Shown here: piece by piece, positions 1 to 64,000 of the stretch
Layout: each line of letters begins with the position of its first letter
How positions within the stretch are numbered: the first letter of the stretch is position 1
DNA from: Planctomycetota bacterium
GTDB lineage: Bacteria; Planctomycetota; GCA-002687715; DRQF01
Direction of reading: 5' to 3'
Assembly: GCA_027001995.1 (NCBI GenBank)
Contig: JALTLO010000022.1
Span: 816 to 64,815 of the forward strand
Length of the DNA stretch: 64,000 nucleotides
Notes under the pieces: model-generated
Databases searched by the model: none
What the model saw: only the letters and a program-made list of their open reading frames with translations
What the model was told of the DNA's origin: nothing
Program-made: the position numbers and the translations under genes

Positions 1-1
1 G

Positions 2-547
2 GTTTGGTCCTCTGGAGGCAAAACCATGGACCAAATTGGCGAAGAGATTGAAGAGTTCTTAGGCACATTGGGCACGACATCAGCAAACTGTGCTGAAATT
101 ATCATCTACGATCACCACATCCCCGAGGCCGATATGCCTCGCCTCTACGCTGGGGCTGATGCATTCGTATTGCCCACGCGAGGAGAAGGCTGGGGACGGC
201 CAATCATGGAGGCCATGGCCAGTGGCGTCTTAGCCATTGCAACCAACTGGAGTGGTTGCACAGAGTTCATGACCAAAGAGAACTCCCTCCCTATCGATTT
301 CGAATTGGCTCCTTGTTCTGCCAAAGCGGTGTCCCAAGCAGCTTGGTTTGCTGGACACAATTGGGCCGAGGTTCATATCCCTCATCTCCAGTTCTTGATG
401 CGGTGTGTCGCTCGCGAGGTCCCATTGCTCAAGAAATTCGCAGCACAAGGCCGCCAAGACATCCTCACTCGCTTTGACCGTAAGGCTATCGGCGCGCAAC
501 TACGCCATCTCTTACTTGAACTTGCCGAGCAAAGAACCAGCAAGTGA
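2..547 (+). CDS. Glycosyltransferase family 1 (GT4-like), C-terminal fragment; 5' end lies upstream of the window
   Basis: The reading frame is open from nt 2. It contains the GT-B C-terminal motif EGWGRPIMEAMASGVLAIATNWSGCTEFM, which matches the E-x7-E signature of retaining GT4 enzymes. Confidence 0.7.
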   Translation, partial: VWSSGGKTMDQIGEEIEEFLGTLGTTSANCAEIIIYDHHIPEADMPRLYAGADAFVLPTRGEGWGRPIMEAMASGVLAIATNWSGCTEFMTKENSLPIDFELAPCSAKAVSQAAWFAGHNWAEVHIPHLQFLMRCVAREVPLLKKFAAQGRQDILTRFDRKAIGAQLRHLLLELAEQRTSK

Positions 548-680
548 TTCACCGAGCTAGCCCAGAACACTCTGGCGCAGCGAGGTCAAAACTCACGAAT
601 AGAACACCATCGCTTACATGGATAAACGGAAAAGCCCCGGCGATTTCAGCCTAGGCATAGCGCCCAACACCGTTCAAACT

Positions 681-2639
681 TTATCGGCTGTGGGCGAGCT
701 TCAAGGAAGAATAGATGGTTTCAGTCAACTCTGCGGCCCGATCCCAGTCACAAATCGCTTCGACTCTTTGCGCCAAGATTGACCGAGCCCGTTCGCGCAC
801 GTCCTTTTCCTTGATCGCCTGCAAAATAGCTTCACGGATGGAAACCCGATCACTGGGATCACAGTAATAAGGCGCATCGGCGAAATACTCAAATTCCGAC
901 GAACGGTTACTGACCACCATGGGACAAGCAGCAACAGCAGCTTCAAGATTGGCCAAGGCCGCACCCTCAGAGAAACTGGCAAGGACATGAACCGCAGCAG
1001 CCTTCATGGCCGAAGCCACAATAGCCTGGGGTTGTTTGCCCAAGAAATGAACTCTTGTGCTTGCCGTTTTCTGCACTGCCTCAAGATAATCAACCTCAAA
1101 AGCTGGCCCAATGAAGACAATGTCGAGATCTTGCTCTCGCAACGCTTCCACGACCATAAGCTGGTTCTTGCGACGATCTAAGGCACCAACACAGAGAACG
1201 AAGTCGCGAAGACCAAAGACCTTAATGAAAAGATCTTTCGTTGCCTCTCGAAACGGTTGGGCTTGGACGCCATGAGGAACAACACTGAAGGGAAACGACA
1301 TGGTTTTTGTCTGGCGATAAATGGTCGCCACTTCGTGTTGGCTTGTGACGCAAACGTGATCCACTTTCTTGAGCGCATCTGCAACGCGATCGAAGTAACC
1401 TGGATGGACCTCATTTGCTGCAAAACGGCTGAAATCCCCCAACTGCCCAAATCCACTCTCGTATTTTTGCCACATATCTTGCCGTTGATCCAAGGGCAAG
1501 CGTTGAATAGACATCAAGAAAGGACCAGCCCACATCAATTCACAAAGATCGAGGTAGATTGGCGACCATACGATGGGTGTTCCGGCCTGGTGAATGTGGT
1601 CAATTTGTTTCAACGACGTTTCAGGATTCCAAAGATTGAAACAATGGACCAAGTCATAGGACGAAGTATCCGGCCTGATGTCGTAGGTGACATCTACCTG
1701 GCAACCACGACGCTGCAATGCCTTACGTGTTTCATTCATGACAACAGCTGCCCCACCGTCATTGTCCACATCTTCTCGATAGGCGAACAAGACACGAAGC
1801 ACATAGGGATCACGTTCAGAAATCACAACTTCAGGGGCCGCTGGCTCTTGAGGCCGCCCCTTTTGCCCTTCGACCCAGTGCATAACCGCATCGTCCAGTT
1901 GACTATCTCGCAGCAACAAAGCCCCGGCTGCAATTCTCTCTCCTTGAGACCCTGGAAGAAAGGGAAGTACCATCACTTCGATCCCGGCGCTCAATGCACT
2001 TTCGATCCAGGGAGCTCCAACGTGGGTAATGAGCAAATCCGTACTCGCTAGAACTTCCTCAATAGCGCCAGAGACGAAACGAGGCACTTTGACTCCCAAG
2101 TCAAGAGACCATTGACAAAATGACTCCCGCAACGCAGATTCATCGACTAAGCCAGTGCGGTTGACACGTTCTTCTGGGTCAGGCCGCAAGTGCATCTGAA
2201 CAGAATTACCGACTGCCTCAGCCATGACCATGAGTCGTCTTTGAAGCGCAATCGAGCGGCGGGCCAGATCTCCGTGCAACTCACCATGGGTTATGGGGTG
2301 CGCTGGAGCATATAGAATCGTCAAAGGCGAACAGGCATTCCGATCCTTGGGTAAGACCTCACGGGGTGCAGCCGCTGCAAAGCGTAGGTCTGGAAACCCC
2401 GTCGTCCCGGAGTTGTTGGGGGGGCAGAACTGGTGGAGAGCGGCCTCATAGAGCTCTGGCATGATATCCTGATCTTCCCCACAATGAGGGCAATGATGCT
2501 TTCCCATGGGAACACCACAGACCAGATACTGTTGGCTCGAAAACGTGCCATCACAACGGCCGCAGCGAATCTCCAAGTCGGCACCTGTGCCCCTTGGGCT
2601 AAGTCGGGTGATGCTTGGCCGGAATTTTGTACAAGGCAT
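681..2639 (-). CDS. Glycosyltransferase (GT4-like) with N-terminal zinc-ribbon segment
   Basis: The GT1 C-terminal motif FSEGAALANLEAAVAACPMVVSN is present. The N-terminus carries Cys pairs (CGRCDG ... CPHCGED) resembling a zinc ribbon. The listed ORF starts at a GTG at 2702. The ATG at 2639 is preceded by GGGAG at -8, so I use 2639 as the start. Confidence 0.65.
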   Translation of the reverse strand: MPCTKFRPSITRLSPRGTGADLEIRCGRCDGTFSSQQYLVCGVPMGKHHCPHCGEDQDIMPELYEAALHQFCPPNNSGTTGFPDLRFAAAAPREVLPKDRNACSPLTILYAPAHPITHGELHGDLARRSIALQRRLMVMAEAVGNSVQMHLRPDPEERVNRTGLVDESALRESFCQWSLDLGVKVPRFVSGAIEEVLASTDLLITHVGAPWIESALSAGIEVMVLPFLPGSQGERIAAGALLLRDSQLDDAVMHWVEGQKGRPQEPAAPEVVISERDPYVLRVLFAYREDVDNDGGAAVVMNETRKALQRRGCQVDVTYDIRPDTSSYDLVHCFNLWNPETSLKQIDHIHQAGTPIVWSPIYLDLCELMWAGPFLMSIQRLPLDQRQDMWQKYESGFGQLGDFSRFAANEVHPGYFDRVADALKKVDHVCVTSQHEVATIYRQTKTMSFPFSVVPHGVQAQPFREATKDLFIKVFGLRDFVLCVGALDRRKNQLMVVEALREQDLDIVFIGPAFEVDYLEAVQKTASTRVHFLGKQPQAIVASAMKAAAVHVLASFSEGAALANLEAAVAACPMVVSNRSSEFEYFADAPYYCDPSDRVSIREAILQAIKEKDVRERARSILAQRVEAICDWDRAAELTETIYSSLKLAHSR

Positions 2640-2814
2640 GTTGATCGCTCCCACGGTTCTTCTTGCATAATTATCGACCGCTGGGAGCCGAGACTTGAAC
2701 ACCCAAATGGGTATTCAAGAGTATTGAGTCTATTTGAAGCAGACCTTAGCCCAACTCATTCACAATCGCCTTGCTGGGACAGCGTGGGTGAACTGCTCGG
2801 CTTAAACCATCAAG

Positions 2815-3777
2815 TCAGGAGGCAAGCTCACGGGTCTTCGTGAGAGACGACATAACTTCTTGGATCCCTTGTGGGACCGTCCTGGTGATCTCAAAACCCA
2901 GTGTTTTTTTGATTCGGTCAAAACTGACACGATAGTCGCGAGGATCTTCGTCTTTCTTGACGCGCTCGATCTCAAGCTCGCCCCCGACAGCGTCGCAAAT
3001 CATTGAAACCAACTGCCCCTTCTTATAGTTCTCGGAAGTATCACCGACGTTGAATACCTCTCCGCCCACGTCTTCAGCAGGAGCTTCCAAAGCCAACAGA
3101 ATAGCCCGGGCCGCATCATGAACATGAACATAAGGACGCCAGAATTGCTCGCCATAAACCACAAGCTCTCGGTCTTGCAAGAGATCTCGGGTGAACTCAT
3201 TCACCGTGAGGTCAAAGCGCATCCGCGGCGATGTGCCAAATAAAGTGGCAAACCGCAGAAGGATAGGCATACCTGTTGGTGGCAGACCATGCTCACACTT
3301 GGCCAAAAGATACTGCTCAAACTCGACTTTCGACCGAGCGTACAAAGAGACTGGCCGAAGCTCAGATTTTTCGTTCACATACCCCGTAGCGTCAAGCATG
3401 CGGCCGTAATTGCTGCAAGTCGAAGCAAAGAGAAAACGCTTCACATCAGCAGACACGGCTAAACTATGGAGCTGGATTGAGGCATCAAAATTGACTTCCT
3501 GAGCCAATTCTGGCTCTTTCGCACAGGCGGGATCACCAACAATTCCAGCCAAATGAACCACAGCGTCGATGCCGCACAAGGCGGAACCAACCACATCCAC
3601 ATCGCGAATGTCGCCTTCGATGAATTCGAATTCTTTGACTGTTGCAAGATCACTCAGATGATCCTGCGGACCATGAAGCAAACTATCCAACACGCGAACT
3701 TCATGCTGCTCATTCAAGAGGTGACGCGTGAGGACACTGCCCAAGTAACCTGCGCCGCCGGTGATCAATACGTGCAC
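2815..3777 (-). CDS. NAD-dependent epimerase/dehydratase (extended SDR), candidate nucleotide-sugar 4,6-dehydratase or epimerase of the nonulosonate pathway
   Basis: It has the Rossmann motif ITGGAGYLGS and the catalytic YxxxK (YARSK). The likely GTG start at 3777 overlaps the stop of the upstream gene by 1 nt, with GGGGGAAAG just upstream. The tool's TTG start is at 3792. Confidence 0.8.
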   Translation of the reverse strand: MHVLITGGAGYLGSVLTRHLLNEQHEVRVLDSLLHGPQDHLSDLATVKEFEFIEGDIRDVDVVGSALCGIDAVVHLAGIVGDPACAKEPELAQEVNFDASIQLHSLAVSADVKRFLFASTCSNYGRMLDATGYVNEKSELRPVSLYARSKVEFEQYLLAKCEHGLPPTGMPILLRFATLFGTSPRMRFDLTVNEFTRDLLQDRELVVYGEQFWRPYVHVHDAARAILLALEAPAEDVGGEVFNVGDTSENYKKGQLVSMICDAVGGELEIERVKKDEDPRDYRVSFDRIKKTLGFEITRTVPQGIQEVMSSLTKTRELAS

Positions 3778-4823
3778 TAGTCTTTCCCCCAACCATTTCT
3801 CGCTCGGCTTCGACCAAGATCGTTGATGGCTTTAGCCACTCTCTGGCGGCCGCCTCCATCAATAAATCTCCTGCCGGCTTTCGCCATGCCAATCCTGATG
3901 TTCGGGTCGCATGCTGTTGCAACCAGTCCCACCAATTCCCGGCGAAGGCAATCCTCTTCGGCGGAGGATACAGCTTGCGCCGCTCCAACCGCCACCAACG
4001 CTTCCGCGACATCTACTTCATGAGCTGCGGTGGGCACCAAAACACAGGGTGTTCCAGTCACCGCAAGTTCGTAAGCCGTTCGGCCAGCAGCCGAAACGAC
4101 AAGGTCAGCCGCTACCATGAGTATCGACAAATCCGGTACATTTTCTTGCACCCGAACCTGGGTTTTCATCCGAAAATGTGCGTTTTCTACCACTGTGGCC
4201 TTGGCGAAAGCCGGCCCCTGCACCACAGTAATATGCTCTCCTATACCATTTTCTACCAAAGAGTTAGCGACTATGGGAGTAAAACCCCGGGGGTCTGCCC
4301 CCCCCATGGTCACCAAAATCTCTTTGACCGGCCCGGTCTTGGCACGGCTATTTCGTTTCTTGTCGAAGTCAGAACCCAGAATTGCGTATCGGGGCCCCAA
4401 CAATTGTCGACCAATTTCCCCAGCATAGACATGATTGCTCTGAATGAGGCTGCCGTTCACCAAGAGATCCGCCCTCAAGGTTTTCTGCCCCAGGTCATCG
4501 AGAATCACAACAATGACCCCCATTTGCTGAAGCTGCTGTGTTATCCCTTCCGGTGTTTGGAGCAAGTCGAAAACAACCACATCAGGCTTCAGTGCTTGCA
4601 TGGCTGCGAGTTCCTCATGGGCAGAGGCTGATTCGCTCAACACAGTGACTTGAAAGTCCCGCCTACGAATGAAGTCATTCCCCGCCTGCTCCTCCCGCAT
4701 AAGAAAAAGAGACTCAGCTCCGTAGAACTTCATCTCTTCTGCCAAAGCCAGGCATCGAAACGCATGGCCCATGGCGACATGGAGTATTTGACCAGCATCA
4801 ACACGAAAGAGAATTCGAGTCAT
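3777..4823 (-). CDS. pseG: UDP-2,4-diacetamido-2,4,6-trideoxy-hexose hydrolase, PseG-like (GT-B fold, MurG-related)
   Basis: The N-terminus MTRILFRVDAGQILHVAMGHAFRCLALAEE matches the PseG-family signature (LFR-D, GxGHxxRcLaLA). The C-terminal half resembles a GT-B fold. The start is an ATG. Confidence 0.7.
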   Translation of the reverse strand: MTRILFRVDAGQILHVAMGHAFRCLALAEEMKFYGAESLFLMREEQAGNDFIRRRDFQVTVLSESASAHEELAAMQALKPDVVVFDLLQTPEGITQQLQQMGVIVVILDDLGQKTLRADLLVNGSLIQSNHVYAGEIGRQLLGPRYAILGSDFDKKRNSRAKTGPVKEILVTMGGADPRGFTPIVANSLVENGIGEHITVVQGPAFAKATVVENAHFRMKTQVRVQENVPDLSILMVAADLVVSAAGRTAYELAVTGTPCVLVPTAAHEVDVAEALVAVGAAQAVSSAEEDCLRRELVGLVATACDPNIRIGMAKAGRRFIDGGGRQRVAKAINDLGRSRARNGWGKD

Positions 4824-4867
4824 CCTTCAAACGAACCTTGCGTCACAGTTATCATGAACAAAAACGG

Positions 4868-5635
4868 TTAGTTTCCAGAGCGCATTCTCTGCCAATCTTC
4901 AGTGGCGAAGTTTTGCTCAACGTCAGCATTGACCACGAACATTTCCGGCATTTCATGAGCCAAGGATAACACCTCGCCCAGGTTAAGAGGACTATTGCGC
5001 CGGCTCAATTCATCTTCAACTTCCCGGATCAACTCCAGGTCCACATCGGTGTCGATGGTCAGCCGCAAGTGATCTTGATGAAGATGATCGGGGGCTGCTA
5101 GACGTCCAAAGCAGAACTTCTCCGGATGTTTCGTGATATAGGCGTTGATGTGTTCACGTTCATTGGGACCCTTTGCCTCTTTTTCAGCACGGGCCAGAGC
5201 GGTTGCAGAAAATACTCCAACGTCAGCCCCTAGTGGCAAACCAGGCATCCAGGCGTAGTCCACGTTTTCCCGTTGTGCAAAAGACACAAGATATTCGATG
5301 ATCTTTGGATCAACCAAGGGATTGTCGCCGTATGCCACCACAACGGACTGGCAGCCAGAATTCTTCACCGCCTCTGATACGCGCCCCAAGACATCGTCGC
5401 ATGAGCCGCGAAAAACACGAATTCCCAAGCCTTTGGCAATCTCCACCAACTCGTCATCAGAAGACTTTGTTGTGGTGGCAAGAATCACCTCATCAAGGAA
5501 ACGGACCTGCTTCATCTGCCGAATAACACGCTCAATCAATGGTCGCCCGCCGATGTCGGCCAGAGCTTTTCCTGGCAGGCGAGTCGAGTCATAACGCGAG
5601 ACAATAACACCAGCGGTTGTTCCATTTTCAATCAT
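4868..5635 (-). CDS. CMP-nonulosonate cytidylyltransferase (CTP_transf_3 family, SpsF/PseF/NeuA-like)
   Basis: The N-terminus IVSRYDSTRLPGKALADIGGRPLIERVI resembles SpsF and acylneuraminate cytidylyltransferases. Its ATGA start overlaps the stop of the upstream synthase gene. Confidence 0.75.
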   Translation of the reverse strand: MIENGTTAGVIVSRYDSTRLPGKALADIGGRPLIERVIRQMKQVRFLDEVILATTTKSSDDELVEIAKGLGIRVFRGSCDDVLGRVSEAVKNSGCQSVVVAYGDNPLVDPKIIEYLVSFAQRENVDYAWMPGLPLGADVGVFSATALARAEKEAKGPNEREHINAYITKHPEKFCFGRLAAPDHLHQDHLRLTIDTDVDLELIREVEDELSRRNSPLNLGEVLSLAHEMPEMFVVNADVEQNFATEDWQRMRSGN

Positions 5636-6639
5636 GATGGGCTCCCTTGGCCAACGAGATCTAGGTTTAATTCTTGGTTCTTTTCAATGTCCACCTGAGC
5701 CACTTCCCCAACTACAAGAGCGCGCTGCCACGGTGCCAACTGAGCTTCTGGCCGAACACAAGACACCATGGCATCTGTGATCACTGTACCCTTGGCAATA
5801 GGACCGCTGGCGAAAAGCCCACGGCGATAAAGACGACTTTCCGCACGGTCCGGGCGGCTCTCGTCCACGCAAGCAGAACCCAAAGCGGCTTCAATCACAC
5901 GGATTCCTCGCACCATGCTGGCCAACTCTTCTGGGTCCTGGGACATAGCATGGTCCGGACCAGGCAGAGACTTGTCTGTAGTGAAATGTTTTTCAATGAC
6001 ACAAGCGCCCAAGGCAATGGCCCCGAGAACAACATCGTTGCCTAAGACATGATCACTCCAACCAACATGGGTCCCGAACTCTTCGGCCATCCACGTCATT
6101 GAGCGCAGATGAACATCTTTGGGGTCAGTGGGATACTTCGAAATACAATGCAGGAGAACAACATCATGACAGCCCCCTTCGGCCAGTGCTTCTAAAGCTT
6201 CATTGATCTCCCCATCAGTCGCCATGCCCGTAGACACAATGACTGGCTTACCCTTGGACGCCACATGACGCAAGAGAGGGAGATTCGTTAGGTCCATCGA
6301 AGCAATCTTGAAAGCCGGAGAGCCCAATTCGTCAAGCATGTCGACGCTCCCGGTGTCATAAGGCGTTGACAAGAAATGTACGCCCAACTCTCTGGCGCGA
6401 TTCGCCAGTGTCACATGGGCATCACGATCCAATTCACCATGGCGAATGACATCAAAATGGGCGACAGAGTCCAACACCAATTGATTGGCATGATAGGTCT
6501 GAAACTTAACAGCGTTTGCACCAGCGGCGGCTGCGGCCTCGATCATTTCAATGGCGAGATCCAACTTGCCTTCGTGGTTGAAGCCAATTTCTGCGATCAC
6601 GTAGGCTTGGCTGCCAATTTCAAATTCAGCAATATTCAT
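5632..6639 (-). CDS. N-acetylneuraminate/pseudaminate synthase family (NeuB/PseI-like) with C-terminal SAF domain
   Basis: The motif NIAEFEIGSQAYVIAEIGFNHEGKLDLAIEMIEAAAAAGANAVKFQTY is a NeuB signature, and the C-terminus has a SAF-like segment. The listed 432-aa ORF is over-extended. The in-frame ATG at 6639 (MNIAEFEIG) lies 20 nt downstream of the preceding gene's stop at 6659. Confidence 0.85.
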   Translation of the reverse strand: MNIAEFEIGSQAYVIAEIGFNHEGKLDLAIEMIEAAAAAGANAVKFQTYHANQLVLDSVAHFDVIRHGELDRDAHVTLANRARELGVHFLSTPYDTGSVDMLDELGSPAFKIASMDLTNLPLLRHVASKGKPVIVSTGMATDGEINEALEALAEGGCHDVVLLHCISKYPTDPKDVHLRSMTWMAEEFGTHVGWSDHVLGNDVVLGAIALGACVIEKHFTTDKSLPGPDHAMSQDPEELASMVRGIRVIEAALGSACVDESRPDRAESRLYRRGLFASGPIAKGTVITDAMVSCVRPEAQLAPWQRALVVGEVAQVDIEKNQELNLDLVGQGSPS

Positions 6640-6658
6640 AGTTATTTCTTTCGTGGGT

Positions 6659-7990
6659 TTATTCCCGCCACACGCCTCCTTGCCATTCCATGTTTTCCAT
6701 GTCCCAGTCGTCTGGAACCCATTCGGCGCCGTGCTTTTCAACGCCATGTCGGCAGTAGTCACATCCCCGCAATTGACAGCGACGATTGTCTTGATGAATC
6801 TTACGGATCTGATTGAGTTTCTTTGACTGCCAAGCGTCCGCGATTGTTGTCTCAGGGTTCTTGACAGTACGCCAGACACCGTCTTCCCCGCGCACCTTCT
6901 TTTCATTCGTACCAAGGTAGCGGCCGACAACTAAGTTCTGCTCTTCGTTGTGAGCGCCGGTGCAGGGCAAAAGAACACCGTTGGCTGAAAGAGTGAGTCT
7001 TTGGAAGGGATACTGGCAAGCCCAGTCGTCTAGAACCACATCATCCGGCAAGTCATCTTCGCGAAAATCCAAGAGTTCATTTACCGTAATCCAGCCCACA
7101 CCAGCTTTCTTCATGAAGTCATGATAGGCCTGGGGGTCTTTGGCGATAGCGGGATAAATCGTGTTTGTGCGGATCTGGGGCCGTGTCTTACCAGCGGCAT
7201 CTCGTGCGGCTACAAGTCGCTTGATGTTGCTGGCGACCACCTCGAAGGCATCATAGTCCGTGCCTTCTTTGTTCTTCGGCGTACGAATCTTGTTGTAGAC
7301 TGTGTTAAGACCATCAACAGAGAAGCTAATCCAGCTAGGCTCGGCTTCCACAAGAGCCCCTATCATCTCGTCGTCAAGAAGCTGGCCATGAGTGAGAGAG
7401 GTAATCTCCAAGATCCCCTTCTCCCGGGCATATTTCAAAACATCCGGAAAACGAACTTCTTTGCCATCTTCGTCCCGCCCGCGATACATGGATGATTCAC
7501 CACGCCAACTAAAGAGCATCGACGGAACATCCAAGCTGGCGCATTCATCGATGGCCGCCTTCACCACGGGCCAAGGCAACATCCTTTGGGCTCCAACGGC
7601 TGCATCCTGAAACTCCTCCGTCATGGTGTAGCACATGCTACAGCCCAAATTGCAAGTGCTCACAAGTTCAACAGTGACGGCCAGAGGCTGAGGACCGGGA
7701 TCAAACTCCTTGGCCCTACGATACCACTCAGACCGATAGTGATCGTAGCGCTGGCGTTCTTTGATTGTTGGAAATTGGGCGTGGAGGAAAGCCTCCTCGC
7801 GACTCATCGTATCGAAACTGAATTGAGAAGCATTCACTGGGACTTGGTCCTTGTGCCCCTGCCAGTCCTTCTTGAGCTGTTCTTCTCGCGGTCGAATCGA
7901 CGTTGTGCTGCGCGGCATTTCTTTCCCCAGTTGGCCCCAAGTAACCATGACCTCGATCTCATGAATGAGCCCCGAAAGGTGCATATTCAT
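6659..7990 (-). CDS. Radical SAM enzyme with C-terminal SPASM-like Cys cluster
   Basis: It has the CxxxCxxC motif (STCNLGCSMCYT) and a C-terminal Cys-rich tail (CQLRGCDYCRHG). Alternative starts lie at 7948 (MVTWGQ) and 7807. The first 14 codons of the listed ORF are made up of one copy of the CGATCTCATGAATGAG repeat. Confidence 0.75.
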   Translation of the reverse strand: MNMHLSGLIHEIEVMVTWGQLGKEMPRSTTSIRPREEQLKKDWQGHKDQVPVNASQFSFDTMSREEAFLHAQFPTIKERQRYDHYRSEWYRRAKEFDPGPQPLAVTVELVSTCNLGCSMCYTMTEEFQDAAVGAQRMLPWPVVKAAIDECASLDVPSMLFSWRGESSMYRGRDEDGKEVRFPDVLKYAREKGILEITSLTHGQLLDDEMIGALVEAEPSWISFSVDGLNTVYNKIRTPKNKEGTDYDAFEVVASNIKRLVAARDAAGKTRPQIRTNTIYPAIAKDPQAYHDFMKKAGVGWITVNELLDFREDDLPDDVVLDDWACQYPFQRLTLSANGVLLPCTGAHNEEQNLVVGRYLGTNEKKVRGEDGVWRTVKNPETTIADAWQSKKLNQIRKIHQDNRRCQLRGCDYCRHGVEKHGAEWVPDDWDMENMEWQGGVWRE

Positions 7991-8092
7991 GCGGTTCCAC
8001 GATTTGAGTTATCGGCGGCTTCAGCATGAATATTCAGTAGAATCGAGAAAGAAGATGAGGCGGCTGGAGAAAAGGCGTTTTGTGGTGCCAAA

Positions 8093-8721
8093 TTAGGCCA
8101 AATAGCGGATAACCTGAAAACACTCCACAGCCCTCAATCCGAAGGCGCGAGCATCCCTTTCATTCGCCAGGAGTATTTCTTCAACCAAAGCTGAAAGCCC
8201 TCTGCCGATCTCAGAATCATGGGCCAAGCAAGCTGCCTTTTTCTGCTCAAAGGACTCCGAAATATCTCGAATCAAGCGCCCGTCAAAAACCACAGATCCG
8301 GGATAGAGATTGCTACGATAGCAAAGAAACGTGGGTATATGCCGGCAAGCTGAAAGAGATGCACGGGCCAAGTTGTGATGATCAAGGTGAACATCCCCCA
8401 GCCAATGCCCATAGACAATATCCGGCTTCCATTGGTCGACTAAGCCCCGAATCGCCACAACCAAGGCCTCGTCACAAGCCAAATTGTTGGTTTCGAATTC
8501 TCCGCAGACAAGCTTCTCTACCCCCAGAATTTTGGCAGCAGCCTCTCCTTCGGCCCGGGCAACTCCCGCATCCCGAAGGGACTTCCCATTGAGACCGACG
8601 TAACCTGAATGGGTAGCCACAAACACGGCCACCTGGTCACCATCGGCTGTGTGTTTGGCCAAACTGCCACCGCAGCCAATCTCCACGTCGTCAAAATGTG
8701 CGCCAATGGCGAGTATTCTCA
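8093..8721 (-). CDS. PIG-L/LmbE family N-acetyl-sugar deacetylase
   Basis: MRILAIGAHFDDVEIGCGGSL matches the AHPDDE-type motif, and downstream His and Asp residues are present. The listed ORF carries a 22-aa N-terminal extension from a TTG start. The ATG (MRIL) is the likelier start. Confidence 0.8.
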
Positions 8722-8913
8722 TAGATTTCTCGTTGCTTTCCTCTTTGAGAATCGGGCTTTCAACCAAATAGCATGAATGAAAACCCAAGTTAGGAGCGAA
8801 TTTAGCCGACTAATTATGCATGGGGGCGACATGGAACACCCCGTTTGGGCTCATTCCTGGGCCACTGATATGTGCTATCCTACTGAGGATAAACAGCTTG
8901 TGAAGGAGCCCCT

Positions 8914-10062
8914 ATGTGGAAGGTACCCCTGTTTGACAGCAGCATCGGAGCTGAGGAGAAAGACGCCGTCTTGGCCGTTCTCGACTCTGGCTGGCTAACC
9001 ATGGGCCCCATTACCCAGGACTTTGAGCGGCGTTTCGCCGCTCACATCGGAGCCGAGCATGGCATCGCTGTCGCCAATGGCACCGCAGCTCTGCACATGA
9101 GTTTGGTGGCCTGTGACATCCAAGAAGGCGACGAAGTTATCTGTCCTTCCCTCACTTTCTCCGCCACGGCCAATGCAATTCTCCATGCGGGGGGTACGCC
9201 AATTTTTGCCGATGTCGCAAGCGAACTCAGCCTCAACATTTCTGCTGAGACGATCAAGCCCAAGATCTCGCCGATGACGAAAGCGATCTTAGTCGTCCAT
9301 TACGCTGGCTATCCATGCGACATGCCAGCCATCAATGCCCTGGCCGATGAGTATGGCCTCAAAGTTATCGAAGATGCAGCCCATGCCCCGGGTGCCCATT
9401 GGCAAGGCAAGTCTTGTGGAACTTTTGGTGCAACTGGCTGCTTTAGCTTCTACAGCAACAAGAACATGACCACCGGGGAAGGTGGCATGATTACTACCAA
9501 CGATGCTGAGCTGGCCGATCAATTGAGATTGCTACGCTCCCACGGCATGACGACGAGCACCAGCGATCGTCACAGCGGTAAGGCCCGTAGCTATGATGTA
9601 ACCACATTGGGATTCAACTACCGTATTGATGAGATTCGTAGTGCTATTGGTCGTTGCCAATTGGAGAAGCTCAAGGTGCGCAACCAAAAGCGAGCAACCC
9701 TCGACCAACTCTATCGCCAGCTTCTTACCGATGTAGAGGAAATCGTCGTCCCATTCGACTCAAATGTAGCATCAAATGGTTCCTCCTGCCACGTCATGTC
9801 AACAATTCTAAAAGCTGACTTAGGTGTTTCGGCTTTCCGTCAGTCGCTCAAGGAATCGGGTGTGCAAACAAGCCATCATTACCCGGCGATACACTTGCTT
9901 GCATGGTATCGCCAGACCTTCGGATACCAGGGTGGTCTATTGCCAATCACCGAGTCTGTATCGGAATCTCAGGTGACCCTTCCTCTCTATCCTCAGATGA
10001 CGGAAGAGATGGTAGAAATCGTTGTTGAGGCCATAAAATCTGCTTTGGTACGGAGTCATTAG
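8914..10062 (+). CDS. DegT/DnrJ/EryC1/StrS-family PLP-dependent sugar aminotransferase (PseC/LegC-like)
   Basis: The N-terminus (GPITQDFERRFA...AVANGTAALH) and the PLP-lysine region SFYSNKNMTTGEGG are present. An AAGGAG Shine-Dalgarno sits 6 nt upstream of the ATG. Confidence 0.85.
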   Translation: MWKVPLFDSSIGAEEKDAVLAVLDSGWLTMGPITQDFERRFAAHIGAEHGIAVANGTAALHMSLVACDIQEGDEVICPSLTFSATANAILHAGGTPIFADVASELSLNISAETIKPKISPMTKAILVVHYAGYPCDMPAINALADEYGLKVIEDAAHAPGAHWQGKSCGTFGATGCFSFYSNKNMTTGEGGMITTNDAELADQLRLLRSHGMTTSTSDRHSGKARSYDVTTLGFNYRIDEIRSAIGRCQLEKLKVRNQKRATLDQLYRQLLTDVEEIVVPFDSNVASNGSSCHVMSTILKADLGVSAFRQSLKESGVQTSHHYPAIHLLAWYRQTFGYQGGLLPITESVSESQVTLPLYPQMTEEMVEIVVEAIKSALVRSH

Positions 10063-11778
10063 ATGCGTATTTTAGGCCTCAATCACGACATGTTCATTTC
10101 GTCTGCCGCCTTGATAGAGGACGGAAACGTCATCGCCGCTGTGGCCGAAGAGAGACTCACGCGAGATAAGCGCACTCGGGCTTTTCCCCGCAAGTCTATC
10201 GCCTATTGCCTCGAAGAAGCAGGCATCAAGATCGAAGATGTGGACGCCATCGCAACGTCCTGGAACCCAGGCGCCTACTTTCGCAAATTCAATCCCCTGG
10301 TTTCAAACAAACGTCGACACATGGCTGAGCATCTCTTTGCGGTGCCTGACCATTTGATCGATATGTTCCCCCAAGGAGACCACACAGCTCCCTGGCTCGA
10401 ACTGCGTATCCCCATCATGGGCCACATGTGCCGCGTCTTCTATGTCACCCATCATAGTGCTCATGCAGCAAACGCCTATCATCTGTCGCCTTTCGAGGAT
10501 GCGGCCATCTTGACTGCTGATTCCCAAGGAGAATACGAATCCACAACATTCCAGCATGGGCAGGGCAGCACGATCAGTAAACTCCGTTCCATAGACTTCC
10601 CCCAATCTCTGGGAGCTTTCTACGCTACATTCACCGAATTTCTTGGCTTTCGACCCAACTCTGATGAGTGGAAAGTCATGGCCTTGGGTGCCTACGAAGA
10701 GGGCCACAACCCTTATGACGACATTCTAGAAGAGGTGGTATCCCTGGATCAAGACGGAGGGTACACCTTCGATTTATCCTTCTTCCAAGGATTCATGCCA
10801 GACAAACTTAATCTTTACACCCCTCACCTCATCGCGCGCTTTGGCGAGGCACGTCAAGCTGACGAAGAATTGTGCCAAAGGCATTTCCAGATCGCCGGCG
10901 CCGTCCAAAGACGAGCGGAAAATCTAGCATTTCACATGATGCGCCAACTCCAAAAGGAAACCGGCTCCAAGAATCTTTGCGTCGCCGGAGGGTTCTTCAT
11001 GAACAGTCTGCTCAACGGCAAGATTCGCGAAAACACGCCTTTCGAAAAGGTCTTCATCTCATCCTGCCCTGACGACTCTGGCAATGCCATTGGCGCTGCC
11101 CTTTATGCCATGAATGACATCTTGGGCAACGACACCCGGGTCCCACAGACTCACAACTATTTTGGACCAGCTTTTGGCAACACCGAGATCGCAGAAGCCA
11201 TTGAAAAGTATGGCCTGAAAGCTGAACCTTGCGAAAATATCGCTGAGTCATGCGCCCAACTCCTTGAGGAGGGAGCGCTGATTGGCTGGTTCCAAGGAAG
11301 AATGGAATTGGGCCAAAGAGCCCTTGGTTGCCGATCGATCTTGGCCGACCCCCGGCAAGCTTCCACCCGGGATCAAGTGAACTTGGCAGTAAAATACCGC
11401 GAGAAGTTTCGACCATTCGCACCTGCAATTCTAAAGGAAGAAGCAGCCAAGTGGTTCAACATCGATTCTGATGTGGAGGTCCCGTTCATGGAACAAGTCC
11501 ACATGGTGCGGCCAGAAAAACGAGATGCCATCCCTGCTTGTGTGCATGCTGATGGAACAGGACGGCTTCAAACCGTGGACGCCGAAACAAACCTCTTGTT
11601 TCATCAGCTGATTTCTGCATTTCGCAAGAGGACTGGGGTTCCGGTCTTGCTCAATACATCTTTTAACCTCAATGGCGAGCCTGTTGTTTCGAATCCCACT
11701 GACGCCATTCGGACGTTCTTCTCTTGTGGCTTAGACGTCTTGGCTATGGGTAACTATTTAATCAAGAAGAACGGATGA
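10063..11778 (+). CDS. NodU/CmcH-family carbamoyltransferase
   Basis: The N-terminus MRILGLNHDMFISSAALIEDGNVIAAVAEERLTRDKRTRAFP is typical of the family, and the protein is 571 aa. It is translationally coupled to the upstream gene (TAGATG). Confidence 0.85.
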   Translation: MRILGLNHDMFISSAALIEDGNVIAAVAEERLTRDKRTRAFPRKSIAYCLEEAGIKIEDVDAIATSWNPGAYFRKFNPLVSNKRRHMAEHLFAVPDHLIDMFPQGDHTAPWLELRIPIMGHMCRVFYVTHHSAHAANAYHLSPFEDAAILTADSQGEYESTTFQHGQGSTISKLRSIDFPQSLGAFYATFTEFLGFRPNSDEWKVMALGAYEEGHNPYDDILEEVVSLDQDGGYTFDLSFFQGFMPDKLNLYTPHLIARFGEARQADEELCQRHFQIAGAVQRRAENLAFHMMRQLQKETGSKNLCVAGGFFMNSLLNGKIRENTPFEKVFISSCPDDSGNAIGAALYAMNDILGNDTRVPQTHNYFGPAFGNTEIAEAIEKYGLKAEPCENIAESCAQLLEEGALIGWFQGRMELGQRALGCRSILADPRQASTRDQVNLAVKYREKFRPFAPAILKEEAAKWFNIDSDVEVPFMEQVHMVRPEKRDAIPACVHADGTGRLQTVDAETNLLFHQLISAFRKRTGVPVLLNTSFNLNGEPVVSNPTDAIRTFFSCGLDVLAMGNYLIKKNG

Positions 11779-12473
11779 AAACGGTCTGCATTCATCAACC
11801 CGATTTTGCTCCTTGGTTAGGATTCTTTGACCGGCTCATAGACGCCGATGTCTACGTTGTCTTCGACGATGCGCAATTTCTACGAAGAGGATGGCACCAC
11901 CGGGATAAGATTATAGGACCCCAAGGGACCCAGTGGCTTACGGTCCCCGTCCTCAAAAAAGGCCGCTACCACCAAGAGATACGAGACGTCAAAATCGACG
12001 AAAGCACGAACTGGCGGCGAAAACACTTGCAAACATTAACCAGTGTCTATGGTAGTCGCCCTGGCTTTGAATCGACTCACCATCAAATCACGGAGATATA
12101 CGATCGCCAGCATGAGCGCTTGATCGACCTCAACATGGATCTCATTTCTTGGCTCCTGAGAGTTCTTGACATCGAAGTTCAGATCTGCATGAGCTCTGAA
12201 TTCGGCCTCAAATCTAAGTCTACGGATCGTTTAGTCGAGTTAACACAAGCTTTGGGGGGCACGACGTACATTTCAGGTTTGGGTGCCAAGAACTACTTAG
12301 ACGAAGAGGCATTTCGCCAGCAAAACATCAAAGTACGCTGGCAAGAGTTCCTCCACCCCACTTGGGATCAAGGCCAAAGTACGTTTCTTTCTATGCTTTC
12401 CACACTAGACACCTTGTACCAAGGTGCAACTCAGACGAAGATGCTGTCCAGAGAGGGGCAGGACGAAAGTTGA
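11775..12473 (+). CDS. WbqC-like family protein (function unknown, found in O-antigen/nonulosonate clusters)
   Basis: The N-terminus MKTVCIHQPDFAPWLGFFDRL matches the WbqC-like signature (IHQPxxxPWLGxF). It overlaps the upstream gene's stop as ATGA. Confidence 0.6.
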   Translation: MKTVCIHQPDFAPWLGFFDRLIDADVYVVFDDAQFLRRGWHHRDKIIGPQGTQWLTVPVLKKGRYHQEIRDVKIDESTNWRRKHLQTLTSVYGSRPGFESTHHQITEIYDRQHERLIDLNMDLISWLLRVLDIEVQICMSSEFGLKSKSTDRLVELTQALGGTTYISGLGAKNYLDEEAFRQQNIKVRWQEFLHPTWDQGQSTFLSMLSTLDTLYQGATQTKMLSREGQDES

Positions 12474-12500
12474 ACAGCATCGTTAATCGGAGCCGAGCCC

Positions 12501-13469
12501 TTGACCATCGAAATCGTCAAACAAACGGACCACGACGGGACTAGTCTCGCCCGGGTCATAGCGCGACTTCGGCGCTTGCCCCATGATGAGATAGTAGGAT
12601 TAGATCAACATCTTCGCCGCCTTGCTCTGGAGCGGGATCTAAAGAAAAACTTGAACGACCCATCGGTCCACATATGGGTCGGCCGTGAAAAAGGCGAAGA
12701 CACGGGCATCGCAGTGCTCAAACATCTCACTTGGGATAGTGAGATCTTGGGGGTGAGCTGCGCTTCCATTGCAATTTATCTTACCGATTGCGATCAATCT
12801 TCCCGCCAAGCTACAGCCTCTCTCCTCATTCACCAGGCCCTACTCCGCTGTCGTACAGAGGACATTCACTTCGTTTCAACAAAAGTCTTCAGCGACCAAT
12901 TCGCTCAAATACACGCCCTTGAAGATCTCAATTTCCGTCTCATGGATGCAGAAATGATCTTGCGCTACCACGGCGAACGAGACGAGATTCAAGACGTCCC
13001 GGAAATCAACTTCGTCAAAAAACAGAAGGAAGAAGTCCCCGGGTTGTCCACCATGGGCAAGCTCTTTCACATGAGCCGCTTCTTCGCCGACCCTAAGTTA
13101 GGCCCCGAACGGGCAGACCGACTCTGGCAAGAAAGCGTTACTGATAGCTGTCGTGGCCATGCAGATAGTTTCCTCGTGGCTATGGAAGACAACAAGGCAC
13201 AAGGTTTCGTCACCTTCATGGACAACCCCGATTTCTTCGGTTTGGGGGGTCCATCCATACGCAACTTTTTCCATGTGGGTATCGCCCAAGAAGCCCAAGG
13301 CAAAGGCCTGGGCACTGCCCTCATTCATGCTGCCCTCCGTGACAGCAGCGCCTTTGACCACATCATGGTCGAAACCCAATCCCGTAACACAGGCGCCTTA
13401 GCTCTCTACCAAAAATGCGGTTTCCGCATCCTCGGCTCCCGCTTCGCCTTCCATTTGTGGATGGCTTAG
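12501..13469 (+). CDS. GNAT-family N-acetyltransferase (two GNAT-like halves; PseH-like candidate)
   Basis: The C-terminus HVGIAQEAQGKGLGTALIHAAL...ALYQKCGF is an acetyl-CoA-binding motif. The start is a TTG, and the exact start is uncertain. Confidence 0.7.
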   Translation: MTIEIVKQTDHDGTSLARVIARLRRLPHDEIVGLDQHLRRLALERDLKKNLNDPSVHIWVGREKGEDTGIAVLKHLTWDSEILGVSCASIAIYLTDCDQSSRQATASLLIHQALLRCRTEDIHFVSTKVFSDQFAQIHALEDLNFRLMDAEMILRYHGERDEIQDVPEINFVKKQKEEVPGLSTMGKLFHMSRFFADPKLGPERADRLWQESVTDSCRGHADSFLVAMEDNKAQGFVTFMDNPDFFGLGGPSIRNFFHVGIAQEAQGKGLGTALIHAALRDSSAFDHIMVETQSRNTGALALYQKCGFRILGSRFAFHLWMA

Positions 13470-13488
13470 CCCGCTTGCGACTGTCAAC

Positions 13489-13504
13489 GGCATGGATATT
13501 GCAT
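13489..13504 (+). promoter_or_regulatory. Candidate sigma-54 (-24/-12) promoter upstream of hpf
   Basis: CGGCAT-ggata-TTGCA, with correct GG-N10-GC spacing, lies 31 nt upstream of the hpf ATG. Confidence 0.4.
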
Positions 13505-13534
13505 GGTATTGGGTAGACAAACTGGAGATCAATC

Positions 13535-13870
13535 ATGACTTATCAACCGCAAGTAAGTTGGCGCAATTTGGCTCCCCACAAAGGTGTACTCCATGAAATC
13601 GACGACGCCATGGCAAAACTCGAAGAAAGATTCGGCCCACCTTCGAGTATGCGCATTGTCGCTTCCCCCGGTAAGACCGGTCACGGGGACCACTTGGCTA
13701 TGAACTTCAAGCTCGAAATGCACCTTCAAGGCCAGGATTTTATGGTTACACATGACCACAGGAGTAAAGATGACTCAGGATCACCGGTCTCTGGAATTCG
13801 ACACGCATTCGAAATCCTTAAGAACCAAGTGACCCACAACTTGGATCGAAGACGGGATATCTCCCGCTAA
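13535..13870 (+). CDS. hpf: Ribosome hibernation promoting factor / RaiA (S30AE, sigma-54 modulation protein family), short form
   Basis: The 111-aa product shows the alpha/beta pattern and the LAKLEERF and HAFEILKNQV segments typical of HPF/YfiA. Confidence 0.7.
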   Translation: MTYQPQVSWRNLAPHKGVLHEIDDAMAKLEERFGPPSSMRIVASPGKTGHGDHLAMNFKLEMHLQGQDFMVTHDHRSKDDSGSPVSGIRHAFEILKNQVTHNLDRRRDISR

Positions 13871-14136
13871 GAAGTCACAACCAGAGGATTCAATGAGCCC
13901 CGCCGCTGAGCTTTGTTCCGCTTAGCAACAACTTGATGGATCTTGGCTTTCTTCAGCCAGTTTCGTTGATGGCCAAAAGTCGGGGAATCTCACCCAGGGG
14001 GCCCATTCGAGAAAAGTTTATCCGACTTTTTTTGGTGCCAATGTGGATTCATGCCGAGTCCAGCAAGTCTCTGCCTCAAATGTTCATCTCGTCTGTCCCC
14101 AGCACGGGGACCCAAAGTAACAGCGCGGGCCCATGA

Positions 14137-14658
14137 ATGAGCCTGGCAAATAAAGGAAGAAAAATGACCGATTCAACAAAGGAAAACTCATGGGAGCGAC
14201 TCACAGCGAAGGACATGATGCAAAGCGGCATGGTCACTGTTTCTTTGGAAGCGACCGCCAGCGAAATCGAGTGTGTATTGGTAGAAAACAAGGTCTCTGG
14301 CGTACCGGTCCGGGACAGCGGCGACAAGATTGTCGGCCTTGTTTCCTGGCGCGACGTCATGGGATATTTCGCTGAGAACAGCCACAGCGATCCTCACAAT
14401 CCCCATGCATTCTATCGTTTCATCGATTCTGAGACTCTTGAACTCGGTAGCGAAATTGAGATCCCCGTTGATGAGACGGTGACAGCAAGGGATGTCATGA
14501 GCACAGAACTTCTCACAACCCCGGCCAATTCATCTCTCAAAGTCGTGGCCAAACTCATGACCGATCACGGTGTCCACCGTGTCCTCGTGACCAACCCATT
14601 TGGCGACATCATCGGTATTCTCAGCACACTTGATATCCTGCGTTCCTTGGCTAGCTAA
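14137..14658 (+). CDS. CBS-domain pair protein
   Basis: Two CBS motifs are present: one at DMMQSGMVTVS...VSGVPV (region 4-60) and one at DVMSTELLTTP...VHRVLV. Confidence 0.8.
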   Translation: MSLANKGRKMTDSTKENSWERLTAKDMMQSGMVTVSLEATASEIECVLVENKVSGVPVRDSGDKIVGLVSWRDVMGYFAENSHSDPHNPHAFYRFIDSETLELGSEIEIPVDETVTARDVMSTELLTTPANSSLKVVAKLMTDHGVHRVLVTNPFGDIIGILSTLDILRSLAS

Positions 14659-14760
14659 GCCACCTTTGGAGAGACGCCACCCAAGGCGATTTTGATAAGT
14701 CGCAACCCTGGATTCGAGTTTCTTGACCACGACATCGAAGGAGCAAGGGGCCAGGTATAG

Positions 14761-14796
14761 CGCAATAAGAAAAGAGGCGACTTTTCTTATTGCGCG
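14761..14796. repeat. Perfect 15-bp inverted repeat (GCGCAATAAGAAAAG-aggcga-CTTTTCTTATTGCGC)
   Basis: This is read directly from the sequence. No U-tract follows it on either strand. Confidence 0.6.
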
Positions 14797-14965
14797 GTGC
14801 GAAAAATGACTCACTCAATTCATCTTGATCCCCACCCAATCAGAGAGAAGGATCTACCTGTTGATGATGTCTCGCAATCTACGGAATTATCTTTAGCTTA
14901 AGATCCTTTCGTCGCGGGTTTCAGCACCTTCGCTGTTCAACGGAATTGGAAAACTTGGAGAATAC

Positions 14966-16571
14966 GATGATGATGAGCCGTACCTTCGCATGCTTCTTAG
15001 CACTTGCCTTGGTTCTCGGATTTTCAGGCTCTGCACTGAGCCAGGACAGAGATGACTTGGCGCGAGAAGTGCGCCGCCTCAACAAGAAACTCAATGCAAT
15101 CAGCACCGTTCAAGAACGGCTTGTTGGTGAGAACGAGCATTTACGCAAGGACAATGCTGAACTGCGTAGTTTGATCAACAACGAACGAGTTCCAGTGAGC
15201 GAACTGGAAACCTCGTTAAATGCTCTGGGCGACACAATCGAAAACGCTGGAACGGTAGTAGAATCAACTGCCAACCCCATCACCCTTTCTGGGCAATTCC
15301 GGTTTCGTGCCGGTTTCATTTCGAACCGTGATTTCGGCGCAAGCCCGAATTCGAATGGTGGCGACTTGGGAGATGACAGCGGTACTTTCGTTGATGCTCG
15401 GATCAACGTGGCCTTCGACTTCGCCCTGGCCCGCAATGTAACAACTCACTTCGAATTGATTTCCTCTGGACTTTTCGAGAACGGAAACACAAACCAAAAC
15501 ACGGGAACGTTGGCTGAAGTCGATCTTTATCAAGGTTACGTCCATTTCGACAAGCTTTTCGGAACCGACGAGATTGGACTCAGAGCAGGGCGACAAGAGA
15601 TTGCACTTGGCAACGAGTTGTTCTTTGGCAACAATAGTTTCTTCGGTGGTGAGACATTTGACGCAACCCTTGTCTGGTGGGCGCAGAAAGAATGGAGCCT
15701 CATTTTCGTATGGGCAAAATTCGACATCGCTCAAGCCAGCAATCCAAGTGGCCAACCTTACCCCACCTACTTAGCTGGCCATGGGTTCGATGACGACGAG
15801 GCTTACGCCCTCTACTTCACCCTCAACACCATCGAGAATCACGTTCTTGACCTCTACTACTTCTTCCTCAACATAAACAACGTTGCGGGAGCATCTACGG
15901 GAACTTTGGGCAACGGATTCCCACCAGACACATTTGCTCACGTCCTTGGCATTCGCTTGGCCGGAGACCACGCCAGCATCGCTGAAGGGTTGGACTACAA
16001 CATTGAATTCGCCTACGAGACTGGGGACATCAATAGTGCCGCCATTGACTTGGAAGGGTTTATCGTCGAAGCAGAGTTAGGCGTTACCTTCAACGCCGAC
16101 ACTAAATTCCGGGTGTTTGGACGCTTCGTTTATGCGAACGGCGCCAGCGGCAACAATTCTGGATTTGTTCCTTTGTTTCCTGATCGTCAGGAGCAAGTCA
16201 ATTGGGACGACCACACTGCCAGTCGGGCTCGTTGGGGTTTGATGAACATCATTCCTTTGACCAACGTAATCTCCGGACAAATCGGATTCACCTTCCGTCC
16301 CGCAGAGGATTGGATCTTCGGTATGACCGTTCTCGGAGCTTGGCGTGACGAAGATGTCATCACGACGGATGGTAATTCCAAAGGTGGTATTGGTTGGGAA
16401 ATCGATGCTTTCGCGGACTACCGTTATAGCACCGACACCACGATCAGCTTGGGTCTCGGGGTCTTCCTTCCTACAGAAGGCGCGCCGCTTGAGAATTCCC
16501 CCATTAGCGCTGGCAATAACGAAGACGAAGCCGCATTCCTCTTCTATCTCCAGTCACTGACAACCTTCTAG
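14966..16571 (+). CDS. Outer-membrane beta-barrel protein (porin-like) with N-terminal periplasmic coiled coil
   Basis: It has a signal peptide (MMMSRTFACFLALALVLGFSGSALSQ) and a heptad coiled coil (LNKKLNAIS...LRKDNAELRSL). The rest alternates hydrophobic, Gly/Asn/Asp-rich beta strands, and it ends in a terminal Phe (LQSLTTF). GGAG lies 8 nt upstream of the ATG. Confidence 0.6.
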
Positions 16572-16596
16572 CCTCAATCCATTTCGATCGACTGAA

Positions 16597-16628
16597 AGAG
16601 CACGGCGATAGCCGTGCTCTTTTTTTTG
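16597..16628 (+). terminator. Rho-independent terminator
   Basis: The hairpin AGAGCACGGC-gata-GCCGTGCTCT is followed by T8. Confidence 0.75.
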
Positions 16629-16966
16629 CTAGATGTCGCCCCACAACAAACGACACTCCTCGAATAAAAACCCACGACCACTGGGTATCCAAAAGATTAT
16701 TGGTGAGATTCCTCAATTCTCCTCAACAGCCATGCAAAGGGCTTCCGACAAGGGCTACAAGGAAAAAATGCCGTCAGGACAAATCGTTTCCTCGTGAAAC
16801 AGGACTTCCGGATAGGCACCAACGGGCCCAGATGCGATCGCGGCAGAACCGAACGCTGCGGAGAAATGGATAGAACCCAAGAAAAACTGCTTTAAGTGCA
16901 GGGGGCATCCTCCCGTGAGGATCAGTTCATAGGGCTCGATTTAATTGGAATAGTTTGGAGAGAAGG

Positions 16967-18562
16967 ATGCTTTATCGCACCGTAATTTGCACATTCACTT
17001 TGGCCCTCACTTTGGGCAGCGCGTGCTTGGGACAGACACAAGATCGAAATGACTTTGAAGCTAAGCTAAGACACTTAAACGCAAAGCTCGAGAACATTGG
17101 CGCCACCCAGGAGCGTCTGATCATCGAGAACGCAAAACTGCGCCGTGACAATGACGAACTCCGTGACCTTGTTGATAACCGACAAACGGCACACTCGGAG
17201 CTCGAGGTTTCCTTGAATGCATTGGCAGATGCAGCTCTCGATTCTGAAGGCGCAGCAGTGGTCTCCAATGCTAACCCCATTACCGTAAGTGGCGCTTTCC
17301 GATTCCGTCTTGGGTTCACAGCCAACCGTGATTTCGGAAGCAGCAATCAGGGCAACGACTCCAGCGACGACAACGGCACTTACATTGACGGACGCATCAA
17401 TGTTGCTTTCGACTTTGCTTTGGCGAGGAACGTCACCGGACGATTCGAGATGATTTCCGCTGGCCTATTCGAGAATAGTGCAGCCAATCACAACACTGGA
17501 ACGCTTGATGAAGTTGATCTCTACCAAGGCTACATTGCTATCGACGGGATCTTTGGACGCGATGAGTTAGGACTCAAAATCGGTCGACAGGAGATTGTCT
17601 TAGGCAGTGAACTGTGGTTTGGGAACAACAGTTTCTACGGCGGCGAAACATTCGATGCGGTTCTCGCATGGTGGAATCAAGACGAGTTCTTCCTCGGTTT
17701 GGTATGGGCCAAGATGGATATTCGAAGCACTTACAATGCGGCTGGACACCCCTACGTTCCTTTTCAAGTTGGCAATGGCTACGATGACAATGACGCCTTC
17801 GCCGCTTACTTCACCTTAAAGACAATCGAGAACCATGTTCTGGATCTCTACTATTTCTTCTGGAACGACAACGGTCCCGGAGGAACATTCGGAACCTTGG
17901 GCAATCTCTTCCCTGCTGACACATTCGCCCATGTTTTTGGCATTCGCTTAGCTGGTGACTTGCCAAACGTGGCGGCAGGTTTGGACTACAGCTTGGAATT
18001 CGCTTATGAAACCGGTGACATCGACAGCTTAGGCATCGACATGGAAGGTTTCATCTTTGAAGCCGGTGTTGGAATAACTTTCAACGCTAACAATCTCCTT
18101 CGTGTGGCAGCCGGTTTCATCTTTGCAGAAGGACCAGATTCTGGTGACTCTGGCTTCGTCCCTCTATTCGTCGACCGTCACGAGCAGGTCAACTGGGATG
18201 ACCACACAGCTAGGCGCGCTCGCTGGGGTTTGATGGACATCATTCCCCTCACCAACGTGATAGCTGGTCAAATCGGCCTGACATTCCGACCTGCTGAAGA
18301 TTGGATCTTCGGTGCCACCTTCTTGGGGGCTTGGCGGGATCAATCGGTCTTGACCACAGACGGCGATACCGAAGATGGTATTGGCTGGGAGATCGATGTA
18401 TTCGCCGACTATCGCTACAGCGCCGAAACAACAATCAGTGTTGGAGTTGGGGTTTTCATCCCGAATGAAGGGGCGCCGCTTCAAAACTCAGCTCTGAGTG
18501 CCGGTAACAATGAGGATGACGCAACCTTCCTGATGTACCTGCAAGCATTGACCACCTTCTGA
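16967..18562 (+). CDS. Outer-membrane beta-barrel protein, tandem paralog of 14966-16571
   Basis: It is about 60% identical to the upstream gene and has the same architecture: signal peptide, coiled coil, beta-barrel region and C-terminal LQALTTF. GGAGAGAAGG lies upstream of the ATG. Confidence 0.6.
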   Translation: MLYRTVICTFTLALTLGSACLGQTQDRNDFEAKLRHLNAKLENIGATQERLIIENAKLRRDNDELRDLVDNRQTAHSELEVSLNALADAALDSEGAAVVSNANPITVSGAFRFRLGFTANRDFGSSNQGNDSSDDNGTYIDGRINVAFDFALARNVTGRFEMISAGLFENSAANHNTGTLDEVDLYQGYIAIDGIFGRDELGLKIGRQEIVLGSELWFGNNSFYGGETFDAVLAWWNQDEFFLGLVWAKMDIRSTYNAAGHPYVPFQVGNGYDDNDAFAAYFTLKTIENHVLDLYYFFWNDNGPGGTFGTLGNLFPADTFAHVFGIRLAGDLPNVAAGLDYSLEFAYETGDIDSLGIDMEGFIFEAGVGITFNANNLLRVAAGFIFAEGPDSGDSGFVPLFVDRHEQVNWDDHTARRARWGLMDIIPLTNVIAGQIGLTFRPAEDWIFGATFLGAWRDQSVLTTDGDTEDGIGWEIDVFADYRYSAETTISVGVGVFIPNEGAPLQNSALSAGNNEDDATFLMYLQALTTF

Positions 18563-18596
18563 TCTCAAGTCCAACTTGAAGTCACCGACCCAAAAA

Positions 18597-18630
18597 GGGC
18601 CATCGCTTCGAAGCGATGGCCCTATTTTCG
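18597..18630. terminator. Hairpin terminator between convergent genes
   Basis: The stem GGGCCATCGCTTCGAAGCGATGGCCC (perfect 11-bp arms) is followed by TATTTTCG. It could serve both convergent genes. Confidence 0.6.
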
Positions 18631-18666
18631 TTGCCAAATGTCATGGCAATCTGTCGAGAACAAGAA

Positions 18667-20994
18667 TCAAGAAGCAGGAGAGACTTTAGGCGAGGAAGGA
18701 GCGACGGCCGAGCCCCCTTCTGTCTTCCCGGTGGTGACAAAGGACCTTCCTGTCTTCAGCCCAATAACGAACCAAGCAAAACCTGCCACCCCAGACATGA
18801 AGATCACATCACCAATGATGCGCAACCAACGCAGGGTCTCCATGAATGGTTGTTGCATGAATTCTGCTGACCTGGCGTACCACATACCCTGCTCAACGCT
18901 TGCCCAAGTTTGAAACAAGCCAATTGGCAGAAGACTAAGCAAAACCATAAGCCCCAAACCAATGTTCATGCTCCAGAATGCGTAGCGCAAAGTACCTTGA
19001 CGCCAAACATGCTGAATTGTCAGCCTGCGCAAAATGACCAGAATCAAGCCCAGTGACAGCAGGCCATAAACACCGAACAAGGCGGTGTGAGCATGGACGG
19101 GTGTCGTATTCAGGCCTTGCATGTAGTAGAGGGAGATAGGGGGATTGATCATGAAGCCGAAAATACCGGCTCCAACAAAGTTCCAGAATGCAACCCCAAC
19201 GAAGAAGGTGATAGGCCAACGATAGCGCGTGGCCCAGTTCGCCAACTTCTGACTGCGGAAAGTCTCCCATGCTTCGAAGCCAACCAAAACCAATGGCACG
19301 ACTTCCAGAGCAGAGAAGCTGGCCCCAATAGCCATGGCAGAGATAGGTGTGCCGCAGAAGTAGAGATGATGCGCCGTCCCCGGGATTCCACTGACAAGGA
19401 ATATAGAAGTCGAGAACAAAGACGCCCGCGTCGCGCTGGACATACGAATCAAGCCAAGCTTTGCAAAAATGAAGGCAATGGCGGCGGTGGCGAAGACTTC
19501 GAAGAATCCTTCAACCCAGAGATGAACCACCCACCAACGCCAGTACTCTGCGATAGTCAAATGGGTCCTCGCGCCGATGAGGAGTGCCGCCGTATAGAAT
19601 AGACCGATTGCAACTGTCGAACCGGTGAACAGCAAGACCAAAGACCTGGAACGATCCTTCTTCACCAAAGCAGGCCACATGCCACGCAGCATCAAGAAGA
19701 GCCAAAGAACAACGCCAATGACAAAGAGAATCTGCCAGAAACGGCCTAAGTCAAGATACTCATAACCTTGATGCCCGAACCAAAAGCTCGACTCCAAGGA
19801 GAGCTTTTGATGGATCGCCAAGTACTCACCGGTCAACGAACCAACAACGACAACGAGAAGAGCGCCAAAGAGGACATTGACCCCCAGCTTCTGATGCTTC
19901 GGCTCACGCCCACCAATGATAGGAACCAAGAATAGACCAGCCCCAAGGAAAGCAGTGGCGATCCAGAAGAGTGCTGTTTGAAGATGCCAGGTTCGTGTCA
20001 GGCTGTAGGGCAAGTAGTCGGCTAGAGGGAAACCAAAGAATGCCTTACCCTCAACGGTATAGTGAGCTGTGATTGCCCCCAAAATGACTTGGACACAGAA
20101 AAGGGCAACGACGATATAAGCGTACTTTGCTACTGCTTTCATCGAAGGTGTGACTTCAATTTTGTCCAGAGGATCACGGTCCGGAACAACAAGTTCACCC
20201 TCTTCCCGATCGGTGAAGGCTTTGTACCACACAAGAGCACCGATACCGGCAATAAGCAGAACGATACTGATGATGGACCATAGAATGTTGGCCGAACTTG
20301 GTTCATTGCCAACAAGGGGCTCGTTAGGCCAGTTATTCGTGTACGAAACAGACGAGCCATCCCGCTCTGTGCTAGCAGCCCAAGAGGTCCAGAAGAAGAA
20401 CTTAGTCATGGCCTGCCGCCGTTCCAAGTCCGGCAAGGTATTGTCATTGAGGGCGTAGTCATCCCTCAACTGAGTCAACTCAGACTTGTCACCAAACAAA
20501 CCGACGTAATGATCAGCAACCCGCTTCATCGCTTCAGCGCGATTCGAAGAAATGATCAGAACGTCTTTTGCCTTATCGTAGCGGTTAGTCCGCATTTCTT
20601 TCTTGAGAGCAGCAGAAACAAGAGTTTTGTCGTCTTCTCCCAAAGACTCAAAAGACAAAGCCCCTCGTTCTTGAGACAGGATTTCCCTCAACTCGATAGC
20701 TTCCCGGTGCAACCAATCCGCAGACCAGTCTGGTGCTTGATAGGCGCCATGCCCCCAGACAGAACCATTTTGTTGACCACCGATACTCTGCCAGACAACT
20801 TGCCCTTGCAAGATGTCATCCTTCGTCATGATAGCCTGACCATCTTCCGTTTGAATCGTCCCAGGAATCGGCGGTGCTTGTCGATAAATCTCCCGGCCCG
20901 TCCAACCTAAGATCGTAAATGTGATGACCAGGACGATCCCCAGTCCAATCCAAAGTTTGCGGTAGGAGATGACGCTACCCGTCGGGTTGCTCAT
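18667..20994 (-). CDS. norZ: Quinol-dependent nitric oxide reductase (qNOR, NorB/NorZ large subunit, heme-copper oxidase superfamily)
   Basis: The motif WWVVHLWVEGFFEVF contains HLWVEG, the NorB helix-VI His plus catalytic Glu. His-rich transmembrane helices are present (GTAHHLYF, HAHTALFGVYG). The protein is about 775 aa with an N-terminal extension, as in qNOR. The listed ATG at 21057 sits inside the sigma-54 promoter. The ATG at 20994 has AAGGAAG 5 nt upstream, so I use 20994. Confidence 0.85.
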   Translation of the reverse strand: MSNPTGSVISYRKLWIGLGIVLVITFTILGWTGREIYRQAPPIPGTIQTEDGQAIMTKDDILQGQVVWQSIGGQQNGSVWGHGAYQAPDWSADWLHREAIELREILSQERGALSFESLGEDDKTLVSAALKKEMRTNRYDKAKDVLIISSNRAEAMKRVADHYVGLFGDKSELTQLRDDYALNDNTLPDLERRQAMTKFFFWTSWAASTERDGSSVSYTNNWPNEPLVGNEPSSANILWSIISIVLLIAGIGALVWYKAFTDREEGELVVPDRDPLDKIEVTPSMKAVAKYAYIVVALFCVQVILGAITAHYTVEGKAFFGFPLADYLPYSLTRTWHLQTALFWIATAFLGAGLFLVPIIGGREPKHQKLGVNVLFGALLVVVVGSLTGEYLAIHQKLSLESSFWFGHQGYEYLDLGRFWQILFVIGVVLWLFLMLRGMWPALVKKDRSRSLVLLFTGSTVAIGLFYTAALLIGARTHLTIAEYWRWWVVHLWVEGFFEVFATAAIAFIFAKLGLIRMSSATRASLFSTSIFLVSGIPGTAHHLYFCGTPISAMAIGASFSALEVVPLVLVGFEAWETFRSQKLANWATRYRWPITFFVGVAFWNFVGAGIFGFMINPPISLYYMQGLNTTPVHAHTALFGVYGLLSLGLILVILRRLTIQHVWRQGTLRYAFWSMNIGLGLMVLLSLLPIGLFQTWASVEQGMWYARSAEFMQQPFMETLRWLRIIGDVIFMSGVAGFAWFVIGLKTGRSFVTTGKTEGGSAVAPSSPKVSPAS

Positions 20995-21045
20995 TATTGT
21001 CTTCCTTGTGTAGATGGACCCAAAAGCAGGTCGCACCTGCCACAA

Positions 21046-21061
21046 GGCAATTCCCATGCCA
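21046..21061 (-). promoter_or_regulatory. Sigma-54 -24/-12 promoter of the qNOR gene
   Basis: The minus strand reads TGGCAT-gggaa-TTGCC, a near-perfect TGGCAC-N5-TTGCA. It lies about 50 nt upstream of the ATG at 20994. Confidence 0.65.
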
Positions 21062-21098
21062 TCAAGGAACTGTTGTGAAATAAGGACTTATGCCTATT

Positions 21099-21161
21099 GT
21101 TGTTATTTTAACAACCAACTATTGGTTGTTCTTTTTACAACTTCGTTGTATAAACAACAAC
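21099..21161. promoter_or_regulatory. Three NorR-type enhancer boxes (GT-N7-AC family; here GTTGT-N7-ACAAC)
   Basis: Box 1 is GTTGTTATTTTAACAAC (21099-21115). Box 2 is GTTGTTCTTTTTACAAC (21125-21141). Box 3 is GTTGTATAAACAACAAC (21145-21161). A palindrome AACCAACTATTGGTT lies between boxes 1 and 2. The boxes sit 40-115 bp upstream of the sigma-54 promoter and abut the norR start. Confidence 0.6.
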
Positions 21162-21162
21162 C

Positions 21163-22701
21163 ATGGAACAACTCGACTCACTCCACGCCATCGCCGTCGA
21201 TCTCAATCAGTCCCTCTTGGCCAATGATCGCTATCAGAGATTGCTCACAGCAATCGATAAAGTGGCCCCCAGCGATGCCTCCTGCCTATTGCGCTTGGAA
21301 GGAGAAGAAATGGTCCCTCTTGCAGCCCGAGGTTTGGTTCCAGAGGCCTTGGGAATCCGCTATCGCCTGAGCGATCACCCCCGGTTGGCAATCATTGCTG
21401 CGGCGGAAAAGCCAGTGCGCTTTGCCAAAGACTCCTCCCTGTCTGATCCATTCGACGGTTTGGTGGAAGGCAATGCCCTTGAGGTCAATCACATCCACGC
21501 CTGCTTGGGGTGCCCTCTGCGGGTAGATGGCAAGCTCATCGGGATTCTCACCCTCGACGCTCTGAACCCAGAAGCCTTCCTCACCTTGGAAGACCTTTTT
21601 CTTCAAACGTTGGCAGCTCTTGCTGGGGCCGCTATGAGGACAGCAGCCCTCATCGACTCTCTATCTGAACAAGCCCGAAGAGAAGGGATGGTGGCAACAG
21701 AACTCATGAAGAGTTCTTTTCGAGGCGCCAATCAAGAAATGCTCGGAACATCTGCCGCGATGGAGAGATTGCGCTCGGAAATCAAATTGGTGGCGAGCAC
21801 CGACTATGCCGTTCTGATCACCGGAGAAACGGGTTCAGGGAAGGAATTGGTAGCCGCGGCGATTCACGAGTTCTCCCAAAGACCTCGGGCCCCTTTCATC
21901 CGGGTGAACTGCGCTGCCTTGCCAGAATCTCTGGCTGAGAGCGAGCTTTTCGGCCACAAACGGGGGGCGTTTTCCGGAGCCGATAACGACCGTGAAGGGA
22001 AATTCGTGGTCGCCGACGGGGGCACCCTCTTCCTCGACGAAATCGGCGAGTTGCCGTTGCCTCTCCAGGCAAAGCTACTTCGAGCCCTCCAAGATGGTGA
22101 GATTCAACGGGTGGGTGAAGACCGACAACGCAAAGTAGACGTGCGCCTGGTCACCGCCACCAACCGCAATCTAGAGTCTGAGGTGGCCGCTGGCCGCTTC
22201 CGGGAAGATCTCTATCACCGATTGGCGGTTTATCCCATTGTCGTCCCTGCACTTCGGGAACGGGCCTCTGACATCCCCCTCCTCATCGGCCATTTCTGCG
22301 AACGCATCCGCCGAAGGCACGGACTTCAAGAGGTCAGAATCGCCCCGGAGCTACGAGATCGACTCCAGCGAGCCAATTGGCCCGGCAACGTCCGCGAGTT
22401 GGAAAATACCATTGGTAGGCTCGTTCTACGGGCCTCGGGAACTTTGGCAGCCGGCACGAAGGTCTTTGTCCACGACTCCAGTACTTTGGCCTTAGAAAGC
22501 CAAATCCGACCTGGTTCACACCAGGATGCCAACCCGGAGGTGAGAACTGGCCTGAGGGAATCTGTTCGCGACTTCGAACGCCGTCTCATTATGAGAACGG
22601 TGGAGTCCAACGAAGGGAATTGGGCAGCCGCTGCCCGAAGTCTCAAGATCGACCGCAGCAATCTCTACAACTTGGCTAAGCGCTTAGGGTTGCGAGCATA
22701 G
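21163..22701 (+). CDS. norR: Sigma-54-dependent transcriptional activator NorR (GAF - AAA+ - HTH)
   Basis: It has an N-terminal GAF domain, the Walker A [15 protein letters not shown], the GAFTGA-type loop [16 protein letters not shown] and a C-terminal HTH. It is transcribed divergently from the qNOR gene. Confidence 0.85.
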   Translation: [512 protein letters not shown]

Positions 22702-22770
22702 CGAGGAAAGACGAAAACCCAGGGCAAAGAAGAAAAAACAATCGCCGAATAGGAACCAAAACCCTATCAT

Positions 22771-23376
22771 GTGCCCATGCCGACCGACCCCAACGCCGAA
22801 GATCTGTTTAACGCCCGCCGAGGTGACCGTGATGCCTTGGACCGACTCTTGGCGAAGTATCAAGATCAATTCCGCAATATGGCCCATTTTGAATTGGGAC
22901 CAGCTTTGCGAGCTCGTGTCCACACTTCTGACCTCCTTCAAAGTGCCTTCTTGGACGTCGTGAGGTCTATGGAGACATTTGAAGGTGAGACAGAGGAACA
23001 GTTTGTCCGTTGGTTCGGGCGCATCTTAGATCACAACATTCGTGACCGAGCTCGGTACTTTGATGCGCAGAAACGCAAGGGCGGCGACCCGGGAACAGTC
23101 TCAAGCATCCCAGACCAAGGCCCCACACCCAGTGCCGAAATCGGCTTACGTGAAGACCAAGCCCAAATCAGCAACGAAATCGAAGAGGCCCTCAAAGCTC
23201 TCAGCGAAGACCAAAGACGGGTGCTACAACTAAGGTTCAAAGACGGACTTACACACAAAGAAATCGCTGATGAGTTGGGGCGAACTCCAGAAGCCGTTCG
23301 TGTCCTTGTGTGGCGCGCTCGCAGCGCATTGGCATTGCAGCTACGCAAGAATTCATCGGAAAAATTAGAAAAGTAG
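22771..23376 (+). CDS. ECF-type RNA polymerase sigma factor (sigma-70 regions 2 and 4)
   Basis: Region 2 (LLQSAFLDVV...FVRWFGRIL) and region 4 (LSEDQRRVLQLRFKDGLTHKEIADELG) are both present. The start is GTG at 22771 or ATG at 22777. Confidence 0.85.
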   Translation: MPMPTDPNAEDLFNARRGDRDALDRLLAKYQDQFRNMAHFELGPALRARVHTSDLLQSAFLDVVRSMETFEGETEEQFVRWFGRILDHNIRDRARYFDAQKRKGGDPGTVSSIPDQGPTPSAEIGLREDQAQISNEIEEALKALSEDQRRVLQLRFKDGLTHKEIADELGRTPEAVRVLVWRARSALALQLRKNSSEKLEK

Positions 23377-23525
23377 CGAATTAGAGTAACGGGTGACCAG
23401 TTTCAGCGCCCAGAGAGTGTCCCGAGTCTTACCGAGGTGACGTCCTCTCCCCAACAAACACGTCACCGGAATTCGGGTCGAAACCGAATGCTGAGAGCGT
23501 ACCAATACCCAGGAGAAACACAGAA

Positions 23526-24665
23526 ATGAAATTCGCACAATTCACCCTTTTACTGGCAGCACTCCTGCTCATCGGCCAACCTTTGATGGCCCAAATTGGG
23601 ACGCCGGGTGCCCCAAATCAAAGCCTTGTCTTGCAGGTCGAGAACAACACTAACGACCCATTTGGCAGTAAGCTTTTCAAGATTGAGGGAGCCGCAGGTA
23701 CATGGACCCATGTACTCATGACCTGTTTCTTGCCTCGAGGAGACGAAGACTTACAACGTTTTCCTTGGATGGAGCTGATCGAAACAGACCTGAGCGGTGA
23801 TCCGAATCACTACTTGACAGACCAAGCGAAACTCATTGTCGACCAGACCTTCCTCTACGACCTCATCAACCGGGCCGGCAGCGTCGCCGGAGAGGAACAA
23901 CTTGTCGGCGACGTTTGGCAGAACTTGCCAGGCCCAAACGCCGGCCCGAGCTCCTTCTATTGGGAAGCGCGCCCATTGAATTGGCAAGGGAACAGTCAAT
24001 CCGATGACGTTCGGTCAAGCTGGTCCCAAAGACGCGAGTACGAAAACGTCGCCGGCTTGGCAGGCAACGCCTTCAGCATGAACAAATGTGCGATTTGGGC
24101 CATGAGAAAACAAGCTGGTAGTGAAGCTCTTGGGAACGCTGCTTGGGAGGATGAAGCAAAGAATTGGATCCTAGAGGGTCGCCTCCATATCGCTTTTCAA
24201 GCAGTCAGCTTAGTCGACCAAGAGTCCTTTCTTTCGCCAACAAATCCTGATGGAACAGTAGCCGGACTCGAAGACTTGCCAGAACCACCCAAAGTTCAAA
24301 TCAGTCCAAAGGTAGTCGTCCAACTGGTCAAAGGCGGCTTGGGGCTCACCTACGACCCCAACCTGCCAGCCTACGCCGGGCAAATCTTTGAAGCCCGACA
24401 AGACGACGTCTTGACTGTTCCTATGAAAGGCATTGTCCTACCCCTAAAAATGACCATCAAAGCCGGCAATCGTACGTTCGCACTGAACGGACGTCTGGCC
24501 TCTCGCCTCGGACATGCAACTTTTGACTTGCCCGCTATCATCACTGCTGGCCAGACGATCGAATGCCTCGACATTGCCAACGCCTTTTACGGACCGCTCC
24601 CCATTAGCAGCGCTCTTCCAGTCGTAACTGTGATGGCCCCAGTTGCTGTTGTAGCCGGGCCCTAA
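23526..24665 (+). CDS. Secreted protein of unknown function (signal peptide)
   Basis: It has the signal peptide MKFAQFTLLLAALLLIGQPLMAQ. I recognise no domain. It lies between the ECF sigma factor and the Ser/Thr kinase. Confidence 0.5.
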   Translation: MKFAQFTLLLAALLLIGQPLMAQIGTPGAPNQSLVLQVENNTNDPFGSKLFKIEGAAGTWTHVLMTCFLPRGDEDLQRFPWMELIETDLSGDPNHYLTDQAKLIVDQTFLYDLINRAGSVAGEEQLVGDVWQNLPGPNAGPSSFYWEARPLNWQGNSQSDDVRSSWSQRREYENVAGLAGNAFSMNKCAIWAMRKQAGSEALGNAAWEDEAKNWILEGRLHIAFQAVSLVDQESFLSPTNPDGTVAGLEDLPEPPKVQISPKVVVQLVKGGLGLTYDPNLPAYAGQIFEARQDDVLTVPMKGIVLPLKMTIKAGNRTFALNGRLASRLGHATFDLPAIITAGQTIECLDIANAFYGPLPISSALPVVTVMAPVAVVAGP

Positions 24666-24716
24666 CCCTCCGAAACAACCACCCCTACTGTTCAACGGCC
24701 CAAAAGCCGAACGAAA

Positions 24717-24751
24717 CCCCTTGCGCCCTCAGAGCGTAAGGGGCTTTTTTG
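24717..24751 (+). terminator. Rho-independent terminator
   Basis: CCCCTTGCGC-cctcaga-GCGTAAGGGG is followed by CTTTTTT. Confidence 0.75.
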
Positions 24752-25208
24752 ATAAGACAACGGAGATTCAGTTCCACAAGTGGCCTGGATTCACACCAAC
24801 CGGAAAAAAAGGTCTCTTCCACCAGAAAAGCAAACGCCCCAGGGCAGAACGCCCCAGACCCAAGCCAACCATCGTCGGGAGCAACTCCAAGGGTTTTCAA
24901 CAAACACAGTACTCGGGCCAAGGTCAAGGAAGAGGATATCAAGAATGGCGCCTCACATAGATAAACAGTGAGACATCCTCTTCGTTTTTCATTCACATGG
25001 TCCTGCGGAACGACAAACCCAGAGATCGAACGCCAGGCAAACTCTGGCTATAATGTGTCCCGAAGAGAAGTCTTAAGAGGTGCTGCCCCAAGCACTCAAT
25101 GAGGAGGGCATTTCCTCACGCGACGGCCGCGATCCCATAAATGAATCGGGATAGGAACAGGCAAGGTGGCACCGAAGCACACTCTTGGGCGACGACTTGT
25201 GGGAGAAC

Positions 25209-27908
25209 TTAACGTCCAGCAACTGTGCGAATCCAAGAACCACCTGGCATGTCGTCGGAATAGTAGGGCGCGGCTTTCTTGGCTGCGACAATGCAACCCT
25301 TCCCGTCACCCAAGCCATAGCAGATGTTCGCCAAAATGAAGTAGGCGGAAGCAACTTTCGCCTCAAAAGCCTTGACTGTCCCGATGCCGTCATACTTAAC
25401 ATGAATCGCGATAACGTCCTTTGTCTCCATCATGAGATCTTCGAAGTCCTTCGAGTCCATTTCGGCACGAGCTGGACCTTGCATGACTTGATTGAAGACA
25501 AGATTCATGAATATTCGACGGGCAAAAGGATCGTGGGGGGCATAAGTCATCGCCGATCGCGCATATCCCAATGCCGCTTCGACGCTTTCTAAGCGCAAGG
25601 AAGTCCAGGCTTTAACATTCATGAACTTGCCAAGGGCTAATTTGTATCTCGAGCCTGCAATCAATCTATCTGCATCCCTATCAATCTCTTTGAGCAATTC
25701 TAATTGCTCATGAGTCAAGGACAGAGAAGCTTCTGGCCCTTCGGGAATCACCTTAGCAAAACGAACTTGCAATTTGGCAACCTCAAGAAGCTCGTAGGTC
25801 CGGCCAATCCGGAATACAGGTGTTGCCGCTTGGAGAAGTTTCAAAGCTTCATCCTGCTGGCCCAGGGCAACAAGAACCGTCGCTTGATATCGACTCAAGG
25901 TGGGATGATGAGGCCATCGTTTGAGCCCAGCCTGAAGGAGATCCGCGAATTTCTTCTCGTCACCCATTCGTCGGAACATGGCCGCCTCAATGGCAAAAGA
26001 GAAGGGACCATGGGCGTCCTTTGGTATACGCTTAAGTGCTGCTCGGGCTTCCTTAAAATGCCCGAGAATGGCTGCGGTGTGGGCGCAAAACCGATCCACC
26101 AAGACCGACTCCTGCTCGTCATTGCTCAGAGCCATGAATAACTCTCTTGCCCGCTCGAATTCTCCACGCTCAAAAGCCAAAGAGCCTGACATTTGCAAGG
26201 GGCGACGACGGTCTTCACCAAAGGCCAAAGCTTGGTCGATTTCTTTCGTCACTTCAGCTTGAGGACGTCCCATGCTTTGAAGGATCGAGGCGCAAAGGGC
26301 CGATTCGTCGGAAGATTGAGAAGCTTGAAGTAAGGGGCCGGGCCACGGTTTTCCTTCGAGAAGGAGGGCCAAGAGGCAAGCTCCTCGAGACGCCGTCGGT
26401 GATTGGAGAGAGCCAAATCTCTCCAACGCGGCTTTGGCTTCCTCCTTGCGTCCACACAGAGTGTCCGCCAGGATCTTCGCCAAGTCAAAAGCCCGAGGGT
26501 TAATAGCTCTAGAATCATGTTTCTTGCAGTTGTTCAGAGCACGATCAAGCTGATTCACCAACACATCGGAAGATGGATCGATGGCCAAGTTCATGAAGCG
26601 CTCGTAAGCCGCTCTTGCATCCAGTCGCGCCAGCCAAGCTTGAGCCTCAGAATTGCCCGGATCTCGCTTCAAAAGGTCGAGGGCAAAAAGGCGAGCCGTT
26701 TTTCTTTGGCCCCCTTCAAAGGCAACCGCCACTTGTTCAAGGCCAGCGTCAAGTTGGAGCTTCTTCTCTCGCTTCCCTACACCCCACAAACCGAAGAAGA
26801 TGAGGGCAATGGCGACTAAAGACGCCAGACTGAAGGACAAGGCTTTTCGCCTGCGGACAGTGCGAATAAGTTTCCGCACGGGACCCACCGAGCGCGTTGA
26901 AATGGCCCTGCCAGTGGCAAATCTCTCCAGTTCTTCGGCGAACTTACCCGCTGATTGAAATCGTGCGCCTGGATCCTTTTCCAGGGCTTTTTGAATGAGG
27001 ATCTCTAAGTCACGATCGGCTGCGGGTAAGGACAGAGATGGTGGATCATTGAGGACGATCCGCCGTGCCAAACGCACTTGATCTTGATCTTCGAAGGGAG
27101 GACCACCGGCGCAAAGGCTATAAAGAGTGGCTCCCAAGGCGTAAAGATCTGTACGGGGATCATGCCCGGCTGTTTTCGATTCGATTTGTTCTGGGGCCAA
27201 ATAGGGCAGCGTTCCTGCCACGACTCCTTCTTGGGTCAGATTGGGGTCACTTCGCCCCCGTGCTAAGCCGAAATCAACAACAAAGACTTTGTCCGAATCT
27301 AAAACGATATTGGCTGGTTTGATATCCCGATGAACCACACCGCAAGCATGAGTCTGCTCCAAACACCGGGCAACACAGGCACCAATTTCTGCCACCCGCT
27401 GAGGACTGAAATCGAGATCCCCTTCGTCTAACCCTGGGCCAGTCAGCCATTTCATGGCGATGTAGAAGAACCCCTTGTCCTCTCCAACACCATAAATGGG
27501 GACGATATTAGGGTGATCGAGGGCTGCAGTGATTTCCGCTTCACGCTTAAAGCGAAGCTTGGCACGGGGATCCCCCATGGCCTTCTCGTCCAAGACTTTG
27601 AGAGCCACCATACGTCCCAAACCGACTTGCTCTGCTAAATAGACCCGCCCCATGCCACCTTTGCCGATGCCATGGCGAAGCCGAAATTCCCCCAGGACCT
27701 CCGCTGGAAGTCCCTTTTCTCCAGGCCCACAGCTTCCCTGCATACTGTCAATAAACAGCTGCTCTGAGTCCGTTGCTTGTCGAAGCTCTTCCATCAGTGC
27801 GATGTCGCCGCGACAAATCGTCTTTATGTCGGGAATCTCCCCAGATTCCAAAGCCTTAAACCACGATTCTAAGGCTCCTTCGAGGGGATCTATCATGCCA
27901 TGGGCCAT
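25209..27908 (-). CDS. Ser/Thr protein kinase with C-terminal TPR-repeat domain
   Basis: It has the motifs GKGGMGRVYLA, VALKVL, HRDIKPANIVL, DFGLA and APE. One transmembrane segment follows the kinase domain, then about 550 aa of TPR-like helical repeats. The start is ATG at 27908 or GTG at 27920. Confidence 0.85.
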   Translation of the reverse strand: MAHGMIDPLEGALESWFKALESGEIPDIKTICRGDIALMEELRQATDSEQLFIDSMQGSCGPGEKGLPAEVLGEFRLRHGIGKGGMGRVYLAEQVGLGRMVALKVLDEKAMGDPRAKLRFKREAEITAALDHPNIVPIYGVGEDKGFFYIAMKWLTGPGLDEGDLDFSPQRVAEIGACVARCLEQTHACGVVHRDIKPANIVLDSDKVFVVDFGLARGRSDPNLTQEGVVAGTLPYLAPEQIESKTAGHDPRTDLYALGATLYSLCAGGPPFEDQDQVRLARRIVLNDPPSLSLPAADRDLEILIQKALEKDPGARFQSAGKFAEELERFATGRAISTRSVGPVRKLIRTVRRRKALSFSLASLVAIALIFFGLWGVGKREKKLQLDAGLEQVAVAFEGGQRKTARLFALDLLKRDPGNSEAQAWLARLDARAAYERFMNLAIDPSSDVLVNQLDRALNNCKKHDSRAINPRAFDLAKILADTLCGRKEEAKAALERFGSLQSPTASRGACLLALLLEGKPWPGPLLQASQSSDESALCASILQSMGRPQAEVTKEIDQALAFGEDRRRPLQMSGSLAFERGEFERARELFMALSNDEQESVLVDRFCAHTAAILGHFKEARAALKRIPKDAHGPFSFAIEAAMFRRMGDEKKFADLLQAGLKRWPHHPTLSRYQATVLVALGQQDEALKLLQAATPVFRIGRTYELLEVAKLQVRFAKVIPEGPEASLSLTHEQLELLKEIDRDADRLIAGSRYKLALGKFMNVKAWTSLRLESVEAALGYARSAMTYAPHDPFARRIFMNLVFNQVMQGPARAEMDSKDFEDLMMETKDVIAIHVKYDGIGTVKAFEAKVASAYFILANICYGLGDGKGCIVAAKKAAPYYSDDMPGGSWIRTVAGR

Positions 27909-28454
27909 GGGTTTCTCCACTGGTAAGGCCGTATTCTATCCGAAAACGGTCCCAAGGTCTTCACCGCTGAGTACTTACAATCGTTCTTGGATCTTTCGAG
28001 CTAAAAGGCTTCTCGAGAACACATAAAGGTGCGGGGATTTCCAAGCTGGAAACCCCCGCTGAAAAATCCCTCAAAAACACGCCTGTGTCGTTGACTGAAT
28101 GTGGGCGTCTTGCCGCCACTCTCTAAGGCGCATTCATTAGGGAAGCGTTACGAGAAAACTTAACTTTTATTATCCGCCCTATTCGTCAACCCTCTTCTCC
28201 TTGCCTCGAGGCGCGGCGGGCGCTGCGAACAGAAAGACTTGCTTTACAATGAGGTTCCTGAAGATTAGGATTTCGTCTGTTGATCACCGGGTTCTTTCTG
28301 TGGTGGTAAGGACCTGCGACCGTGATGCCCAACGTCACCCTCGCCTTCGTACGTGATCGATCCAACTACAATTTGCCCTTGAGAATCGCGCCGATAGTCC
28401 GGATGTGTCGCGTCCCTGTCGCTCTATCGGTGTGTGGAAAGTGAGAGATCATTC

Positions 28455-29168
28455 ATGCAGACGTCCATCAATCCAATTGAAGTAAATAGCCGTGTATCGC
28501 AACTTCGGGTCGATCTGACCCAAATACGTCCTGGTATGCCCAACCAATCCGAACCTGAAAACGAGCTTTCGACGGCGGAATCTACCCTCTTGAGACTCTT
28601 CGTCCGCGTTGAGGAGATGCGCTCGCGAATCGACGTATTAGAAGAGGAAGTCCGGAGTCTGAAGGAAGACCGTGACCACTTCGCCTACCCTCGAGATGGC
28701 CATGGGGCGAACCATGCATCTTTTCGTTCCTTGCCGGAAGGGCGGGAAGTGGAGCTGGATGGCGAAAGTTATCGGGCTCATGTCTTGACCAGAATCGGCG
28801 AAAGCGTCCTCACTTTGGCCCGAACCAAGCGTGCCGGGCGGACAGGTCAATTGCTTTTCGTGATGCGGAATCGCCTCTTGCGAAGCGAGAGCCTGGGTCC
28901 TTTGGAAGAGCGGATTCTTGCCCTTTTGGTAACCCGCAGAGATGCGGGAAACCCCACGGGGCTCAACGCCCGGGAAATTGAAAGCCTACTGGAAAAGGAA
29001 AGCAATGTCCTGCCACTCTTGGTGAATGCACCAGTTGATAGCTCCATCCGGTCTTCTGTTTGTCGGCTGCGGAGCAAATTAGCCCGTTTGGCAGGGCCAA
29101 AAGGTCAAATCCTCACGAGCGAATGTGGCTACCGCCTGCTGGGACGACCAGAGATTGCTGTCAGTTAA
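28455..29168 (+). CDS. Putative DNA-binding protein with C-terminal OmpR/PhoB-type winged helix (trans_reg_C-like) and N-terminal coiled coil; no receiver domain
   Basis: The C-terminus VDSSIRSSVCRLRSKLARLAGPKGQILTSECGYRLL matches the wing/recognition helix pattern (hisrLRkKL...I.TvrGvGYrl). The start is an ATG (MQTSINP). Confidence 0.5.
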   Translation: MQTSINPIEVNSRVSQLRVDLTQIRPGMPNQSEPENELSTAESTLLRLFVRVEEMRSRIDVLEEEVRSLKEDRDHFAYPRDGHGANHASFRSLPEGREVELDGESYRAHVLTRIGESVLTLARTKRAGRTGQLLFVMRNRLLRSESLGPLEERILALLVTRRDAGNPTGLNAREIESLLEKESNVLPLLVNAPVDSSIRSSVCRLRSKLARLAGPKGQILTSECGYRLLGRPEIAVS

Positions 29169-29189
29169 CCTGACTCCTTCATGAGATCG
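29169..29189 (-). repeat. Copy of the CGATCTCATGAAkGAGTCrGG repeat (reverse orientation)
   Basis: The minus strand reads GGGGCCGATCTCATGAAGGAGTCAGG. It sits immediately 3' of the 29168 stop. Confidence 0.55.
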
Positions 29190-29347
29190 GCCCCGAGATT
29201 GTGAAGATTGGCTGTCCACAGAACCACAACGAATACCCGGCGCAACTCCCTTCTGCGCCACTTGCCTTGTTTTCCTCGAAGCGAAGAGGCCCCCACCGTT
29301 AACGATGGGGGCCTCATTTTTTCGGACGATCACCGAGGTCGCTGAGC

Positions 29348-29693
29348 TTAGAAACCGCTCTTCACCTTGGCGGACACTTTATCGTTCTTGAAAGTAATCG
29401 TGATGAGCTTGGAGCCATCTTCCCATTTGTAGGCGACGCAGCCCACCTTCACGAAGGGGGCGGCGCTGCCGCCGGAGTTGACGTGCACCGCCCGGGCGAT
29501 GACCTCCTCCCCCGTGCCGCTCTCCCCCCGCACCACCACCGCCGGTGTGCTTACCAAGAATGGCTTCAACTTCTTCCAAAGTCATGCCATCTTTGATTTT
29601 ATCATAGCTGTCTTGGGAAATACCGCCCCCACAGGCCACAACGAGGAGCAGGGCCAACATGGCGAGAGACCGCAGGATTCGAGTCTTCATCAA
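29348..29693 (-). pseudogene. Small BLIP-like lipoprotein gene disrupted and frame-shifted by a GC-rich insert encoding a sigma-54-activator Walker-A segment
   Basis: Frame A gives a lipobox signal (LLLVVAC) plus DSYDKIKDGMTLEEVEAILGK. Frame B gives ...YKWEDGSKLITITFKNDKVSAKVKSGF. The 29456-29552 stretch between them is about 73% GC. It reads GESGTGEEVIARAVHVNSGGSAAPFVKV, which matches the GESGTGKE..ARAIH.......PFV.VNC signature. Confidence 0.55.
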
Positions 29694-29883
29694 TCATCTC
29701 CAGGAAAACTTGTTCTGTTTTGAGCCACGGAGGAAGTCCGAGAAGCTCATGCTCCCAAGCATATCCTATTCCTGGCGATGTTTCACGATAGAGAAGAGTG
29801 GAGTTTAGAGCCGATTTTCGAGGGCAGCGGCTAGCTCGAATGTTTCTCAACCTCGCCGTCGTTCTCATCGGAAATGAGTCGAG

Positions 29884-30600
29884 CTAACGGACATCAGCCA
29901 AGACGGAGCAAATTTCACGGGGCCCAAATGGAGTGGAGAGAACCCCAGAAAGGGGCCAAGCATCCCAATCTTCCAGGAGCCCTCGTTCCTCGTCAATCAG
30001 AAATATGGCACAGTCATGGTCTTTCCCCAGAGAAAGAAGCTCAGCGCAATACTTGTCGCCCTTGTCACCCCCGAAACTCTCGGCGATGAAAACGAAATCA
30101 ACGGGCTCGCTGAGGTCCAAGAGTTGACGCAAGGGGCGAACCAGGTCTTTGGGGTCGTCTACCCCATGAACATGGAGACCTAAGGCTGACAGCTCATTTT
30201 CGAGGAATGCCAGATTCCCCTGCCCGCCAGCAATGACCACCGCATGGCCCTCCAAGGTCAGAGACGGGAGGTCCCCACTTTTGATCCCATCATCGACAGC
30301 TTGAGAAATGGCCTCACTGCTCAGGGAGCTACAATCGAGAAGTTCCTCTGGGGCGGTCTTAGCACAGAAGGCCATCATCTCTTTGACCGCCTGCTGCTCG
30401 GAACACCCTCCCTCCACGAGGTCGTCGAGCTTTTGCCATTCACTTAAGACAAGTTCCCGTTCGATCATCTCTTCGATGACGTTCGCAGCCACCGTAAGCT
30501 CACCCATATTGTCCGCAGCAGCGCGGGGAGAATTTGCCGAATTCAATTCATCGTTGGACACGGGGATGGGCCTCACAAGAAAAATGTCGTTACCGAGCAT
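29884..30600 (-). CDS. Hypothetical protein with degenerate receiver (CheY)-like C-terminal half
   Basis: The C-terminus HAVVIAGGQGN...VDFVFIAESFGGDKG...AIFLIDEE has weak receiver-like topology. No confident domain call can be made. Confidence 0.35.
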   Translation of the reverse strand: MLGNDIFLVRPIPVSNDELNSANSPRAAADNMGELTVAANVIEEMIERELVLSEWQKLDDLVEGGCSEQQAVKEMMAFCAKTAPEELLDCSSLSSEAISQAVDDGIKSGDLPSLTLEGHAVVIAGGQGNLAFLENELSALGLHVHGVDDPKDLVRPLRQLLDLSEPVDFVFIAESFGGDKGDKYCAELLSLGKDHDCAIFLIDEERGLLEDWDAWPLSGVLSTPFGPREICSVLADVR

Positions 30601-30689
30601 CTATCGGCCAACATCGGCGCTCTTTTGACTTAATTTGCTCTGGACCCAACCCAAGAGCTGCTCTACCCTCTGGCCACTGGAGGTCATAA

Positions 30690-32012
30690 ATGCGACATAT
30701 TCTCATTCTGATAGTGCTCTCTTGCTTGCCCTTAAGCGGTCAATCCCAAGAAATTAGAGCTTTTCATGCGGATCGAATCATTCCGATCAGTGGTGCCGAA
30801 ATCCCCGATGGTGTTTTGGTGATTCGTGGCAAGAAGATCGAAGCCATTGGGTCATTAAGCACAGTTCAGCTTCCCCAAGGAGTCAAACTCGAGAGAGTTC
30901 GAGGCATGATCATGCCGGGTTTAGTGGACACACACAGCCACATCGGTGGGGGCTCTGGGGGCGACGGTTCAAACCCCATTCAACCAGACTGCAAAATCTG
31001 GGAGACGCTCAACGCAAAAGACGCAGGCCTGCGCAAAGCGCTAGCTGGAGGTCTCACCACAGTCAACGTCATGCCTGGATCAGGGCATCTCATGAGCGGC
31101 CAAACGGTCTACATTAAATTACGAAGAGCCAAGACTGTGGAAGGCTTAGTGATTAAGGACAAGACCGGTTGGGTCATGGGCGGCATGAAAATGGCCAACG
31201 GCACCAACTCCATACGCAGCGCTCCTTTTCCCGGTACCAGAGCCAAATCAGCGGCCTTGGTGCGGGCAAAGTACATTCAAGCCCAAGAATACGTCGCCAA
31301 GATTCAAGCTGCGGGAAATGACAAAAGTAAACTTCCACCACGCGACTTGGGATTGGAAGGGTTGGCGGAAGTACTCAGCGGCAAACGTATCGTCCACCAC
31401 CACACCCATCGAGCTGACGACATTCTGACAGTATTGCGATTGGCGAAGGAATTCAGATTCCGTGTCGTCCTCCATCATGTCAGCGAAGGATGGAAAGTGG
31501 CTGAGGAAATCGCCGCAGCAAAAGTTCCCTGCTCCATCATTGTCCTCGACTCACCAGGAGGCAAATTAGAAGCTGTCGACCTACGCTCGGAAACAGGCGG
31601 CATCTTGGAGAAGGCTGGAGTTCCCACCGCCTTCCACACCGATGATGGCATCACGGATTCACGCCTATTTCTCCGATCTGCAGCCTTTGCCGTTCGATCT
31701 GGCATGTCCCGCAAAGCAGCCTTGGAAGGTCTCACACTCACGGCAGCAAAAATGATCGACTTAGACCATCGTTTAGGAAGCTTGGAGCCCGGGAAAGACG
31801 CTGACTTCATCATCTTGAGCGGCGAGCCTTTGAGCGTCTACACCAAGGTGAAACAAACCTGGGTCGAAGGAAAACTGGTTTTCGATTTGGCCAACCCGAA
31901 AGACCATCTCTTCGCTGTAGGGGGCTACGGCGCCAGTGAAGATCAAAAAATGCACACCCACTGCGGTTGGGCTGGCTCCCCCGATCACGCAAAAGACGGA
32001 GGTCAAAAATGA
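30690..32012 (+). CDS. Metal-dependent amidohydrolase (secreted), paralog 1
   Basis: It has a signal peptide and the HxH metal motif (GLVDTHSHIGGG). GGAGG lies 7 nt upstream of the ATG. Confidence 0.8.
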   Translation: MRHILILIVLSCLPLSGQSQEIRAFHADRIIPISGAEIPDGVLVIRGKKIEAIGSLSTVQLPQGVKLERVRGMIMPGLVDTHSHIGGGSGGDGSNPIQPDCKIWETLNAKDAGLRKALAGGLTTVNVMPGSGHLMSGQTVYIKLRRAKTVEGLVIKDKTGWVMGGMKMANGTNSIRSAPFPGTRAKSAALVRAKYIQAQEYVAKIQAAGNDKSKLPPRDLGLEGLAEVLSGKRIVHHHTHRADDILTVLRLAKEFRFRVVLHHVSEGWKVAEEIAAAKVPCSIIVLDSPGGKLEAVDLRSETGGILEKAGVPTAFHTDDGITDSRLFLRSAAFAVRSGMSRKAALEGLTLTAAKMIDLDHRLGSLEPGKDADFIILSGEPLSVYTKVKQTWVEGKLVFDLANPKDHLFAVGGYGASEDQKMHTHCGWAGSPDHAKDGGQK

Positions 32013-33223
32013 AACATCACACTGTACTCATCGGGCTTCTGCTTGCTGCACTCCTACCCTCCTTAGAGGCCCAAGTTGCGGTGAAAGCCGACTTCATTCA
32101 TGTGGTGTCTGGCCCCCCCATCAAAAACGGTTTGATCCTCATGGACAAAGGCAAAATCAGGGCTATTGGCAGACAAGATCAGATCAAAATCCCAAAAGGC
32201 TACCGGGTCCTGACCGCTAAGATCGTGACTCCAGGGCTCATTGACGCCCATAGCACCGTGGGGCTCGCTGGGATTTACAATCGCAATCAAGACCAGGAGC
32301 AGCACGAGAAATCTGCGCCCATTCAACCTGAGCTGCGAGCCCTCGACGCCTATAACCCCCGAGAAGCTTTAGTGACCTGGCTACGAGAGCACGGAGTCAC
32401 CACGATCAACACAGGGCACGCTCCTAAAGCCGTTGTTCCGGGTCAAACGATGCTCATCAAGACTCTGTCGATCCCAACAGAACAAGCCATGATCCGCAAA
32501 ACAGGGACGATTCTGGCGACTTTGGGAAACAGCGCCAAAGGAAGCGGGGGAAAGTCACCGGGAACTGTTGCCAAACAGGCAGCCATTCTCCGCGCCGAAT
32601 TGATCAAAGCGAGGGAATACCTGAGGAAGCAAAGAACTGCCACGTTGGAGAAACCAATCGCAAGAGACCTCCGCCTGGAAGCCCTGGGCGGAGTGTTAGA
32701 AAGAAAAGTGCCACTCTTGATAACAGCTCAGCGAGATCGTGAAATCCTCACAGCCCTGCGTATTGCCAAGGAGTTCGACCTCAAGATCATTCTAGATGGC
32801 GCCGCCGAGATTCATTTGGTGCTACCACAAGTGATCAAAGCCGGTATTCCTGTGGTCCTTCATCCCCCCATGGTTCGCGCCAATGGCGATCTCAAGAACG
32901 TCAGCTTTGAAACCGCTGCGAAACTTGAAAAAGCCGGTGTCCCATTCTGTTTCCAAAGTGGCTACGAAGGGTATGTGCCCAAGACACGGGTTGTCCTCTT
33001 TGAGGCTGCGATCGCCGCAGCCCATGGTCTCAACCCAACTGATGCCCTTAAGGCTCTCACTTTAGATGCCGCCAAAATTTTGGGCATTGAGGGACGAGTG
33101 GGCTCCATTGCCGTGGGTAAGGACGCTGACTTAGCCCTCTTTGACGGCGACCCCTTCGAGTACACATCTCATGTCATGGCTGTCATCATCAACGGAAAGA
33201 TCGTGAGCACTCAGGTTCGATAA
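32009..33223 (+). CDS. Metal-dependent amidohydrolase (secreted), paralog 2
   Basis: It has the signal peptide MKHHTVLIGLLLAALLPSLEAQ and the motif GLIDAHSTVG. The start is an ATGA overlap with GGAGG upstream. The listed ORF start at 31967 is over-extended. Confidence 0.8.
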   Translation: MKHHTVLIGLLLAALLPSLEAQVAVKADFIHVVSGPPIKNGLILMDKGKIRAIGRQDQIKIPKGYRVLTAKIVTPGLIDAHSTVGLAGIYNRNQDQEQHEKSAPIQPELRALDAYNPREALVTWLREHGVTTINTGHAPKAVVPGQTMLIKTLSIPTEQAMIRKTGTILATLGNSAKGSGGKSPGTVAKQAAILRAELIKAREYLRKQRTATLEKPIARDLRLEALGGVLERKVPLLITAQRDREILTALRIAKEFDLKIILDGAAEIHLVLPQVIKAGIPVVLHPPMVRANGDLKNVSFETAAKLEKAGVPFCFQSGYEGYVPKTRVVLFEAAIAAAHGLNPTDALKALTLDAAKILGIEGRVGSIAVGKDADLALFDGDPFEYTSHVMAVIINGKIVSTQVR

Positions 33224-33260
33224 TTGGCCTCTTTCCTGAGCCCATTTCCATGCCAAGGGC

Positions 33261-34022
33261 TTAAAAGCCCTTGGCATTTTCTTTGAGCCAAGAAACGATG
33301 ACACGATAGCCAGCGAGGTTCGGATGCCAATCGTCCACGCTCATAGCCTGGCTCAAACATCCCTCGCCATCAACCAACGGCTTGCGATCCAAAGGCAGGA
33401 AACCCACACTCATGGCTTCCGCCAACACCCGTAATCCCTCATTTAAGGAGTCCAGCTCAGTGCCATTCGATCTGGGGGTATTCAGCCGTCCAGGTATGAT
33501 TCCCAGCAGGAGAATGGCCGAGGATGGGGCCAGTGTCTGAATGCGAGAAATAAGAAGGCGCACCCGATTGGCGATGGCTGCGACCGAGTCTCCTCGCCTC
33601 AGATCAATGGAACCCGCGTAGAGGACCACCCCTTTAACTTTGGGCCACGCCTCCAGTGGGAGGCTCTTGTCAACTCGCCCCAAGAGCTCCTCTGCCGACT
33701 CGCCTCCGATTCCCCGATTGAGGAATTCGCTCTGAGGAAAAATCTCCCCAAGGGGGAATCTCTCGATAATGGACGAGCCCAAAAAAACCACAGGGTTGGC
33801 GAAACCAAGCACCCGAGACTCTTCCCTGCGGAAACCCTCCAGCCTTTCTTCACGATGTTCCTGCTGCAGGGCATGCTCTCGCACTTGCGGGTCTTCTAAG
33901 AGATCACGTAGAAACCAGCCACCTGGGAGAATATGCGCCCAACTGAGACCCAGAATAACCAAAATCACAATCAAAAGTATTAGCGCAAGTCGTATCATAG
34001 CGTGAGGTTGCATAAGCTCCAT
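33261..34022 (-). CDS. SGNH/GDSL-family hydrolase
   Basis: Block I is VVFLGSSIIERF, and a C-terminal DDWHPN provides the DxxH catalytic pair. A single transmembrane or signal segment sits at the N-terminus. Confidence 0.7.
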   Translation of the reverse strand: MELMQPHAMIRLALILLIVILVILGLSWAHILPGGWFLRDLLEDPQVREHALQQEHREERLEGFRREESRVLGFANPVVFLGSSIIERFPLGEIFPQSEFLNRGIGGESAEELLGRVDKSLPLEAWPKVKGVVLYAGSIDLRRGDSVAAIANRVRLLISRIQTLAPSSAILLLGIIPGRLNTPRSNGTELDSLNEGLRVLAEAMSVGFLPLDRKPLVDGEGCLSQAMSVDDWHPNLAGYRVIVSWLKENAKGF

Positions 34023-34042
34023 GGACGTGCCAGTATCCTTGC

Positions 34043-35662
34043 GTGGTTGGCCTCAAATGGCAAGCCTCGTTTAGCCGAAATAATGGGGACAAAGTCTCTG
34101 GCTTAGGTAAGAGGACGAAATCGTTGTTCAAGAACATTGGCGCCCAGTGGATTCGCACACTGATTTTCATTGCTGTGGGCCTCTTCGTGCCGCCACTGAT
34201 GAATCATTTCCTAGGCAAAGGCACTTATGGTGCCTGGAGCTTGATCATGTCCACAACCGGATTCATCAAGCTCTTGGCCTTAGGGGTGCCAATCGCCACC
34301 GTCCGCGCCATTGCTGCGGCCAAAGATGAGGAAGAAGTCAATCAGGTTGTCGGCACCAGCAAGAAAATCTTCATGCTTATCGGCGTCATAGCCCTCTTCG
34401 TCGGTACTGCCCTCTACTTCTTCTTTGAACAAGCCTACTTAACTCCCCACATAGTAGATGGTGTGTTGGAGAGCAAGATTGCTGCTAAAGACGCCTGGGC
34501 TGCGCGTTTGGCATTCGGGCTCGTTGTTGGGCATGTAGCTCTGACATTCGTCATGCAACTGCCCTACACGATTTTGGCGGGTAAACAGCAATTCGTAGCG
34601 CAAAACAAGATCATGATCTTTGTCTTGTTGATCCGAGTATCGATGATCGTCAGCGTTTTGGCCATAAATGCTTCCATCATTCTTCTGGCGATCGTCGAAA
34701 TCATCACCCTCGTTTTTGAGTTCATACTACCTTGGCGCTCCGTCAAGAAGCGATACCCAGAGCTACGATTCCAGATCCGGGACTACAACAAGTCATCCAT
34801 GAAGACGATTTTCAACTTCGGTGGCTACATCGTCCTCTTGCACATCGGCATGCGTTTATGTTTTGAAACTGATGCCTTGGTCATCGGCTGGGGCATGAAT
34901 TCCCAATCCGTTACCGATTACAACCAGTCCAACGCTTTCATCATCCACTTGATTCAACTGATGATGGGCGTTGGCGGGGTCATGATGCCCATGGCCACCA
35001 AATTGCAAAAGGAAGAGAAGTTCCAGGAGTTGGAGCAGATCTTCTACAAGTGGTCGAAAATCACCTTTTCCTTAGCACTCCTGGTGGGCATTTATCTATT
35101 GGTTTTGGGCCCTGAATTTGTCGCCTGGTGGATGCATGACGTCAGCTACTTTGAACCAGCAAAACAAGTGGTTCCGGCTCTTATGCTGTCCTGTTTTGTC
35201 TTCCTGCCAATCCGCGCTGTCACTTTGCCCATGCTTTTGGGTCTAGGAAAAGTCAAGTTCCCCGCATGGCTCTTCTTGGGGATTGGCATCTTGAATATCG
35301 GAATCAGCTTGGCCCTTGTACGCCCCCTTGGCCTATTCGGTGTGGCCTTGGGCACCGCTATTCCCAACGTCATCTATGCCGTCATAGTTCTGGTATATGC
35401 TTGCCATCAAATAGACTGTCGGCTGATAGACTATGTACGCTATGTCGTTCCAAAGTGTTTCCTCGGTTCCATCCCCATTGTCGCCGGGTTATTCTGGATT
35501 CGCGCTACCTATGCCCCTCGAAGCCTGGCCGAACTCATGATCTCGGGCATCGGTATGGTTGTGATTTTCGTCATCATGTGGATCGGATTCGTCTATCGCA
35601 AAGACCCCCTTGTGGACATCAACGGGCCGCTTAAGTCATTGCTCAAGAAGGTCAGCAGATGA
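34043..35662 (+). CDS. Polysaccharide (Wzx-type, MOP superfamily) flippase
   Basis: It is a 12-14 TM protein with a typical Wzx N-terminus (GKGTYGAWSLIMSTTGFIKLL). The start is a GTG. Confidence 0.7.
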   Translation: MVGLKWQASFSRNNGDKVSGLGKRTKSLFKNIGAQWIRTLIFIAVGLFVPPLMNHFLGKGTYGAWSLIMSTTGFIKLLALGVPIATVRAIAAAKDEEEVNQVVGTSKKIFMLIGVIALFVGTALYFFFEQAYLTPHIVDGVLESKIAAKDAWAARLAFGLVVGHVALTFVMQLPYTILAGKQQFVAQNKIMIFVLLIRVSMIVSVLAINASIILLAIVEIITLVFEFILPWRSVKKRYPELRFQIRDYNKSSMKTIFNFGGYIVLLHIGMRLCFETDALVIGWGMNSQSVTDYNQSNAFIIHLIQLMMGVGGVMMPMATKLQKEEKFQELEQIFYKWSKITFSLALLVGIYLLVLGPEFVAWWMHDVSYFEPAKQVVPALMLSCFVFLPIRAVTLPMLLGLGKVKFPAWLFLGIGILNIGISLALVRPLGLFGVALGTAIPNVIYAVIVLVYACHQIDCRLIDYVRYVVPKCFLGSIPIVAGLFWIRATYAPRSLAELMISGIGMVVIFVIMWIGFVYRKDPLVDINGPLKSLLKKVSR

Positions 35663-36801
35663 TCCCGACTCTTATTTTCATCACCGCCGGGATAGCCCTT
35701 TTTATCGCCGCCGAGCTGAGCACTCGGTTTTGCTTGGCCCGTTGGGGAAAAGCCAAAGTTTGGCAACCCAATAGTAGACTGCACATGCACATGGACCAGG
35801 AGGTCCTGCCTGAACTGGAAGAGGTGGTCCGCAGTGAGGTCAACTCTCTGGGTGAACGTGGGGATGAACCAAAAGATATGGACCGAGCCTATCGCGTCTT
35901 GGTCATTGGCGGAAGCGCCGCAGAGTGCTTCTACTTAGACAAGGATTCCGGTTGGCCCGGGGTCGCCAAATCCATCTTGAGTACCCCCGAGAACCTAAGC
36001 ATTCTTGGCAAAGAACACATCCACCTGGGCAACATTGCGCGAGCTGGTGTTGGTTCAGTGGCTCTGGAGCAAATGCTCAATGCCGTGCTGCCTCAATATG
36101 AACGAGTAGACCTCATCCTGTGTATGGTAGGTGCCAGTGATGTTCTTCGCTGGTTCTCCCGAGGCGCGAAAAGCGATGACGAAGAAAGTAAGATCCGTTT
36201 AAGGGACTACATTTTCTTCCTTCCTAAGGACAACTTTTCCTGGCACCCGAAGAGAACAGCGATGGCTGCTGTGGCCCGTCTTTGGTTGAAATCGCGACAA
36301 AGAGCCCCGGAAGTAAGGGAGCACACAGGGCAACGGGTTGGATCACTTCGAACAATGCGCCAGAATGCCTCCACCAAGCGCAAAGAAACCGGTGATCCCA
36401 CCAAAATGCTCGACCGCTTTGCGAATTCTTTCCGGCACATCTTGGCCATGTGCCAAGAAAAGGCCGATCGCGTCCTTGTGGTCCGTCAACCTTGGTTTGA
36501 AAAAGAGCACAGCGCCGAAGAAGAGTCCTTCTTTTGGAACGCAGCCCAAGGGGATCCATTCAAAGAAACTTGTGACACTTACTTTGACACATCCATGATC
36601 AAAGAACGCATGCGTGACATGGATGAGCGTGCCATCGAGGTTTGCGAATCAATGGAGATCGAACACATCGACGTGAAACCCGTACTTCCTATGAGTCGGG
36701 CCACCTTCTATGATTTCTACCACTACACCCCAGAAGGGGCCCGCATATTAGGCGAAGCCGTGGCGGAACGCATTCTTCGAAAGAAACGGACGAAAGTCTG
36801 A
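35659..36801 (+). CDS. Membrane-anchored SGNH-hydrolase-like protein (candidate polysaccharide O-acyl esterase or transferase)
   Basis: It has an N-terminal TM helix, the segment YRVLVIGGSAAECF, and a C-terminal DFYHYTPEGA (DxxH). It overlaps the flippase gene as ATGA. Confidence 0.6.
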   Translation: MIPTLIFITAGIALFIAAELSTRFCLARWGKAKVWQPNSRLHMHMDQEVLPELEEVVRSEVNSLGERGDEPKDMDRAYRVLVIGGSAAECFYLDKDSGWPGVAKSILSTPENLSILGKEHIHLGNIARAGVGSVALEQMLNAVLPQYERVDLILCMVGASDVLRWFSRGAKSDDEESKIRLRDYIFFLPKDNFSWHPKRTAMAAVARLWLKSRQRAPEVREHTGQRVGSLRTMRQNASTKRKETGDPTKMLDRFANSFRHILAMCQEKADRVLVVRQPWFEKEHSAEEESFFWNAAQGDPFKETCDTYFDTSMIKERMRDMDERAIEVCESMEIEHIDVKPVLPMSRATFYDFYHYTPEGARILGEAVAERILRKKRTKV

Positions 36802-36810
36802 CCGAACCAA

Positions 36811-36833
36811 GACAAGGTCAAACCCGCCTTGTC
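36811..36833. terminator. Hairpin between convergent genes (GACAAGG-tcaaacccg-CCTTGTC); no U-tract
   Basis: The stem-loop is read from the sequence. The terminator function is inferred. Confidence 0.3.
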
Positions 36834-36867
36834 CATGAGGTCGAGGCTCCTATACAAACCTCGCCCC

Positions 36868-37224
36868 TCAATCGCCCAAATAGATACACCCGCTGGTGCA
36901 GGTTTCGCGAACGACGATCTTAGTGAGCTGCCCCAAACTTGGCTTCAATTCCTGCCAAATCCATTTGGCCAAGTTCTCACTGGTGGGATTCTCCAACCCT
37001 GGGATCTCATTGAGGTAGTGGTGATCAAGACGCTCATAAGTGGGGCGAAAGGCAGCCTTCAGGTCTGAAAAGTCCATCACCCAACCAGTCTTGGCATCGA
37101 CGTCCCCGGAGACATGGATCTCAATCTCAAAAGAATGCCCATGGAGACGGCCACACTTATGTCCCTCTGGTACGTTGGGCAAGAGATGCGCGGCCTCAAA
37201 CCGAATAGCTTTGAATATGTCCAT
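36868..37224 (-). CDS. queD: 6-carboxy-5,6,7,8-tetrahydropterin synthase
   Basis: It has the zinc-ligand motif [15 protein letters not shown] (CxxxHGH). The protein is 118 aa with PTPS family topology. Confidence 0.85.
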
Positions 37225-37317
37225 GTCGCAATCTCGCTGTGATTCTTATCTCTATCCACAATTTCAATGGGATGGCCAGCAATCAAGGGGCAAAGCGATT
37301 TATCGCGGGATGTTCCT

Positions 37318-37791
37318 TCAGTCCCTTGCTTCCGCAAGAGCTTCGATCTGCTGCCGGAAAGCAGCAATTTCTTGGGTAGAATACCGGGACTCTGGCAAAT
37401 CGCTGCCCCAAACGACCCCAGGCCAACAGAAATCCTCAGCAGACCGCCCAATGATGTGAACATGAAGCTGAGGAACCATGTTGCCAATGGCCGCGACGTT
37501 TACTTTCATGACTCCAGGTTGACTACAGACGAATTTGCTGACCGTGTCCATGGTCGCCCTCAGTTCGCCTCTTGAAGTTAGAGGCAATTCAAAGATGTCC
37601 CTTTCCTCGACCTCCGGCACCAAGATGAACCAGGGAATGGCGGCGCAACGATGGAGGAGAACGTGGCTGAACCCTATGTGTCCCAAGTTAATGGTATCTG
37701 CCTCTAACTGTCGGTGAATTTGAAACACGTCTTCGCCCTCCCCGCAAAAAAACTCCGAGCTTGACGCTCGGAGTTTACTTTCCTCATTCAT
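37318..37791 (-). CDS. HIT-family (histidine triad) protein
   Basis: The motif LHVHIIGR is a HxHxHxx histidine triad. Confidence 0.8.
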   Translation of the reverse strand: MNEESKLRASSSEFFCGEGEDVFQIHRQLEADTINLGHIGFSHVLLHRCAAIPWFILVPEVEERDIFELPLTSRGELRATMDTVSKFVCSQPGVMKVNVAAIGNMVPQLHVHIIGRSAEDFCWPGVVWGSDLPESRYSTQEIAAFRQQIEALAEARD

Positions 37792-37822
37792 GAATTGATG
37801 GCCAAGTCATGAAGTCATAGTT

Positions 37823-38339
37823 CTACGGCAGCAATGGAAAGATCAAACCATTGGAAGATCTTGCACCTGGTGCGTATTCATATCCTTGAATGTAGGTATC
37901 GATACCGGCCAGGTTCGGATAGCTTTGGCTCACATTGGGGACGATCAAGCTTCCTGTAGCGTCATAGCCAAAGTAGAAGTAGTTAGCCATATTGACCGCG
38001 TCAGGAGCAACCAAGAAAGAGATGCCGAAGGCACTGACATCAACTTGGGCAAAGCTCACAATCAAAAGCCCAGATCCTCCCGGTGTGCCACCGGTCAAAG
38101 TCAAAGTGCCGGTGTTTTGCGGCAAAATTGCTCCATCGGTTCCAACAGAGGCGACACCAATCGTGTTGGGCAAAAAGTTGAGTGCTAAATCTTCGGCACC
38201 ACCATTTGTCCCCGTGTATGTTGTTGGGTGTGAAGTCAACGCCATTGGCCCGTTAGCCTGAACGTCGGCAAATGAATCGGTGAAAGCAACGGTCAAGAGC
38301 AATGCTGCAACTATGACAACGAATGATTTCAAGCGCATA
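37823..38339 (-). CDS. Secreted protein of unknown function
   Basis: It has the signal peptide MRLKSFVVIVAALLLTVAFTDSFA and a Gly/Thr/Asn-rich mature part. The listed ORF start at 38416 is probably over-extended. Confidence 0.45.
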
Positions 38340-38912
38340 ATGGTCTCTCCAAGAGGTGTTCTTGTTTGAAATGCGGGGAACAACCCGCAACAGGTTTCGG
38401 TTTGGAAGGAAACCATAGACTGTGCAACCCATCCTTGCTCAGAAGCCAGCTTCCTATTGGCATATTATCAATACCCATAGGCATTTCCACAGAACGCTGG
38501 AGGAAACCGTGGCAAATCGGCATCACGATGTATATCACTCGCCTTAAGTGTATAAATTTCAAGGGTTTGCTATCGCACCTCCGACTTCGTCGGCCGCGTT
38601 AATTTAGTTCACTCAATGATCTGGGTGGAGAAAATTGCCAGAGGAATTGGACCCAAGTCGGGAGGTTTCTTTCCATGAGGCCAATCGCTCTTGTGGGCAC
38701 TTCATGAATCCGAAGCCTAACCCAAATAATAATTCACGACCACGAGGTCGCATGAACGAGGAGAAGATCTCACAGATTACCCAGGCGAGGTCGCAATCCT
38801 GGTTATGATTAGGAACACTCTGCCACTCCTGGCCGTGTTGTGTTTTGAAAAGAAGCCTTAAGAATCGTTGTTCTGAGCTTTCTTTGCCGGGTATTTTCTC
38901 ACACAACGACCA

Positions 38913-38933
38913 CGATCTCATGAATGAGCCGGG
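38913..38933 (+). repeat. Copy of the CGATCTCATGAATGAGCCGGG repeat
   Basis: It is read from the sequence and lies about 210 nt upstream of the GT2 gene. Confidence 0.55.
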
Positions 38934-39143
38934 CTAAGGATCATGAAAGCTTAGGCCTCGTCGGCATCCCCAAGCGAAGCTGGTGTCTTAAGGATGATTA
39001 CCCAATCAAATCCCATGACGACAAACATGGACAACCATTCCACTTTCACTTTCAAATCGGTAGCCTCTTGCCGTTACATCCCTGGCCCTTCGAGCGTAAA
39101 ATGACCTCTCGAAGATCGAACTCAAGGAACACATCAAAAATCC

Positions 39144-40793
39144 ATGTCTGACCACATGCCCGCGAAGAAGCGCCCCACATTGCGACAACGACTTGGCCGC
39201 CTGTGGCGAATTCTAAGAGGGCAGCAAGTCCACCGAGACTACAGCGCTTTTCTCGGAAACTACGATGCATGGCGTCAGCTCTTCGTTCTCCCTGAACCAG
39301 AGAACCACAACCAGGCTCCGAGGCAACTGAAGAAGAGCTTGAGTTTTCATTTGCTGATCTCTTGCCAAGAGGAGGTCGTTGGCCAAAATGTCGAACCGAA
39401 CGATTGTTCTGTACTTTCTCTTCCTTGGAGTCAAACAGAAGTTTCTTGGGGAAGCCAAATACCAAAGAGCGATTCTTGGGACGCCCCATGGACCATCATT
39501 GTTGACAAGTCTGACATTCTTCTCCCACTTGCCTGTCAACAAATCAGCGCAGCTATTGAGAAGAATCCAAAGGCCCATGTTTTTTATGGCGATGAAGAGT
39601 TCACCAACCAAGACGGCCATCTTGAACCTTTTATGAAACCCCAATGGTCTCCTGAATTGTGGGAGTCCACCGACTATCTGGGAATCCTGGTGGTCCGCAG
39701 CTCTCTCATCAAAACAAAGATCACCATCCCTGATCTCGTAGCAGAGATCTTGGGGTGTCAAGAAGATGGCCACATCATTCGAATTCCCCATGTTCTCTGT
39801 CAAAAGAAAAATCGATCCGGGGCCACCGGATCAGGATCACGGCTGGCTCAAGTCAGCCGATTCCATCAGCGACGAGGCTGCCAAGGAGGAAACACACAGG
39901 TCATTTCAAACTCAACTCTCCACGTCCAGCATGCTTTACCTGAGAATCTGCCAAGAGTGAGCATCGTGATTCCATCCCGAGATCGCAAGAAGCTCTTAGC
40001 GGCATGCGTTGAGTCTCTTCTTCGACTGACGGCCTACGAAAACTTCGAAATCGTCCTCATCGACAACGATTCTCAACTGAAGGAAACGAAAGAGTGGTTT
40101 CAGTCAATCCAGACTCAAGAAAAAGTTCGCGTTCTCTCCTACCCATATCCATTCAATTTCGCAGCCATCAATAACTTTGGCGCCGCAAAGTCTGAGGGGG
40201 AGATTCTCGTTTTCCTCAATGATGACACCACGGTCATTGGCCCTCACTGGTTAACAGAGATGGTCCGTTTAGCCCATAGACCAGACATCGGAGCGGTTGG
40301 CGCCCTTCTCTACTACCCCAATGACACGATCCAACATGCCGGTGTGGTTTGCGGCATCTCCAAGGCTCATATTGCTGGGCATATCGACCGTGGTTTGCCC
40401 AAAAGCGCACCTCCAGGTCCTGCCGGAGTCGATTGTGTCCATAATTATTCCGTTGTCACCGGAGCCTGTACCGCCCTGCGAAGAAAAGTTTTTGAGAAAG
40501 TTGACGGTTTCGATGAACAGTTCTCAATCTGCTACAACGATGTTGATCTCTGCCTCAGAATCCAGGACGCAGGCTTTAGAAATGCGTGGACACCTCACGC
40601 CCTACTCTATCATCATGAGAACATCAGCGTGGCAGAACGCAATGAAACACAAGCTCGTGTCTATGATTTTGAAGCTCAACTCATGCGCAAGCGCTACGGG
40701 AAAAGGCTGCTCAACGATCCAGCATACAACCCGAACTTTGCCCTCGATGGTGAGAGACGCGTCTTGGCAGCCCAACCCCGGATCAACAGCTAA
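39144..40793 (+). CDS. Family 2 glycosyltransferase with about 250-aa N-terminal extension
   Basis: VSIVIPSRDRKKLLAACVESLLRLTAYENFEIVLIDNDS is the GT2 N-terminal signature. A DxD-containing segment follows (LNDDT). Confidence 0.8.
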   Translation: MSDHMPAKKRPTLRQRLGRLWRILRGQQVHRDYSAFLGNYDAWRQLFVLPEPENHNQAPRQLKKSLSFHLLISCQEEVVGQNVEPNDCSVLSLPWSQTEVSWGSQIPKSDSWDAPWTIIVDKSDILLPLACQQISAAIEKNPKAHVFYGDEEFTNQDGHLEPFMKPQWSPELWESTDYLGILVVRSSLIKTKITIPDLVAEILGCQEDGHIIRIPHVLCQKKNRSGATGSGSRLAQVSRFHQRRGCQGGNTQVISNSTLHVQHALPENLPRVSIVIPSRDRKKLLAACVESLLRLTAYENFEIVLIDNDSQLKETKEWFQSIQTQEKVRVLSYPYPFNFAAINNFGAAKSEGEILVFLNDDTTVIGPHWLTEMVRLAHRPDIGAVGALLYYPNDTIQHAGVVCGISKAHIAGHIDRGLPKSAPPGPAGVDCVHNYSVVTGACTALRRKVFEKVDGFDEQFSICYNDVDLCLRIQDAGFRNAWTPHALLYHHENISVAERNETQARVYDFEAQLMRKRYGKRLLNDPAYNPNFALDGERRVLAAQPRINS

Positions 40794-40811
40794 GAGAAAC
40801 AGAAACGGACG

Positions 40812-42410
40812 ATGGCCAACAAGGAAAACGATCCCAACTTCATGAATAGCTCAAAGAACCAAGTCACTACGAGCCGCAAACTTGCGGTGATCAACTCAGT
40901 GAGCGGGATTGCCACCCACATCATAAGCCTCACCGTCTTGGTTTGGTTGCAAAAGTACCTTCTCGATCACGTCTCGATTGAAGAGTACTCCCTCTTTCCC
41001 GTTGTCGCTGCTCCCATGGTTTTTGTCCCTCTTATCACCACAATCTTGACCGCTGGCTTGGGCCGCTACTCTGTAGATGCTTACGCCAAAGGCAACGAGA
41101 AACGCGTCACAGAAATCGTCTCAACCATGACACCACTGTTGATGATTGCCGGCTTGGTGGTGGCAGCCTTTGGCGCTCTTGGCATCTGGCAGATAGACAG
41201 CATCCTCAAAATCGAAGAACAATTCGTAGATGATGCTCGTTGGATGATGACCATCTTGGTGAGCGCTGCTGTCTTGCGAGTATCGTTCGCCGCCTTTGGT
41301 GTTGGCCTTTTCATCAAACAAAAATTCGTCTTCGTCAACATGATTGACTTAGGGTGCCAAGTGCTGAGAATCTCCCTTCTCGCTCTGCTCCTGATCGCCA
41401 TAGACACGAGGGTCGTCTGGGTTGTCCTCGCTACGACCCTGGCAAACACAACCGGCTTCTTTATCAAACTGTTTATGTCTCGCCGCTTGGTTCCCGCTAT
41501 TCGCTTCAAGCGCAGCCACATAAGAAAAGAGATCGCCCCGGAAATCGTGTCATTCGGTTCATGGACATTCTTGCAGCAGGCGTCCACAGCGAGCCGGCTT
41601 TTCCTGTCAATCTTCTTGCTCAACCGATTTGCCGGCAGCATCCATGTCACGGCCTTTCACTTAGGAACATTGGTTCTCAAGCAAGTTCAGACTCTTACCT
41701 TAGCTGCCCTCAAACCCTTGGCGCCACCGTTGGTCGCCATGTGGGCCCATGGAGAACGAGACCGAATCCGTGCGGTCTATCTCAATGGTGGACGATACGC
41801 TCTGTGGCTCGCCACTTTCGCCACTTGCCCTGCGATTATTTTCGGTCCAAAAGCAGTGGCGCTCTATTTGGGAAAAACAGAAGCAGACATCGAACTCACC
41901 ACCCGCGTCATGGTCATCGCGATGCTCATTCTTCCTATTCGATTCGGCAACATCATGATGGGAAGAATCGCTAATACTGCTGGCATGGCCAAACAAACCT
42001 GTGGTGTTGTCATGACCATTCACCTCGGCGTCATTGCCATCATGAGCGTCCTTGTCATTGGCTACGACATGGGGGCTTTGGGCGCTGCTATTTCGATCTT
42101 GGCAGCCAACGTGCTTGTAATTCCTACCATCGCCTTGCCTTTCGCCTTTCGTATTACCGGCCTCACCGCAAGACGCTGGTTGAGAGAAACCGTTCTACCG
42201 GGGGTCTTACCCGGACTCATCGCGTCGTTCTTTTGGCTAGCACTCTCGATCTACTTTGCGCCCACCACATGGGCTGGGCTCATGTCTTGCGGAATCCCTG
42301 GCAGCCTTATTTTTGTTGTTATTGTCTTTCGTTTCTCACTCAAAAGGAGGGAACGCGAAGATCTCCTGAAAGCAGCAGGCAAGATAAAGTCTAAGCTACT
42401 GCCAACTTAA
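40812..42410 (+). CDS. Polysaccharide flippase/transporter (MOP superfamily, Wzx-like)
   Basis: It is a polytopic membrane protein of about 14 TM segments. The N-terminus is Wzx-like. Confidence 0.7.
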   Translation: MANKENDPNFMNSSKNQVTTSRKLAVINSVSGIATHIISLTVLVWLQKYLLDHVSIEEYSLFPVVAAPMVFVPLITTILTAGLGRYSVDAYAKGNEKRVTEIVSTMTPLLMIAGLVVAAFGALGIWQIDSILKIEEQFVDDARWMMTILVSAAVLRVSFAAFGVGLFIKQKFVFVNMIDLGCQVLRISLLALLLIAIDTRVVWVVLATTLANTTGFFIKLFMSRRLVPAIRFKRSHIRKEIAPEIVSFGSWTFLQQASTASRLFLSIFLLNRFAGSIHVTAFHLGTLVLKQVQTLTLAALKPLAPPLVAMWAHGERDRIRAVYLNGGRYALWLATFATCPAIIFGPKAVALYLGKTEADIELTTRVMVIAMLILPIRFGNIMMGRIANTAGMAKQTCGVVMTIHLGVIAIMSVLVIGYDMGALGAAISILAANVLVIPTIALPFAFRITGLTARRWLRETVLPGVLPGLIASFFWLALSIYFAPTTWAGLMSCGIPGSLIFVVIVFRFSLKRREREDLLKAAGKIKSKLLPT

Positions 42411-42436
42411 CCCGCCCAATTCACAACCTCGGGGCG

Positions 42437-42457
42437 ACGATCTCATGAATGAGTCGG
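42437..42457 (+). repeat. Copy of the CGATCTCATGAATGAGTCGGG repeat
   Basis: The extended form CTCGGGGCGACGATCTCATGAATGAGTCGGGTT is shared with the 29169 copy. Confidence 0.55.
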
Positions 42458-42676
42458 GTTGGCGCGAATCTTCAACTGACAGCTAAGAACGCAAGTGTAT
42501 GAAACTCCCCTCCAAACTCTATTCCCTGGTTTTCTAAGGTTCGAGCTTTCGAAACGCCCGGGGCAAGATTCCCAGTTTCAACGATTGAATCCTTGAAACA
42601 TGGGTGAAGCACCATAATTTAGGGGTGGGCTCGAGTCCCGCAACACCAGAATCAAGTCTTTCAGAAAGGGTAACCG

Positions 42677-43621
42677 ATGACAGATAGTGCAGACCCAAAA
42701 CCATGTGTCTTCATTCAAACCAATGCCAAACAAATGGTTGGCGCTATCGTTGCCGAACATTCATTCCGCAGATTCTCTGACCATGCTGATGAATTTGACA
42801 TCAAGATCATGGACAACCGCAACTATCCGTTCTTCGCCGCCAAAGAAGGCAAGAAGTTCTTGCGCAACGGTGTCTGGCGCAACTGGGTCATGTCCGATCT
42901 CCAGTCTTTCACCCCAACAAGATTCATGCCCCCTGAACTCATGGGATATCGAGGCAAATCCGTCGTTGTTGACCCTGATGTTTTTGCCTTGGATGATGTC
43001 TGGAAGTTGTTCACCATGGACATGCAAGGCAAAGCCATTTGGTGCCGACCACGAAAAACAGGGAGTACCGACATCAATGGCAACATGGCATCAAGTGTCA
43101 TGCTATTAGACAATCAAAAGCTCAAACACTGGCGCGTCGAAGAACAATTCAACTCCATGTTTGAAGGGAAGCTCGACTACAAAGACTGGGTCCCTCTGCG
43201 TAATGAACCAAGGGAAAGCATAGGGCTTCTCGATGATGCCTGGAATCATCTCGATGTTCTAACCAAACGAACCCATTTCTTGCATACCACCAAGCGAATC
43301 ACTCAGCCGTGGAAGACAGGACTGCGTGTCGACTTCCGACCTTCGGACAAGTTCAGCAAGATCCCCGTCGTCGGCTGGGCCATGACTTTGCGCCGCAAAA
43401 TGTTCGGGGAGTATGCCCTCATGGGGCGCTATCGCCAGAATCCAGATCAAAACCAAGAGAACTTCTTCTTCGGTTTAGTGAAGGAGTGCCTGGACAACGG
43501 CATGCTCACCATGGAGCAACTTGAATTCGAGATGAAGAACAATCATGTTCGCCACGACGCTGCGACTGTCGTCTCAAACTGTCCACCATTGGAAGAAACA
43601 TTGAGCGCCCTCCCCGCATAA
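42677..43621 (+). CDS. Hypothetical cytoplasmic protein (possible nucleotide-sugar transferase-like fold; unassigned)
   Basis: I recognise no family. It contains the segment VVVDPDVFALDD and lies downstream of the flippase gene. Confidence 0.35.
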   Translation: MTDSADPKPCVFIQTNAKQMVGAIVAEHSFRRFSDHADEFDIKIMDNRNYPFFAAKEGKKFLRNGVWRNWVMSDLQSFTPTRFMPPELMGYRGKSVVVDPDVFALDDVWKLFTMDMQGKAIWCRPRKTGSTDINGNMASSVMLLDNQKLKHWRVEEQFNSMFEGKLDYKDWVPLRNEPRESIGLLDDAWNHLDVLTKRTHFLHTTKRITQPWKTGLRVDFRPSDKFSKIPVVGWAMTLRRKMFGEYALMGRYRQNPDQNQENFFFGLVKECLDNGMLTMEQLEFEMKNNHVRHDAATVVSNCPPLEETLSALPA

Positions 43622-43657
43622 GACACGCTATTCACAGGATGGGGGTTGGCACCCTCC

Positions 43658-45547
43658 TTAACCCACAACGCCCCCATCCTTCCTTTGAATCACAAGAGTC
43701 GCACAGCGGGGTCGTCCACATTGTGGACGACCCATGCGAGCCGATTCAGATTCCCCATCTGGCCAAGTAGAGTATTTGCCAACATCCTGCGGCTCTTTCG
43801 TCTGGCCGCCATTCGGCTGGCCAGGATGCTGAATATTGACAAACAAGGTCTTGCCATCAGGCGTGGTCGTGAGACCAGTAATTTCGCAACGAACTGGACC
43901 AGTCAAGAATCGTCGAACATCCCCGGACACCGGATCAACCGCCAAGACTTGGTTGTTACCGAATCGTTCATACTTTTTCGTATTCAACTTACTAGACGAG
44001 ACATCCGTCTGGACCCAGAGAATCCCCCTTTGATCAATATGCATCCCATCAGGAGAGCTGAAGTGGACATCAGCTTCTTCGTCAGGGCACAGTATAAGGG
44101 GACTCCAGGAAAAGGTTGTAGCTGCAGCGTCTGCCCCAGATTCTCGCCAACGAAGAATGTGGCCATGAATATTCTTCTTTCTGGAGTTGGCTTCGTTGGT
44201 GGCAGGATAGCCGCTCTTACCCCGTTTCGAATTGTTCGTGAGCGAAACAAACACTTCCCCAAGTTGCTCATGAACTGCCAACCATTCCGGTCGATCCATG
44301 GTCGTAGCCCCAACGTGATCAGCAGCCAAACGTGCGTGGATCAGCACTTCTCCTTGGTCCGCAAATCCGGAATCCTTGTTGAGGCCATTTTTGCCATGGG
44401 TCAACTCCACCCATTTGCCCTGACGAGAATCAAGAAACTGAGCGACGTAGAGTGTGCCGACATTGAGGAGATCATCTATGTTGCTGTGATCATCGGGGTC
44501 ATAAACACCCTTGGAAACAAACTTGTAAATGTACTCGAATTTCGAGTCATCCCCCATATAGACAACAACGTGGTTCTCCTTGGACAGAGTCAAAGCTGCA
44601 TTTTCATGGCGGAAACGCCCAAGGGCAGTTCGCTTCATGGGGGGTGCTTTCTGCCGTGGGTCAATTTCAACGACCCAACCAAAACGATTGTATTCATTGG
44701 GTTCTTTGGCGAAGTCGAAACGATCCTCGAATTCGTGCCAATGATTCATCAAGCCAGCATCAGCCATGTAACGTTTTTCAGCCTTTGTGACCCGTTCGCC
44801 TTCATCGGGAAGTTTGAAGAAATCCTGGAAGTTCTCCTCGCAAGTCAAATACGTCCCCCAAGGAGTTCTGCCCGCAGCGCAATTGCCAAGAGTTCCAAAG
44901 ACTGTCCGTCCTTGAGGGTCAACTCTCGTTTGCAAACGTGCGTGACCTGCCGCAGGGCCAGCCATGAGCATGGGAGACATTGCAGTGATCCTTCTGGCGA
45001 CGGGGGAGTCAAGACGTTGCCAAATGCCCCGATCATTCCGTTTCACTTCGATGACAGAGACACCACAACTCGCCATGCCCTTCTTGGCTTTCTCTTGAGA
45101 TGTTGGAAGAGAGCCCCCTGGATGAATCAAGCCGTCATCAAAAGACTCATGGTTGAGACAGAGATACCCATGAGTTGATGAACCACCAATAGGAAAAAAT
45201 TCCATGCCATCATGGTGACACCCCGCTTGTTGAAACTGGTCTTCTGCGGTATTCGAAGCATCACTCTTGAATTCAGGGCCACTGGACTGCACTGGGTCTC
45301 CCCAGGCATAGAGGATTCTCCAGTCGTAACCTGGAGCGACGTGAACGACATCTTCAGAAGAAATCGGGATCGAGCGAAAACCCAGCTTAGGCTGGGTCCC
45401 GCCCATCTCCGGCCCACTGATTGTTGAACAACCGGGGAGCAGCATACCTGCCAATCCACCGATCGCCAGCTTAAGGACATCCCGTCTTGTGGAGGGATTC
45501 GAGCATTCAGTCGGCTCGCTAAATTCATCCATCGGATTCGTCTTCAT
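43658..45547 (-). CDS. phoX: PhoX-family alkaline phosphatase (Tat-secreted)
   Basis: A twin-arginine signal (STRRDVLKLAIGGLAGM) is present. The family signature GNCAAGRTPWGTYLTCEENF is present. The protein is 629 aa. Confidence 0.8.
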   Translation of the reverse strand: MKTNPMDEFSEPTECSNPSTRRDVLKLAIGGLAGMLLPGCSTISGPEMGGTQPKLGFRSIPISSEDVVHVAPGYDWRILYAWGDPVQSSGPEFKSDASNTAEDQFQQAGCHHDGMEFFPIGGSSTHGYLCLNHESFDDGLIHPGGSLPTSQEKAKKGMASCGVSVIEVKRNDRGIWQRLDSPVARRITAMSPMLMAGPAAGHARLQTRVDPQGRTVFGTLGNCAAGRTPWGTYLTCEENFQDFFKLPDEGERVTKAEKRYMADAGLMNHWHEFEDRFDFAKEPNEYNRFGWVVEIDPRQKAPPMKRTALGRFRHENAALTLSKENHVVVYMGDDSKFEYIYKFVSKGVYDPDDHSNIDDLLNVGTLYVAQFLDSRQGKWVELTHGKNGLNKDSGFADQGEVLIHARLAADHVGATTMDRPEWLAVHEQLGEVFVSLTNNSKRGKSGYPATNEANSRKKNIHGHILRWRESGADAAATTFSWSPLILCPDEEADVHFSSPDGMHIDQRGILWVQTDVSSSKLNTKKYERFGNNQVLAVDPVSGDVRRFLTGPVRCEITGLTTTPDGKTLFVNIQHPGQPNGGQTKEPQDVGKYSTWPDGESESARMGRPQCGRPRCATLVIQRKDGGVVG

Positions 45548-45599
45548 TTCGTTTCCTTTGTCGCTTCGCTCATCTTAGCAGAGATCCCGCCGAAATGGT

Positions 45600-46436
45600 C
45601 TATTTGGAGTTGAGCGTTTGCCGTCGCAAGAATTGGCGAATCATTGCAACCGCTAGGTAACAGAATGGCGTATCTAGCAAGGCAATCATGACCTTGACGA
45701 GGTAAACTCCCACCATCACCTTGATCCCAAAAACGAAATCCCAACCGAAGGCACCGTAAAACAGAAAGGAATTGACGATCAAGGTATCCAACAATTGAGA
45801 CACGATAGTCGAACCATTGTTCCTTAGCCAAAGATGCTTGCCCTGGGTGAGCTCCCGCCAAAAATGAAACAAACGGTTATCACAGAGCTGAGCCACCAAA
45901 TAGGCACACATCGAACCACTCACAAGCCAGGGCCCCAAACCAAAAACCGCGCGCCAGCCATCTTGCATCCCTTGAGAATTCTCAAAGTAGGCCAGCTTGA
46001 GCCCCGACGCCGCAGCCCAATGACTCGCTGGATCAATGGCGATTGTGAGCTGCACGATCCCGAGCATCAAAAGGCTCATGGCAAAACCCAACCACACCAT
46101 CACATCGGCCCGCTTCCTTCCGTAAATCTCCGAGACAACATCAGTCACTAAGAAAGTGAGGGGATAAGTCAAAAGCCCAGTCGGTAAAGTTACCACGTCG
46201 TGCCCGAAGACTGCGAATGGCAGGGTCAACTCAAATAGCTTGACTCCCACAATGTTTGTAAGGACCAATAAAGTAGTGAACAAACACACAAGGACAACAT
46301 AGATACGATCTTCCCACGGCATCTTTTCGACAGTGACAACACTTCCCGGCCTGGTGGATTTCGCCGCAATTGGTTCTTCTTGATTCATGGCAAAAAGATA
46401 GCTGACAAGGCTGTCCACTGCAAAGTTCTTCTCCAT
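45600..46436 (-). CDS. YhhQ/DUF165-family queuosine-precursor transporter
   Basis: LTNIVGVKLFEL...TFLVTDVVSEIYGRK matches the YhhQ family signature. It has 6-7 TM helices. Confidence 0.65.
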   Translation of the reverse strand: MEKNFAVDSLVSYLFAMNQEEPIAAKSTRPGSVVTVEKMPWEDRIYVVLVCLFTTLLVLTNIVGVKLFELTLPFAVFGHDVVTLPTGLLTYPLTFLVTDVVSEIYGRKRADVMVWLGFAMSLLMLGIVQLTIAIDPASHWAAASGLKLAYFENSQGMQDGWRAVFGLGPWLVSGSMCAYLVAQLCDNRLFHFWRELTQGKHLWLRNNGSTIVSQLLDTLIVNSFLFYGAFGWDFVFGIKVMVGVYLVKVMIALLDTPFCYLAVAMIRQFLRRQTLNSK

Positions 46437-46644
46437 CCTGAGTTAGCGAATCCATGGGCTTTCAAGGCAACATGGGAGGATTCCCCTCAAACCAATATCC
46501 AGTCCTTTCAAAACTCGACTTCTCTGGTAGGATTCAAAGCACAGGTTGAGAGGCCGCGCCGCATCACATCTCACCCTATTTCTCAGTGGTCGACGTCTCA
46601 GAAGCAACGCTCCCAAAGACAAACGGCAAAATAACTGACTAGTG

Positions 46645-49600
46645 ATGTTGAAACAGAAAACGATCTATTGCTGTTTAGGAGTTCTCCTCCTTTGCTCAAG
46701 TGGCCTCAGTCAAAGGTTTCACACCAGGACATACGATCTTTCAGCCGGAATGCCCGCAGTCAATTGCCTCTCCACAACCCAGGATGGTGATGGACGCCTG
46801 TGGTTTGCATCCCGTTCAGGAATGATGAGCTATGACGGTGAACAGTGGAAAGTCTGCGAAGGATTCGGTGACCCGGAAAACTTGAAGCCACCTATTCACT
46901 GTAGCGCTGACTCCATGGGTCGTATTTGGGCCACGACAATTTTTGAAGTGAGCTACTTGAAAGATGGCAAGTGGCATGAATTCCCTGGGCCACCAGGCAG
47001 ACGCAAGATCAGAAACACTCAGATAGAGACGATTTGGCACAAGGGAAACCCCGTGGTCTTGATTCGCTACACCGATGGCAACTTCATGATTTATCGGGAA
47101 GGGAAATGGCAACGAGTTCATTGGACCTCTTTGGAGCACCCACCCACTGAGACGGGGCCCATCGTCAAATCGACCGATGCGTTTCTCCTAACAACCAAAG
47201 ATGGGATTTTTCGTGTCGATCCTGCTACTGGAGACGCATCCCCTTTTGATCTGCCAGATTCCACCAAGAACATTCGAGGCGCCACCTTCGATGAAATTCG
47301 TGGCGAGCTCTGGTTAGTCGGAGAGGATTGGATTGCGAAGCTCAAACGTATCGAAGGAAAGTTAGACCCATCGTCATTTTCCTTCGTCAAAAGTCAAATC
47401 CAATTGCGGCCATTCTTCAGCCGAAGTCCCGATTTGCAAGTCGTCGCAGATGGGCGAGGCGGTTTGTGGTTTGGCAACGTATTCTCCATTTTTCATTTAT
47501 CAATCGATGGAGATCTGAAGCGGGTGCGGCCGCAAAATGGGTTAGTAGCAGAAGGAGTCAATTCTTTCTTCCGAGACCGAGAGCAGAACATCTGGATCGC
47601 CTCTGGCCGAGGTCTCACCAAGATCATCAGCCAGCGGTTCACCAGCTATGACCATGACCACGGCCTCTTGGACGACGAAGTTTCGGCCATCTCTCAGTTG
47701 CCTGACGGCCGCATTGTCCTTGGACATCAGGGGGGCATCACCCTTCTTGGCCCTCAGGGAACGCAAACCATCCATTTCGATGGCAACGATTCTACCTCTC
47801 GCACAATGGATTTGAAGGTCGATCCCACTGGATCCGTTTGGGCCTGCTGCCATTTCGCTGGACTAGCCCGCATCTCTGAGCCCTCCCAATTGGACTTCAT
47901 TCATGCACTGCCAAACATCCGCATCAATTCTGTTGCCTTTGATCCCCAAGGAGAAATCTGGATTGGCGCTGATGATGGTCTCTACAAAGTTGTCGGCAAC
48001 AAACTGGAAGCCATCCAACTACCAGTTCCCTCCCATGCCTCGGCCGAGCGCTATGGTGTCAGGCGCTTAGTGACCGGCAAAAGCGGAACCATCTATGCGG
48101 CAGTACCCCGATCCGGGATTCTGGGAATCACCAAAGGGGAGTTTCGAACTTGGCAGACAGCACCGGAATTACTGGACGTCTACTCAGCAATCGAAACGGA
48201 AAAAGGTCAAGTCTGGTGCGGCTCGTCCTCAGGCCTTGGACACCTGATAAACAACCGCTTCGAATTATCTCACAATCCAAGAATCAAAGGCCCAGTCTAT
48301 GCTCTTCTTGAAGACAGGCAGGAGAATCTGTGGATTGGGACGGACCGGGGTGTCTACGTCTGGAATGGAAAACAACTCAGGCGATTTCACAGTGGTAATG
48401 GCTTGCTCGGCGCAGAAACGAATCGGGCCGCCCTTTTCGAATCCCGAGAGGGTGACATTTGGATCGGAACGGCCCGAGGGGTTTCTCGATACCGATCCGA
48501 GCTCGACACGCGCGTTCCCGTCAAACCACAGGTCCTGTTGGGAAATATTTCATCCACCGACAGTGAGTTTTCCTTTGCCAGCGCCCGATCTCTACCTCCG
48601 GAATCGAATGATGTCAGCTTCGCATTCTCAGCGAGCTCTTTCATTGACGAGTCCCAGGTCAAATTTAGAATCAAACTCGAGAACTACGATGACGCTTGGT
48701 CAACCCCAAAGGTCCTCCCATCGCGAAAAATTCGCTACACAAATTTACCTGCCGGAGAATACCGCATTCACGTCCAGGCGATTGACGCAGAAGGAAACGC
48801 CAGTGACATCGTCGTCTCTCCCACACTGACAATCGAAAGCCACTTCTATCAAGAAACCTGGTTTCTCCAGCTCTGTGTTTTGGCGGTCTTAGGCTTAGGG
48901 TGGGCAGGATTCGCCTTCTGGAACCAGAGGATCTATTCGAATGAGCTCGAGATCCAAGTCCAGAAACGAACAGAAGAACTGCGCAAAGCGGAGAAGACCC
49001 ACGCTCAGGTGGCGAGGTTAGAATCCTTAGGAGTCTTAGCCGGAGGGATTGCCCACGACTTTAATAACCTCCTAACCGCAGTGACTGGCTATACGTCTCT
49101 CATCAGTAAGGACAAATTCCTGAGTTCGAATTCAAAACAATTCGTGAAGGAAGTAGAAAACGCCTGTGGGCGAGCTCAAGGCCTGACGAAACAACTCCTC
49201 ACATTTTCTCGAGGTGGTGCCCCAGTCCGCAAGATGACATCGATCACCGACATCATAGAAGAGGCCGCCACTTTTTCACTTCGGGGTTCAAACGTCGAGT
49301 GTGAATTCGATTTTGAAGAAGGTATTCCAGAGGCCCATGTTGACGCCGACCAATTCCACCAGATAATCAACAACCTGACCATCAATGCTCGCCAGGCCAT
49401 GCCTCAAGGTGGGTCAATAAGGTTCCGTGTTCGATCAATCGTCGATGAGAACGACGAACGACATCTTGAAATCCTGGTTACCGACCAAGGCGTAGGAATC
49501 CCTGCGGATGTCGTACCACGGATCTTCGACCCCTACTTCTCCACCAAGTCCGAAGGCAGCGGTCTTGGACTGGCAATCGTACACTCCATTGTTCACAAGC

Positions 49601-50124
49601 ATGGAGGCAGAATCACAGTCGATTCCACATCGGAACAAGGAACAGTCTTCAAGATCACAATCCCAAGTTCAGCGAGCGAGCCCACTTTAGAACCAACTCA
49701 ACAGTCTCATGGGGTTCTCCGTCCCCAGAAAGTACTCGTTTTGGATGATGAAGAATCCATCTGCCGCTTTGTCCAGTATGCCTTGGAATCTCGGGGCTGC
49801 GAAGTCGTCACTGTGAGCGACGGGGAAGATGCCATTCGGGTCTACCGCAGCGCCCTGAACGCCAACAAACGGTTTCGCACGGTGATTGCTGACCTAACCA
49901 TTCCTGGGGGTATGGGCGGGGCGCAAGCTGGACGGGAGATCATGAAAATCGATCCCGCAGCCCAAATCATCGTCACAAGCGGGTACGCCAATGAACCCAC
50001 CCTTTCGAACTATGCAGTTCAAGGATTCGCCGGAAAGCTCCCCAAACCGTTTTCCTTGACCCAGCTCATTTCTACTTTGAGTTCCGTGCCGGCAAACTCC
50101 ACAGAATGCAACAATGAGGCTTGA
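46645..50124 (+). CDS. Hybrid sensor histidine kinase with periplasmic beta-propeller (two-component regulator propeller) and Y_Y_Y domain
   Basis: After a signal peptide come repeated WxG-type propeller blades, then Y_Y_Y (YRIHVQAIDAEGNAS) and a TM segment. The kinase core follows: HisKA (IAHDFNNLLTAV), the HATPase_c motifs (VTDQGVGIP and GSGLGLAIVHSIV), then a receiver domain (VLVLDDEES...DLTIPGGMGG). Confidence 0.85.
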   Translation: MLKQKTIYCCLGVLLLCSSGLSQRFHTRTYDLSAGMPAVNCLSTTQDGDGRLWFASRSGMMSYDGEQWKVCEGFGDPENLKPPIHCSADSMGRIWATTIFEVSYLKDGKWHEFPGPPGRRKIRNTQIETIWHKGNPVVLIRYTDGNFMIYREGKWQRVHWTSLEHPPTETGPIVKSTDAFLLTTKDGIFRVDPATGDASPFDLPDSTKNIRGATFDEIRGELWLVGEDWIAKLKRIEGKLDPSSFSFVKSQIQLRPFFSRSPDLQVVADGRGGLWFGNVFSIFHLSIDGDLKRVRPQNGLVAEGVNSFFRDREQNIWIASGRGLTKIISQRFTSYDHDHGLLDDEVSAISQLPDGRIVLGHQGGITLLGPQGTQTIHFDGNDSTSRTMDLKVDPTGSVWACCHFAGLARISEPSQLDFIHALPNIRINSVAFDPQGEIWIGADDGLYKVVGNKLEAIQLPVPSHASAERYGVRRLVTGKSGTIYAAVPRSGILGITKGEFRTWQTAPELLDVYSAIETEKGQVWCGSSSGLGHLINNRFELSHNPRIKGPVYALLEDRQENLWIGTDRGVYVWNGKQLRRFHSGNGLLGAETNRAALFESREGDIWIGTARGVSRYRSELDTRVPVKPQVLLGNISSTDSEFSFASARSLPPESNDVSFAFSASSFIDESQVKFRIKLENYDDAWSTPKVLPSRKIRYTNLPAGEYRIHVQAIDAEGNASDIVVSPTLTIESHFYQETWFLQLCVLAVLGLGWAGFAFWNQRIYSNELEIQVQKRTEELRKAEKTHAQVARLESLGVLAGGIAHDFNNLLTAVTGYTSLISKDKFLSSNSKQFVKEVENACGRAQGLTKQLLTFSRGGAPVRKMTSITDIIEEAATFSLRGSNVECEFDFEEGIPEAHVDADQFHQIINNLTINARQAMPQGGSIRFRVRSIVDENDERHLEILVTDQGVGIPADVVPRIFDPYFSTKSEGSGLGLAIVHSIVHKHGGRITVDSTSEQGTVFKITIPSSASEPTLEPTQQSHGVLRPQKVLVLDDEESICRFVQYALESRGCEVVTVSDGEDAIRVYRSALNANKRFRTVIADLTIPGGMGGAQAGREIMKIDPAAQIIVTSGYANEPTLSNYAVQGFAGKLPKPFSLTQLISTLSSVPANSTECNNEA

Positions 50125-50135
50125 GAAGGTCCGAT

Positions 50136-50699
50136 TCAGCGATCTTCCAAGATCACACCAAGTCCGTCAGCAATGCGATTGACGTAGGCGTAGTAGCCTA
50201 CGATCTCAGCGATATTCAAGATATCAAGATCAGAGAATCCCAGTTTGCGAAGGGGTTGAACGTCAGACTCTTTCATCTGGCCCGGAGACAAAGTGAGCTT
50301 TTCTGCATAAGCGAGCATGCCCTTTTGCTTGGCAGAGATCGCGGCGCTTTGCCAGTCACTTTCAATTGCAACGACCAGAGAGTCTTCTCTCAGAAACCGA
50401 CGCAGACCGCGCCGATGATGACTGACTCAGTAGTGACATTCATTGAGCTGACTCACGACCAAGGCAATCATTTCACGGTCACCTCCACGAAGGCTGGGGG
50501 TCCCTTTCATCACCGCTTGGTAAAGAGAGAAATGAGCTGAAAGACCAGCTGGATGGAGGGAGTGGACTTCCATGATGGCATCCAATTCACCCGTCTCTGG
50601 GTCTGCAACCGATTGGTAGAGATGGACCAACTCATCGTTTGCTTCAGAAACGTCAATCGTCTCGATCCAAGCTCTTTTCTTGTTTTCTTCCATGGACAA
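50136..50699 (-). CDS. AhpD-like / carboxymuconolactone-decarboxylase-family peroxidase-related protein with in-frame TGA (candidate selenocysteine) at the resolving-Cys position
   Basis: The two listed ORFs (50427-50699 and 50136-50318) are in the same frame and are separated by a single TGA at 50427-50429. The read-through is LNECHY-[TGA]-VSHHRRGL, which matches the NxCxYCxxHH motif of the family. A hairpin AUCGGCGC-GGUCU-GCGUCGGU begins 8 nt after the UGA. Confidence 0.55.
50396..50416 (-). ncRNA. SECIS-like mRNA hairpin downstream of the in-frame UGA
   Basis: It has an 8-bp stem with a GGUCU apical loop whose G and U fall about 20 nt from the UGA. The loop sequence resembles the apical loop of the E. 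coli fdhF SECIS. Confidence 0.4.
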
Positions 50700-50704
50700 G
50701 TCCG

Positions 50705-53551
50705 CTACTTTTTCCCCAGTTGCCGAAATACACGAATCGGACCAACAGGCTTTCCCGATTTGTCAAAAAGGCAAACATTCAAAGGGCGGCCCTTTTTCAA
50801 CTTGATGGAGCCACGCAACTCTTTTGACGCCTTGCTTGGAATTTTAGAGCCCGTCTCATAACGCATCTTGAGTCCTTGGACCGGGCAGTTCAAAGTGATC
50901 GCTGAACGATCCCGTTTACTGATGATCTGAGGCCAAAGGATATCCAATTCGCCGTAACGAATTTTCCCTGTTCTGGAGGCGATCACTTCAATTCTCAGAT
51001 AACGTCCCAATTGCGGAAGGTCGAAAATCGCTTTGCCTGCTTTCTTACCTTCAAGAACGTAAACTTTAGCCTTCTTGGCCAGGCCCGAGGCCTGATTGGA
51101 CACAGCAACCTTCACTTCTTTGGGCAAATAGCGTCCACTGAATCGAATGCCAGAAATCAATTCGCGAGAACCAAGGTCAATGGTCACAGTGAATGGAAAA
51201 CGATGAGCGCCTTCACCCATGTCTGGTTGCCATGGAGTTTCAGGATCACCGTCAATTAGAGCCCAAGCCCGACGTATGGCTTCATTCTTGTCCTTGGCTC
51301 CATTCGCTGACATGACTTTCCACCGGTGCTTGGAGAGGCCCAACTCGACACGGGTGATGGCAGCTATTTTCTTTTCTCCTCGATCAAAACCCGCAGAGAC
51401 CAGGCCCCCCAACGGCAAAGAAAAAGGACCTTGATAAATCTGCGACTTGACCGTGGGCCTTCTGCCATCTGTGGTGTAGCGTATTCGGTCGGCGAATGGC
51501 GAACCCTCTATGACCACCAAACCCTGAGCATTTCGCCTAATACGGATTTTCTTAGTGATCGAAGTTTTCTGCTTGAGTTTCAGCCAACCTTTATCTTGAT
51601 CTGGAGCACCGGTGATAAAGAGTCCTTTCTGCCGAACACTGAGCAACATCGCCATGGACGGGTTCACCAGTCCTTCCCCTCCCATGTAAGGAGATCCCAT
51701 ATGAGCCATCGTGTGCCGGAGACCAAATTTGGGTTCCCAAGCTCCACCAAATGACCAGCGCCACGCCTGCATGACTTTTCTAAATGCTTGGGGGTCCGTG
51801 GAGAATAATCCAACCAGCCCCCAAACATCTCCTGGATTGCCATAGGCATGGCTATTCCGCATGTAGGAATGACGCTCGAGCATGATCTTGGCCAATGCCT
51901 TGCGCATATATCGTTTTTCGCCACGCAACTTCGCCGCCAAGGCGAACAAACCACTGCGAGACCAGAATTCTCCCAAGTCACGGTAAGAAGCATTGTAGCC
52001 CATGGCCCCGTGCCCCTTGTCCTTGGGGTCAGACCAAGAGTGCATCATGTAAGGAAGAAGAGTTTCCCAAATGGTCGATTTGATCCCCGCTTTGCGGGCC
52101 AGGGCTTCGAAGACAATCACGTGAGAGGCGGGAGCCATGAGGGCCTTTTGACCGTAAGGCAGTCCACTGGGTCCGTGGCCAAGGGCAGGCATTCCCCATT
52201 TTGAAGTATGAAAGCCCTTCTCAATCCACTTGAGGGCAGACTCGATCCAGGGGCGAATGCGCTCATCGCCCGTAGCCAAAAGATACTCAGACATGAAAAT
52301 CCCAGCATAGGCCGCCGTCCAGAATCCCAGATTGCCGAATGACTCAGGGGTGGCGTATTTCTCCAAGTACCAGTCCGCCACTTGGCGAATCGCTTCATAG
52401 TCCTGTGGATCTCGGCGGCCTAAGAGAGCCAAGCCTGCGAAACAAGTTTGAATCCACTCATTTCCTCCATTGGCCCAATAGCCCTGCTTCTTTCTGGTGC
52501 GCCGCACAAAGTCCATAAGATCGGCATAAAGCTCGGGTGTCACTTGATCGTCGAAAGGGAAGTCCTCAGGCAAGGGCGAACGTTTCACCAATTTCAATGT
52601 CAGTTCTTTGGTTTGCAGTTTGCGTAGAACCGTCAACCTAACCCGAGGGCGTCCACTCTCTAAAGCTGCTTCCGACGCTCTCCCCAGTGCCTGCTCATGA
52701 CCATTCTCAAACCAGTCGAATCCTGGTTTGCAGGAATTGATTGGCAATGGAGCACCGTTGATTTCCAAGATGATATCCCCTGGCAAGAGCCCTGCGACGG
52801 CTGCGGGTGAACCCTTCCTCACAGAGACCACAGGTAAGGGAGCATGCTCGTGAGCTGTTTGAGAAACAAAACCTAAAGTTCCAGAATCAAGCCGATCTGG
52901 CCCATTCTTGCCATTAGGTTTAGCGAAATTCATAACGGCGGGATCTTGGGGCAAACGCAAGACAAGGACATCATCAACCAAAATTGGGATTTTGCCTTTC
53001 GATTGAATCGAAAGACGCCATTTGCTGTTGCTCAATTTAGCAACAGGTAGGGCAATAAGAGCTCGCTGCCGAAATCCTATTTGATTGACTTTGATTTTTT
53101 TCTCAAAAGCGCGACTGGTCCCGGGCACCTCCAAGCGCAGAACCAAGACGCCGTGGCTCTTTCCAGCCTTGCGAAGGGGACTGAGGGCTCCATCAACGCT
53201 GATAGAATAGACCCATTGCTCTGGATTAAAACCATCCTTGTCAGATTTCTTCGCCGGTGGAGTGGCAAAATGAACGTCGCGGCTTAGCTTCGCAGAAGGC
53301 CCCAACAAAATGGCGAAATCATTCTTCGTTTGCGTTCCGTCACGTTTGGCCCAGCGCGCATTCCCCTCGACCCGCCATTCTTTCGATTTGAAGGCCTTGC
53401 CATCTTGAGCACGTTTCTTGTTAAAACGAGAGCCTGACAGTTTGATCTGGTCAGCCCCCACGTCCTCCGGGCTTGGCGAAAGGCATAAGAAAGCCAAAAC
53501 AGACAAACACATGAACCAAAAAAGAACGCCTGAGAATACCGAACTCTTCAT
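50705..53551 (-). CDS. Large secreted multidomain protein (PDZ domain; alpha-helical glycosidase-like core; C-terminal F5/8 type C / discoidin domain)
   Basis: It has a signal peptide and a PDZ domain (AAVAGLLPGDIILEINGAPL). The discoidin-like segment is WALIDGDPETPWQPDMGEGAHRFPFTVTIDLG. It is 948 aa. Confidence 0.5.
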   Translation of the reverse strand: MKSSVFSGVLFWFMCLSVLAFLCLSPSPEDVGADQIKLSGSRFNKKRAQDGKAFKSKEWRVEGNARWAKRDGTQTKNDFAILLGPSAKLSRDVHFATPPAKKSDKDGFNPEQWVYSISVDGALSPLRKAGKSHGVLVLRLEVPGTSRAFEKKIKVNQIGFRQRALIALPVAKLSNSKWRLSIQSKGKIPILVDDVLVLRLPQDPAVMNFAKPNGKNGPDRLDSGTLGFVSQTAHEHAPLPVVSVRKGSPAAVAGLLPGDIILEINGAPLPINSCKPGFDWFENGHEQALGRASEAALESGRPRVRLTVLRKLQTKELTLKLVKRSPLPEDFPFDDQVTPELYADLMDFVRRTRKKQGYWANGGNEWIQTCFAGLALLGRRDPQDYEAIRQVADWYLEKYATPESFGNLGFWTAAYAGIFMSEYLLATGDERIRPWIESALKWIEKGFHTSKWGMPALGHGPSGLPYGQKALMAPASHVIVFEALARKAGIKSTIWETLLPYMMHSWSDPKDKGHGAMGYNASYRDLGEFWSRSGLFALAAKLRGEKRYMRKALAKIMLERHSYMRNSHAYGNPGDVWGLVGLFSTDPQAFRKVMQAWRWSFGGAWEPKFGLRHTMAHMGSPYMGGEGLVNPSMAMLLSVRQKGLFITGAPDQDKGWLKLKQKTSITKKIRIRRNAQGLVVIEGSPFADRIRYTTDGRRPTVKSQIYQGPFSLPLGGLVSAGFDRGEKKIAAITRVELGLSKHRWKVMSANGAKDKNEAIRRAWALIDGDPETPWQPDMGEGAHRFPFTVTIDLGSRELISGIRFSGRYLPKEVKVAVSNQASGLAKKAKVYVLEGKKAGKAIFDLPQLGRYLRIEVIASRTGKIRYGELDILWPQIISKRDRSAITLNCPVQGLKMRYETGSKIPSKASKELRGSIKLKKGRPLNVCLFDKSGKPVGPIRVFRQLGKK

Positions 53552-53554
53552 AAA

Positions 53555-54040
53555 TCAATCCTCCTGCGCCAGTCGTTCCAGATCAGCCCCTTCGAGCCGA
53601 AACACGGACCAACCGTCCATTTGCTTGGCTCCTAGTGACTGATAAAATTGAATCGAGGGTTCATTCCAATCAAGACAAGCCCATTCGAAACGGGCGCAGT
53701 TTCTTTCCTTGGCAACCCCAGCCAAGGCCCTCATCAAAGACAATCCCAGGCCCTGGCCTCGATACTCGAGCTTGACAAAGAGATCTTCCAAATAAAGACC
53801 AGGGCGGCCACGCCAAGTCGAATAGGTATGAAAAAAGAGTGCCATCCCCACCACAGCACCCTTGACCTCAACCAAAATGCACTCGATCTTCACCGCCGAA
53901 TTTCCTGCCAAATCACTGGCAACAGACTCAACCGTAGCCTCTACGGCATCCGGCTCTTTTTCGTAGTCCGCCAAATCTTGGATCAGTCCAAGTATGGCCT
54001 CAGCGTCATTCTCAGTTGCCATCCTCAAAGTATGAGTCAT
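53555..54040 (-). CDS. GNAT-family N-acetyltransferase (diamine/spermidine acetyltransferase-like)
   Basis: It has the acetyl-CoA motif YRGQGLGLSLMRAL, followed by NCARFEWACLDWNEPSIQFY. Confidence 0.85.
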   Translation of the reverse strand: MTHTLRMATENDAEAILGLIQDLADYEKEPDAVEATVESVASDLAGNSAVKIECILVEVKGAVVGMALFFHTYSTWRGRPGLYLEDLFVKLEYRGQGLGLSLMRALAGVAKERNCARFEWACLDWNEPSIQFYQSLGAKQMDGWSVFRLEGADLERLAQED

Positions 54041-54196
54041 CGTTGTCTCGGTTCCATTCTTACATTTCGCTTTGCGCTGTTTTCCAAGCCACCTTAATGG
54101 TCCCAGTAGGTGTCAAAAATGATACTCTTTTTCTGCTGCAAGAGGGTCCACTCTTGGCATTATTGAAGAGTGAAATCCCCAACCCTGAGGAACTCC

Positions 54197-56224
54197 ATGA
54201 AGTCCGCCCTTGTTTTCACCATCTTGGTCCTTTTGGCTGGCTGCCAGGCTCAAAAGGCCAAGGAAGGGAAAACCACCCCCCCTCAGAACATCGGATTGGC
54301 AAACTTAGACGATCTCAAGCTCTTACCTCTTCTCGATGGGGGCCCAATCGGAGCCCATGATCTTTGGTTCCAAGGTTTCTCAAGCGCCGACCTCAGCGGC
54401 ATTAACAATGATGGTTTCAAGCCAATCATAGATTTCCCTGCGCCCTACACCCGTTCTTTTGAATACTACGATAAGAAGAGAAAAGAAGCCGTGTTGGCAG
54501 AGGTCAAAGGTGCGGGCATTGTGGTGCGAATTCGTTTCGCCCAAGCCAAGAGCGAAGCAAGCACAGATCACACCTTAGGAAACGATGACTACGACGTCCG
54601 CATCTATATTGACGATCCCAAGGAGCCCTTCGTCAGTTGCTCTATGAGTGAACTTGTCAGTGGCCAAGTCCAAGGTTTCCCCTACCCCTTGGTAGCAGGA
54701 GAAAAGCAAGCAGCCGGAGGACTCTTCATCAACGTGCCTCTGCCGTTCAAAACATATTTTCGTTTGGCCACGACTGGCACACCTCATTTTCATTCCATTT
54801 CGATTCTGAGGACACACACGGCCAGCAACATCGAGAGCTTCTCCTCATCCATGCTGTTAGGGAAGGCCCTCCAGAATTTGGCAGCCGAAATACCCGCCAT
54901 GAAGAAAGCGAACTCGGAGTCCCTGATTTCTCTGGGTCCCAAAAAGTCAGTCACAGTGGCGTCCTTTGAGGGGCCAGGAGAAGTCACAAGCTGGAGTCTT
55001 CTCCCCAAGAACGGCGTGTGGAATGAAGATCTCCTGCAATCCACCTTCGTTGACATCACTTACGAAGATGAAGACCTTCCTCGGGTGTCCTGCCCCTTGG
55101 GGCTTTTCTTCGGCTCTGGACTTCATGGAGGTGTCATTGATTCTTTCGCCTTTGGGCGCGAGAAGAATGGCAGGGCCTACTGTCGCTATCCCATGCCCTT
55201 CGCGAGATCATTCTCTTTGTCTATTCGTAACAAGAGTTCGAAGGCCATTGCATTCGCCATCGAGCTGCTTCACCGAAAGAAGGAAGCAAAACAGCCCTTT
55301 GGTTACTTCTCTGCCAAATATCGTGTCACCCAAGACCCCGATATCGACCAAGATATTCAAGTACTTGATGTGGAAGGAGAAGGGCGCATCGTCGGCATGG
55401 CGGAAGACCTTCTGACCACAGACCTCATGGTTCTGGAAGGCGACACCCGCGTTTTTGTCGATGGATGCCGTTCAGTTGCATTGGAAAGTGATGGCCACGA
55501 AACCTGGTGGGGATGGGCATGGTATCGGGGCCCTCTTGACCAGCCATATCAGTTGCCAACCCAGGGATACACCCTCAAGACCAAGGTGGACGATCAGTTC
55601 CAATTGTCTTTCTACCGCAACATGATCACGGACTTCATCCCATTTCAAAATGGAATTAGGATAGGGTTTCAACATGGTCCAGTGAACTCCACCAAGGCTG
55701 AATACCGCACAGTTGTCTTTTTCTATCACCGCAAGCAAGCCCGTTTGGAGCTCACAGATTCGATCAACATTGGCCAAGAATCTGAGGAAAAAGCCCACAA
55801 CTACAAAGCCATTGCCAAGCAAGAAATGACAACCCGCCAGGGAGTTTTCGAGGGGCAAGAGAACCGTGTCCTTAAGAATCGCGGCTACTCATCTCTGGAG
55901 GAAAGCAGTTTCACAGTGAACATCTCACCAACAAACGCCGGTGTTCGACTCGTCAGGCTTTCTGATCCCACCCGTTTGGAACAACCCCAAGCGGCGAAGA
56001 TTTACGTAGACGACAAATGGGCCGGGACTTGGTTTCAACCGCACTACAACCCATCCAAGACCATTTTCTTCAACAACAAACTCCAGCCACAGAAAGAGCG
56101 TTGGTTAGAAGATCAGTTCAGCATCCCTCCAGCCCTGACTCAAGGGAAATCCAAGATAAGGATTCGCATGGTCTCCCAAGGTCATTGGAGTGAATACCTC
56201 TATCGAATCTACTCCCGCCAATGA
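54197..56224 (+). CDS. Lipoprotein of unknown function (possibly DUF2961-like beta-sandwich)
   Basis: It has a lipobox (ILVLLAGCQAQ). GAGG lies upstream of the ATG at 54197. The listed GTG start at 54170 is over-extended. I cannot assign a firm family. Confidence 0.45.
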   Translation: MKSALVFTILVLLAGCQAQKAKEGKTTPPQNIGLANLDDLKLLPLLDGGPIGAHDLWFQGFSSADLSGINNDGFKPIIDFPAPYTRSFEYYDKKRKEAVLAEVKGAGIVVRIRFAQAKSEASTDHTLGNDDYDVRIYIDDPKEPFVSCSMSELVSGQVQGFPYPLVAGEKQAAGGLFINVPLPFKTYFRLATTGTPHFHSISILRTHTASNIESFSSSMLLGKALQNLAAEIPAMKKANSESLISLGPKKSVTVASFEGPGEVTSWSLLPKNGVWNEDLLQSTFVDITYEDEDLPRVSCPLGLFFGSGLHGGVIDSFAFGREKNGRAYCRYPMPFARSFSLSIRNKSSKAIAFAIELLHRKKEAKQPFGYFSAKYRVTQDPDIDQDIQVLDVEGEGRIVGMAEDLLTTDLMVLEGDTRVFVDGCRSVALESDGHETWWGWAWYRGPLDQPYQLPTQGYTLKTKVDDQFQLSFYRNMITDFIPFQNGIRIGFQHGPVNSTKAEYRTVVFFYHRKQARLELTDSINIGQESEEKAHNYKAIAKQEMTTRQGVFEGQENRVLKNRGYSSLEESSFTVNISPTNAGVRLVRLSDPTRLEQPQAAKIYVDDKWAGTWFQPHYNPSKTIFFNNKLQPQKERWLEDQFSIPPALTQGKSKIRIRMVSQGHWSEYLYRIYSRQ

Positions 56225-56483
56225 GCCAACTGGGCAACAGTTCATACCTCAAGAAGAACTCATCAAAGCTCTTACAGTTGTGAGAGAAAAACCGGCAAAA
56301 TTCCGCTGTATGCGCCCTTGGGGGTTCGCCCCCCCTGATTTCAGTCTCGTCATTTGATATTCGGCTCTGACCCCGGTGCCCGGAAGATCCTATGGTCCTC
56401 TAACGCCACTGATATTTCACCAGGGGGTGCCCGACCTCTCTGTTTACTTCAAATCTTAATCAAGAGGAGCATCACAAGCATCA

Positions 56484-56936
56484 CTATGACTTACGTTTGA
56501 TCAGCTGGATGACACGGTCCAGTTCTTGCAAGAAGCGCGAGCGGTCCCGGGGCTGAAGAGGCTTGGGGCCCCTCGTGACCTCCCCGGCAGCCCGAAGCTC
56601 GGTCATCAGATCACGGGTCGCCAAGACATGGCCAATGTTATCTTCGGTGAAGATCTTCCCTTTGGGTCCGAGCACCATGGCTTCTTTCTTGACGCAACGG
56701 TCAGCCAGAGGCACATCTGCAGTGATAACAATGTCATTGGCCCCCACTTGCTCAACGATCCAATCATCAGCCTCGTCACTCTTGCTACCCACGACCTCCA
56801 AACGAATCCTCTTGGACTCCGGTACAGTCATCCAAGAATTTGCTACCAAGGTAACAGATAACTCATAGCGTCGAGCAACCTTGTAAACCTCATTCTTAAC
56901 CGAGCAAGCGTCCGCGTCGATATAGATGTGAAGCAA
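56484..56936 (-). CDS. yaiI: YaiI/DUF188 (UPF0178) family protein
   Basis: MLHIYIDADACSVKNEVYKVARR matches the YaiI N-terminal signature (IWVDADACP). Confidence 0.75.
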   Translation of the reverse strand: MLHIYIDADACSVKNEVYKVARRYELSVTLVANSWMTVPESKRIRLEVVGSKSDEADDWIVEQVGANDIVITADVPLADRCVKKEAMVLGPKGKIFTEDNIGHVLATRDLMTELRAAGEVTRGPKPLQPRDRSRFLQELDRVIQLIKRKS

Positions 56937-56966
56937 GAGAAGTATCCTTTGAATTCAGCAGCAGAT

Positions 56967-57215
56967 TCACGAAGAGGAGTTCAGGTGCGCTTTTCTTTTA
57001 CATTGAACCATCAAGAAAACGTAGAAAACGCCAAAGGCAGCATTCAGCACGGCCGCAACCCAAACGATCCAAGGAGCTAAGAAGAAATCTCCCGACGGTG
57101 GAATGACCCCAGCGATGGCAAGAACCAAGGGCGAGAACATCCCCACGATTGCAATCGATTGGACTGGCTTGAAGACCGAATCTGATTTCTGAGATTTTTC
57201 CACGTTTCTCTCCAC
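56967..57215 (-). CDS. Small membrane protein (2 TM), hypothetical
   Basis: It has two hydrophobic helices. I find no homology. Confidence 0.3.
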   Translation of the reverse strand: MERNVEKSQKSDSVFKPVQSIAIVGMFSPLVLAIAGVIPPSGDFFLAPWIVWVAAVLNAAFGVFYVFLMVQCKRKAHLNSSS

Positions 57216-57254
57216 TTTCAGTGATCACCACAGGACTATAGCCCGAATTATCCA

Positions 57255-57276
57255 CGATCTCATGAATAAGTCAGGG
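57255..57276 (+). repeat. Copy of the CGATCTCATGAATAAGTCAGGG repeat
   Basis: It lies about 135 nt upstream of the trmH-family gene. Confidence 0.5.
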
Positions 57277-57409
57277 TAGCCACAAAGAAAAGGGAACTGA
57301 GAGGCACAAATTTGGACCAAACGAACATTCCCTGACGAAAACGCGGTTTGGCTTTCCTTTCCCGAGTTTCCCTGCAATCATAGGTGGGCCAACCCAAGAG
57401 GAGCATGAA

Positions 57410-58207
57410 TTGATCATTGAGTCTATCGACGACCCCAGACTTTCCCCCTTTCGCAACGTTCGTGACAAGGATCTCAAACGGGAGGATGGTCTTTTCTTGG
57501 GAGAAGGCCCCCTCACAGTGGACAAGATGCTCTCCATGGAGGGTGTGACGAAATCCGTCTTGGTGGCGGAGCGGTGGGCTGAGCGTTACTTGCCGCAGGC
57601 CCATGATGATGTCGAAATCCTTGTCGCCAGTAAAGATGTCATGTCTGAAGTCTTGGGGTTTTCTTTTCATCGGGGCGTCATCGGGGCTGGCTATCGAGCT
57701 CCATTTGAAAACCGCCAACTTCAGGACATTCTCCCCCTGCAAGTGGATTCTGCAACAATCTTGCTGATCGAAGGTGTGGGCAACGTCGACAACATCGGAC
57801 TTCTATTCCGCAATGCTGCAGCGTTCGCTTGTGATGCCGTGATTATCAGTTCTGATTGTTGCGATCCTCTCTACCGCAAGTCTCTGCGCGTTTCCTTGGG
57901 CCATGTGCTCAGCACACCCTGGTGCGTTTCTGCCAACTTGGCCGATACCATCAAGAGTCTGAAGGAGCAAGACATTAGCACTGTGGCTGCGGCTCTGACC
58001 GAAAATGCCTTGAGCCTCAATGACTTCAGCTCCCCCAACCGCGTTGCTCTCTTAATGGGACAGGAGCGCAACGGAATTTCCGCTACCCTTCTCCAAGCCG
58101 TCGATGCAGCAGTCAAGATTCCGATGGCACCGGGAGTTGATTCCCTCAACGTTGCAGCAGCATCCGCCGTATGCCTGCACCAACTCTCTCAGGGCAAACG
58201 ACAGTAG
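57410..58207 (+). CDS. SpoU/TrmH-family RNA 2'-O-methyltransferase
   Basis: It has motif 1 (LLFRNAAAFACDAVII), motif 2 (VALLMGQERNGIS) and motif 3 (KIPMAPGVDSLNVAAASAVCLHQL). Confidence 0.85.
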   Translation: MIIESIDDPRLSPFRNVRDKDLKREDGLFLGEGPLTVDKMLSMEGVTKSVLVAERWAERYLPQAHDDVEILVASKDVMSEVLGFSFHRGVIGAGYRAPFENRQLQDILPLQVDSATILLIEGVGNVDNIGLLFRNAAAFACDAVIISSDCCDPLYRKSLRVSLGHVLSTPWCVSANLADTIKSLKEQDISTVAAALTENALSLNDFSSPNRVALLMGQERNGISATLLQAVDAAVKIPMAPGVDSLNVAAASAVCLHQLSQGKRQ

Positions 58208-58223
58208 TAGAAACAGCGACGCC

Positions 58224-59558
58224 TCACTCTCCCCACCGGGGAATTCGTAGCATGACGGCCAAGCGGTCTGATTCGCCGCAAATCCAGGTGTAGCCTAAGC
58301 CGTGATTCTTGAACGCCCCAATTGCAGCAAGAAGTTTCTTGTGTTGACCAACGGCATAGTGGTGAAATTCGTTGGCCGTAGGGATCAAGATTCCAGATCC
58401 AAGACTCACCATGAGTTCGACGATCGAGTCATCAAGGCCCTCGGGCATTTGCTCCGGGGAGAATTCAATCCCGTAGCACATAGCGTTCGATTGAGGATCT
58501 AAGGATGCTGCGTTGTGATTCGCATTCTGAGTCCACGCCGACTGAGGCAACTCAACATCGTCCAACTTCGCCCCAACGGCCACCAGGAACAGCTTGCGCT
58601 TGCCTTTCTTGGCATGCATTTTCTTCACTTCTATTTGCAAGACATCGCCCGCTAAGACCTGAAATTCAACTCCTTGCTTTTTGTCGCCGAAATAGCTGCG
58701 ACCTCCGGTGCTCAGAAAGCGCTTTCCGTAGCGGTACACATAAACCTTCCCGCCATTCTCCAGCCAGAGTTTCAACGTCTGCTTGGGCTCAACTCGATAT
58801 TCAATCTCCCCCACCGCCTGCCAAGCGCTCTTCCATTTCGGCGACAAGTTTTTCTCTCCTTGTGCCAAGATAAGAGCCCGGATGGCTCGAGCTCCAGGAG
58901 GGCAAGGGTAGGACCGATACTGCTGAATCATGCCGTCCAAGAGGTCATCGCGCGCTTTCACTAAAGAGGCTTCCAGCCTATTCCGACTCTTAACCAAGGC
59001 TGCTCCCATGGGGCGGGCAGTTTTCCAATTGACTTGCCCCAGACTTGCCTCGATCGTCTCCACCTTGGCCCTTAGCTTGTCGTCGGGATACAGATCCAAG
59101 CAGCGCTTGGCGAAGTGAACGGCACTGGGAATAGCCGAATAACACTTGAGGGACTGAATTTTCTTCAAGTGTTTCAGTGCTCGGGTGGGCAGGGCACGAA
59201 GCTGAGGTTCTACGGGCTTAAGGCTAGCTAATTTGCCAACGATGCGGAGAGACTTGGGCGTCTTTTTCGGCAACAATCCCTGCGCTGCCGCATCACAAGC
59301 ATGGGCTGTCCACCAACGAGCAGCATGACGGTTCCCTCCACTCACCAAACGACGAACCAACTGTTCAACACGGGGCAATTTCCAGCTGCCGCTTCGAATT
59401 TCGCCAATAATCTTGGCTTCTTTGCTCTGAACGATTTCTTCTTCGACCTGAGCAAAACACGACTGATAGCCAGATGCCAGAAGAAAGGCAAACACCAAGA
59501 AAACCTTGCCCAAACAAGGAAGTTTGCTTGGCAAAAACGAAAACGGAAGCAAAGTCAT
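58224..59558 (-). CDS. Secreted protein of unknown function
   Basis: It has an N-terminal signal or TM segment. No domain is recognised. Confidence 0.4.
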   Translation of the reverse strand: MTLLPFSFLPSKLPCLGKVFLVFAFLLASGYQSCFAQVEEEIVQSKEAKIIGEIRSGSWKLPRVEQLVRRLVSGGNRHAARWWTAHACDAAAQGLLPKKTPKSLRIVGKLASLKPVEPQLRALPTRALKHLKKIQSLKCYSAIPSAVHFAKRCLDLYPDDKLRAKVETIEASLGQVNWKTARPMGAALVKSRNRLEASLVKARDDLLDGMIQQYRSYPCPPGARAIRALILAQGEKNLSPKWKSAWQAVGEIEYRVEPKQTLKLWLENGGKVYVYRYGKRFLSTGGRSYFGDKKQGVEFQVLAGDVLQIEVKKMHAKKGKRKLFLVAVGAKLDDVELPQSAWTQNANHNAASLDPQSNAMCYGIEFSPEQMPEGLDDSIVELMVSLGSGILIPTANEFHHYAVGQHKKLLAAIGAFKNHGLGYTWICGESDRLAVMLRIPRWGE

Positions 59559-59728
59559 AGATCAGGTTCCCAACTCATGTTGACAAGAAAAGCATAGCCT
59601 ATTTCAAGAAAATGCCGAAGAATTCAACAAACAGCAGAGTCTCTATCTCTCTTATCTGTCGGCACCTATGGCAATTTGTTCGTTTTTTGGGCAAGATGTT
59701 CTCTGACAAGTCGAAGTGAGCACCGAAC

Positions 59729-61420
59729 ATGGACCACAATTCCAGCATACTTCTCGTTCTCGGCGTTGTCCTCGTCGCTGGAACTCTTGTGGGGATTCTC
59801 ACAAAGGCACTCAAGCTACCCTCGGTGACGGGGCAGATATTCGTTGGAATAGCCATAGGCCCCGCCGGATTTGCTTTGTTTTCCGGCAACGACGTTCACC
59901 GTCTGCAACCCCTCATCGATTTCGCTCTCGGGCTGATGGCCGTAGCTGTTGGTAGCCATCTTATTTTCCCCAAACTCAAAGTGGCCATGCGAAGGCTCAC
60001 CTTACTTCTGGTGTTCGAGAGCCTCTTCACCCCAGCTTTTGTATTCACCGGTGTCATGGCCCTGCCCCAGACCAATTGGCAGTTCAGCCTCTTGGTTGCG
60101 GCCATTGCAGTTTCGACTGCTCCAGCAACGATCCTGGCTCTGGTCAAAGAAACAAGGGCCAAGGGCGTCTTCGTCACAACACTCATCGTCGCTGTTGCTC
60201 TCAACAACTTGGCCTGCATTTGCCTTTTCGAAATCGCGCTGGCGAGTGCCCGCGCGAGTTTCGACCCGGAGCTGAGCCAAAGTAGCTGGCAATTGTTGTT
60301 CCAGCCCCTGAAAGAGATTATCGCCAGTGTCCTTTTAGGTGGAGGAATCGGCTACCTCTTGGTTTGGCTTACCAAGCGCGTCGTCAAGGCGGACAAAGTC
60401 ACTGCCCTTTCGATGATGGCCATCCTTCTCACCGTCGGCTTGGCTGATCATTTCGGCGTTTCCGTGATGCTCTCAAACCTCTGTTTGGGGATAGCCTTGG
60501 CAAACCTGACTCCTGACAAGGAGGAAATAGGACACAAGGTCTTCGAGGATTTCGAGTATGCGATTTACGCTATCTTCTTCACAGTCGCCGGGATGGAATT
60601 GGAGGTGGACTATATCCTTCCAGGAGGATTGTTGGCGGGAGTCGCCTTCTCGTGCCGATTCGCCGGAAAGTTCTGTGCCGCCAACTTGGGCATGCGCTTG
60701 GCGGGGGCAACAGATCGGGTTCGACGGTGGTTAGGGGTCGCTCTGATTCCCCAAGCCGGTCTAGCAATTGGTTTGGTGCTTCATGTGACAGAAGACCCGA
60801 ATTTCAGCAGCATCCGCGATCTATTTCTGGCGGTTGTTCTCACCATGGTCCTGTTGGCTGAAATCATCGGCCCCATTCTCTCGAGGATGGCTCTCCAAAA
60901 ATCCGGCGACGCTGGTCAAGATAGAGAGCGTATCATTGATTTTCTGCGAGAAGACAACATCACAACATCATTGGAAGGTCCCACTCCCGAAGATGCGATC
61001 CGCCAATTAGTTGACCTCACGGTCAAATCAAATCGTATCAAAGTCCACGCGGACGAGATATTCAGACGTGTCATGGAGCGAGAGAATGAGCAGTCAACCT
61101 GCATGGGCGATGGTTTGGCACTCCCTCACGCCCGCATCGATATAGAAGAAGAGATCATTGGGGCGATGGGAATCAATGCCCGTGGCCTTAAGTTTGATGC
61201 CATGGACGGCAAGCCGGTTCACTGCATGGTACTCATCTTGACTCCAACAAACATGCCAGAGCGACACTTGGAAGTCTTGGCTGCCCTTGCCAGTGCCATT
61301 GGGACCAACCCCATGATCCAGAACGAGCTCTATCATTGTGACACGCCCGCCCACGCCTATGAACTTCTTCACGTGAACGAAGGCACTGCCGACTTCAATG
61401 CCTTTTTAGACGACGACTGA
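59729..61420 (+). CDS. Cation:proton antiporter (CPA family) fused to C-terminal PTS EIIA-Ntr-like regulatory domain
   Basis: It has an 11-13 TM Na/H-exchanger core. The C-terminus DGLALPHARIDIEEEIIGAMGI...VHCMVLILTP has the conserved His of PTS_EIIA_2. Confidence 0.75.
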   Translation: MDHNSSILLVLGVVLVAGTLVGILTKALKLPSVTGQIFVGIAIGPAGFALFSGNDVHRLQPLIDFALGLMAVAVGSHLIFPKLKVAMRRLTLLLVFESLFTPAFVFTGVMALPQTNWQFSLLVAAIAVSTAPATILALVKETRAKGVFVTTLIVAVALNNLACICLFEIALASARASFDPELSQSSWQLLFQPLKEIIASVLLGGGIGYLLVWLTKRVVKADKVTALSMMAILLTVGLADHFGVSVMLSNLCLGIALANLTPDKEEIGHKVFEDFEYAIYAIFFTVAGMELEVDYILPGGLLAGVAFSCRFAGKFCAANLGMRLAGATDRVRRWLGVALIPQAGLAIGLVLHVTEDPNFSSIRDLFLAVVLTMVLLAEIIGPILSRMALQKSGDAGQDRERIIDFLREDNITTSLEGPTPEDAIRQLVDLTVKSNRIKVHADEIFRRVMERENEQSTCMGDGLALPHARIDIEEEIIGAMGINARGLKFDAMDGKPVHCMVLILTPTNMPERHLEVLAALASAIGTNPMIQNELYHCDTPAHAYELLHVNEGTADFNAFLDDD

Positions 61421-61467
61421 TCTCATAAATAGACAAATAGGAAGTTTTCTATTCCTGCGAGCACACC

Positions 61468-62112
61468 ATGACACAAACTCTCTACTATTTGGGTGATCCC
61501 ATGTGTTCATGGTGCTTTGCCTTTCGCAAAACGATCCTTCACATCGAAGAGGAATTTACCAAAGAAGTTAATTTGCACTACGTCATGGGAGGATTAGCGA
61601 AGGACTGTGAGTTACCCATGCCAAGAGAAACCCAACACTATGTCCAAGAAAACTGGCGACAAATTGAAGCCCAAACGGACACCCGCTTCAATTGGGACTT
61701 CTGGCGAAATTGCCAACCAAGACGTTCGACCTACTTGGCTTGCCGTGCAGTTCTTGCTGCAGGGATTCAGAACCTCAATCTCAAGTCGAAAGTCTTCGCT
61801 TCCATTCAGAGGGCTTACTATAAAGAAGCTTCAAATCCATCTAACCTCGACACTTTGATGGCAATCGCACACAAATTTGCAGCAGAATTGGACGTCCAAC
61901 GATTCGAGAAAGATCTTCTGTCTGGCCCGGCTGATCTCCTGTTACAAAATGACTTCAGCCTCCGAAGAAAGATAGGCGGCCACAGTTTCCCCAGCCTGAT
62001 TTTGAAGACCAAAAGGGAGTCTGTCATCGTCTATGAAGGTTGGGGCAAAACCAAAGAAGTCATCACCAAACTCAAGATAGCCTTGGCTCAGTCTGAATCC
62101 AAAAACTCATGA
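61468..62112 (+). CDS. DsbA-like thioredoxin-fold protein (FrnE/2-hydroxychromene-2-carboxylate isomerase-like)
   Basis: LYYLGDPMCSWCFAF contains the CxxC active site. Confidence 0.8.
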   Translation: MTQTLYYLGDPMCSWCFAFRKTILHIEEEFTKEVNLHYVMGGLAKDCELPMPRETQHYVQENWRQIEAQTDTRFNWDFWRNCQPRRSTYLACRAVLAAGIQNLNLKSKVFASIQRAYYKEASNPSNLDTLMAIAHKFAAELDVQRFEKDLLSGPADLLLQNDFSLRRKIGGHSFPSLILKTKRESVIVYEGWGKTKEVITKLKIALAQSESKNS

Positions 62113-62163
62113 CGAAACAAGAAGAGCACCATTCTTGGTGAATGTTGCTCCCTCGTCAGCTTC

Positions 62164-63846
62164 TCATGCGTCGTCAAGAGGACGATACGCTACGCCCAGT
62201 AGTTCCAATCGCTTCAAATGAACTTCCAGACGTTTGCGAAACTCATCCCAATCTCGACATTCCTTGGGTGACCACAGACGCTCAGCCAAGGCGGATGCTC
62301 TGGGGTAAACCATGTAGTCTGCTTGGTCTTGATTCGGAACATATTCAGTCCAAAGATTTCCTTGTGCGCCTAAAATATGCTCCGCTTCTTTGGCCGTGAG
62401 TTCATGTGGAATGGGTTCATAGAGATACACCTTCTTGCAGGGGAGGAATCCGCCGATGGCTGGGGGCTCCGCTTTTCTGTCTTTCCCTTGGTAGTAGTCG
62501 AAATAGCAGTGAGACGTAGGAGTCATCACCACATCGTGTCCCGACTTGGCTGCAGCAATACCACCTTTGATGCCTCGCCAACTCATGACTGTGGCATTCG
62601 CAGGCAATCCACCCTCTAAAATCTCATCCCACCCAACCAGACGTTTTCCATTGGCGTTCAGGAATTTTTCCATGCGAGAAATGAAGTAGCTTTGAAGCTC
62701 ATGTTCGTTCTTCAATCCTTCTTCTTTGATCCGCGCCTGACACTGAGGGCATTTCTTCCATCGGGTTTTCGGACATTCATCCCCGCCGATGTGGACGAAT
62801 TCACCGGGGAATAAAGTAAAGACGTGTTTAAGAACATCCTCCAAGAACTCAAAAGTCTTTTCATTCCCAGCGCAATAGACATCCCTGAAGACACCCCACT
62901 TGGTGCCGACCTCAAAAGGTCCTTCGGTGCATGCCAGCTCTGGATAGGCTGCCAGGGCAGCCAGGGAATGCCCGGGCATTTCGATCTCAGGAATCACTGT
63001 TACGAAACGCTCTGCGGCGTAGGCAACCACTTCTTTGATTTCAGTGCTGGTGAAAAGACCACCATGAGGGCGGCCATCCCCTTGTTTGCGATCGGCAGGG
63101 ATAGGGGTTTCTTTCCTCTTAGAAGACACCGTTGACAAAAGGGGATAGCCTGGCACCTCAATACGCCAGCCTTGATCCTCCGTTAAATGCCAATGGAATC
63201 GATTCATCTTGTGACGAGACAAGAGATCGATGTAACGTTTCACCGTCGCAGTCGAAGAAAAATGCCGGCAGGTGTCCAACATAAGACCCCGCCACTGAAA
63301 ACGGGGAACGTCAACAATCGACACCCTTGGCCCTGTCCATTTCGTATTGGGAACAAATTGAGGTGAGTCAATTGCTGGGGGCAATAGCTGACAATAAGTT
63401 TGGCAACCATAAAAAAGTCCCGCTGGCTTAGCGGCGGTGATCAAGACTTGGCCATTGCGGGCGACAACCAGTTCATAGCCTTCTGTTCCTAGGGAACTCT
63501 CCTTGCCTGGAATCACTTGCAGAAGAATGGCGTTGTCGTGGTTCTTCCCTTTCTCTTGGGTTTTGACCGCAAGCGAAAACCCCGTCGCTGGCCTGAGGCG
63601 TTCTTTCAAGTATGAAGCAATACCCTCGGCGCCACTTCCTTGCCACAATATCACCGTGGAAGGGACGAGAGAAAACTGCCCCGTGGCCCCAGTCATTTTC
63701 ATAGGTCGAGGGACTAAAGCACGCATCAAAGAAACTCGCGACGTAGCTTCTGCGGTCACGACTTTCTGCCCTGGCAATTGGCAAGGTGAAGTCAACAGGA
63801 ACGCTGCGACCATGAACTTCAGAAAAGAAAACTTTATCCGTTGCAT
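62164..63846 (-). CDS. Beta-N-acetylhexosaminidase, glycoside hydrolase family 20 (secreted)
   Basis: It has a signal peptide, the motif RFHWHLTEDQGWRIE, and the catalytic VHIGGDECP (H-x-G-G-D-E). Confidence 0.9.
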   Translation of the reverse strand: MQRIKFSFLKFMVAAFLLTSPCQLPGQKVVTAEATSRVSLMRALVPRPMKMTGATGQFSLVPSTVILWQGSGAEGIASYLKERLRPATGFSLAVKTQEKGKNHDNAILLQVIPGKESSLGTEGYELVVARNGQVLITAAKPAGLFYGCQTYCQLLPPAIDSPQFVPNTKWTGPRVSIVDVPRFQWRGLMLDTCRHFSSTATVKRYIDLLSRHKMNRFHWHLTEDQGWRIEVPGYPLLSTVSSKRKETPIPADRKQGDGRPHGGLFTSTEIKEVVAYAAERFVTVIPEIEMPGHSLAALAAYPELACTEGPFEVGTKWGVFRDVYCAGNEKTFEFLEDVLKHVFTLFPGEFVHIGGDECPKTRWKKCPQCQARIKEEGLKNEHELQSYFISRMEKFLNANGKRLVGWDEILEGGLPANATVMSWRGIKGGIAAAKSGHDVVMTPTSHCYFDYYQGKDRKAEPPAIGGFLPCKKVYLYEPIPHELTAKEAEHILGAQGNLWTEYVPNQDQADYMVYPRASALAERLWSPKECRDWDEFRKRLEVHLKRLELLGVAYRPLDDA

Positions 63847-63866
63847 CTTGTTCTCCTTGAATCAAA

Positions 63867-64000
63867 TTAGACCACGTCAACCCGCTGTTTCGTTTCAATG
63901 CTCTTGAGTTCGGCTTCGTAGATTTCGAGGGCTTCAGCGGCGCTCGACAAAGTCACCTGGATTGGCTCTTTCTTCTCTCGTATGCACTCCAAGAAGTAAG
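63867..64000 (-). CDS. 3' end of an unidentified gene (C-terminal 44 aa only)
   Basis: An open frame ends in ...ELKSIETKQRVDVV-stop at 63867-63869. The rest lies outside the window. Confidence 0.3.
   Translation of the reverse strand, partial: YFLECIREKKEPIQVTLSSAAEALEIYEAELKSIETKQRVDVV

What the first reader, a model, noticed from the sequence alone, without database searches (positions are those of the whole stretch)
681..13469. Nonulosonic-acid biosynthesis island decorated with a radical SAM/SPASM enzyme, a NodU-type carbamoyltransferase, a PIG-L deacetylase, WbqC and a double GNAT
The core of a pseudaminic/legionaminic-type pathway is all here. It comprises an SDR epimerase/dehydratase, a DegT aminotransferase, a GNAT, a PseG-like UDP-sugar hydrolase, a NeuB/PseI-family synthase and a CMP-transferase. 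In canonical Pse or Leg clusters these six steps suffice. Four further enzymes sit between them: a radical SAM/SPASM protein, a carbamoyltransferase, a PIG-L deacetylase and a WbqC-like protein. Two glycosyltransferases flank the island. Coupled overlaps (ATGA, TAGATG) suggest two divergent operons that share the 8722-8913 intergenic region. Together this predicts a heavily tailored CMP-nonulosonate, possibly N-deacetylated and re-acylated, carbamoylated, and modified by radical chemistry. Such a sugar would be transferred onto a glycan or glycoprotein. I am not aware of a characterised pathway that combines these functions.
Basis: partly seen in the sequence, partly recalled or inferred. Interest (0 to 1): 0.75.

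Follow-up and report, generated by a model that had tools for sequence, protein, structure and literature searches.

The report
Conserved tailored nonulosonic-acid sugar gene cluster
This is a real gene cluster for a sialic-acid-like nine-carbon sugar, and its four "extra" enzymes recur with it in many bacterial phyla, which points to an uncharacterised but widespread modified sugar.

Summary
Window 681-13469 carries two divergent, translationally coupled operons. They encode a GT4 glycosyltransferase, an SDR, a PseG-like hydrolase, a CTP_transf_3 cytidylyltransferase, NeuB, a radical SAM enzyme, a PIG-L deacetylase, DegT, a NodU/TobZ-type carbamoyltransferase, WbqC and a GNAT.

Three corrections apply:
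- The SDR is not a PseB/LegB-type dehydratase. Its closest solved relative, PDB 6vo6, is (from my memory of the entry) the C4-dehydrogenase Cj1427.
- The "double GNAT" matches WecD: an N-terminal domain plus one GNAT.
- Both glycosyltransferases lie on the left flank.

The main new result is that the "decorations" are not ad hoc. The radical SAM protein belongs to a tightly conserved family (47-88% identity across at least eight phyla). It almost always sits with NeuB, PIG-L, WbqC, DegT and a carbamoyl- or formyl-transferase. Two Planctomycetota MAGs carry all twelve genes in the same order.

Structure prediction shows a radical SAM with one Cys4 auxiliary cluster (Twitch type, BtrN-like). WbqC has a class-I aminoacyl-tRNA-synthetase/BshC-like fold.

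I propose an Sps/Leg-like CMP-nonulosonate pathway. It would include a deacetylate-and-re-acylate step (PIG-L plus WbqC), carbamoylation and a radical oxidation.

No characterised equivalent was found. This is a new variant of a known kind, and the chemistry is inferred.

The parts
26..547 (+). C-terminal end of a large (about 1000 aa in orthologues) tandem GT4 glycosyltransferase; the gene starts before the window
   Evidence: Glyco_trans_1_4 and Glycos_transf_1 matches. Orthologues of 1003-1188 aa sit at the same position in L006, L007 and L008.
681..2639 (-). Glycosyltransferase of 652 aa: an N-terminal CxxC...CPxC zinc ribbon, a half-GT-B-like region of about 200 aa, and a C-terminal GT4 domain
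   Evidence: Glycos_transf_1, E 8.3e-17, at aa 500-640 of the long ORF. The start at 2639 and the N-terminal motifs are conserved in L006-L008 and L010. The sugar donor is unknown.
2815..3777 (-). Extended SDR with motifs STCSNYG...YxxxK and no dehydratase Asp/Glu pair; putative NDP-sugar C4 dehydrogenase or epimerase
   Evidence: PF01370, E 1.8e-43; PseB and LegB models far below cutoff. Best PDB match is 6vo6/6vo8, E 1e-49, about 41% identity over the full length. The GTG start overlaps the PseG stop codon.
3777..4823 (-). PseG/SpsG-like nucleotide-sugar hydrolase
   Evidence: TIGR03590 PseG, 159 bits against a cutoff of 153.55; MurG only 31.5 bits.
4868..5635 (-). SpsF-like cytidylyltransferase (putative CMP-nonulosonate synthetase)
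   Evidence: PF02348 CTP_transf_3, E 2.6e-31. Best PDB match is 6oew 'Cytidylyltransferase', E 7e-28. ATGA overlap with NeuB.
5632..6639 (-). NeuB-family nonulosonate synthase (335 aa)
   Evidence: PF03102, E 1.2e-83, plus a SAF domain. NeuB_NnaB 336 bits and PseI 296 bits, both below cutoff. Best PDB match is B. subtilis SpsE 1vli, E 2.4e-52.
6659..7918 (-). Radical SAM enzyme (419 aa) with CX3CX2C and a single Cys4 auxiliary-cluster (Twitch-type) C-terminal domain
8093..8722 (-). PIG-L/LmbE-family de-N-acetylase (209 aa) with AHxDD and HxDH motifs present
   Evidence: PF02585, E 7.7e-20. Best NCBIfam match is BshB1, 77 bits, below cutoff. Motifs read from the translation.
8723..8913 (.). Divergent intergenic region shared by the two operons
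   Evidence: Read from the sequence. One weak sigma-70-like site on each strand, not above shuffle expectation. No Rfam match.
8914..10062 (+). DegT/PseC/ArnB-like PLP sugar aminotransferase
   Evidence: PF01041, E 4.7e-121. PseC 327 bits (cutoff 423.5) and ArnB 310 bits.
10063..11778 (+). NodU/CmcH/TobZ-family carbamoyltransferase
   Evidence: Carbam_trans_N, E 1.5e-54, and Carbam_trans_C, E 7.4e-68. PDB matches: 7xb6 E 7e-95, GdmN, NovN, TobZ E 1e-80.
11775..12473 (+). WbqC-family protein; predicted class-I aaRS/BshC-like Rossmann (HUP) fold; candidate amino-sugar N-acyl ligase
12501..13469 (+). WecD-like N-acetyltransferase: an N-terminal extension and domain plus one GNAT domain
   Evidence: PF00583, E 4.5e-16, at aa 208-308 only. 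NF008212 dTDP-4-amino-4,6-dideoxygalactose acyltransferase, E 1.6e-17, over aa 72-312. PDB WecD 2fs5.

Best explanation
The island is one member of a conserved, horizontally spread and still uncharacterised variant of the UDP-linked Sps/legionaminic-type CMP-nonulosonate (NulO) pathway.

Proposed route, with inferred steps marked:
1. A common nucleotide sugar, probably UDP-GlcNAc, is oxidised at C4 by the Cj1427-like SDR. In this lineage there would be no 6-deoxygenation (inferred).
2. DegT transaminates the 4-keto sugar.
3. The WecD-like GNAT acetylates the new 4-amine.
4. The BshB-like PIG-L enzyme removes the original 2-N-acetyl group. WbqC, a minimal class-I aaRS/BshC-like domain, re-acylates the freed amine with a carboxylate, most likely an amino acid. 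This mirrors the MshB-to-MshC and BshB-to-BshC logic (inferred).
5. The PseG-like hydrolase releases the free sugar.
6. NeuB condenses the sugar with PEP.
7. The SpsF-like enzyme makes the CMP-sugar.
8. The TobZ/NodU-type enzyme adds a carbamoyl group to a hydroxyl, or less likely to the new acyl amine (inferred).
9. The Twitch-type radical SAM enzyme, always next to or near NeuB, performs a BtrN-like SAM-dependent oxidation of a sugar C-H/C-OH. This could be dehydrogenation leading to a keto, epimerised or aminated centre (inferred, and the least certain step).
10. The adjacent GT4-type proteins put the sugar, or its acceptor glycan, onto a surface glycoconjugate.

What is shown: the family assignments, the operon structure, the cross-phylum conservation of the module and the predicted folds. 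What is inferred: the substrates, the order of steps and the product.
For: An Sps-like core:
- The best solved NeuB relative is SpsE.
- PseG/SpsG and CTP_transf_3 matches are.
- The B. subtilis pathway uses UDP-linked sugars and keeps its dehydratase at a separate locus (PMC7439481).

Conservation:
- The radical SAM family has 314 clusters; the listed ones are 54-88% identical to the window protein.
- There are 19 genome loci from Planctomycetota, Chloroflexota, Desulfobacterota, Alphaproteobacteria including SAR11, Parcubacteria, Ignavibacteria-like (Stygiobacter) and Nitrospirae.
- Co-occurrence over 20 loci, many of them truncated: NeuB 15, PIG-L 13, PseG-like 13, WbqC 12, DegT 11, carbamoyltransferase 11.
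- L012 has the co-linear order DegT-Carbam-WbqC-GNAT-PIG-L-rSAM-(rSAM)-NeuB-CMPtr. This is the window's two operons joined.

The SDR: E 1e-49 to 6vo6, with no Asp/Glu dehydratase pair. Cj1427 releases a 4-keto sugar without dehydration (PMC10680097).

WbqC:
- WbqC and PIG-L lie side by side in B. mycoides, next to a FemAB-family protein, and the two also lie close together in L012 and L013.
- E. coli O121, the namesake of WbqC, carries an amide-linked N-acetylglycine on its O antigen (PMC7685785).

The radical SAM:
- Exactly four invariant C-terminal Cys.
- No RiPP-recognition-like domain in the model.
Against: - No enzyme was assayed and no glycan from any carrier organism is known.
- WbqC has no sequence-level link to BshC or MshC. 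Foldseek found nothing significant, best E 0.014. A HIGH/KMSKS-type ATP site is not evident in the sequence.
- Carbamoyl- and formyl-transferases co-occur in four loci.
- Every characterised carbamoyltransferase that I recognise among the solved structures matched (TobZ, GdmN, NovN) is, to my knowledge, an O-carbamoyltransferase.
- Some Planctomycetota (L010) carry the PIG-L...GT operon without DegT, Carbam, WbqC or GNAT within 10 kb.
- Other phyla use a dehydratase-type SDR (TSTSEVYG), so "no 6-deoxygenation" cannot be general.
- That PDB 6vo6 is Cj1427 rests on my memory of the entry.
Confidence: 0.5

Rival explanations
1. There are two pathways side by side. The minus-strand operon (PIG-L, rSAM, NeuB, cytidylyltransferase, PseG-like, SDR, GT) makes a nonulosonate on its own. 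The plus-strand operon (DegT, carbamoyltransferase, WbqC, GNAT) makes a separate N-acylated, carbamoylated 4-amino hexose nucleotide for the same glycan, as WbqC does for Qui4N in O-antigen clusters.
For: - WbqC occurs in amino-sugar clusters that have no NeuB: B. mycoides, Rhizobium (with rfbB and a thymidylyltransferase gene) and Azospirillum.
- L008 and L010 Planctomycetota, and L009 Chloroflexota, show the minus-strand set without the plus-strand genes nearby.
Against: - The plus-strand operon has no enzyme of its own to make the keto-sugar that DegT needs.
- The minus-strand operon alone has no aminotransferase, although its hydrolase is PseG-type.
- In L012, L013 and L017 the two gene sets are interleaved in one co-directional array.
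- L008 and L009 are cut off just upstream of PIG-L, so absence there is not informative.
Confidence: 0.2
2. This is an ordinary legionaminic or pseudaminic acid island. The extra enzymes act after transfer, on the finished glycan or on other substrates, and are merely neighbours.
For: - Carbamoylation of finished oligosaccharides and aminoglycosides is what I know NodU and TobZ to do; the carbamoyltransferase matches both families.
- PIG-L enzymes, to my knowledge, often act on glycoconjugates.
Against: - The rSAM-NeuB adjacency and the PIG-L/WbqC/carbamoyltransferase co-occurrence persist across at least eight phyla despite rearrangements. That is hard to explain without a shared pathway.
- All predicted products appear cytoplasmic and soluble; no signal peptides are evident in the translations.
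- The core enzymes miss the Pse and Leg equivalog cutoffs.
Confidence: 0.15
3. The radical SAM/SPASM protein is a peptide (RiPP) or protein maturase that happens to be embedded in a sugar locus.
For: - The best NCBIfam hits are maturases, all far below cutoff.
Against: - No precursor-peptide gene lies beside it. The flanking gaps are about 175 nt upstream and 19 nt downstream, and translation of the upstream gap shows no small Cys-rich ORF.
- There is no RRE-like wHTH domain; the N-terminal 75 aa are helical.
- Only one auxiliary cluster is predicted.
- Strict association with NeuB in 15 of 20 loci.
- Sugar-active Twitch enzymes score almost as high as the maturases.
Confidence: 0.04

Closest known systems
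Bacillus subtilis Sps legionaminic-acid pathway (SpsM, C, D, G, E, F; PMC7439481)
   Same: Both have a DegT aminotransferase, a GNAT, a PseG-like hydrolase, a NeuB-family synthase and a CTP_transf_3 cytidylyltransferase. SpsE is the best solved match for the window NeuB. UDP-linked logic is likely here too, because the island has no nucleotidyltransferase gene.
   Different: The window has no PglF/SpsM-type 4,6-dehydratase anywhere; it has a Cj1427-like SDR instead. It adds a PIG-L deacetylase, WbqC, a carbamoyltransferase and a Twitch radical SAM, none of which belongs to the Sps pathway. Its acetyltransferase is WecD-like.
Campylobacter/Helicobacter pseudaminic (PseBCHGIF) and C. jejuni legionaminic (LegBCHGIF/PtmE) pathways
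   Same: The overall scheme is the same: keto-sugar, transamination, N-acylation, nucleotide removal, PEP condensation and CMP activation. PseG passes its equivalog cutoff.
   Different: PseB, PseC, PseI, PseF, LegB and LegC all fall below their cutoffs. I found no NeuC-type 2-epimerase and no PtmE in this window, although PtmE-like genes occur in related loci of other phyla.
Mycothiol and bacillithiol biosynthesis (MshB/BshB deacetylase, then MshC/BshC ligase, then MshD)
   Same: A PIG-L deacetylase whose best NCBIfam match is BshB1 is paired with a protein whose best structural match is BshC; MshC is also hit. The logic would be the same: expose the amine of a GlcNAc-derived unit, then acylate it with an amino acid.
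   Different: WbqC is only 232 aa and consists of the core Rossmann domain alone. It has no sequence similarity to BshC or MshC, no demonstrated ATP site and no known substrate. The context is a NulO or O-antigen pathway, not a thiol cofactor. The acetyltransferase is WecD-like rather than an MshD-type double GNAT.
BtrN (butirosin) and other Twitch radical SAM dehydrogenases (SpeY), and the decarboxylase BlsE
TobZ / NodU / GdmN / NovN O-carbamoyltransferases
   Same: The full two-domain architecture (Kae1-like plus YrdC-like). E 1e-80 to 7e-95 against solved members.
   Different: Far below the NodU equivalog cutoff (174 bits against 1000). The acceptor would be a nonulosonate or its precursor. 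I found no report of a carbamoylated NulO.
E. coli O121 / Shigella dysenteriae 7 wbq O-antigen cluster (origin of the name WbqC)
   Same: It contains a WbqC-family protein alongside a DegT-type aminotransferase. The O121 antigen carries amide-linked N-acetylglycine (PMC7685785).
   Different: That sugar is a dTDP-linked 4-amino-6-deoxyhexose, not a NulO. The cluster has no radical SAM, PIG-L or carbamoyltransferase as far as I know, and the role of WbqC there has not been tested.

Membership tests
Pseudaminic acid pathway (PseB, C, H, G, I, F) | PseB inverting UDP-GlcNAc 4,6-dehydratase (TIGR03589 / Polysacc_synt_2 type) | tested here: not met
   The SDR scores 38.6 bits against a cutoff of 407.75, over the N-terminal 120 aa only. 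No such gene was found among the other window ORFs of at least 200 aa that were scanned.
Pseudaminic acid pathway (PseB, C, H, G, I, F) | PseG UDP-sugar hydrolase (TIGR03590) | tested here: met
   159 bits against a cutoff of 153.55, full-length match.
Pseudaminic acid pathway (PseB, C, H, G, I, F) | PseC, PseI and PseF at equivalog level | tested here: not met
   PseC 327.3 against 423.5; PseI 295.8 against 340.25; PseF 27 against 205.7. The Pfam superfamilies DegT, NeuB and CTP_transf_3 are met.
C. jejuni-type legionaminic acid pathway | LegB dehydratase, LegC aminotransferase, a NeuC-like hydrolysing 2-epimerase (LegG), and the PtmE guanylyltransferase | tested here: not met
   LegB 77 against 475 and LegC 248 against 420. 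Every gene of the island has another assignment, so there is no NeuC-like or NTP_transferase gene in it. PtmE-like and dehydratase-type SDR genes do occur in related loci L011, L016, L017 and L022.
B. subtilis Sps-type UDP-linked Leg pathway | SpsC (DegT), SpsD (GNAT), SpsG (PseG-like), SpsE (NeuB) and SpsF (CTP_transf_3) homologues together | tested here: met
   All five families are present. SpsE 1vli is the best PDB match for NeuB. Only SpsE was compared directly; the other four were matched at family level, not against Sps sequences.
B. subtilis Sps-type UDP-linked Leg pathway | [quoted passage not shown] | tested here: inconclusive
   Not found in the 64-kb window. In B. subtilis this gene is also unlinked (PMC7439481), so one may lie elsewhere in the genome. 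The product is not testable here.
Radical SAM, SPASM/Twitch subgroup | CX3CX2C motif, partial TIM barrel and a C-terminal Cys-rich auxiliary-cluster domain | tested here: met
NodU/CmcH carbamoyltransferases | Carbam_trans_N (Kae1-like) plus Carbam_trans_C (YrdC-like) domains | tested here: met
   186 and 228 bits. TobZ, GdmN and NovN structures match at E 1e-80 or better. The NodU equivalog is not met: 174 bits against 1000.
PIG-L / LmbE deacetylases | PF02585 domain with the AHxDD and HxDH metal and catalytic motifs | tested here: met
   72 bits against 28.2. 'GAHFDD' and 'HLDHH' are read in the translation. The BshB1 equivalog is not met: 77 bits against 182.5.
WbqC family (PF08889) | Full-length match to the family model | tested here: met
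   231.5 bits against 21.3, covering positions 1-210 of 218.
BshC/MshC-type amino acid:aminosugar ligases (class-I aaRS-like) | Class-I aaRS catalytic Rossmann fold | tested here: inconclusive
BshC/MshC-type amino acid:aminosugar ligases (class-I aaRS-like) | Sequence membership, an ATP-binding signature and ligase activity | tested here: not met
   No NCBIfam family at E <= 0.01. No PDB sequence match, best E 0.66 to an unrelated protein. No HIGH-like motif was seen in the conserved N-terminal 'HQPD' segment. Activity is not testable with these tools.
MshD-type double GNAT | Two tandem GNAT domains | tested here: not met
   The N-terminal 170 aa give no Pfam hit even at E <= 10. The whole protein aligns to WecD, an N-domain plus one GNAT.

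The most novel reading that the evidence does not exclude
The module makes a new class of nonulosonic acid. Its carbon skeleton or substituents would be altered by radical SAM chemistry, for example an extra keto or amino centre or an epimerised centre installed by a BtrN-like Twitch enzyme acting on a NulO or its precursor. In Planctomycetota the sugar may retain the C9 hydroxyl, because a Cj1427-like C4-dehydrogenase replaces the 4,6-dehydratase. In addition, WbqC proteins would be the long-missing ligases that attach amino acids to amino sugars, as in the N-acetylglycyl group of E. coli O121. That would also give a handle on the unresolved BshC reaction.
Probability: 0.3. Interest if true: 0.8.

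Novelty: new variant of a known kind. Interest (0 to 1): 0.6.

Why it matters
Nonulosonic acids decorate flagella, S-layers, capsules and LPS. They govern motility, phage and immune recognition, and surface charge.

A pathway variant shared by Planctomycetota, sulfate reducers, SAR11, Chloroflexota and CPR bacteria would mean a common environmental surface sugar that nobody has described. It would be built with a radical SAM enzyme, which would be unusual chemistry for sialic-acid-like sugars.

The structural link between WbqC and BshC/class-I aaRS, together with the recurring PIG-L partner, gives a concrete and testable function for a Pfam family of unknown function found in many O-antigen clusters.

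Desulfobacter latus AcRS2 is a cultured carrier with the module next to flaG. That makes the prediction experimentally accessible.

Tried and rejected
1. An "HP-motif" sialyl/Kdo-transferase or TagF/SpsB-like domain in the N-terminus of the 652-aa GT, suggested by 'ILYAPAHP' and 'DLLITHVG'. Rejected: relaxed Pfam search gave nothing relevant, and the His is not conserved in orthologues, which read APALP.
2. A "double GNAT" of the MshD type. Rejected in favour of WecD-like.
Weakened: both are present in L011, L015, L017 and L023.
4. The SDR as a 4,6-dehydratase. Rejected on motif and best-hit grounds.
5. A dehydratase elsewhere in the window. None was found.
6. Literature search for a characterised equivalent, using WbqC; radical SAM with nonulosonic, legionaminic or pseudaminic; and nonulosonic with carbamoyl. 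Nothing relevant came up. The O121/S. dysenteriae 7 pathway paper and the Cj1427 structure paper are not held.
7. A sequence-level link from WbqC to any solved structure. None was found.
8. Independent Foldseek confirmation of the BshC similarity. It gave only weak matches, some to class-I aaRS enzymes. The AFDB library was unavailable.
9. Homologue search with the GT N-terminal domain. It returned nothing although orthologues exist, and this is unexplained.
10. Promoter and terminator scan: not above shuffle expectation. No Rfam hit and no tRNA.

Full report
OBSERVATION

Window 681-13469 contains eleven genes in two divergent sets.

Minus strand, with starts refined from homologue lengths and alignments:
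- GT4 glycosyltransferase, 681-2639
- SDR, 2815-3777
- PseG-like hydrolase, 3777-4823
- CTP_transf_3 cytidylyltransferase, 4868-5635
- NeuB, 5632-6639
- radical SAM, 6659-7918
- PIG-L deacetylase, 8093-8722

Plus strand:
- DegT, 8914-10062
- carbamoyltransferase, 10063-11778
- WbqC, 11775-12473
- GNAT, 12501-13469

Pfam and NCBIfam matches are strong.

To the right of 13469 the genes are unrelated: an HPF-like ORF, a CBS protein, two alginate-export-type porins and a qNor. On the left the window opens inside a second, very large GT4 gene, of which 26-547 is the C-terminus. Its orthologues are 1003-1188 aa. Both glycosyltransferases therefore lie on one side of the island.

WHAT THE CORE IS

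- Only PseG reaches its NCBIfam equivalog cutoff (159 bits against 153.6). PseB, PseC, PseI, PseF, LegB and LegC do not.
- The NeuB protein's best solved relative is B. subtilis SpsE (1vli, E 2.4e-52), ahead of a PseI structure.
- The cytidylyltransferase is SpsF/CTP_transf_3-like.
- The closest characterised core is therefore the UDP-linked Sps legionaminic-acid pathway. That pathway also keeps its 4,6-dehydratase at a separate locus (PMC7439481).
- The SDR is not a dehydratase by motif. It reads STCSNYG where dehydratases have T-D/S-E.
- The SDR is much closer to PDB 6vo6/6vo8 (E 1e-49, about 41% identity, full length) than to any epimerase (1e-28) or dehydratase (1e-23).
- I recall 6vo6 as C. 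jejuni Cj1427, and the deposited molecule name fits. I could not verify this because the paper is not held.
- Cj1427 is a C4-dehydrogenase that releases a 4-keto nucleotide sugar without dehydration (PMC10680097).
- No dehydratase was found among the other window ORFs of at least 200 aa that were scanned.
- The 322-aa acetyltransferase matches WecD, the dTDP-4-amino-4,6-dideoxygalactose acyltransferase, over residues 72-312. Its N-terminal part gives no GNAT signal.

THE EXTRA ENZYMES ARE A CONSERVED MODULE

The radical SAM protein has 314 homologue clusters of about 419 aa; the 120 listed are 54-88% identical to it. A genome scan returned 19 loci. They come from Planctomycetota, Chloroflexota, Desulfobacter latus, Syntrophobacteraceae, Desulfovibrionaceae, Rhodospirillales, Hyphomicrobiales, Pelagibacteraceae, Parcubacteria, Stygiobacter and Nitrospirae.

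A tblastn matrix and ORF clustering show the following:
- Two Planctomycetota MAGs (L006, L007) hold all twelve window genes in the same order and orientation, at 57-88% identity.
- Across 20 loci, many of them cut by contig ends, the counts are NeuB 15, PIG-L 13, PseG-like 13, WbqC 12, SDR 11, cytidylyltransferase 11, DegT 11 and carbamoyltransferase 11.
- The WecD-like GNAT, a formyltransferase, a sugar-1-P nucleotidyltransferase and a B12-radical SAM each occur in 6 loci.
- In L012 the order is DegT-Carbam-WbqC-GNAT-PIG-L-rSAM-(second rSAM/SPASM)-NeuB-cytidylyltransferase on one strand. This is the window's two operons joined.
- In Desulfobacter latus the module sits next to flaG.
- There are two flavours. 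The window, other Planctomycetota and a Rhodospirillales MAG use the Cj1427-like SDR. Stygiobacter, Desulfovibrionaceae and SAR11 loci have a dehydratase-type SDR (TSTSEVYG), and two of these three also carry a PtmE-like CBS-nucleotidyltransferase.

STRUCTURES

The radical SAM model is confident (pLDDT 92.8).
- The family has exactly seven invariant cysteines: CX3CX2C plus C301, C319, C386 and C389.
- That means one fully Cys-ligated auxiliary cluster, which is a Twitch domain rather than a full SPASM domain.
- There is no RRE-like domain and no room for an obvious precursor-peptide gene.

The WbqC model is also confident (pLDDT 91.9).
- Foldseek gives no significant hit. Its more probable matches (prob 0.5-0.85) are to TyrRS.
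- There is no sequence-level link.

Context supports an acyl-ligase reading:
- The window PIG-L's best NCBIfam hit is BshB1.
- WbqC and PIG-L lie close together in L012 and L013, and are directly adjacent in a B. mycoides plasmid cluster, where a FemAB-family protein is also next to WbqC.
- WbqC relatives always sit in amino-sugar clusters.
- E. coli O121, which gave WbqC its name, carries amide-linked N-acetylglycine (PMC7685785).

MECHANISM PROPOSED

Inference is marked.
1. An Sps/Leg-like route starts from a common nucleotide sugar.
2. The SDR oxidises C4. In this lineage there would be no 6-deoxygenation (inferred).
3. DegT transaminates.
4. The WecD-like GNAT acetylates the new 4-amine.
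5. PIG-L removes the original N-acetyl, and WbqC re-acylates the freed amine, probably with an amino acid. This parallels MshB/MshC and BshB/BshC (inferred).
6. PseG-like hydrolysis, NeuB condensation with PEP and CMP activation follow.
7. The TobZ/NodU-type enzyme carbamoylates. By family precedent, as I know it, the target is most likely a hydroxyl.
8. The Twitch radical SAM performs a BtrN-like oxidation on the sugar. Its conserved position beside NeuB suggests it acts on the NulO or its immediate precursor (inferred, and the weakest step).
9. The neighbouring GT4 proteins build or decorate the acceptor glycan. No recognisable CMP-sugar transferase was identified.

RIVALS

- Two separate sugars encoded side by side. 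This is supported by WbqC clusters that lack NeuB, and by L010, which lacks the plus-strand genes within 10 kb. It is opposed by interleaved co-linear arrays in other phyla and by the mutual dependence of the two operons.
- A plain Leg or Pse island with unrelated neighbours. This is opposed by the cross-phylum conservation.
- A RiPP maturase. This is opposed by the context and the domain architecture.

NOVELTY

I found no paper describing this gene set, a radical SAM enzyme in a NulO pathway, a carbamoylated NulO, or a function for WbqC. The library is limited to open-access papers.

I rate it a new variant of a known kind: a NulO biosynthesis cluster with a conserved, uncharacterised tailoring module. 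Interest is moderate to high. The module is widespread and includes radical chemistry. The WbqC-BshC/aaRS link is a testable functional lead. All of the chemistry remains inferred.

Noticed in passing
window 14946-16571 and 16955-18562 (+), 18667-21057 (-), 21163-22701 (+): Two paralogous Alginate_exp-type outer-membrane porin genes in tandem, each with a coiled-coil N-terminus. Next to them are a quinol-type nitric oxide reductase (NorB_cytochrome_c-like plus COX1) and a GAF/sigma-54 activator. This looks like a possible NO-responsive unit.
   Followed up: partly
window about 33261-43621: A second glycan-type region: a GDSL lipase/acylhydrolase, a Wzx-like flippase (Polysacc_synt_3), a 549-aa GT2, and several ORFs of 314-532 aa with no Pfam match.
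   Followed up: partly
L004/L010 8059-9878 (Planctomycetota HK-STAS-PLAN-3, JACKGY010000004.1): An AAA_15 ATPase plus DUF4276 gene pair is inserted between PIG-L and the radical SAM gene of the orthologous operon. It looks like a defence-type two-gene cassette that landed inside the sugar operon.
   Followed up: no
L003/L013 10001-13522; L009 3055-4347; L012 10058-11116: Other versions of the module carry one or two additional true SPASM radical SAM genes between the Twitch rSAM and NeuB. Six loci also carry a B12-binding radical SAM. Methyltransferases and sulfotransferases are present too. This suggests a hotspot of NulO tailoring diversity.
   Followed up: partly
L028 7101-9359 (Bacillus mycoides plasmid NZ_CP020744.1): A FemAB-family protein (annotated as GNAT, but matching TIGR03019/FemX), WbqC and PIG-L are adjacent in an amino-sugar cluster that has no NeuB. 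An aminoacyl-tRNA-dependent transferase next to an aaRS-fold protein hints at aminoacylation chemistry.
   Followed up: partly
window 1743-2639 (-): The N-terminal 300 aa or so of the 652-aa glycosyltransferase has a conserved CxxC...CPxC zinc ribbon and a half-GT-B-like segment (THVGAPxIExALxAGxEV) with no Pfam match. A homologue search with this region returned nothing, although orthologues exist in L006-L008 and L010.
   Followed up: partly
L006 20516-21256, L007 17257-18180, L010 18834-20138: Serine hydroxymethyltransferase (glyA) lies just beyond the glycosyltransferases in the Planctomycetota loci. It is probably a housekeeping gene marking the island boundary. It also produces glycine, so a link to an N-glycyl substituent cannot be excluded.
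   Followed up: no
whole window: There are no tRNA genes and no Rfam family matches at gathering threshold anywhere in the 64 kb.
   Followed up: yes

Follow-up and report, generated by a model that had tools for sequence, protein, structure and literature searches.

The 64,000-nt window analysed here, a stretch of the Planctomycetota contig JALTLO010000022.1, carries a gene for a Twitch-type radical SAM enzyme that, as its sequence and gene context suggest, most likely tailors a sugar of the nonulosonic acid (NulO) pathway. We tentatively propose that it does so by a BtrN-like two-electron oxidation of the sugar to a ketone, a reading to which we give somewhat less than an even chance.

A radical SAM gene within a nonulosonic acid cluster

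Judged by its gene content, the window contains a Pse/Leg-type nonulosonic acid gene cluster, with six of the six members of the NulO-cluster set present, i.e. NeuB, CMP-transferase, nucleotide-sugar hydrolase, aminotransferase, N-acyltransferase, and SDR (Table 1). PseG scores above its equivalog cut-off while NeuB, PseC, and PseF fall below theirs, and these scores do not fix the type of NulO. The radical SAM gene lies between the nonulosonate synthase and the PIG-L deacetylase, as the initial annotation had described, and is separated from the NeuB ATG by a 19-nt spacer. The longer ‘NeuB’ ORF beginning at TTG 6930 was discarded as a spurious extension, the real start being ATG 6639. The AF2 model of the WbqC-family protein is confident (pLDDT 92); a fold search of the PDB with this model gave no significant match, and we found no functional study of WbqC in the literature. 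Promoter and terminator scans around the radical SAM gene gave results at chance level, and the GC profile showed no island signature.

The maximal ORF, 6659..7990 (-), runs to ATG 7990 and encodes 443 aa, whose numbering is used throughout. It is a real gene; a database search with the protein returned 308 homologs, the top match being 87% identical (E 1.7e-262). The initial annotation left the start ambiguous among 7990, 7948, and 7807, and a degree of ambiguity does persist; however, its list lacked the candidate that sequence comparison supports best, ATG 7918 (M25), for a predicted product of 419 aa. The homologs are mostly about 419 aa long and start some seven residues ahead of a conserved IRPREE, an in-frame TGA stands directly 5′ of the equivalent ATG in locus L002, and a TGGGGA block located 6–11 nt upstream of that ATG is kept in 3/3 planctomycete loci. 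The start at 7807 (M62) was rejected because it would remove V52 and Q56, which are invariant or near-invariant, whereas 7990 and 7948 may still be used in this genome.

Table 1. Features of the radical SAM gene and its neighbourhood in the window
Feature	Position	Strand	Details
GT4 glycosyltransferase, long N-terminal region	681..2702	-	Kept at operon end in planctomycete loci
SDR nucleotide-sugar epimerase/dehydrogenase, GalE-like, not PseB-type	2815..3792	-	Closest solved structure 6vo6, E 1e-49
PseG-like nucleotide-sugar hydrolase	3777..4823	-	TIGR03590, 159 bits vs cut-off 153.55
CMP-sugar cytidylyltransferase (CTP_transf_3)	4868..5635	-	Domain match; start overlaps NeuB stop
Nonulosonic acid synthase, NeuB family with SAF domain	5632..6639	-	PF03102, E 6e-84; under NeuB/PseI equivalog cut-offs
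Purine-rich spacer, radical SAM stop codon to NeuB ATG	6640..6658	-	19 nt
Twitch radical SAM enzyme, CDS	6659..7918	-	419 aa from ATG 7918; homolog length, TGA in L002
Twitch (truncated SPASM) domain, predicted	6743..7027	-	Residues 322-416; C325-X12-G-X4-C343 and C410-X2-C413
Radical SAM core	7271..7666	-	Residues 109-240; Pfam PF04055, Foldseek matches to radical SAM structures
CX3CX2C motif C113/C117/C120, SAM-binding [4Fe-4S] cluster	7631..7654	-	Read in sequence; invariant in 95/95 orthologs
Family-specific N-terminal extension	7691..7918	-	Residues 25-100 (443-aa numbering); ortholog alignments
PIG-L family de-N-acetylase	8093..8722	-	Likely start M23 (ATG 8722), ORF to TTG 8788; directly upstream of radical SAM gene
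DegT/PseC-like sugar aminotransferase	8914..10062	+	Divergently transcribed; domain/profile matches
NodU/CmcH-type carbamoyltransferase	10063..11778	+	Domain match
WbqC-family protein	11775..12473	+	Domain match
GNAT N-acyltransferase with N-terminal extension	12501..13469	+	

The auxiliary domain is of the Twitch rather than the SPASM type

By motif, profile, and modelled fold, the protein belongs to the radical SAM superfamily. It carries the single CxxxCxxC reported before, which reads C113-N-L-G-C117-S-M-C120, and its PF04055 match (44.2 bits, E 3e-11) is above the gathering score of 29.5. The N-terminal extension contains the motif PVN..Q.SFD...R..F...Y..YR.EWYRR, in which Y85, R86, and W89 are invariant, and the part of this region with R86, W89, and P102 is also common to the paralog clade. 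In the AF2 model the extension is built of short strands and two helices, mainly the helices.

The Cys-rich C-terminus had been called SPASM-like in the initial annotation. An auxiliary-cluster domain is indeed indicated there, but the alignment identifies it as a Twitch domain with one predicted four-Cys auxiliary [4Fe-4S] cluster and not as a full, seven-Cys SPASM. The C-terminal third has cysteines at 325, 343, 405, 410, and 413, with none beyond C413. Exactly seven cysteines are invariant among 95 orthologs, namely the three of CX3CX2C and C325, C343, C410, and C413, so that candidate auxiliary Fe-S cysteines, which had been expected to appear on alignment, were found at four positions in 95/95 sequences; the non-cluster cysteines vary (C150 is kept in 66/95 and C405 in 22/95, while position 107 carries a Cys in 55/95). 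Residues 322-416 match the NCBIfam twitch model, Pfam SPASM reaches 21.2 bits, just below its gathering score of 21.5, and the seven-Cys SPASM motif CX9-15GX4C...CX2CX5CX3C...C is absent from both the query and the 95-ortholog alignment. Twitch domains consist of a CX9-15GX4C beta-hairpin plus further cysteines that ligand a single auxiliary [4Fe-4S] cluster (PMC9012708).

BtrN is the closest match by fold

The structure of the radical SAM protein was predicted with AF2 (pLDDT 92.6, pTM 0.93) and compared with known radical SAM enzymes, as the initial annotation had recommended. Foldseek returned 72 PDB matches at E <= 0.001, and the best 50 of the 72 are all radical SAM enzymes; the top match is BtrN (E 9e-10, TM 0.70 over BtrN). 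A single-sequence search of the PDB found only SkfB, at E 0.9. In a profile-to-PDB alignment with BtrN (14% identity, sequence E-value 0.2), C325, C343, C410, and C413 fall one-to-one on C169, C187, C232, and C235 of BtrN.

BtrN, the 2-deoxy-scyllo-inosamine dehydrogenase of butirosin biosynthesis (PDB 4M7T/4M7S), also joins a radical SAM core to a Twitch domain, and its auxiliary cysteines match the CX12GX4C...CX2C of the window protein. Its substrate is an amino-carbohydrate, and its pathway includes a DegT-family aminotransferase, as does the window cluster. The auxiliary cluster of BtrN is liganded by four cysteines, and the enzyme catalyses a two-electron alcohol-to-ketone oxidation of an aminocyclitol (PMC9012708). 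Unlike BtrN, the window protein has a conserved 75-aa N-terminal extension, a Trp-rich C-terminal tail, and an insertion of ∼25 residues within the Twitch domain (by eye from the alignment); it is ∼170 residues longer and belongs to a NulO rather than an aminoglycoside pathway. Membership of the BtrN family (DOIA dehydrogenase) was rejected in view of the profile E-value of 0.2, the 14% identity, and the NulO-cluster context, and the window protein would be BtrN-like at most in how it works.

The fold, the first half of the auxiliary domain, and CX9-15GX4C are common to the window protein and the maturases anSME, SuiB, CteB, PqqE, and the Twitch sactisynthase SkfB. In the fold comparison SuiB, SkfB, CteB, and anSME come close to the score of BtrN, and this, like the low sequence similarity to BtrN, speaks against the oxidation reading.

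The genomic context points to a sugar substrate

Orthologs at least 47% identical to the query are spread over at least nine phyla. Those linked to NeuB are found in Planctomycetota, Chloroflexota, Desulfobacterota, Alphaproteobacteria including Pelagibacteraceae, Parcubacteria, the Ignavibacteria-like Stygiobacter, and Nitrospirae, and one carrier, Desulfobacter latus AcRS2, is cultured. A NeuB homolog is present in the same locus in 69/98 cases overall, rising to 44/47 (94%) where both flanks extend for at least 3 kb and to 23/24 where they extend for at least 6 kb; in 64 of the 69 NeuB-bearing loci it lies within 3 kb of the radical SAM gene. The commonest adjoining genes encode carbamoyltransferase, PIG-L, WbqC, and NeuB. 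Paralogs 26–34% identical to the query are fused to NeuB with SAF, CTP_transf_3, SDR, methyltransferase, or D-2-hydroxyacid dehydrogenase domains; as a caveat, the fusions belong to the paralogs, and the two that were looked up (P0139 and P0224) were each found on one contig only.

No RRE/PqqD-like domain was matched in the query by Pfam or NCBIfam profiles, and the search for a precursor peptide around the gene found only non-conserved small ORFs. The lone intergenic ORF on the radical SAM strand (7987..8091, 34 aa) has no Cys, and among close relatives this stretch carries indels that are not multiples of three. The lack of an RRE domain and a precursor peptide, the NeuB linkage, and the paralog fusions together argue that the enzyme most likely tailors a NulO-pathway sugar. 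With BtrN as the top fold match, these data agree with the initial annotation, which had placed the enzyme in a sugar rather than a peptide pathway with no precursor nearby.

An alternative is that the protein is a peptide or protein maturase, of the anSME-like or RiPP SPASM kind, which adjoins sugar genes by chance. Homologs are annotated ‘AslB sulfatase maturation enzyme’ in some source records and the maturase structures are strong fold matches, yet the query scores far under every curated maturase cut-off, lacks the second auxiliary motif CX2CX5CX3C...C of the SPASM maturases, and sits in a sugar biosynthesis context that is kept across phyla; we regard this alternative as very improbable. 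An anSME/AslB identity was rejected on the TIGR03942 and NF010308 scores (30.6 bits against a cut-off of 349 and 21.9 against 484), and membership of the RiPP radical SAM maturases was rejected on the missing RRE match, an N-terminal extension that is mainly two helices, and the absence of a conserved small ORF.

A class B, cobalamin-dependent C-methyltransferase acting on the sugar is hardly conceivable. Separate genes for B12-binding radical SAM proteins do occur in related loci; however, a Pfam search found no B12-binding domain (PF02310) in the query itself, which refutes this assignment at the domain level, and the best structural relatives are Twitch/SPASM enzymes. The initial annotation, which saw no cobalamin-binding region and thought a class B methylase unlikely, was therefore correct on this point.

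No NCBIfam model scores above its cut-off for the query or its paralogs. The NCBIfam ‘spiro-SPASM protein’ (TIGR04321) has a cytidylyltransferase-like N-terminus and a radical SAM-like/SPASM C-terminus; its N-terminal half is matched by the window CMP-transferase and its C-terminal half by the radical SAM paralogs, at 27–63 bits, far under the cut-off of 250, and the window radical SAM protein itself does not reach E 0.01. The two halves are separate genes in the window. The family is highly conserved and covered by no curated model or paper that we found.

Proposed reaction and its alternatives

The initial annotation had suggested an epimerase, a dehydratase, or a C–C bond-forming enzyme acting on the sugar. 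The sugar pathway is borne out, but that list omitted two-electron dehydrogenation, to which a BtrN-type, fully Cys-ligated auxiliary site points most directly. By analogy with BtrN, the most likely chemistry would be a dehydrogenation that takes two electrons from a sugar C-H/OH and leaves a ketone, and the substrate would most likely be either the NulO itself, free or CMP-activated, or the hexosamine from which it is made. The CX3CX2C [4Fe-4S] cluster would cleave SAM reductively, and the resulting 5′-deoxyadenosyl radical would take hydrogen from a hydroxyl-bearing carbon of the sugar. The substrate radical would then collapse to the ketone, passing an electron to the second [4Fe-4S] cluster held by the four Twitch cysteines, as in BtrN. 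The neighbouring aminotransferase, reductase/SDR, and sugar-isomerase-like TIM barrel could convert the keto-sugar into a NulO variant that is aminated, epimerised, or deoxygenated. In 11 loci the radical SAM gene is followed by a xylose-isomerase-like TIM-barrel gene, which lies 111 nt downstream in no fewer than five, and this arrangement would fit a keto-sugar product.

Two further points speak against the oxidation reading. Redox-neutral reactions, too, are catalysed by Twitch enzymes that have an auxiliary cluster, and the SDR and aminotransferase of the operon could make and use a 4-keto sugar without the radical SAM enzyme. The possibility that the enzyme replaces a canonical step such as the 4,6-dehydratase was rejected, as no canonical enzyme is missing from the window and related loci, which also have PseB-like or SDR enzymes.

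Radical SAM epimerases and dehydrogenases such as HygY, NeoN, and SpeY act on aminoglycoside sugars at unactivated carbons, and HygY and SpeY have been classed as Twitch enzymes. They would resemble the window family in tailoring amino sugars, a likeness drawn from their descriptions. An epimerase of this kind would abstract hydrogen at an unactivated stereocentre, e.g. C4, C7, or C8, in either the NulO or its precursor and return a hydrogen to the opposite face, giving a stereoisomeric NulO. Twitch architecture and sugar context are in common, natural NulOs differ from one another largely in stereochemistry, and the five Tyr residues that are invariant in the 95 orthologs could serve as H-donors. 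However, known sugar and peptide radical SAM epimerases use a Cys thiol as the H-donor, and in the window family no Cys other than the seven predicted cluster ligands is conserved; this argues against a NeoN/HygY-type epimerase, which we consider unlikely.

Removal of a hydroxyl, amino, or carboxyl group (as CO2) by a radical lyase, either a dehydratase/deaminase like AprD4 and DesII or a decarboxylase like BlsE, would suit a sugar operon that also encodes a deacetylase and an aminotransferase, as well as the reductase-like SDR/RmlD partners of some loci, and BlsE itself is reported to be of the Twitch type and to act on a sugar acid. Nevertheless, none of the AprD4 or BlsE models reaches E <= 0.01 with the query, a Twitch auxiliary cluster is missing from AprD4 and DesII, and no partner reductase is consistently present among the loci, which makes a lyase decidedly unlikely.

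The gene most frequently found directly upstream encodes a NodU-type carbamoyltransferase (22 loci, with spacers typically of 24–99 nt), and oxidative cross-linking is a common activity of SPASM/Twitch enzymes. The enzyme could accordingly form C–C or C–N bonds, e.g. by cyclising an N-acyl or carbamoyl group onto the sugar skeleton or by extending the carbon chain. Many loci with NeuB and the radical SAM gene are nevertheless without a carbamoyltransferase, and of the 24 loci flanked by at least 6 kb only 10 have one; on this account an obligate coupling to the carbamoyltransferase was rejected, and we see little prospect for a bond-forming role.

Significance for nonulosonic acid biosynthesis

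NulOs, which comprise sialic, pseudaminic, and legionaminic acids and their relatives, decorate flagella, capsules, LPS, and S-layers and govern phage and immune recognition. To our knowledge, the described steps of NulO biosynthesis all use polar or NAD/PLP chemistry. A search of the full-text literature (nonulosonic, pseudaminic, legionaminic, and sialic acid synthase) found no paper linking radical SAM enzymes to NulO biosynthesis; the one relevant entry was an uncharacterised ‘MoaA/NifB/PqqE/SkfB family’ radical SAM gene pair among the phase-variable genes of Campylobacter fetus.

A Twitch radical SAM enzyme so strongly conserved and so regularly accompanied by NeuB over at least nine phyla points to a new tailoring reaction and probably to new NulO structures. 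Its product could be a NulO of a chemically undescribed type, such as a keto-, extra-amino-, or carbamoyl-cyclised one, or a C-methylated one where B12-radical SAM partners are present. The family also offers a tractable new class of sugar substrate for probing the role of Twitch auxiliary clusters, and the cultured carrier makes the question testable. It is possible, at slightly worse than even prospects, that the whole Twitch radical SAM clade, i.e. the 419-aa family, the shorter paralogs, and the forms fused to NeuB or CMP-transferase, is devoted to sialic-acid-like sugars. If so, radical C-H functionalisation would be a widespread, hitherto overlooked way of making new NulO structures on bacterial surfaces, with carriers that include the abundant environmental SAR11-type Pelagibacteraceae, Planctomycetota, and the candidate phylum Parcubacteria.

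A radical SAM gene beside a NeuB-family synthase

The open reading frame of the radical SAM (rSAM) protein is real, with 308 database homologs (top E value 1.7e-262, 87% identity). As stated in the initial annotation, it lies between PIG-L and the nonulosonic acid (NulO) synthase NeuB, while the 20-nt gap given there is a 19-nt spacer, the true NeuB start being ATG 6639. An extended NeuB frame reaching TTG 6930 (5632–6930, minus strand), with ~270 nt of overlap with the rSAM gene, was rejected as an artefact of the mechanical ORF list, since NeuB homology begins at ATG 6639.

Features of the rSAM locus and of related loci (L numbers, related loci; P numbers, rSAM relative proteins)
Feature	Location	Strand	Remarks
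rSAM	6659–7990	-	443-aa maximal ORF
CMP-transferase, PseG-like hydrolase, GT4 glycosyltransferase		-	rest of operon, with the SDR
SDR	2815–3792	-	GalE-like, not PseB/FlaA1-type
DegT aminotransferase, NodU-type carbamoyltransferase, GNAT		+	divergent, with WbqC
WbqC-family protein	11775–12473	+	AF2 model confident, pLDDT 92
Alginate_exp-type outer-membrane porins	14946–16571, 16955–18562	+	tandem paralogs, coiled-coil N-termini; downstream of sugar cluster
Quinol-type nitric oxide reductase (NorB/COX1)	18667–21057	-	downstream of sugar cluster
GAF/sigma-54 activator resembling NorR	21163–22701	+	downstream of sugar cluster
P0139	L101:906-3017		rSAM/Twitch fused to NeuB+SAF
P0224	L102:249-2003		fused to CTP_transf_3 cytidylyltransferase
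P0140			fused to SDR epimerase/dehydratase
P0153			fused to methyltransferase
P0172			fused to D-2-hydroxyacid dehydrogenase
MBL-fold protein, ~445 aa	L045, L056, L067, L068, L072-L086		e.g. L045:2768-4105
Xylose-isomerase-like TIM barrel, 310 aa	L021-L027, L031, L032, L038		e.g. L024:5099-6031
Extra rSAMs	L009, L010, L011, L014, L017, L021-L025, L076, L089 and others		e.g. L009:5457-6848, L009:7001-8035

The PseG-like hydrolase of the operon scores above its equivalog cut-off. The closest solved relative of the SDR is 6vo6, a 'putative sugar-nucleotide epimerase/dehydratase' (E 1e-49), and no PseB-type dehydratase. We take 6vo6 to be the NDP-heptose C4 dehydrogenase Cj1427 of C. jejuni, in which case the window may encode a NulO other than a 9-deoxy one. 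The WbqC protein has an invariant N-terminal H-Q-P-D motif and is very often paired with PIG-L in related loci; its model gave no significant match among PDB folds, the weak top matches being class I aminoacyl-tRNA synthetase or nucleotidyltransferase-like. WbqC has a 100% database match versus 87% for the best rSAM match, probably because the record of MAG GCA_015485455.1 lacks the rSAM gene. This MAG is the same genome as the window, and its contig WFTN01000397.1 (L099; window 10063–22701) starts a short way ahead of the carbamoyltransferase gene and therefore does not include the rSAM gene.

Most rSAM homologs are ~419 aa long and start ~7 residues ahead of a conserved IRPREE. When the upstream DNA was aligned with the two closest planctomycete loci (L001 and L002), L002 showed an in-frame TGA immediately 5′ of the ATG equivalent to window 7918, and TGGGGA, 6–11 nt upstream of this ATG, was kept in 3/3 planctomycete loci. 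Together, these data argue for a start at 7918 (M25). The start had been considered ambiguous among 7990, 7948 and 7807; the first two are possible, and 7807 (M62) was rejected, as it would lose V52 and Q56, which are invariant or nearly so. The upstream ATG of L002 opens only an 8-codon ORF, whose closing TGA abuts the real start (TGA-ATG), and, compared with L001 and L002, the window carries 45 inserted nt (approx. 7921–7965) between the conserved CCGCATGAAYATGCA block and ATG 7918. Further upstream, a block of the PIG-L/rSAM intergenic region (~8021–8046, GATTCT.CTGAATATTCATGC) is kept in all three loci while its flanks diverge; the perfect palindrome inside it, TGAATATTCA (8027–8036), may serve as an operator or as a promoter element internal to the operon.

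A Twitch domain resembling that of BtrN

The Pfam Radical_SAM model matches the protein at 44.2 bits (gathering score 29.5), and the canonical CxxxCxxC cluster motif noticed initially is found as C113-NLG-C117-SM-C120. The C-terminal third contains Cys325, 343, 405, 410 and 413; here Pfam SPASM scores 21.2 bits, just below its gathering score of 21.5, and the NCBIfam twitch model covers residues 322–416. Exactly seven cysteines are invariant in 95 orthologs (the window and 94 loci), as also in the family alignment, namely the three of CX3CX2C plus C325, C343, C410 and C413; the others vary. No cysteine follows C413, hence the SPASM second-cluster motif is absent, and with it the seven-Cys SPASM pattern. 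When the family profile was compared with PDB sequences, the four C-terminal cysteines fell on C169, C187, C232 and C235 of BtrN, the 2-deoxy-scyllo-inosamine dehydrogenase of the butirosin pathway; we take these four BtrN residues to be the ligands of the auxiliary cluster in its Twitch domain. The AlphaFold2 model, built from 62 sequences, is confident (pLDDT 92.6, pTM 0.93), and its top Foldseek PDB match is again BtrN (E 9.3e-10, TM 0.70 normalised to BtrN), followed by SuiB, SkfB, CteB and anSME. Judged by these cysteines, the missing second motif and the predicted fold, the protein is a radical SAM enzyme of the Twitch and not of the SPASM type; the Cys-rich, SPASM-like C-terminus proposed earlier thus has its auxiliary cysteines and no full SPASM domain.

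None of the curated NCBIfam models came close to its cut-off, and no close sequence relative was found among solved structures. When 1.84 billion cluster representatives were searched exhaustively with HMMER, only 26 matches reached E ≤ 1e-30, and the orthologs form essentially one full-length 50%-identity cluster, so the family is tight and strongly constrained. Orthologs, at 47–87% identity, come from Planctomycetota, Chloroflexota, Desulfobacterota (among them the isolate Desulfobacter latus AcRS2), Rhodospirillales, Hyphomicrobiales, Pelagibacteraceae, Parcubacteria, Stygiobacter and Nitrospirae.

NeuB is the constant partner

A metagenome scan gave 176 further relatives, from which 80 loci were kept, and the neighbours of the window rSAM were used as tblastn probes on 98 loci. 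NeuB was present in 69 of the 98. Of 47 loci with 3 kb or more on each side, 44 have it, as do 23 of the 24 with 6 kb or more; in 64 of the 69 it is no more than 3 kb away from rSAM. Immediately upstream of rSAM the commonest genes are a carbamoyltransferase (22 loci), PIG-L (12) and WbqC (9), and immediately downstream NeuB (12) and a formyltransferase (7). One block recurs with the order (SDR - CBS/nucleotidyltransferase) - DegT - PIG-L - WbqC - GNAT - carbamoyltransferase - rSAM - NeuB - CMP-transferase - PseG-like. Other loci pair rSAM with only NeuB, CMP-transferase and PseB-like or RmlD-like SDRs, or with Fe-ADH and DegT. Genes for carbamoylation and deacetylation are thus common without being obligatory, and NeuB is the constant partner. 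An MBL-fold protein lies near rSAM in 16 loci, often directly adjacent, and a TIM barrel is found in 11, in at least five of them 111 nt downstream. The block is often trailed by one or two shorter (~350 aa) Twitch/SPASM paralogs, B12-binding rSAMs and, downstream of NeuB in many NulO loci, formyltransferases; radical SAM enzymes number three to five in some clusters.

A tier of paralogs at 26–34% identity keeps the same seven cysteines and part of the N-terminal motif, and it includes the fusions listed in the table, those to NeuB and to the cytidylyltransferase each on one contig. The NeuB fusion adjoins an acyl carrier protein, an AMP-binding ligase and an aminoglycoside-type N-acetyltransferase. 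In the curated NCBIfam model TIGR04321 ('spiro-SPASM'), an independent instance of such coupling, a half resembling a cytidylyltransferase is joined to an rSAM-like/SPASM half. As NeuB makes the compound that the CMP-transferase uses and both enzymes are fused to rSAM paralogs, these two fusions suggest that the clade most likely acts on free NulO. That the enzyme tailors a sugar of the NulO pathway is, in our view, highly probable.

Proposed chemistry

While the fold class, both cluster-binding motifs and the association with the NulO pathway are shown, the chemistry is an inference. BtrN oxidises the alcohol of an aminocyclitol by two electrons, and its auxiliary cluster has four Cys ligands (PMC9012708). 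The rSAM protein would act most like BtrN, yet lies outside the BtrN family, with 14% identity and another pathway. Relative to BtrN it has a conserved 75-residue N-terminal extension, a Twitch-domain insertion and a Trp-rich tail. The predicted BtrN-like, all-Cys-ligated Twitch cluster and the lack of a conserved eighth Cys as H-donor favour an oxidative two-electron reaction, and we infer, tentatively and at slightly less than even chances, a dehydrogenase mechanism. The 5′-deoxyadenosyl radical would take H from a carbinol carbon and the substrate radical would hand an electron to the auxiliary cluster, yielding a ketone; the keto-sugar could then undergo transamination by a DegT enzyme, other-face reduction by an SDR or isomerisation by the TIM-barrel partner.

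An epimerase is less likely, and the same missing eighth Cys argues against one of the NeoN/HygY type. Still less probable are a radical lyase or decarboxylase and, equally, an oxidative cross-linking enzyme, possibly acting via a carbamoyl or N-acyl group. The protein falls under both the anSME and RiPP maturase cut-offs, and we regard a peptide maturase as very improbable. A class B methylase, already doubted at the outset, has practically no chance: the domain search bears out the absence of a cobalamin-binding (B12) region.

Our full-text search returned no paper in which radical SAM enzymes figure in the biosynthesis of nonulosonic, pseudaminic or legionaminic acids; its only trace was a listing, unexplained there, of Campylobacter fetus phase-variable genes, with two radical SAM genes of the 'MoaA/NifB/PqqE/SkfB family' among SDR, methyltransferase and formyltransferase genes (CFT03427_1545-1558; PMC6321876). 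These genes may belong to the NulO-associated rSAM clade, in a cultured pathogen. We classify what is new in the rSAM family as probable Twitch sugar tailoring, in a pathway for which no radical chemistry has been described.

Follow-up and report, generated by a model that had tools for sequence, protein, structure and literature searches.

Short intergenic repeats in planctomycete DNA are probably solitary ends of IS1380-family insertion sequences

A 21-mer repeat is scattered through the intergenic DNA of the window (the whole 64-kb stretch of DNA, from an uncultured planctomycete, that we analysed) in at least eight short fragments of about 45 to 110 nt, each of which has one terminus, and which together contain 0 transposase genes. 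From comparisons of the sequence, we consider it probable that the 21-mer is the terminal inverted repeat (IR) of an insertion sequence (IS) of the IS1380 family, belonging to an ISPsp9-like clade, and that the scattered transposase-less fragments are mobile-element debris.

Copies of the 21-mer in the window

The sequence CGATCTCATGAATGAGYCGGG was found six times in the window at up to three mismatches, compared with 0.00 matches in 100 dinucleotide shuffles, which confirms that the repeat is real and agrees with the preliminary description of this DNA, where it was judged to be beyond chance in 64 kb. These copies are located at 7954-7974, 25130-25150, 38913-38933, 42438-42458 and 57255-57275 on the plus strand and at 29169-29189 on the minus strand. 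The five full copies listed earlier all exist, the one at 42438-42458 having been placed one base off, while the copy at 25130-25150 had been missed. A profile built from the copies, with which members score E<=2e-4 and noise E>=0.28, added a seventh copy at 14126-14146 on the plus strand (E=2e-4). An eighth one, degenerate and with an indel, was recognised at 2750-2768 on the minus strand by a weak profile match (E=4.3) followed by inspection. An independent repeat finder reported no dispersed family of short repeats in the window other than that of the 21-mer. Although about 90% of the window is coding, not one of the eight copies lies in coding sequence (P about 1e-8), in agreement with the earlier statement that copies are found outside or at the edge of genes; six of the eight are on one strand. 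A sixth, partial copy had also been described at the start of the HIT gene. At this place (37783-37793, minus strand) the 11-mer TCATGAATGAG alone matches, with a profile E of 4.4, and since two chance matches are expected for this class of 11-mer, the site was treated as chance and rejected as a member; as a possible partner end for the copy at 38913, it scored merely at the null maximum.

Several copies extend into longer units. Copies of subfamily A at unrelated sites have in common a unit of ~102-109 nt. One element of this subfamily (25041-25165, plus strand) carries its 21-mer, CGATCCCATAAATGAATCGGG, at 25130-25150 with ~88 nt of shared interior to the left, and the stop codon of a Ser/Thr kinase gene lies 58 nt beyond its outer end. 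The other (38832-38938, plus strand) has the exact consensus at 38913-38933 and 81 nt of interior, lies 210 nt upstream of a GT2 gene, and shows 92% identity along 104 nt with a copy that L002, a sequence from a 96% relative, carries at an unrelated site. Subfamily B includes the element at 29157-29211 (minus strand; 21-mer at 29169-29189) and that at 42416-42483 (plus strand; 21-mer at 42438-42458, an exact match). These two were the copies described as sharing about 33 bp, and we indeed find roughly 33-41 bp in common. As had been noted for one copy, the outer end of the 29169 element abuts a stop codon, the TAA of a 244-aa gene (28434-29168); the distance from stop codon to shared terminator at this locus is ~92 nt, compared with ~21 nt in L016. 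The 42438 copy follows the stop codon of a 532-aa gene by 27 nt and precedes the gene for a 314-aa protein by 218 nt. A TCACAAC box proposed to accompany the repeat is present at 29169, 42438 and 38913, and at 25130 it is recognisable only weakly.

The copy at 7954-7974 (plus strand, CGATCTCATGAATGAGCCCCG) had been assigned to the 5' edge of a radical SAM gene, which holds for the longest open reading frame only. Because the versions of this protein in relatives are 419-428 aa long, its start is placed near 7918 and the copy is therefore intergenic, about 36 nt upstream of the likely start, between the latter and a PIG-L stop codon, with its interior side facing the radical SAM gene. At 14126-14146 (plus strand), the diverged copy CGGGCCCATGAATGAGCCTGG precedes a gene of ~164 aa, whose likely start (about 14164) is 17 nt downstream. 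The copy at 57255-57275 (plus strand, CGATCTCATGAATAAGTCAGG) lies where a 78-aa minus-strand gene and a SpoU/TrmH methylase gene diverge, in the intergenic DNA 134 nt from the methylase gene, and is identical in an independent assembly (GCA_015485455.1, locus L001). The degenerate copy at 2750-2768 reads CGATTGTGAATGAGTTGGG on the minus strand, followed by CTAAG, and is positioned between two minus-strand genes.

Likeness to IS1380-family termini

Read from its outer end, the 21-mer is CCCGRCTCATTCATGAGATCG. An exact-pattern scan of metagenomes revealed three loci (L008, L011 and L012) whose sequences agree for 130 nt or more to one side of the motif and cease to match directly after ...AAGCCGGG. 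In L012, an IS1380-family transposase starts on the opposite strand ~115 nt inward (Pfam PF13701, 1e-38; NCBIfam transpos_IS1380, 1e-52), and in Halomonas and Vreelandella its homologs are named as IS1380 / ISPsp9 family. The motif occurs in inverted orientation at both ends of four complete ISs from this clade (L014, L033, L034 and L035, of which L033 is on a plasmid of Halomonas sp. KO116), whose transposase identities are 45-82%. The planctomycete 21-mer matches the left end (IRL) of L012 at 20 of 21 positions, and in each of the nine termini read (five ISs), across a clade that spans 45-100% transposase identity, 11-12 of the 13 outermost bases agree with the planctomycete consensus. This consensus also begins with CC..., as do the terminal inverted repeats of the family according to the family or clade consensus.

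The ISPsp9-like elements of Halomonas/Vreelandella and relatives have the same terminus (CCCGSCTYATTCAYGAG...) as the window copies, with the same outermost base and similar AT-rich pentamer flanks, and it is the left-end type of terminus that the window copies resemble. The window copies differ in being shorter (45-110 nt versus about 1.56-1.72 kb) and in having a single recognisable terminus, without a transposase gene or a demonstrable duplication. The IS boundary coincides with the end of similarity among most window copies. Subfamilies A and B show a small extra similarity past it (CTAAG, and AACTGACAGC after a gap), which a strict model of a terminus does not predict.

The link to the IS rests on the exact position of the match at the end of an IS, together with the IR consensus across the clade. 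The exact-pattern scan behind it covered a huge collection, in which we estimate that roughly 1-2 chance matches are expected, and the remaining matches were coding coincidences. Such chance and coding matches would suit an independent, lineage-specific interspersed repeat with an unknown mechanism of spreading, whose likeness to the termini of the IS1380 clade is coincidental or convergent; the planctomycete DNA, in addition, shows no transposase, partner IR or secure target-site duplication (TSD), and in some subfamilies similarity runs across the supposed terminus. A chance match, however, would not land exactly on an IS terminus, in register and with both interiors lying to the same side, and the agreement of all nine termini across the clade, together with an AT-rich, TA-containing flank that fits the TSDs of the clade, also argues against coincidence, so that we regard this explanation as unlikely.

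Flanks, second ends and distribution

In three of the four complete ISs, we observed perfect AT-rich target duplications of 5 bp (CTTAA, ATCAA and ATAAA). The bases just outside the window copies are CTAAG (three times), TTAAC, ATAGG and GTAGC, AT-rich and TA-containing pentamers that resemble these duplications. TAA or TAG is found at +2..+4 in six of nine copies versus a background of 1.7% (P about 1e-9, or about 1e-5 when just four independent lineages are counted). The 21-mer would be the putative recognition sequence of an IS1380-type transposase, and the fragments probably arose by transposition of this type into AT-rich pentamers, a targeting that would favour stop codons and intergenic DNA. 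AT-rich flank pentamers just outside the terminus would also explain the adjacency to stop codons and the apparent mini-ORF. The ATG, the "ORF" of 5 codons and the spacing relative to genes would then be by-products, and a host function would be unnecessary.

No secure target-site duplication was found at any copy, the test for 5-mer direct repeats giving three of nine copies with 1.9 expected. No copy had an inverted partner within 3 kb that scored above the null maximum, whereas the positive control, L014, reached 34 with a null maximum of 24. A second inverted repeat was sought in the adjacent 110 nt, and eight of nine copies were within the null, the copy at 42438 alone reaching 14/20 (uncorrected p about 0.009). 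We searched the window and L001-L006 by tblastn with six transposases of the clade and obtained noise only (E>=0.48), meaning that neither the window nor ~100 kb of DNA from related planctomycetes yielded an IS1380 transposase or remnant. The DDE transposase (PF13701 / NF033539) was seen beside the motif solely in non-planctomycete loci, and a cognate enzyme in this planctomycete lineage is assumed.

The fragments may represent non-autonomous units with one end, which a transposase gene at another place in the genome would mobilise in trans, with the good end paired with a surrogate end as in ISEcp1 and ISPme1, or they may be deletion relics of full IS copies. Elements of the IS1380 family use a single authentic IR together with surrogate ends and take variable neighbouring DNA along (TMos, one-ended transposition), and they leave end remnants upon deletion (PMC9330008, PMC3281130, PMC3316993), an example of a solo remnant being the ~200-bp piece of ISEcp1 upstream of blaOXA-232 (cited in PMC9330008). 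The TMos of ISEcp1 and ISPme1 are similar to the window units in having one constant authentic terminus, a variable far boundary that is barely IR-like, and differing unit lengths. They hold a whole IS with transposase and captured DNA, however, whereas the window units, if mobile, would be tiny and transposase-less. Solo IS-end remnants also consist of a single terminus with a short adjacent interior in intergenic DNA, but the known ones are isolated, while here eight are found in 64 kb, a density that is high if they were nothing more than deletion relics, with subfamilies that share interior boundaries. Such shared boundaries point to propagation more than to independent deletions, and it is only from the subfamily copies with both boundaries in common that we infer mobility of the window units.

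IS-derived MITEs (for example, Correia elements) offer another comparison, being short, non-coding, multi-copy and intergenic, with an IS-family terminus, lineage-restricted and polymorphic among strains. The shared units of 45-110 nt have these same properties, including polymorphism for presence and absence, but differ in that no second terminal inverted repeat is detectable and no target duplication is demonstrable. The earlier suggestion of a "REP/MITE-like" element is thus the closest of the three readings offered at the time, as the repeat is interspersed and probably derived from a mobile element; the suggestion fails in its details, as the repeat has neither the hairpin of a REP nor the second inverted repeat of a classical MITE.

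We also compared the sites among relatives. In 73 kb from 66-70% relatives, including syntenic sites with the same genes, there were 0 members of the family, and two 70% relatives (L004 and L005) lack ~45 nt at the 7954 site, motif included. The ~14 kb shared with the 96% relative L002 has two copies common to both sequences and two polymorphic ones: one copy of L002, here named L002b, is missing from the window, and the degenerate copy at 2750-2768 is missing from L002, where this site has 21 nt compared with 77 nt in the window between well conserved flanks, an indel that allows two alignments. Three comparisons of filled and empty sites resemble swaps of short filler, unlike clean insertions. 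The Logan contig L003 breaks within the repeat. The L002 orthologues of the copies at 7954 and 14126 show 2/21 and 3/21 differences, with flanks 93.5% and 90% identical, respectively, that is, 5 differences in 42 motif bases versus 6.5-10% in the flanks. In these comparisons, the family is lineage-restricted and shared copies decay at a neutral rate, like the flanking intergenic DNA; the motif is apparently under no selection.

Host-function readings

The 21-mer may instead serve a lineage-specific regulator of cell-envelope or polysaccharide genes as its operator or promoter element, possibly a co-opted IS end, although we hold this to be distinctly improbable. Three copies in the same orientation lie 134-218 nt upstream of the plus-strand GT2, 314-aa protein and TrmH genes, much as had been described, the bias towards one strand is consistent with such a role, and promoters can occur in IS1380-family ends (PMC9330008). 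The geometry is nevertheless inconsistent, since the copies at 25130 and 29169 and L002b, taking the interior side as reference, face gene 3' ends or abut stops, and the same genes in the 66-70% relatives have no upstream motif. Moreover, no sigma-70-type consensus overlaps the copies at 38913 or 42438 (the two that were scanned), and the half-palindrome CTCAT-N2-ATGAG is lost in variants. The suggestion of an operator for a polysaccharide regulon finds no support, given the absence of the motif from the 73 kb of syntenic DNA, its gain and loss at ~96% identity, and a decay as fast as that of the flanks.

On the DNA of this species that was covered (the 64-kb window plus about 25 kb), a REP/BIME palindrome that depends on a RAYT (IS200/IS605-like) transposase for its mobility is very hard to credit, and so is a structured small RNA: the copies are short, intergenic, multi-copy and at times directly after stop codons, but their DNA folds no better than shuffled sequence (z +0.1 to -1.2, all copies), has no GTAG or CGTC tag (as defined in PMC3733652) and no paired inverted copies, pairing is not preserved among variants, and Rfam gave no match at the gathering threshold over the window, nor at E<=1 on the region 38700-39150 around the 38913 copy.

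Just as little credence can be given to the idea that the repeat encodes a conserved leader peptide or mini-ORF (M-N-E-[P/S]-G) whose translation would control downstream genes. The copies at 38913, 29169 and 57255 do read ATG AAT GAG YCN GGN followed by an in-frame TAA or TAG, the copy at 25130 has the identical in-frame stop, and changes fall at third positions, in codons 4 and 5. In that same copy at 25130, however, ATA replaces ATG, L002b has a stop at codon 3, and the frames at 7954 and 42438 continue for 13 to >20 codons (overall range 2 to >20). No Shine-Dalgarno-like sequence is found upstream, in several copies no gene follows in that orientation, and four face gene 3' ends. The earlier proposal of a conserved mini-ORF leader is not supported in view of this variation, the ATG being, by our reading of the repeat as a probable IS1380-type end, part of the terminus, and the stop coming from the AT-rich sequence outside it. 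The sequence ATGAATAAG(G/C)CGGG is also present at the Halomonas IS termini, where an unrelated flank follows.

Copies of the 21-mer and their turnover among relatives

At up to three mismatches the 21-mer CGATCTCATGAATGAGYCGGG matched the window six times, compared with 0.00 in 100 dinucleotide-preserving shuffles, so that the preliminary description was right to regard the repeat as beyond chance. All five copies listed there (c7954, c29169, c38913, c42438 and c57255, named by window position) are present, and a sixth, at 25130-25150, had been overlooked. A profile made from the copies, in which members (E<=2e-4) stand clear of background (E>=0.28), added a diverged copy at 14126-14146, and an indel-bearing eighth, at 2750-2768 on the minus strand (c2747), was recognized from a weak profile match (E=4.3) followed by inspection. 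The "partial copy" formerly reported at 37783 was dropped, being a bare 11-mer of a class with about two chance matches expected (profile E=4.4). An independent repeat finder picked up this family and no other dispersed short repeat in the window; its copies average about one per 8 kb. As had been proposed, the copies lie outside or at the edge of genes: all eight are noncoding, with about 90% of the window taken up by coding sequence (P ~1e-8). The copy assigned to the 5' edge of the radical SAM gene turns out to be intergenic. It appeared to lie inside the gene (6659-7990, minus strand) because the longest ORF, of 443 aa with a start at 7990, is over-extended; the proteins of the relatives are 419-428 aa long, which resets the start to near 7918.

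The genes of the source are planctomycete-like, and the MAG GCA_015485455.1 encodes an identical copy of one of the proteins. Syntenic DNA was available from GCA_054016375.1 (L002 and L003, about 96% protein identity) and from relatives at 66-71% (GCA_024275615.1 and JGI 3300053785; L004, L005, L016 and L017). The 73 kb from 66-70% relatives contained no family member, despite conserved gene order at c7954, c29169 and c38913. Over the approximately 14 kb of overlap with the 96% relative, c7954 and c14126 are common to both and two copies are polymorphic: a copy of L002 (L002b) lies within about 156 nt missing from the window, and c2747 lies within a 77-nt window segment whose L002 counterpart is 21 nt. 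These comparisons of filled and empty sites resemble the replacement of a short filler, not a clean insertion. A clean 5-bp duplication (TTAAG/CTAAG) considered around c2747 was withdrawn: global alignment shifts the gap, and neither placement attains the approximately 95% identity of the flanks.

In the two copies present in both genomes, 2/21 and 3/21 positions have changed, and the surrounding intergenic DNA is 93.5% and 90% identical, respectively; the motif thus evolves no slower than neutral sequence. The copies turn over and drift neutrally, and this drift speaks against an operator and against any other host function that depends on the sequence. A contig of the 96% relative from the Logan collection (L003, 5992-6015) breaks off 3 nt into the repeat, as a multi-copy sequence would lead one to expect, and MAG contigs of the lineage probably break at these elements. 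The repeats would explain why MAG assemblies of this lineage break, and could act as strain-level markers.

Comparison with the termini of IS1380-clade elements

The lead came from a scan of a metagenome collection with a slightly degenerate motif, which returned six loci. Three of them (L008, L011 and L012) are near-identical over at least 130 nt, on the same side of the motif as the planctomycete interior, and start to diverge directly after ...AAGCCGGG, as repeated elements characteristically do at their terminus. Inward from the terminus of L012, an ORF on the opposite strand begins after about 115 nt; its product corresponds to the N-terminal half of a transposase of the IS1380 family (PF13701 1e-38; NF033539 1e-52, with a score just below the cut-off because the contig holds only half the protein). 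Its homologs in Halomonas and Vreelandella are annotated as "IS1380 family" or "ISPsp9 family"; ISPsp9 itself was captured experimentally from Pseudomonas (PMC4133298).

In four of four complete insertion sequences (ISs) of the clade, with 45-82% transposase identity, the motif is found at both ends in inverted orientation. They comprise a 1561-bp element on an ENA metagenome contig (L014), with termini CCCGCCTTATTCATGAGACCG ... CGCCCTCATGAATAAGGCGGG and no duplication, and three others flanked by a pentamer on either side: CTTAA on a plasmid of Halomonas sp. KO116 (L033), ATCAA in a gut metagenome (L035) and ATAAA on a 65% GC contig (L034). L034 and L035 were fetched as distant transposase homologs, and neither contig is planctomycete. 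Read from the outer end, the planctomycete consensus CCCGRCTCATTCATGAGATCG matched 11-12 of the 13 outermost bases in 9/9 termini, and 20 of 21 bases at the left end of L012; the left-end variant is the type that all copies resemble. The IS boundary also coincides with the point where similarity among most planctomycete copies stops. The 21-mer is homologous to the transposase-recognized terminus of an IS1380 clade.

Matches elsewhere are of another kind. Scans of a genome collection returned no strict match and 15 relaxed ones, none related to the element, and no representative genome carries the family. Eight of the 15 fall on the forward strand of one conserved Verrucomicrobiota gene encoding ...DLMNESG... 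(in eight MAGs); the remainder lie in regions with an open reading frame, the three that were checked encoding ...LIHEI(G/V)... on the reverse strand. The other three loci of the metagenome scan likewise lie in open-reading-frame regions unrelated to the element, and in 6/7 loci checked individually the longest ORF spanning the match is on the reverse strand and encodes ...LIHEI(G/V).... The exact 21-mer matches in L018-L032, L007, L009 and L010 are coding coincidences, a caution for database scans by motif alone.

Neither the window nor the planctomycete loci related to it contained an IS1380 transposase or a remnant of one. Such a result is expected, since MAG contigs break at full-length ISs, but it counts as an absence all the same. 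Several copies of the clade show decay: the transposase frame has come apart into two ORFs in L034 (2501-3927; 326 and 156 aa) and in L035 (2501-3888; 356 and 109 aa), and the Halomonas cerina copy (L013) is without a recognizable left end and has fragments of a reverse transcriptase and a Y2 transposase as neighbours.

Unit anatomy, flanking pentamers and host-function readings

The 21-mer is common to the copies, and the remaining sequence splits them into three subfamilies. In subfamily A (c38913, c25130 and L002b) about 81-88 nt are common on one side of the motif, and c38913 and L002b are 92% identical over 104 nt at unrelated loci; the units occupy 38832-38938 and 25041-25165 of the window and 14552-14655 of L002. 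On that side about 22 nt are common in subfamily B (c29169 and c42438) and about 15-20 nt in subfamily C (c7954, c14126 and perhaps c57255). On the opposite side similarity ends within about 5 nt, except for a gapped 10-mer common to the two B copies, and subfamilies A and B have a few bases in common past the IS boundary. As the similarity is one-sided, the motif acts as one end of variable-length units. Measured from the outer end, the A unit is about 102-109 nt long at three unrelated sites, a length that matches the 104-105 nt from left end to transposase ATG in complete ISs; past about 23 nt the A interior has no sequence similarity to the IS 5' untranslated region, and the length match is a coincidence without explanation.

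The pentamers directly outside the terminus of the planctomycete copies are CTAAG (three times), TTAAC, ATAGG, GTAGC, AAAGG, CAAAT and TTGGC, with TAA or TAG at +2 to +4 in 6/9 copies compared with a background of 1.7% in noncoding DNA (P ~1e-9, or ~1e-5 counting only four independent lineages). They are of the same AT-rich, TA-containing kind that complete ISs duplicate. Such pentamers account for the adjacency to stop codons (the flanking pentamer contributes the TAA of a 244-aa gene in c29169 and the TAG of an acetyltransferase gene in L002b) and for the intergenic preference in a 52% GC genome; an AT-rich target preference would direct fragments to promoter regions and to the very position of stop codons. 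For the inner boundary, a test for 5-mer direct repeats was negative (3/9 copies, 1.9 expected).

Among the three readings offered in the preliminary description, a REP/MITE-like mobile repeat comes closest, and the other two fail. The copies are without the transposase of an IS, the second inverted repeat (IR) of a classical MITE and the hairpin of a REP, and their behaviour is that of a non-autonomous repeat derived from an IS. A second IR reached significance in no copy, neither within 3 kb, in a search where the complete element L014, as positive control, scored 34 against a null maximum of 24, nor in the adjacent 110 nt. A classical two-IR MITE, with the TCACAAC box as a degenerate left IR (14/20 in c42438, CCCGCCCAATTCACAACCTCG), is unproven, the box being unremarkable against the window null in eight of nine copies (c42438, p ~0.009 uncorrected). 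Distant partner ends, pairing 37783 with c38913 and 13320 with c14126, scored no higher than the null maximum.

The operator reading was rejected: the neutral drift of the shared copies and the lack of members in the 66-70% relatives speak against it. A conserved mini-ORF leader was likewise rejected: the frame is interrupted twice (c25130 has ATA for ATG, and L002b a stop at codon 3) and runs from 2 to over 20 codons, and the in-frame stop that makes ATG-AAT-GAG-YCN-GGN resemble a 5-codon ORF follows from the AT-rich, TA-containing pentamer. A structured RNA or riboswitch was rejected, with no Rfam match (at the gathering threshold in the window, or at E<=1 in the c38913 region), no tRNA or tmRNA gene in the search and folding no better than shuffles (z +0.1 to -1.2); the half-palindrome CTCAT-N2-ATGAG is not kept in variant copies. 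A sigma-70 promoter was rejected too: the stretch that was scanned takes in two copies, c38913 and c42438, and neither overlaps a consensus site.

Origin of the solitary ends

We consider the copies to be, probably, terminal repeat fragments of IS1380-clade elements without host function, which IS1380-type transposition would have deposited. Two routes to a solitary end are on record for this family. A transposase may combine a genuine IR with a surrogate that matches it poorly and carry along DNA of variable length, as in the one-ended transposition of ISEcp1 and in the transposable modules (TMos) of ISPme1 and IS1247a (PMC9330008, PMC3281130, PMC3316993). Alternatively, a deletion may leave an end remnant, for which the ISEcp1 remnant upstream of blaOXA-232, as cited in PMC9330008, provides an example. 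Within the fragment reading, we give one-ended mini-units and relics roughly equal weight. Propagation of one-ended units in trans is favoured by the left-end-like character of all copies, by the unit of about 102-109 nt common to the three subfamily A sites and by the density of the copies; the relic model stays alive because clean junctions are absent.

A more specific proposal, which we hold only tentatively, is that the copies form a single-ended, transposase-less "mini-TMo" family moved by an IS1380-clade transposase encoded elsewhere, each unit combining an authentic left-end repeat with whatever surrogate sequence lies 25-90 nt inside. If so, they would be the one-ended counterpart of MITEs, undescribed for any IS family as far as we searched, and the 20/21 match to a Halomonas IS would imply that the parent IS recently crossed between phyla in the ocean. 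Searches of the full-text literature turned up neither IS1380-derived miniature elements nor solo-IR families, and no Planctomycetes-specific report of such elements. Planctomycetes are IS-rich, with IS1380 over-represented between co-oriented genes (PMC9208149). The single-ended architecture is the one aspect that could prove novel, and the density of solitary ends raises the possibility that IS1380-type one-ended transposition spreads tiny non-autonomous units.

A striking and highly non-random 21-mer upstream of envelope and polysaccharide genes is easily taken for a regulon motif or a leader peptide, a mis-annotation averted here, where it is the footprint of an insertion sequence. The findings suggest that an element of the IS1380 clade, with a terminus nearly identical to one in marine gammaproteobacteria, colonized an uncultured planctomycete lineage and has been active since the split of populations at about 96% protein identity.

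Other features of the neighbourhood were recorded. Positions 1-14000 hold a conserved nonulosonic-acid/polysaccharide biosynthesis cluster, syntenic in L002 and down to the 70% relatives L004 and L005, with genes for a GT4 glycosyltransferase, an epimerase, a CMP-sugar transferase, NeuB, a radical SAM-SPASM protein, a PIG-L deacetylase, a DegT aminotransferase, a carbamoyltransferase, WbqC and a GNAT acetyltransferase. Two tandem paralogs follow on the plus strand, at 14946-16571 (541 aa) and 16955-18562 (535 aa), and contain a repeat (16158-16457 and 18149-18448) with 74% identity over 300 nt. The 66% relative L016 carries genes for a 554-aa FG-GAP protein (2566-4230) and a 1170-aa sulfatase (13160-16672) that have no counterpart at the corresponding window sites, 27920-28434 and 37224-37318; these are differences of gene content in an otherwise syntenic neighbourhood. 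Convergent genes are separated at 29286-29315 by a 30-nt palindrome rich in GC, GGCCCCCACCGTTAACGATGGGGGCC, which is flanked by T-runs on either side and looks like a bidirectional terminator; an equivalent hairpin is kept in L016 and marks the ancestral part of the intergenic region beside the c29169 insertion.
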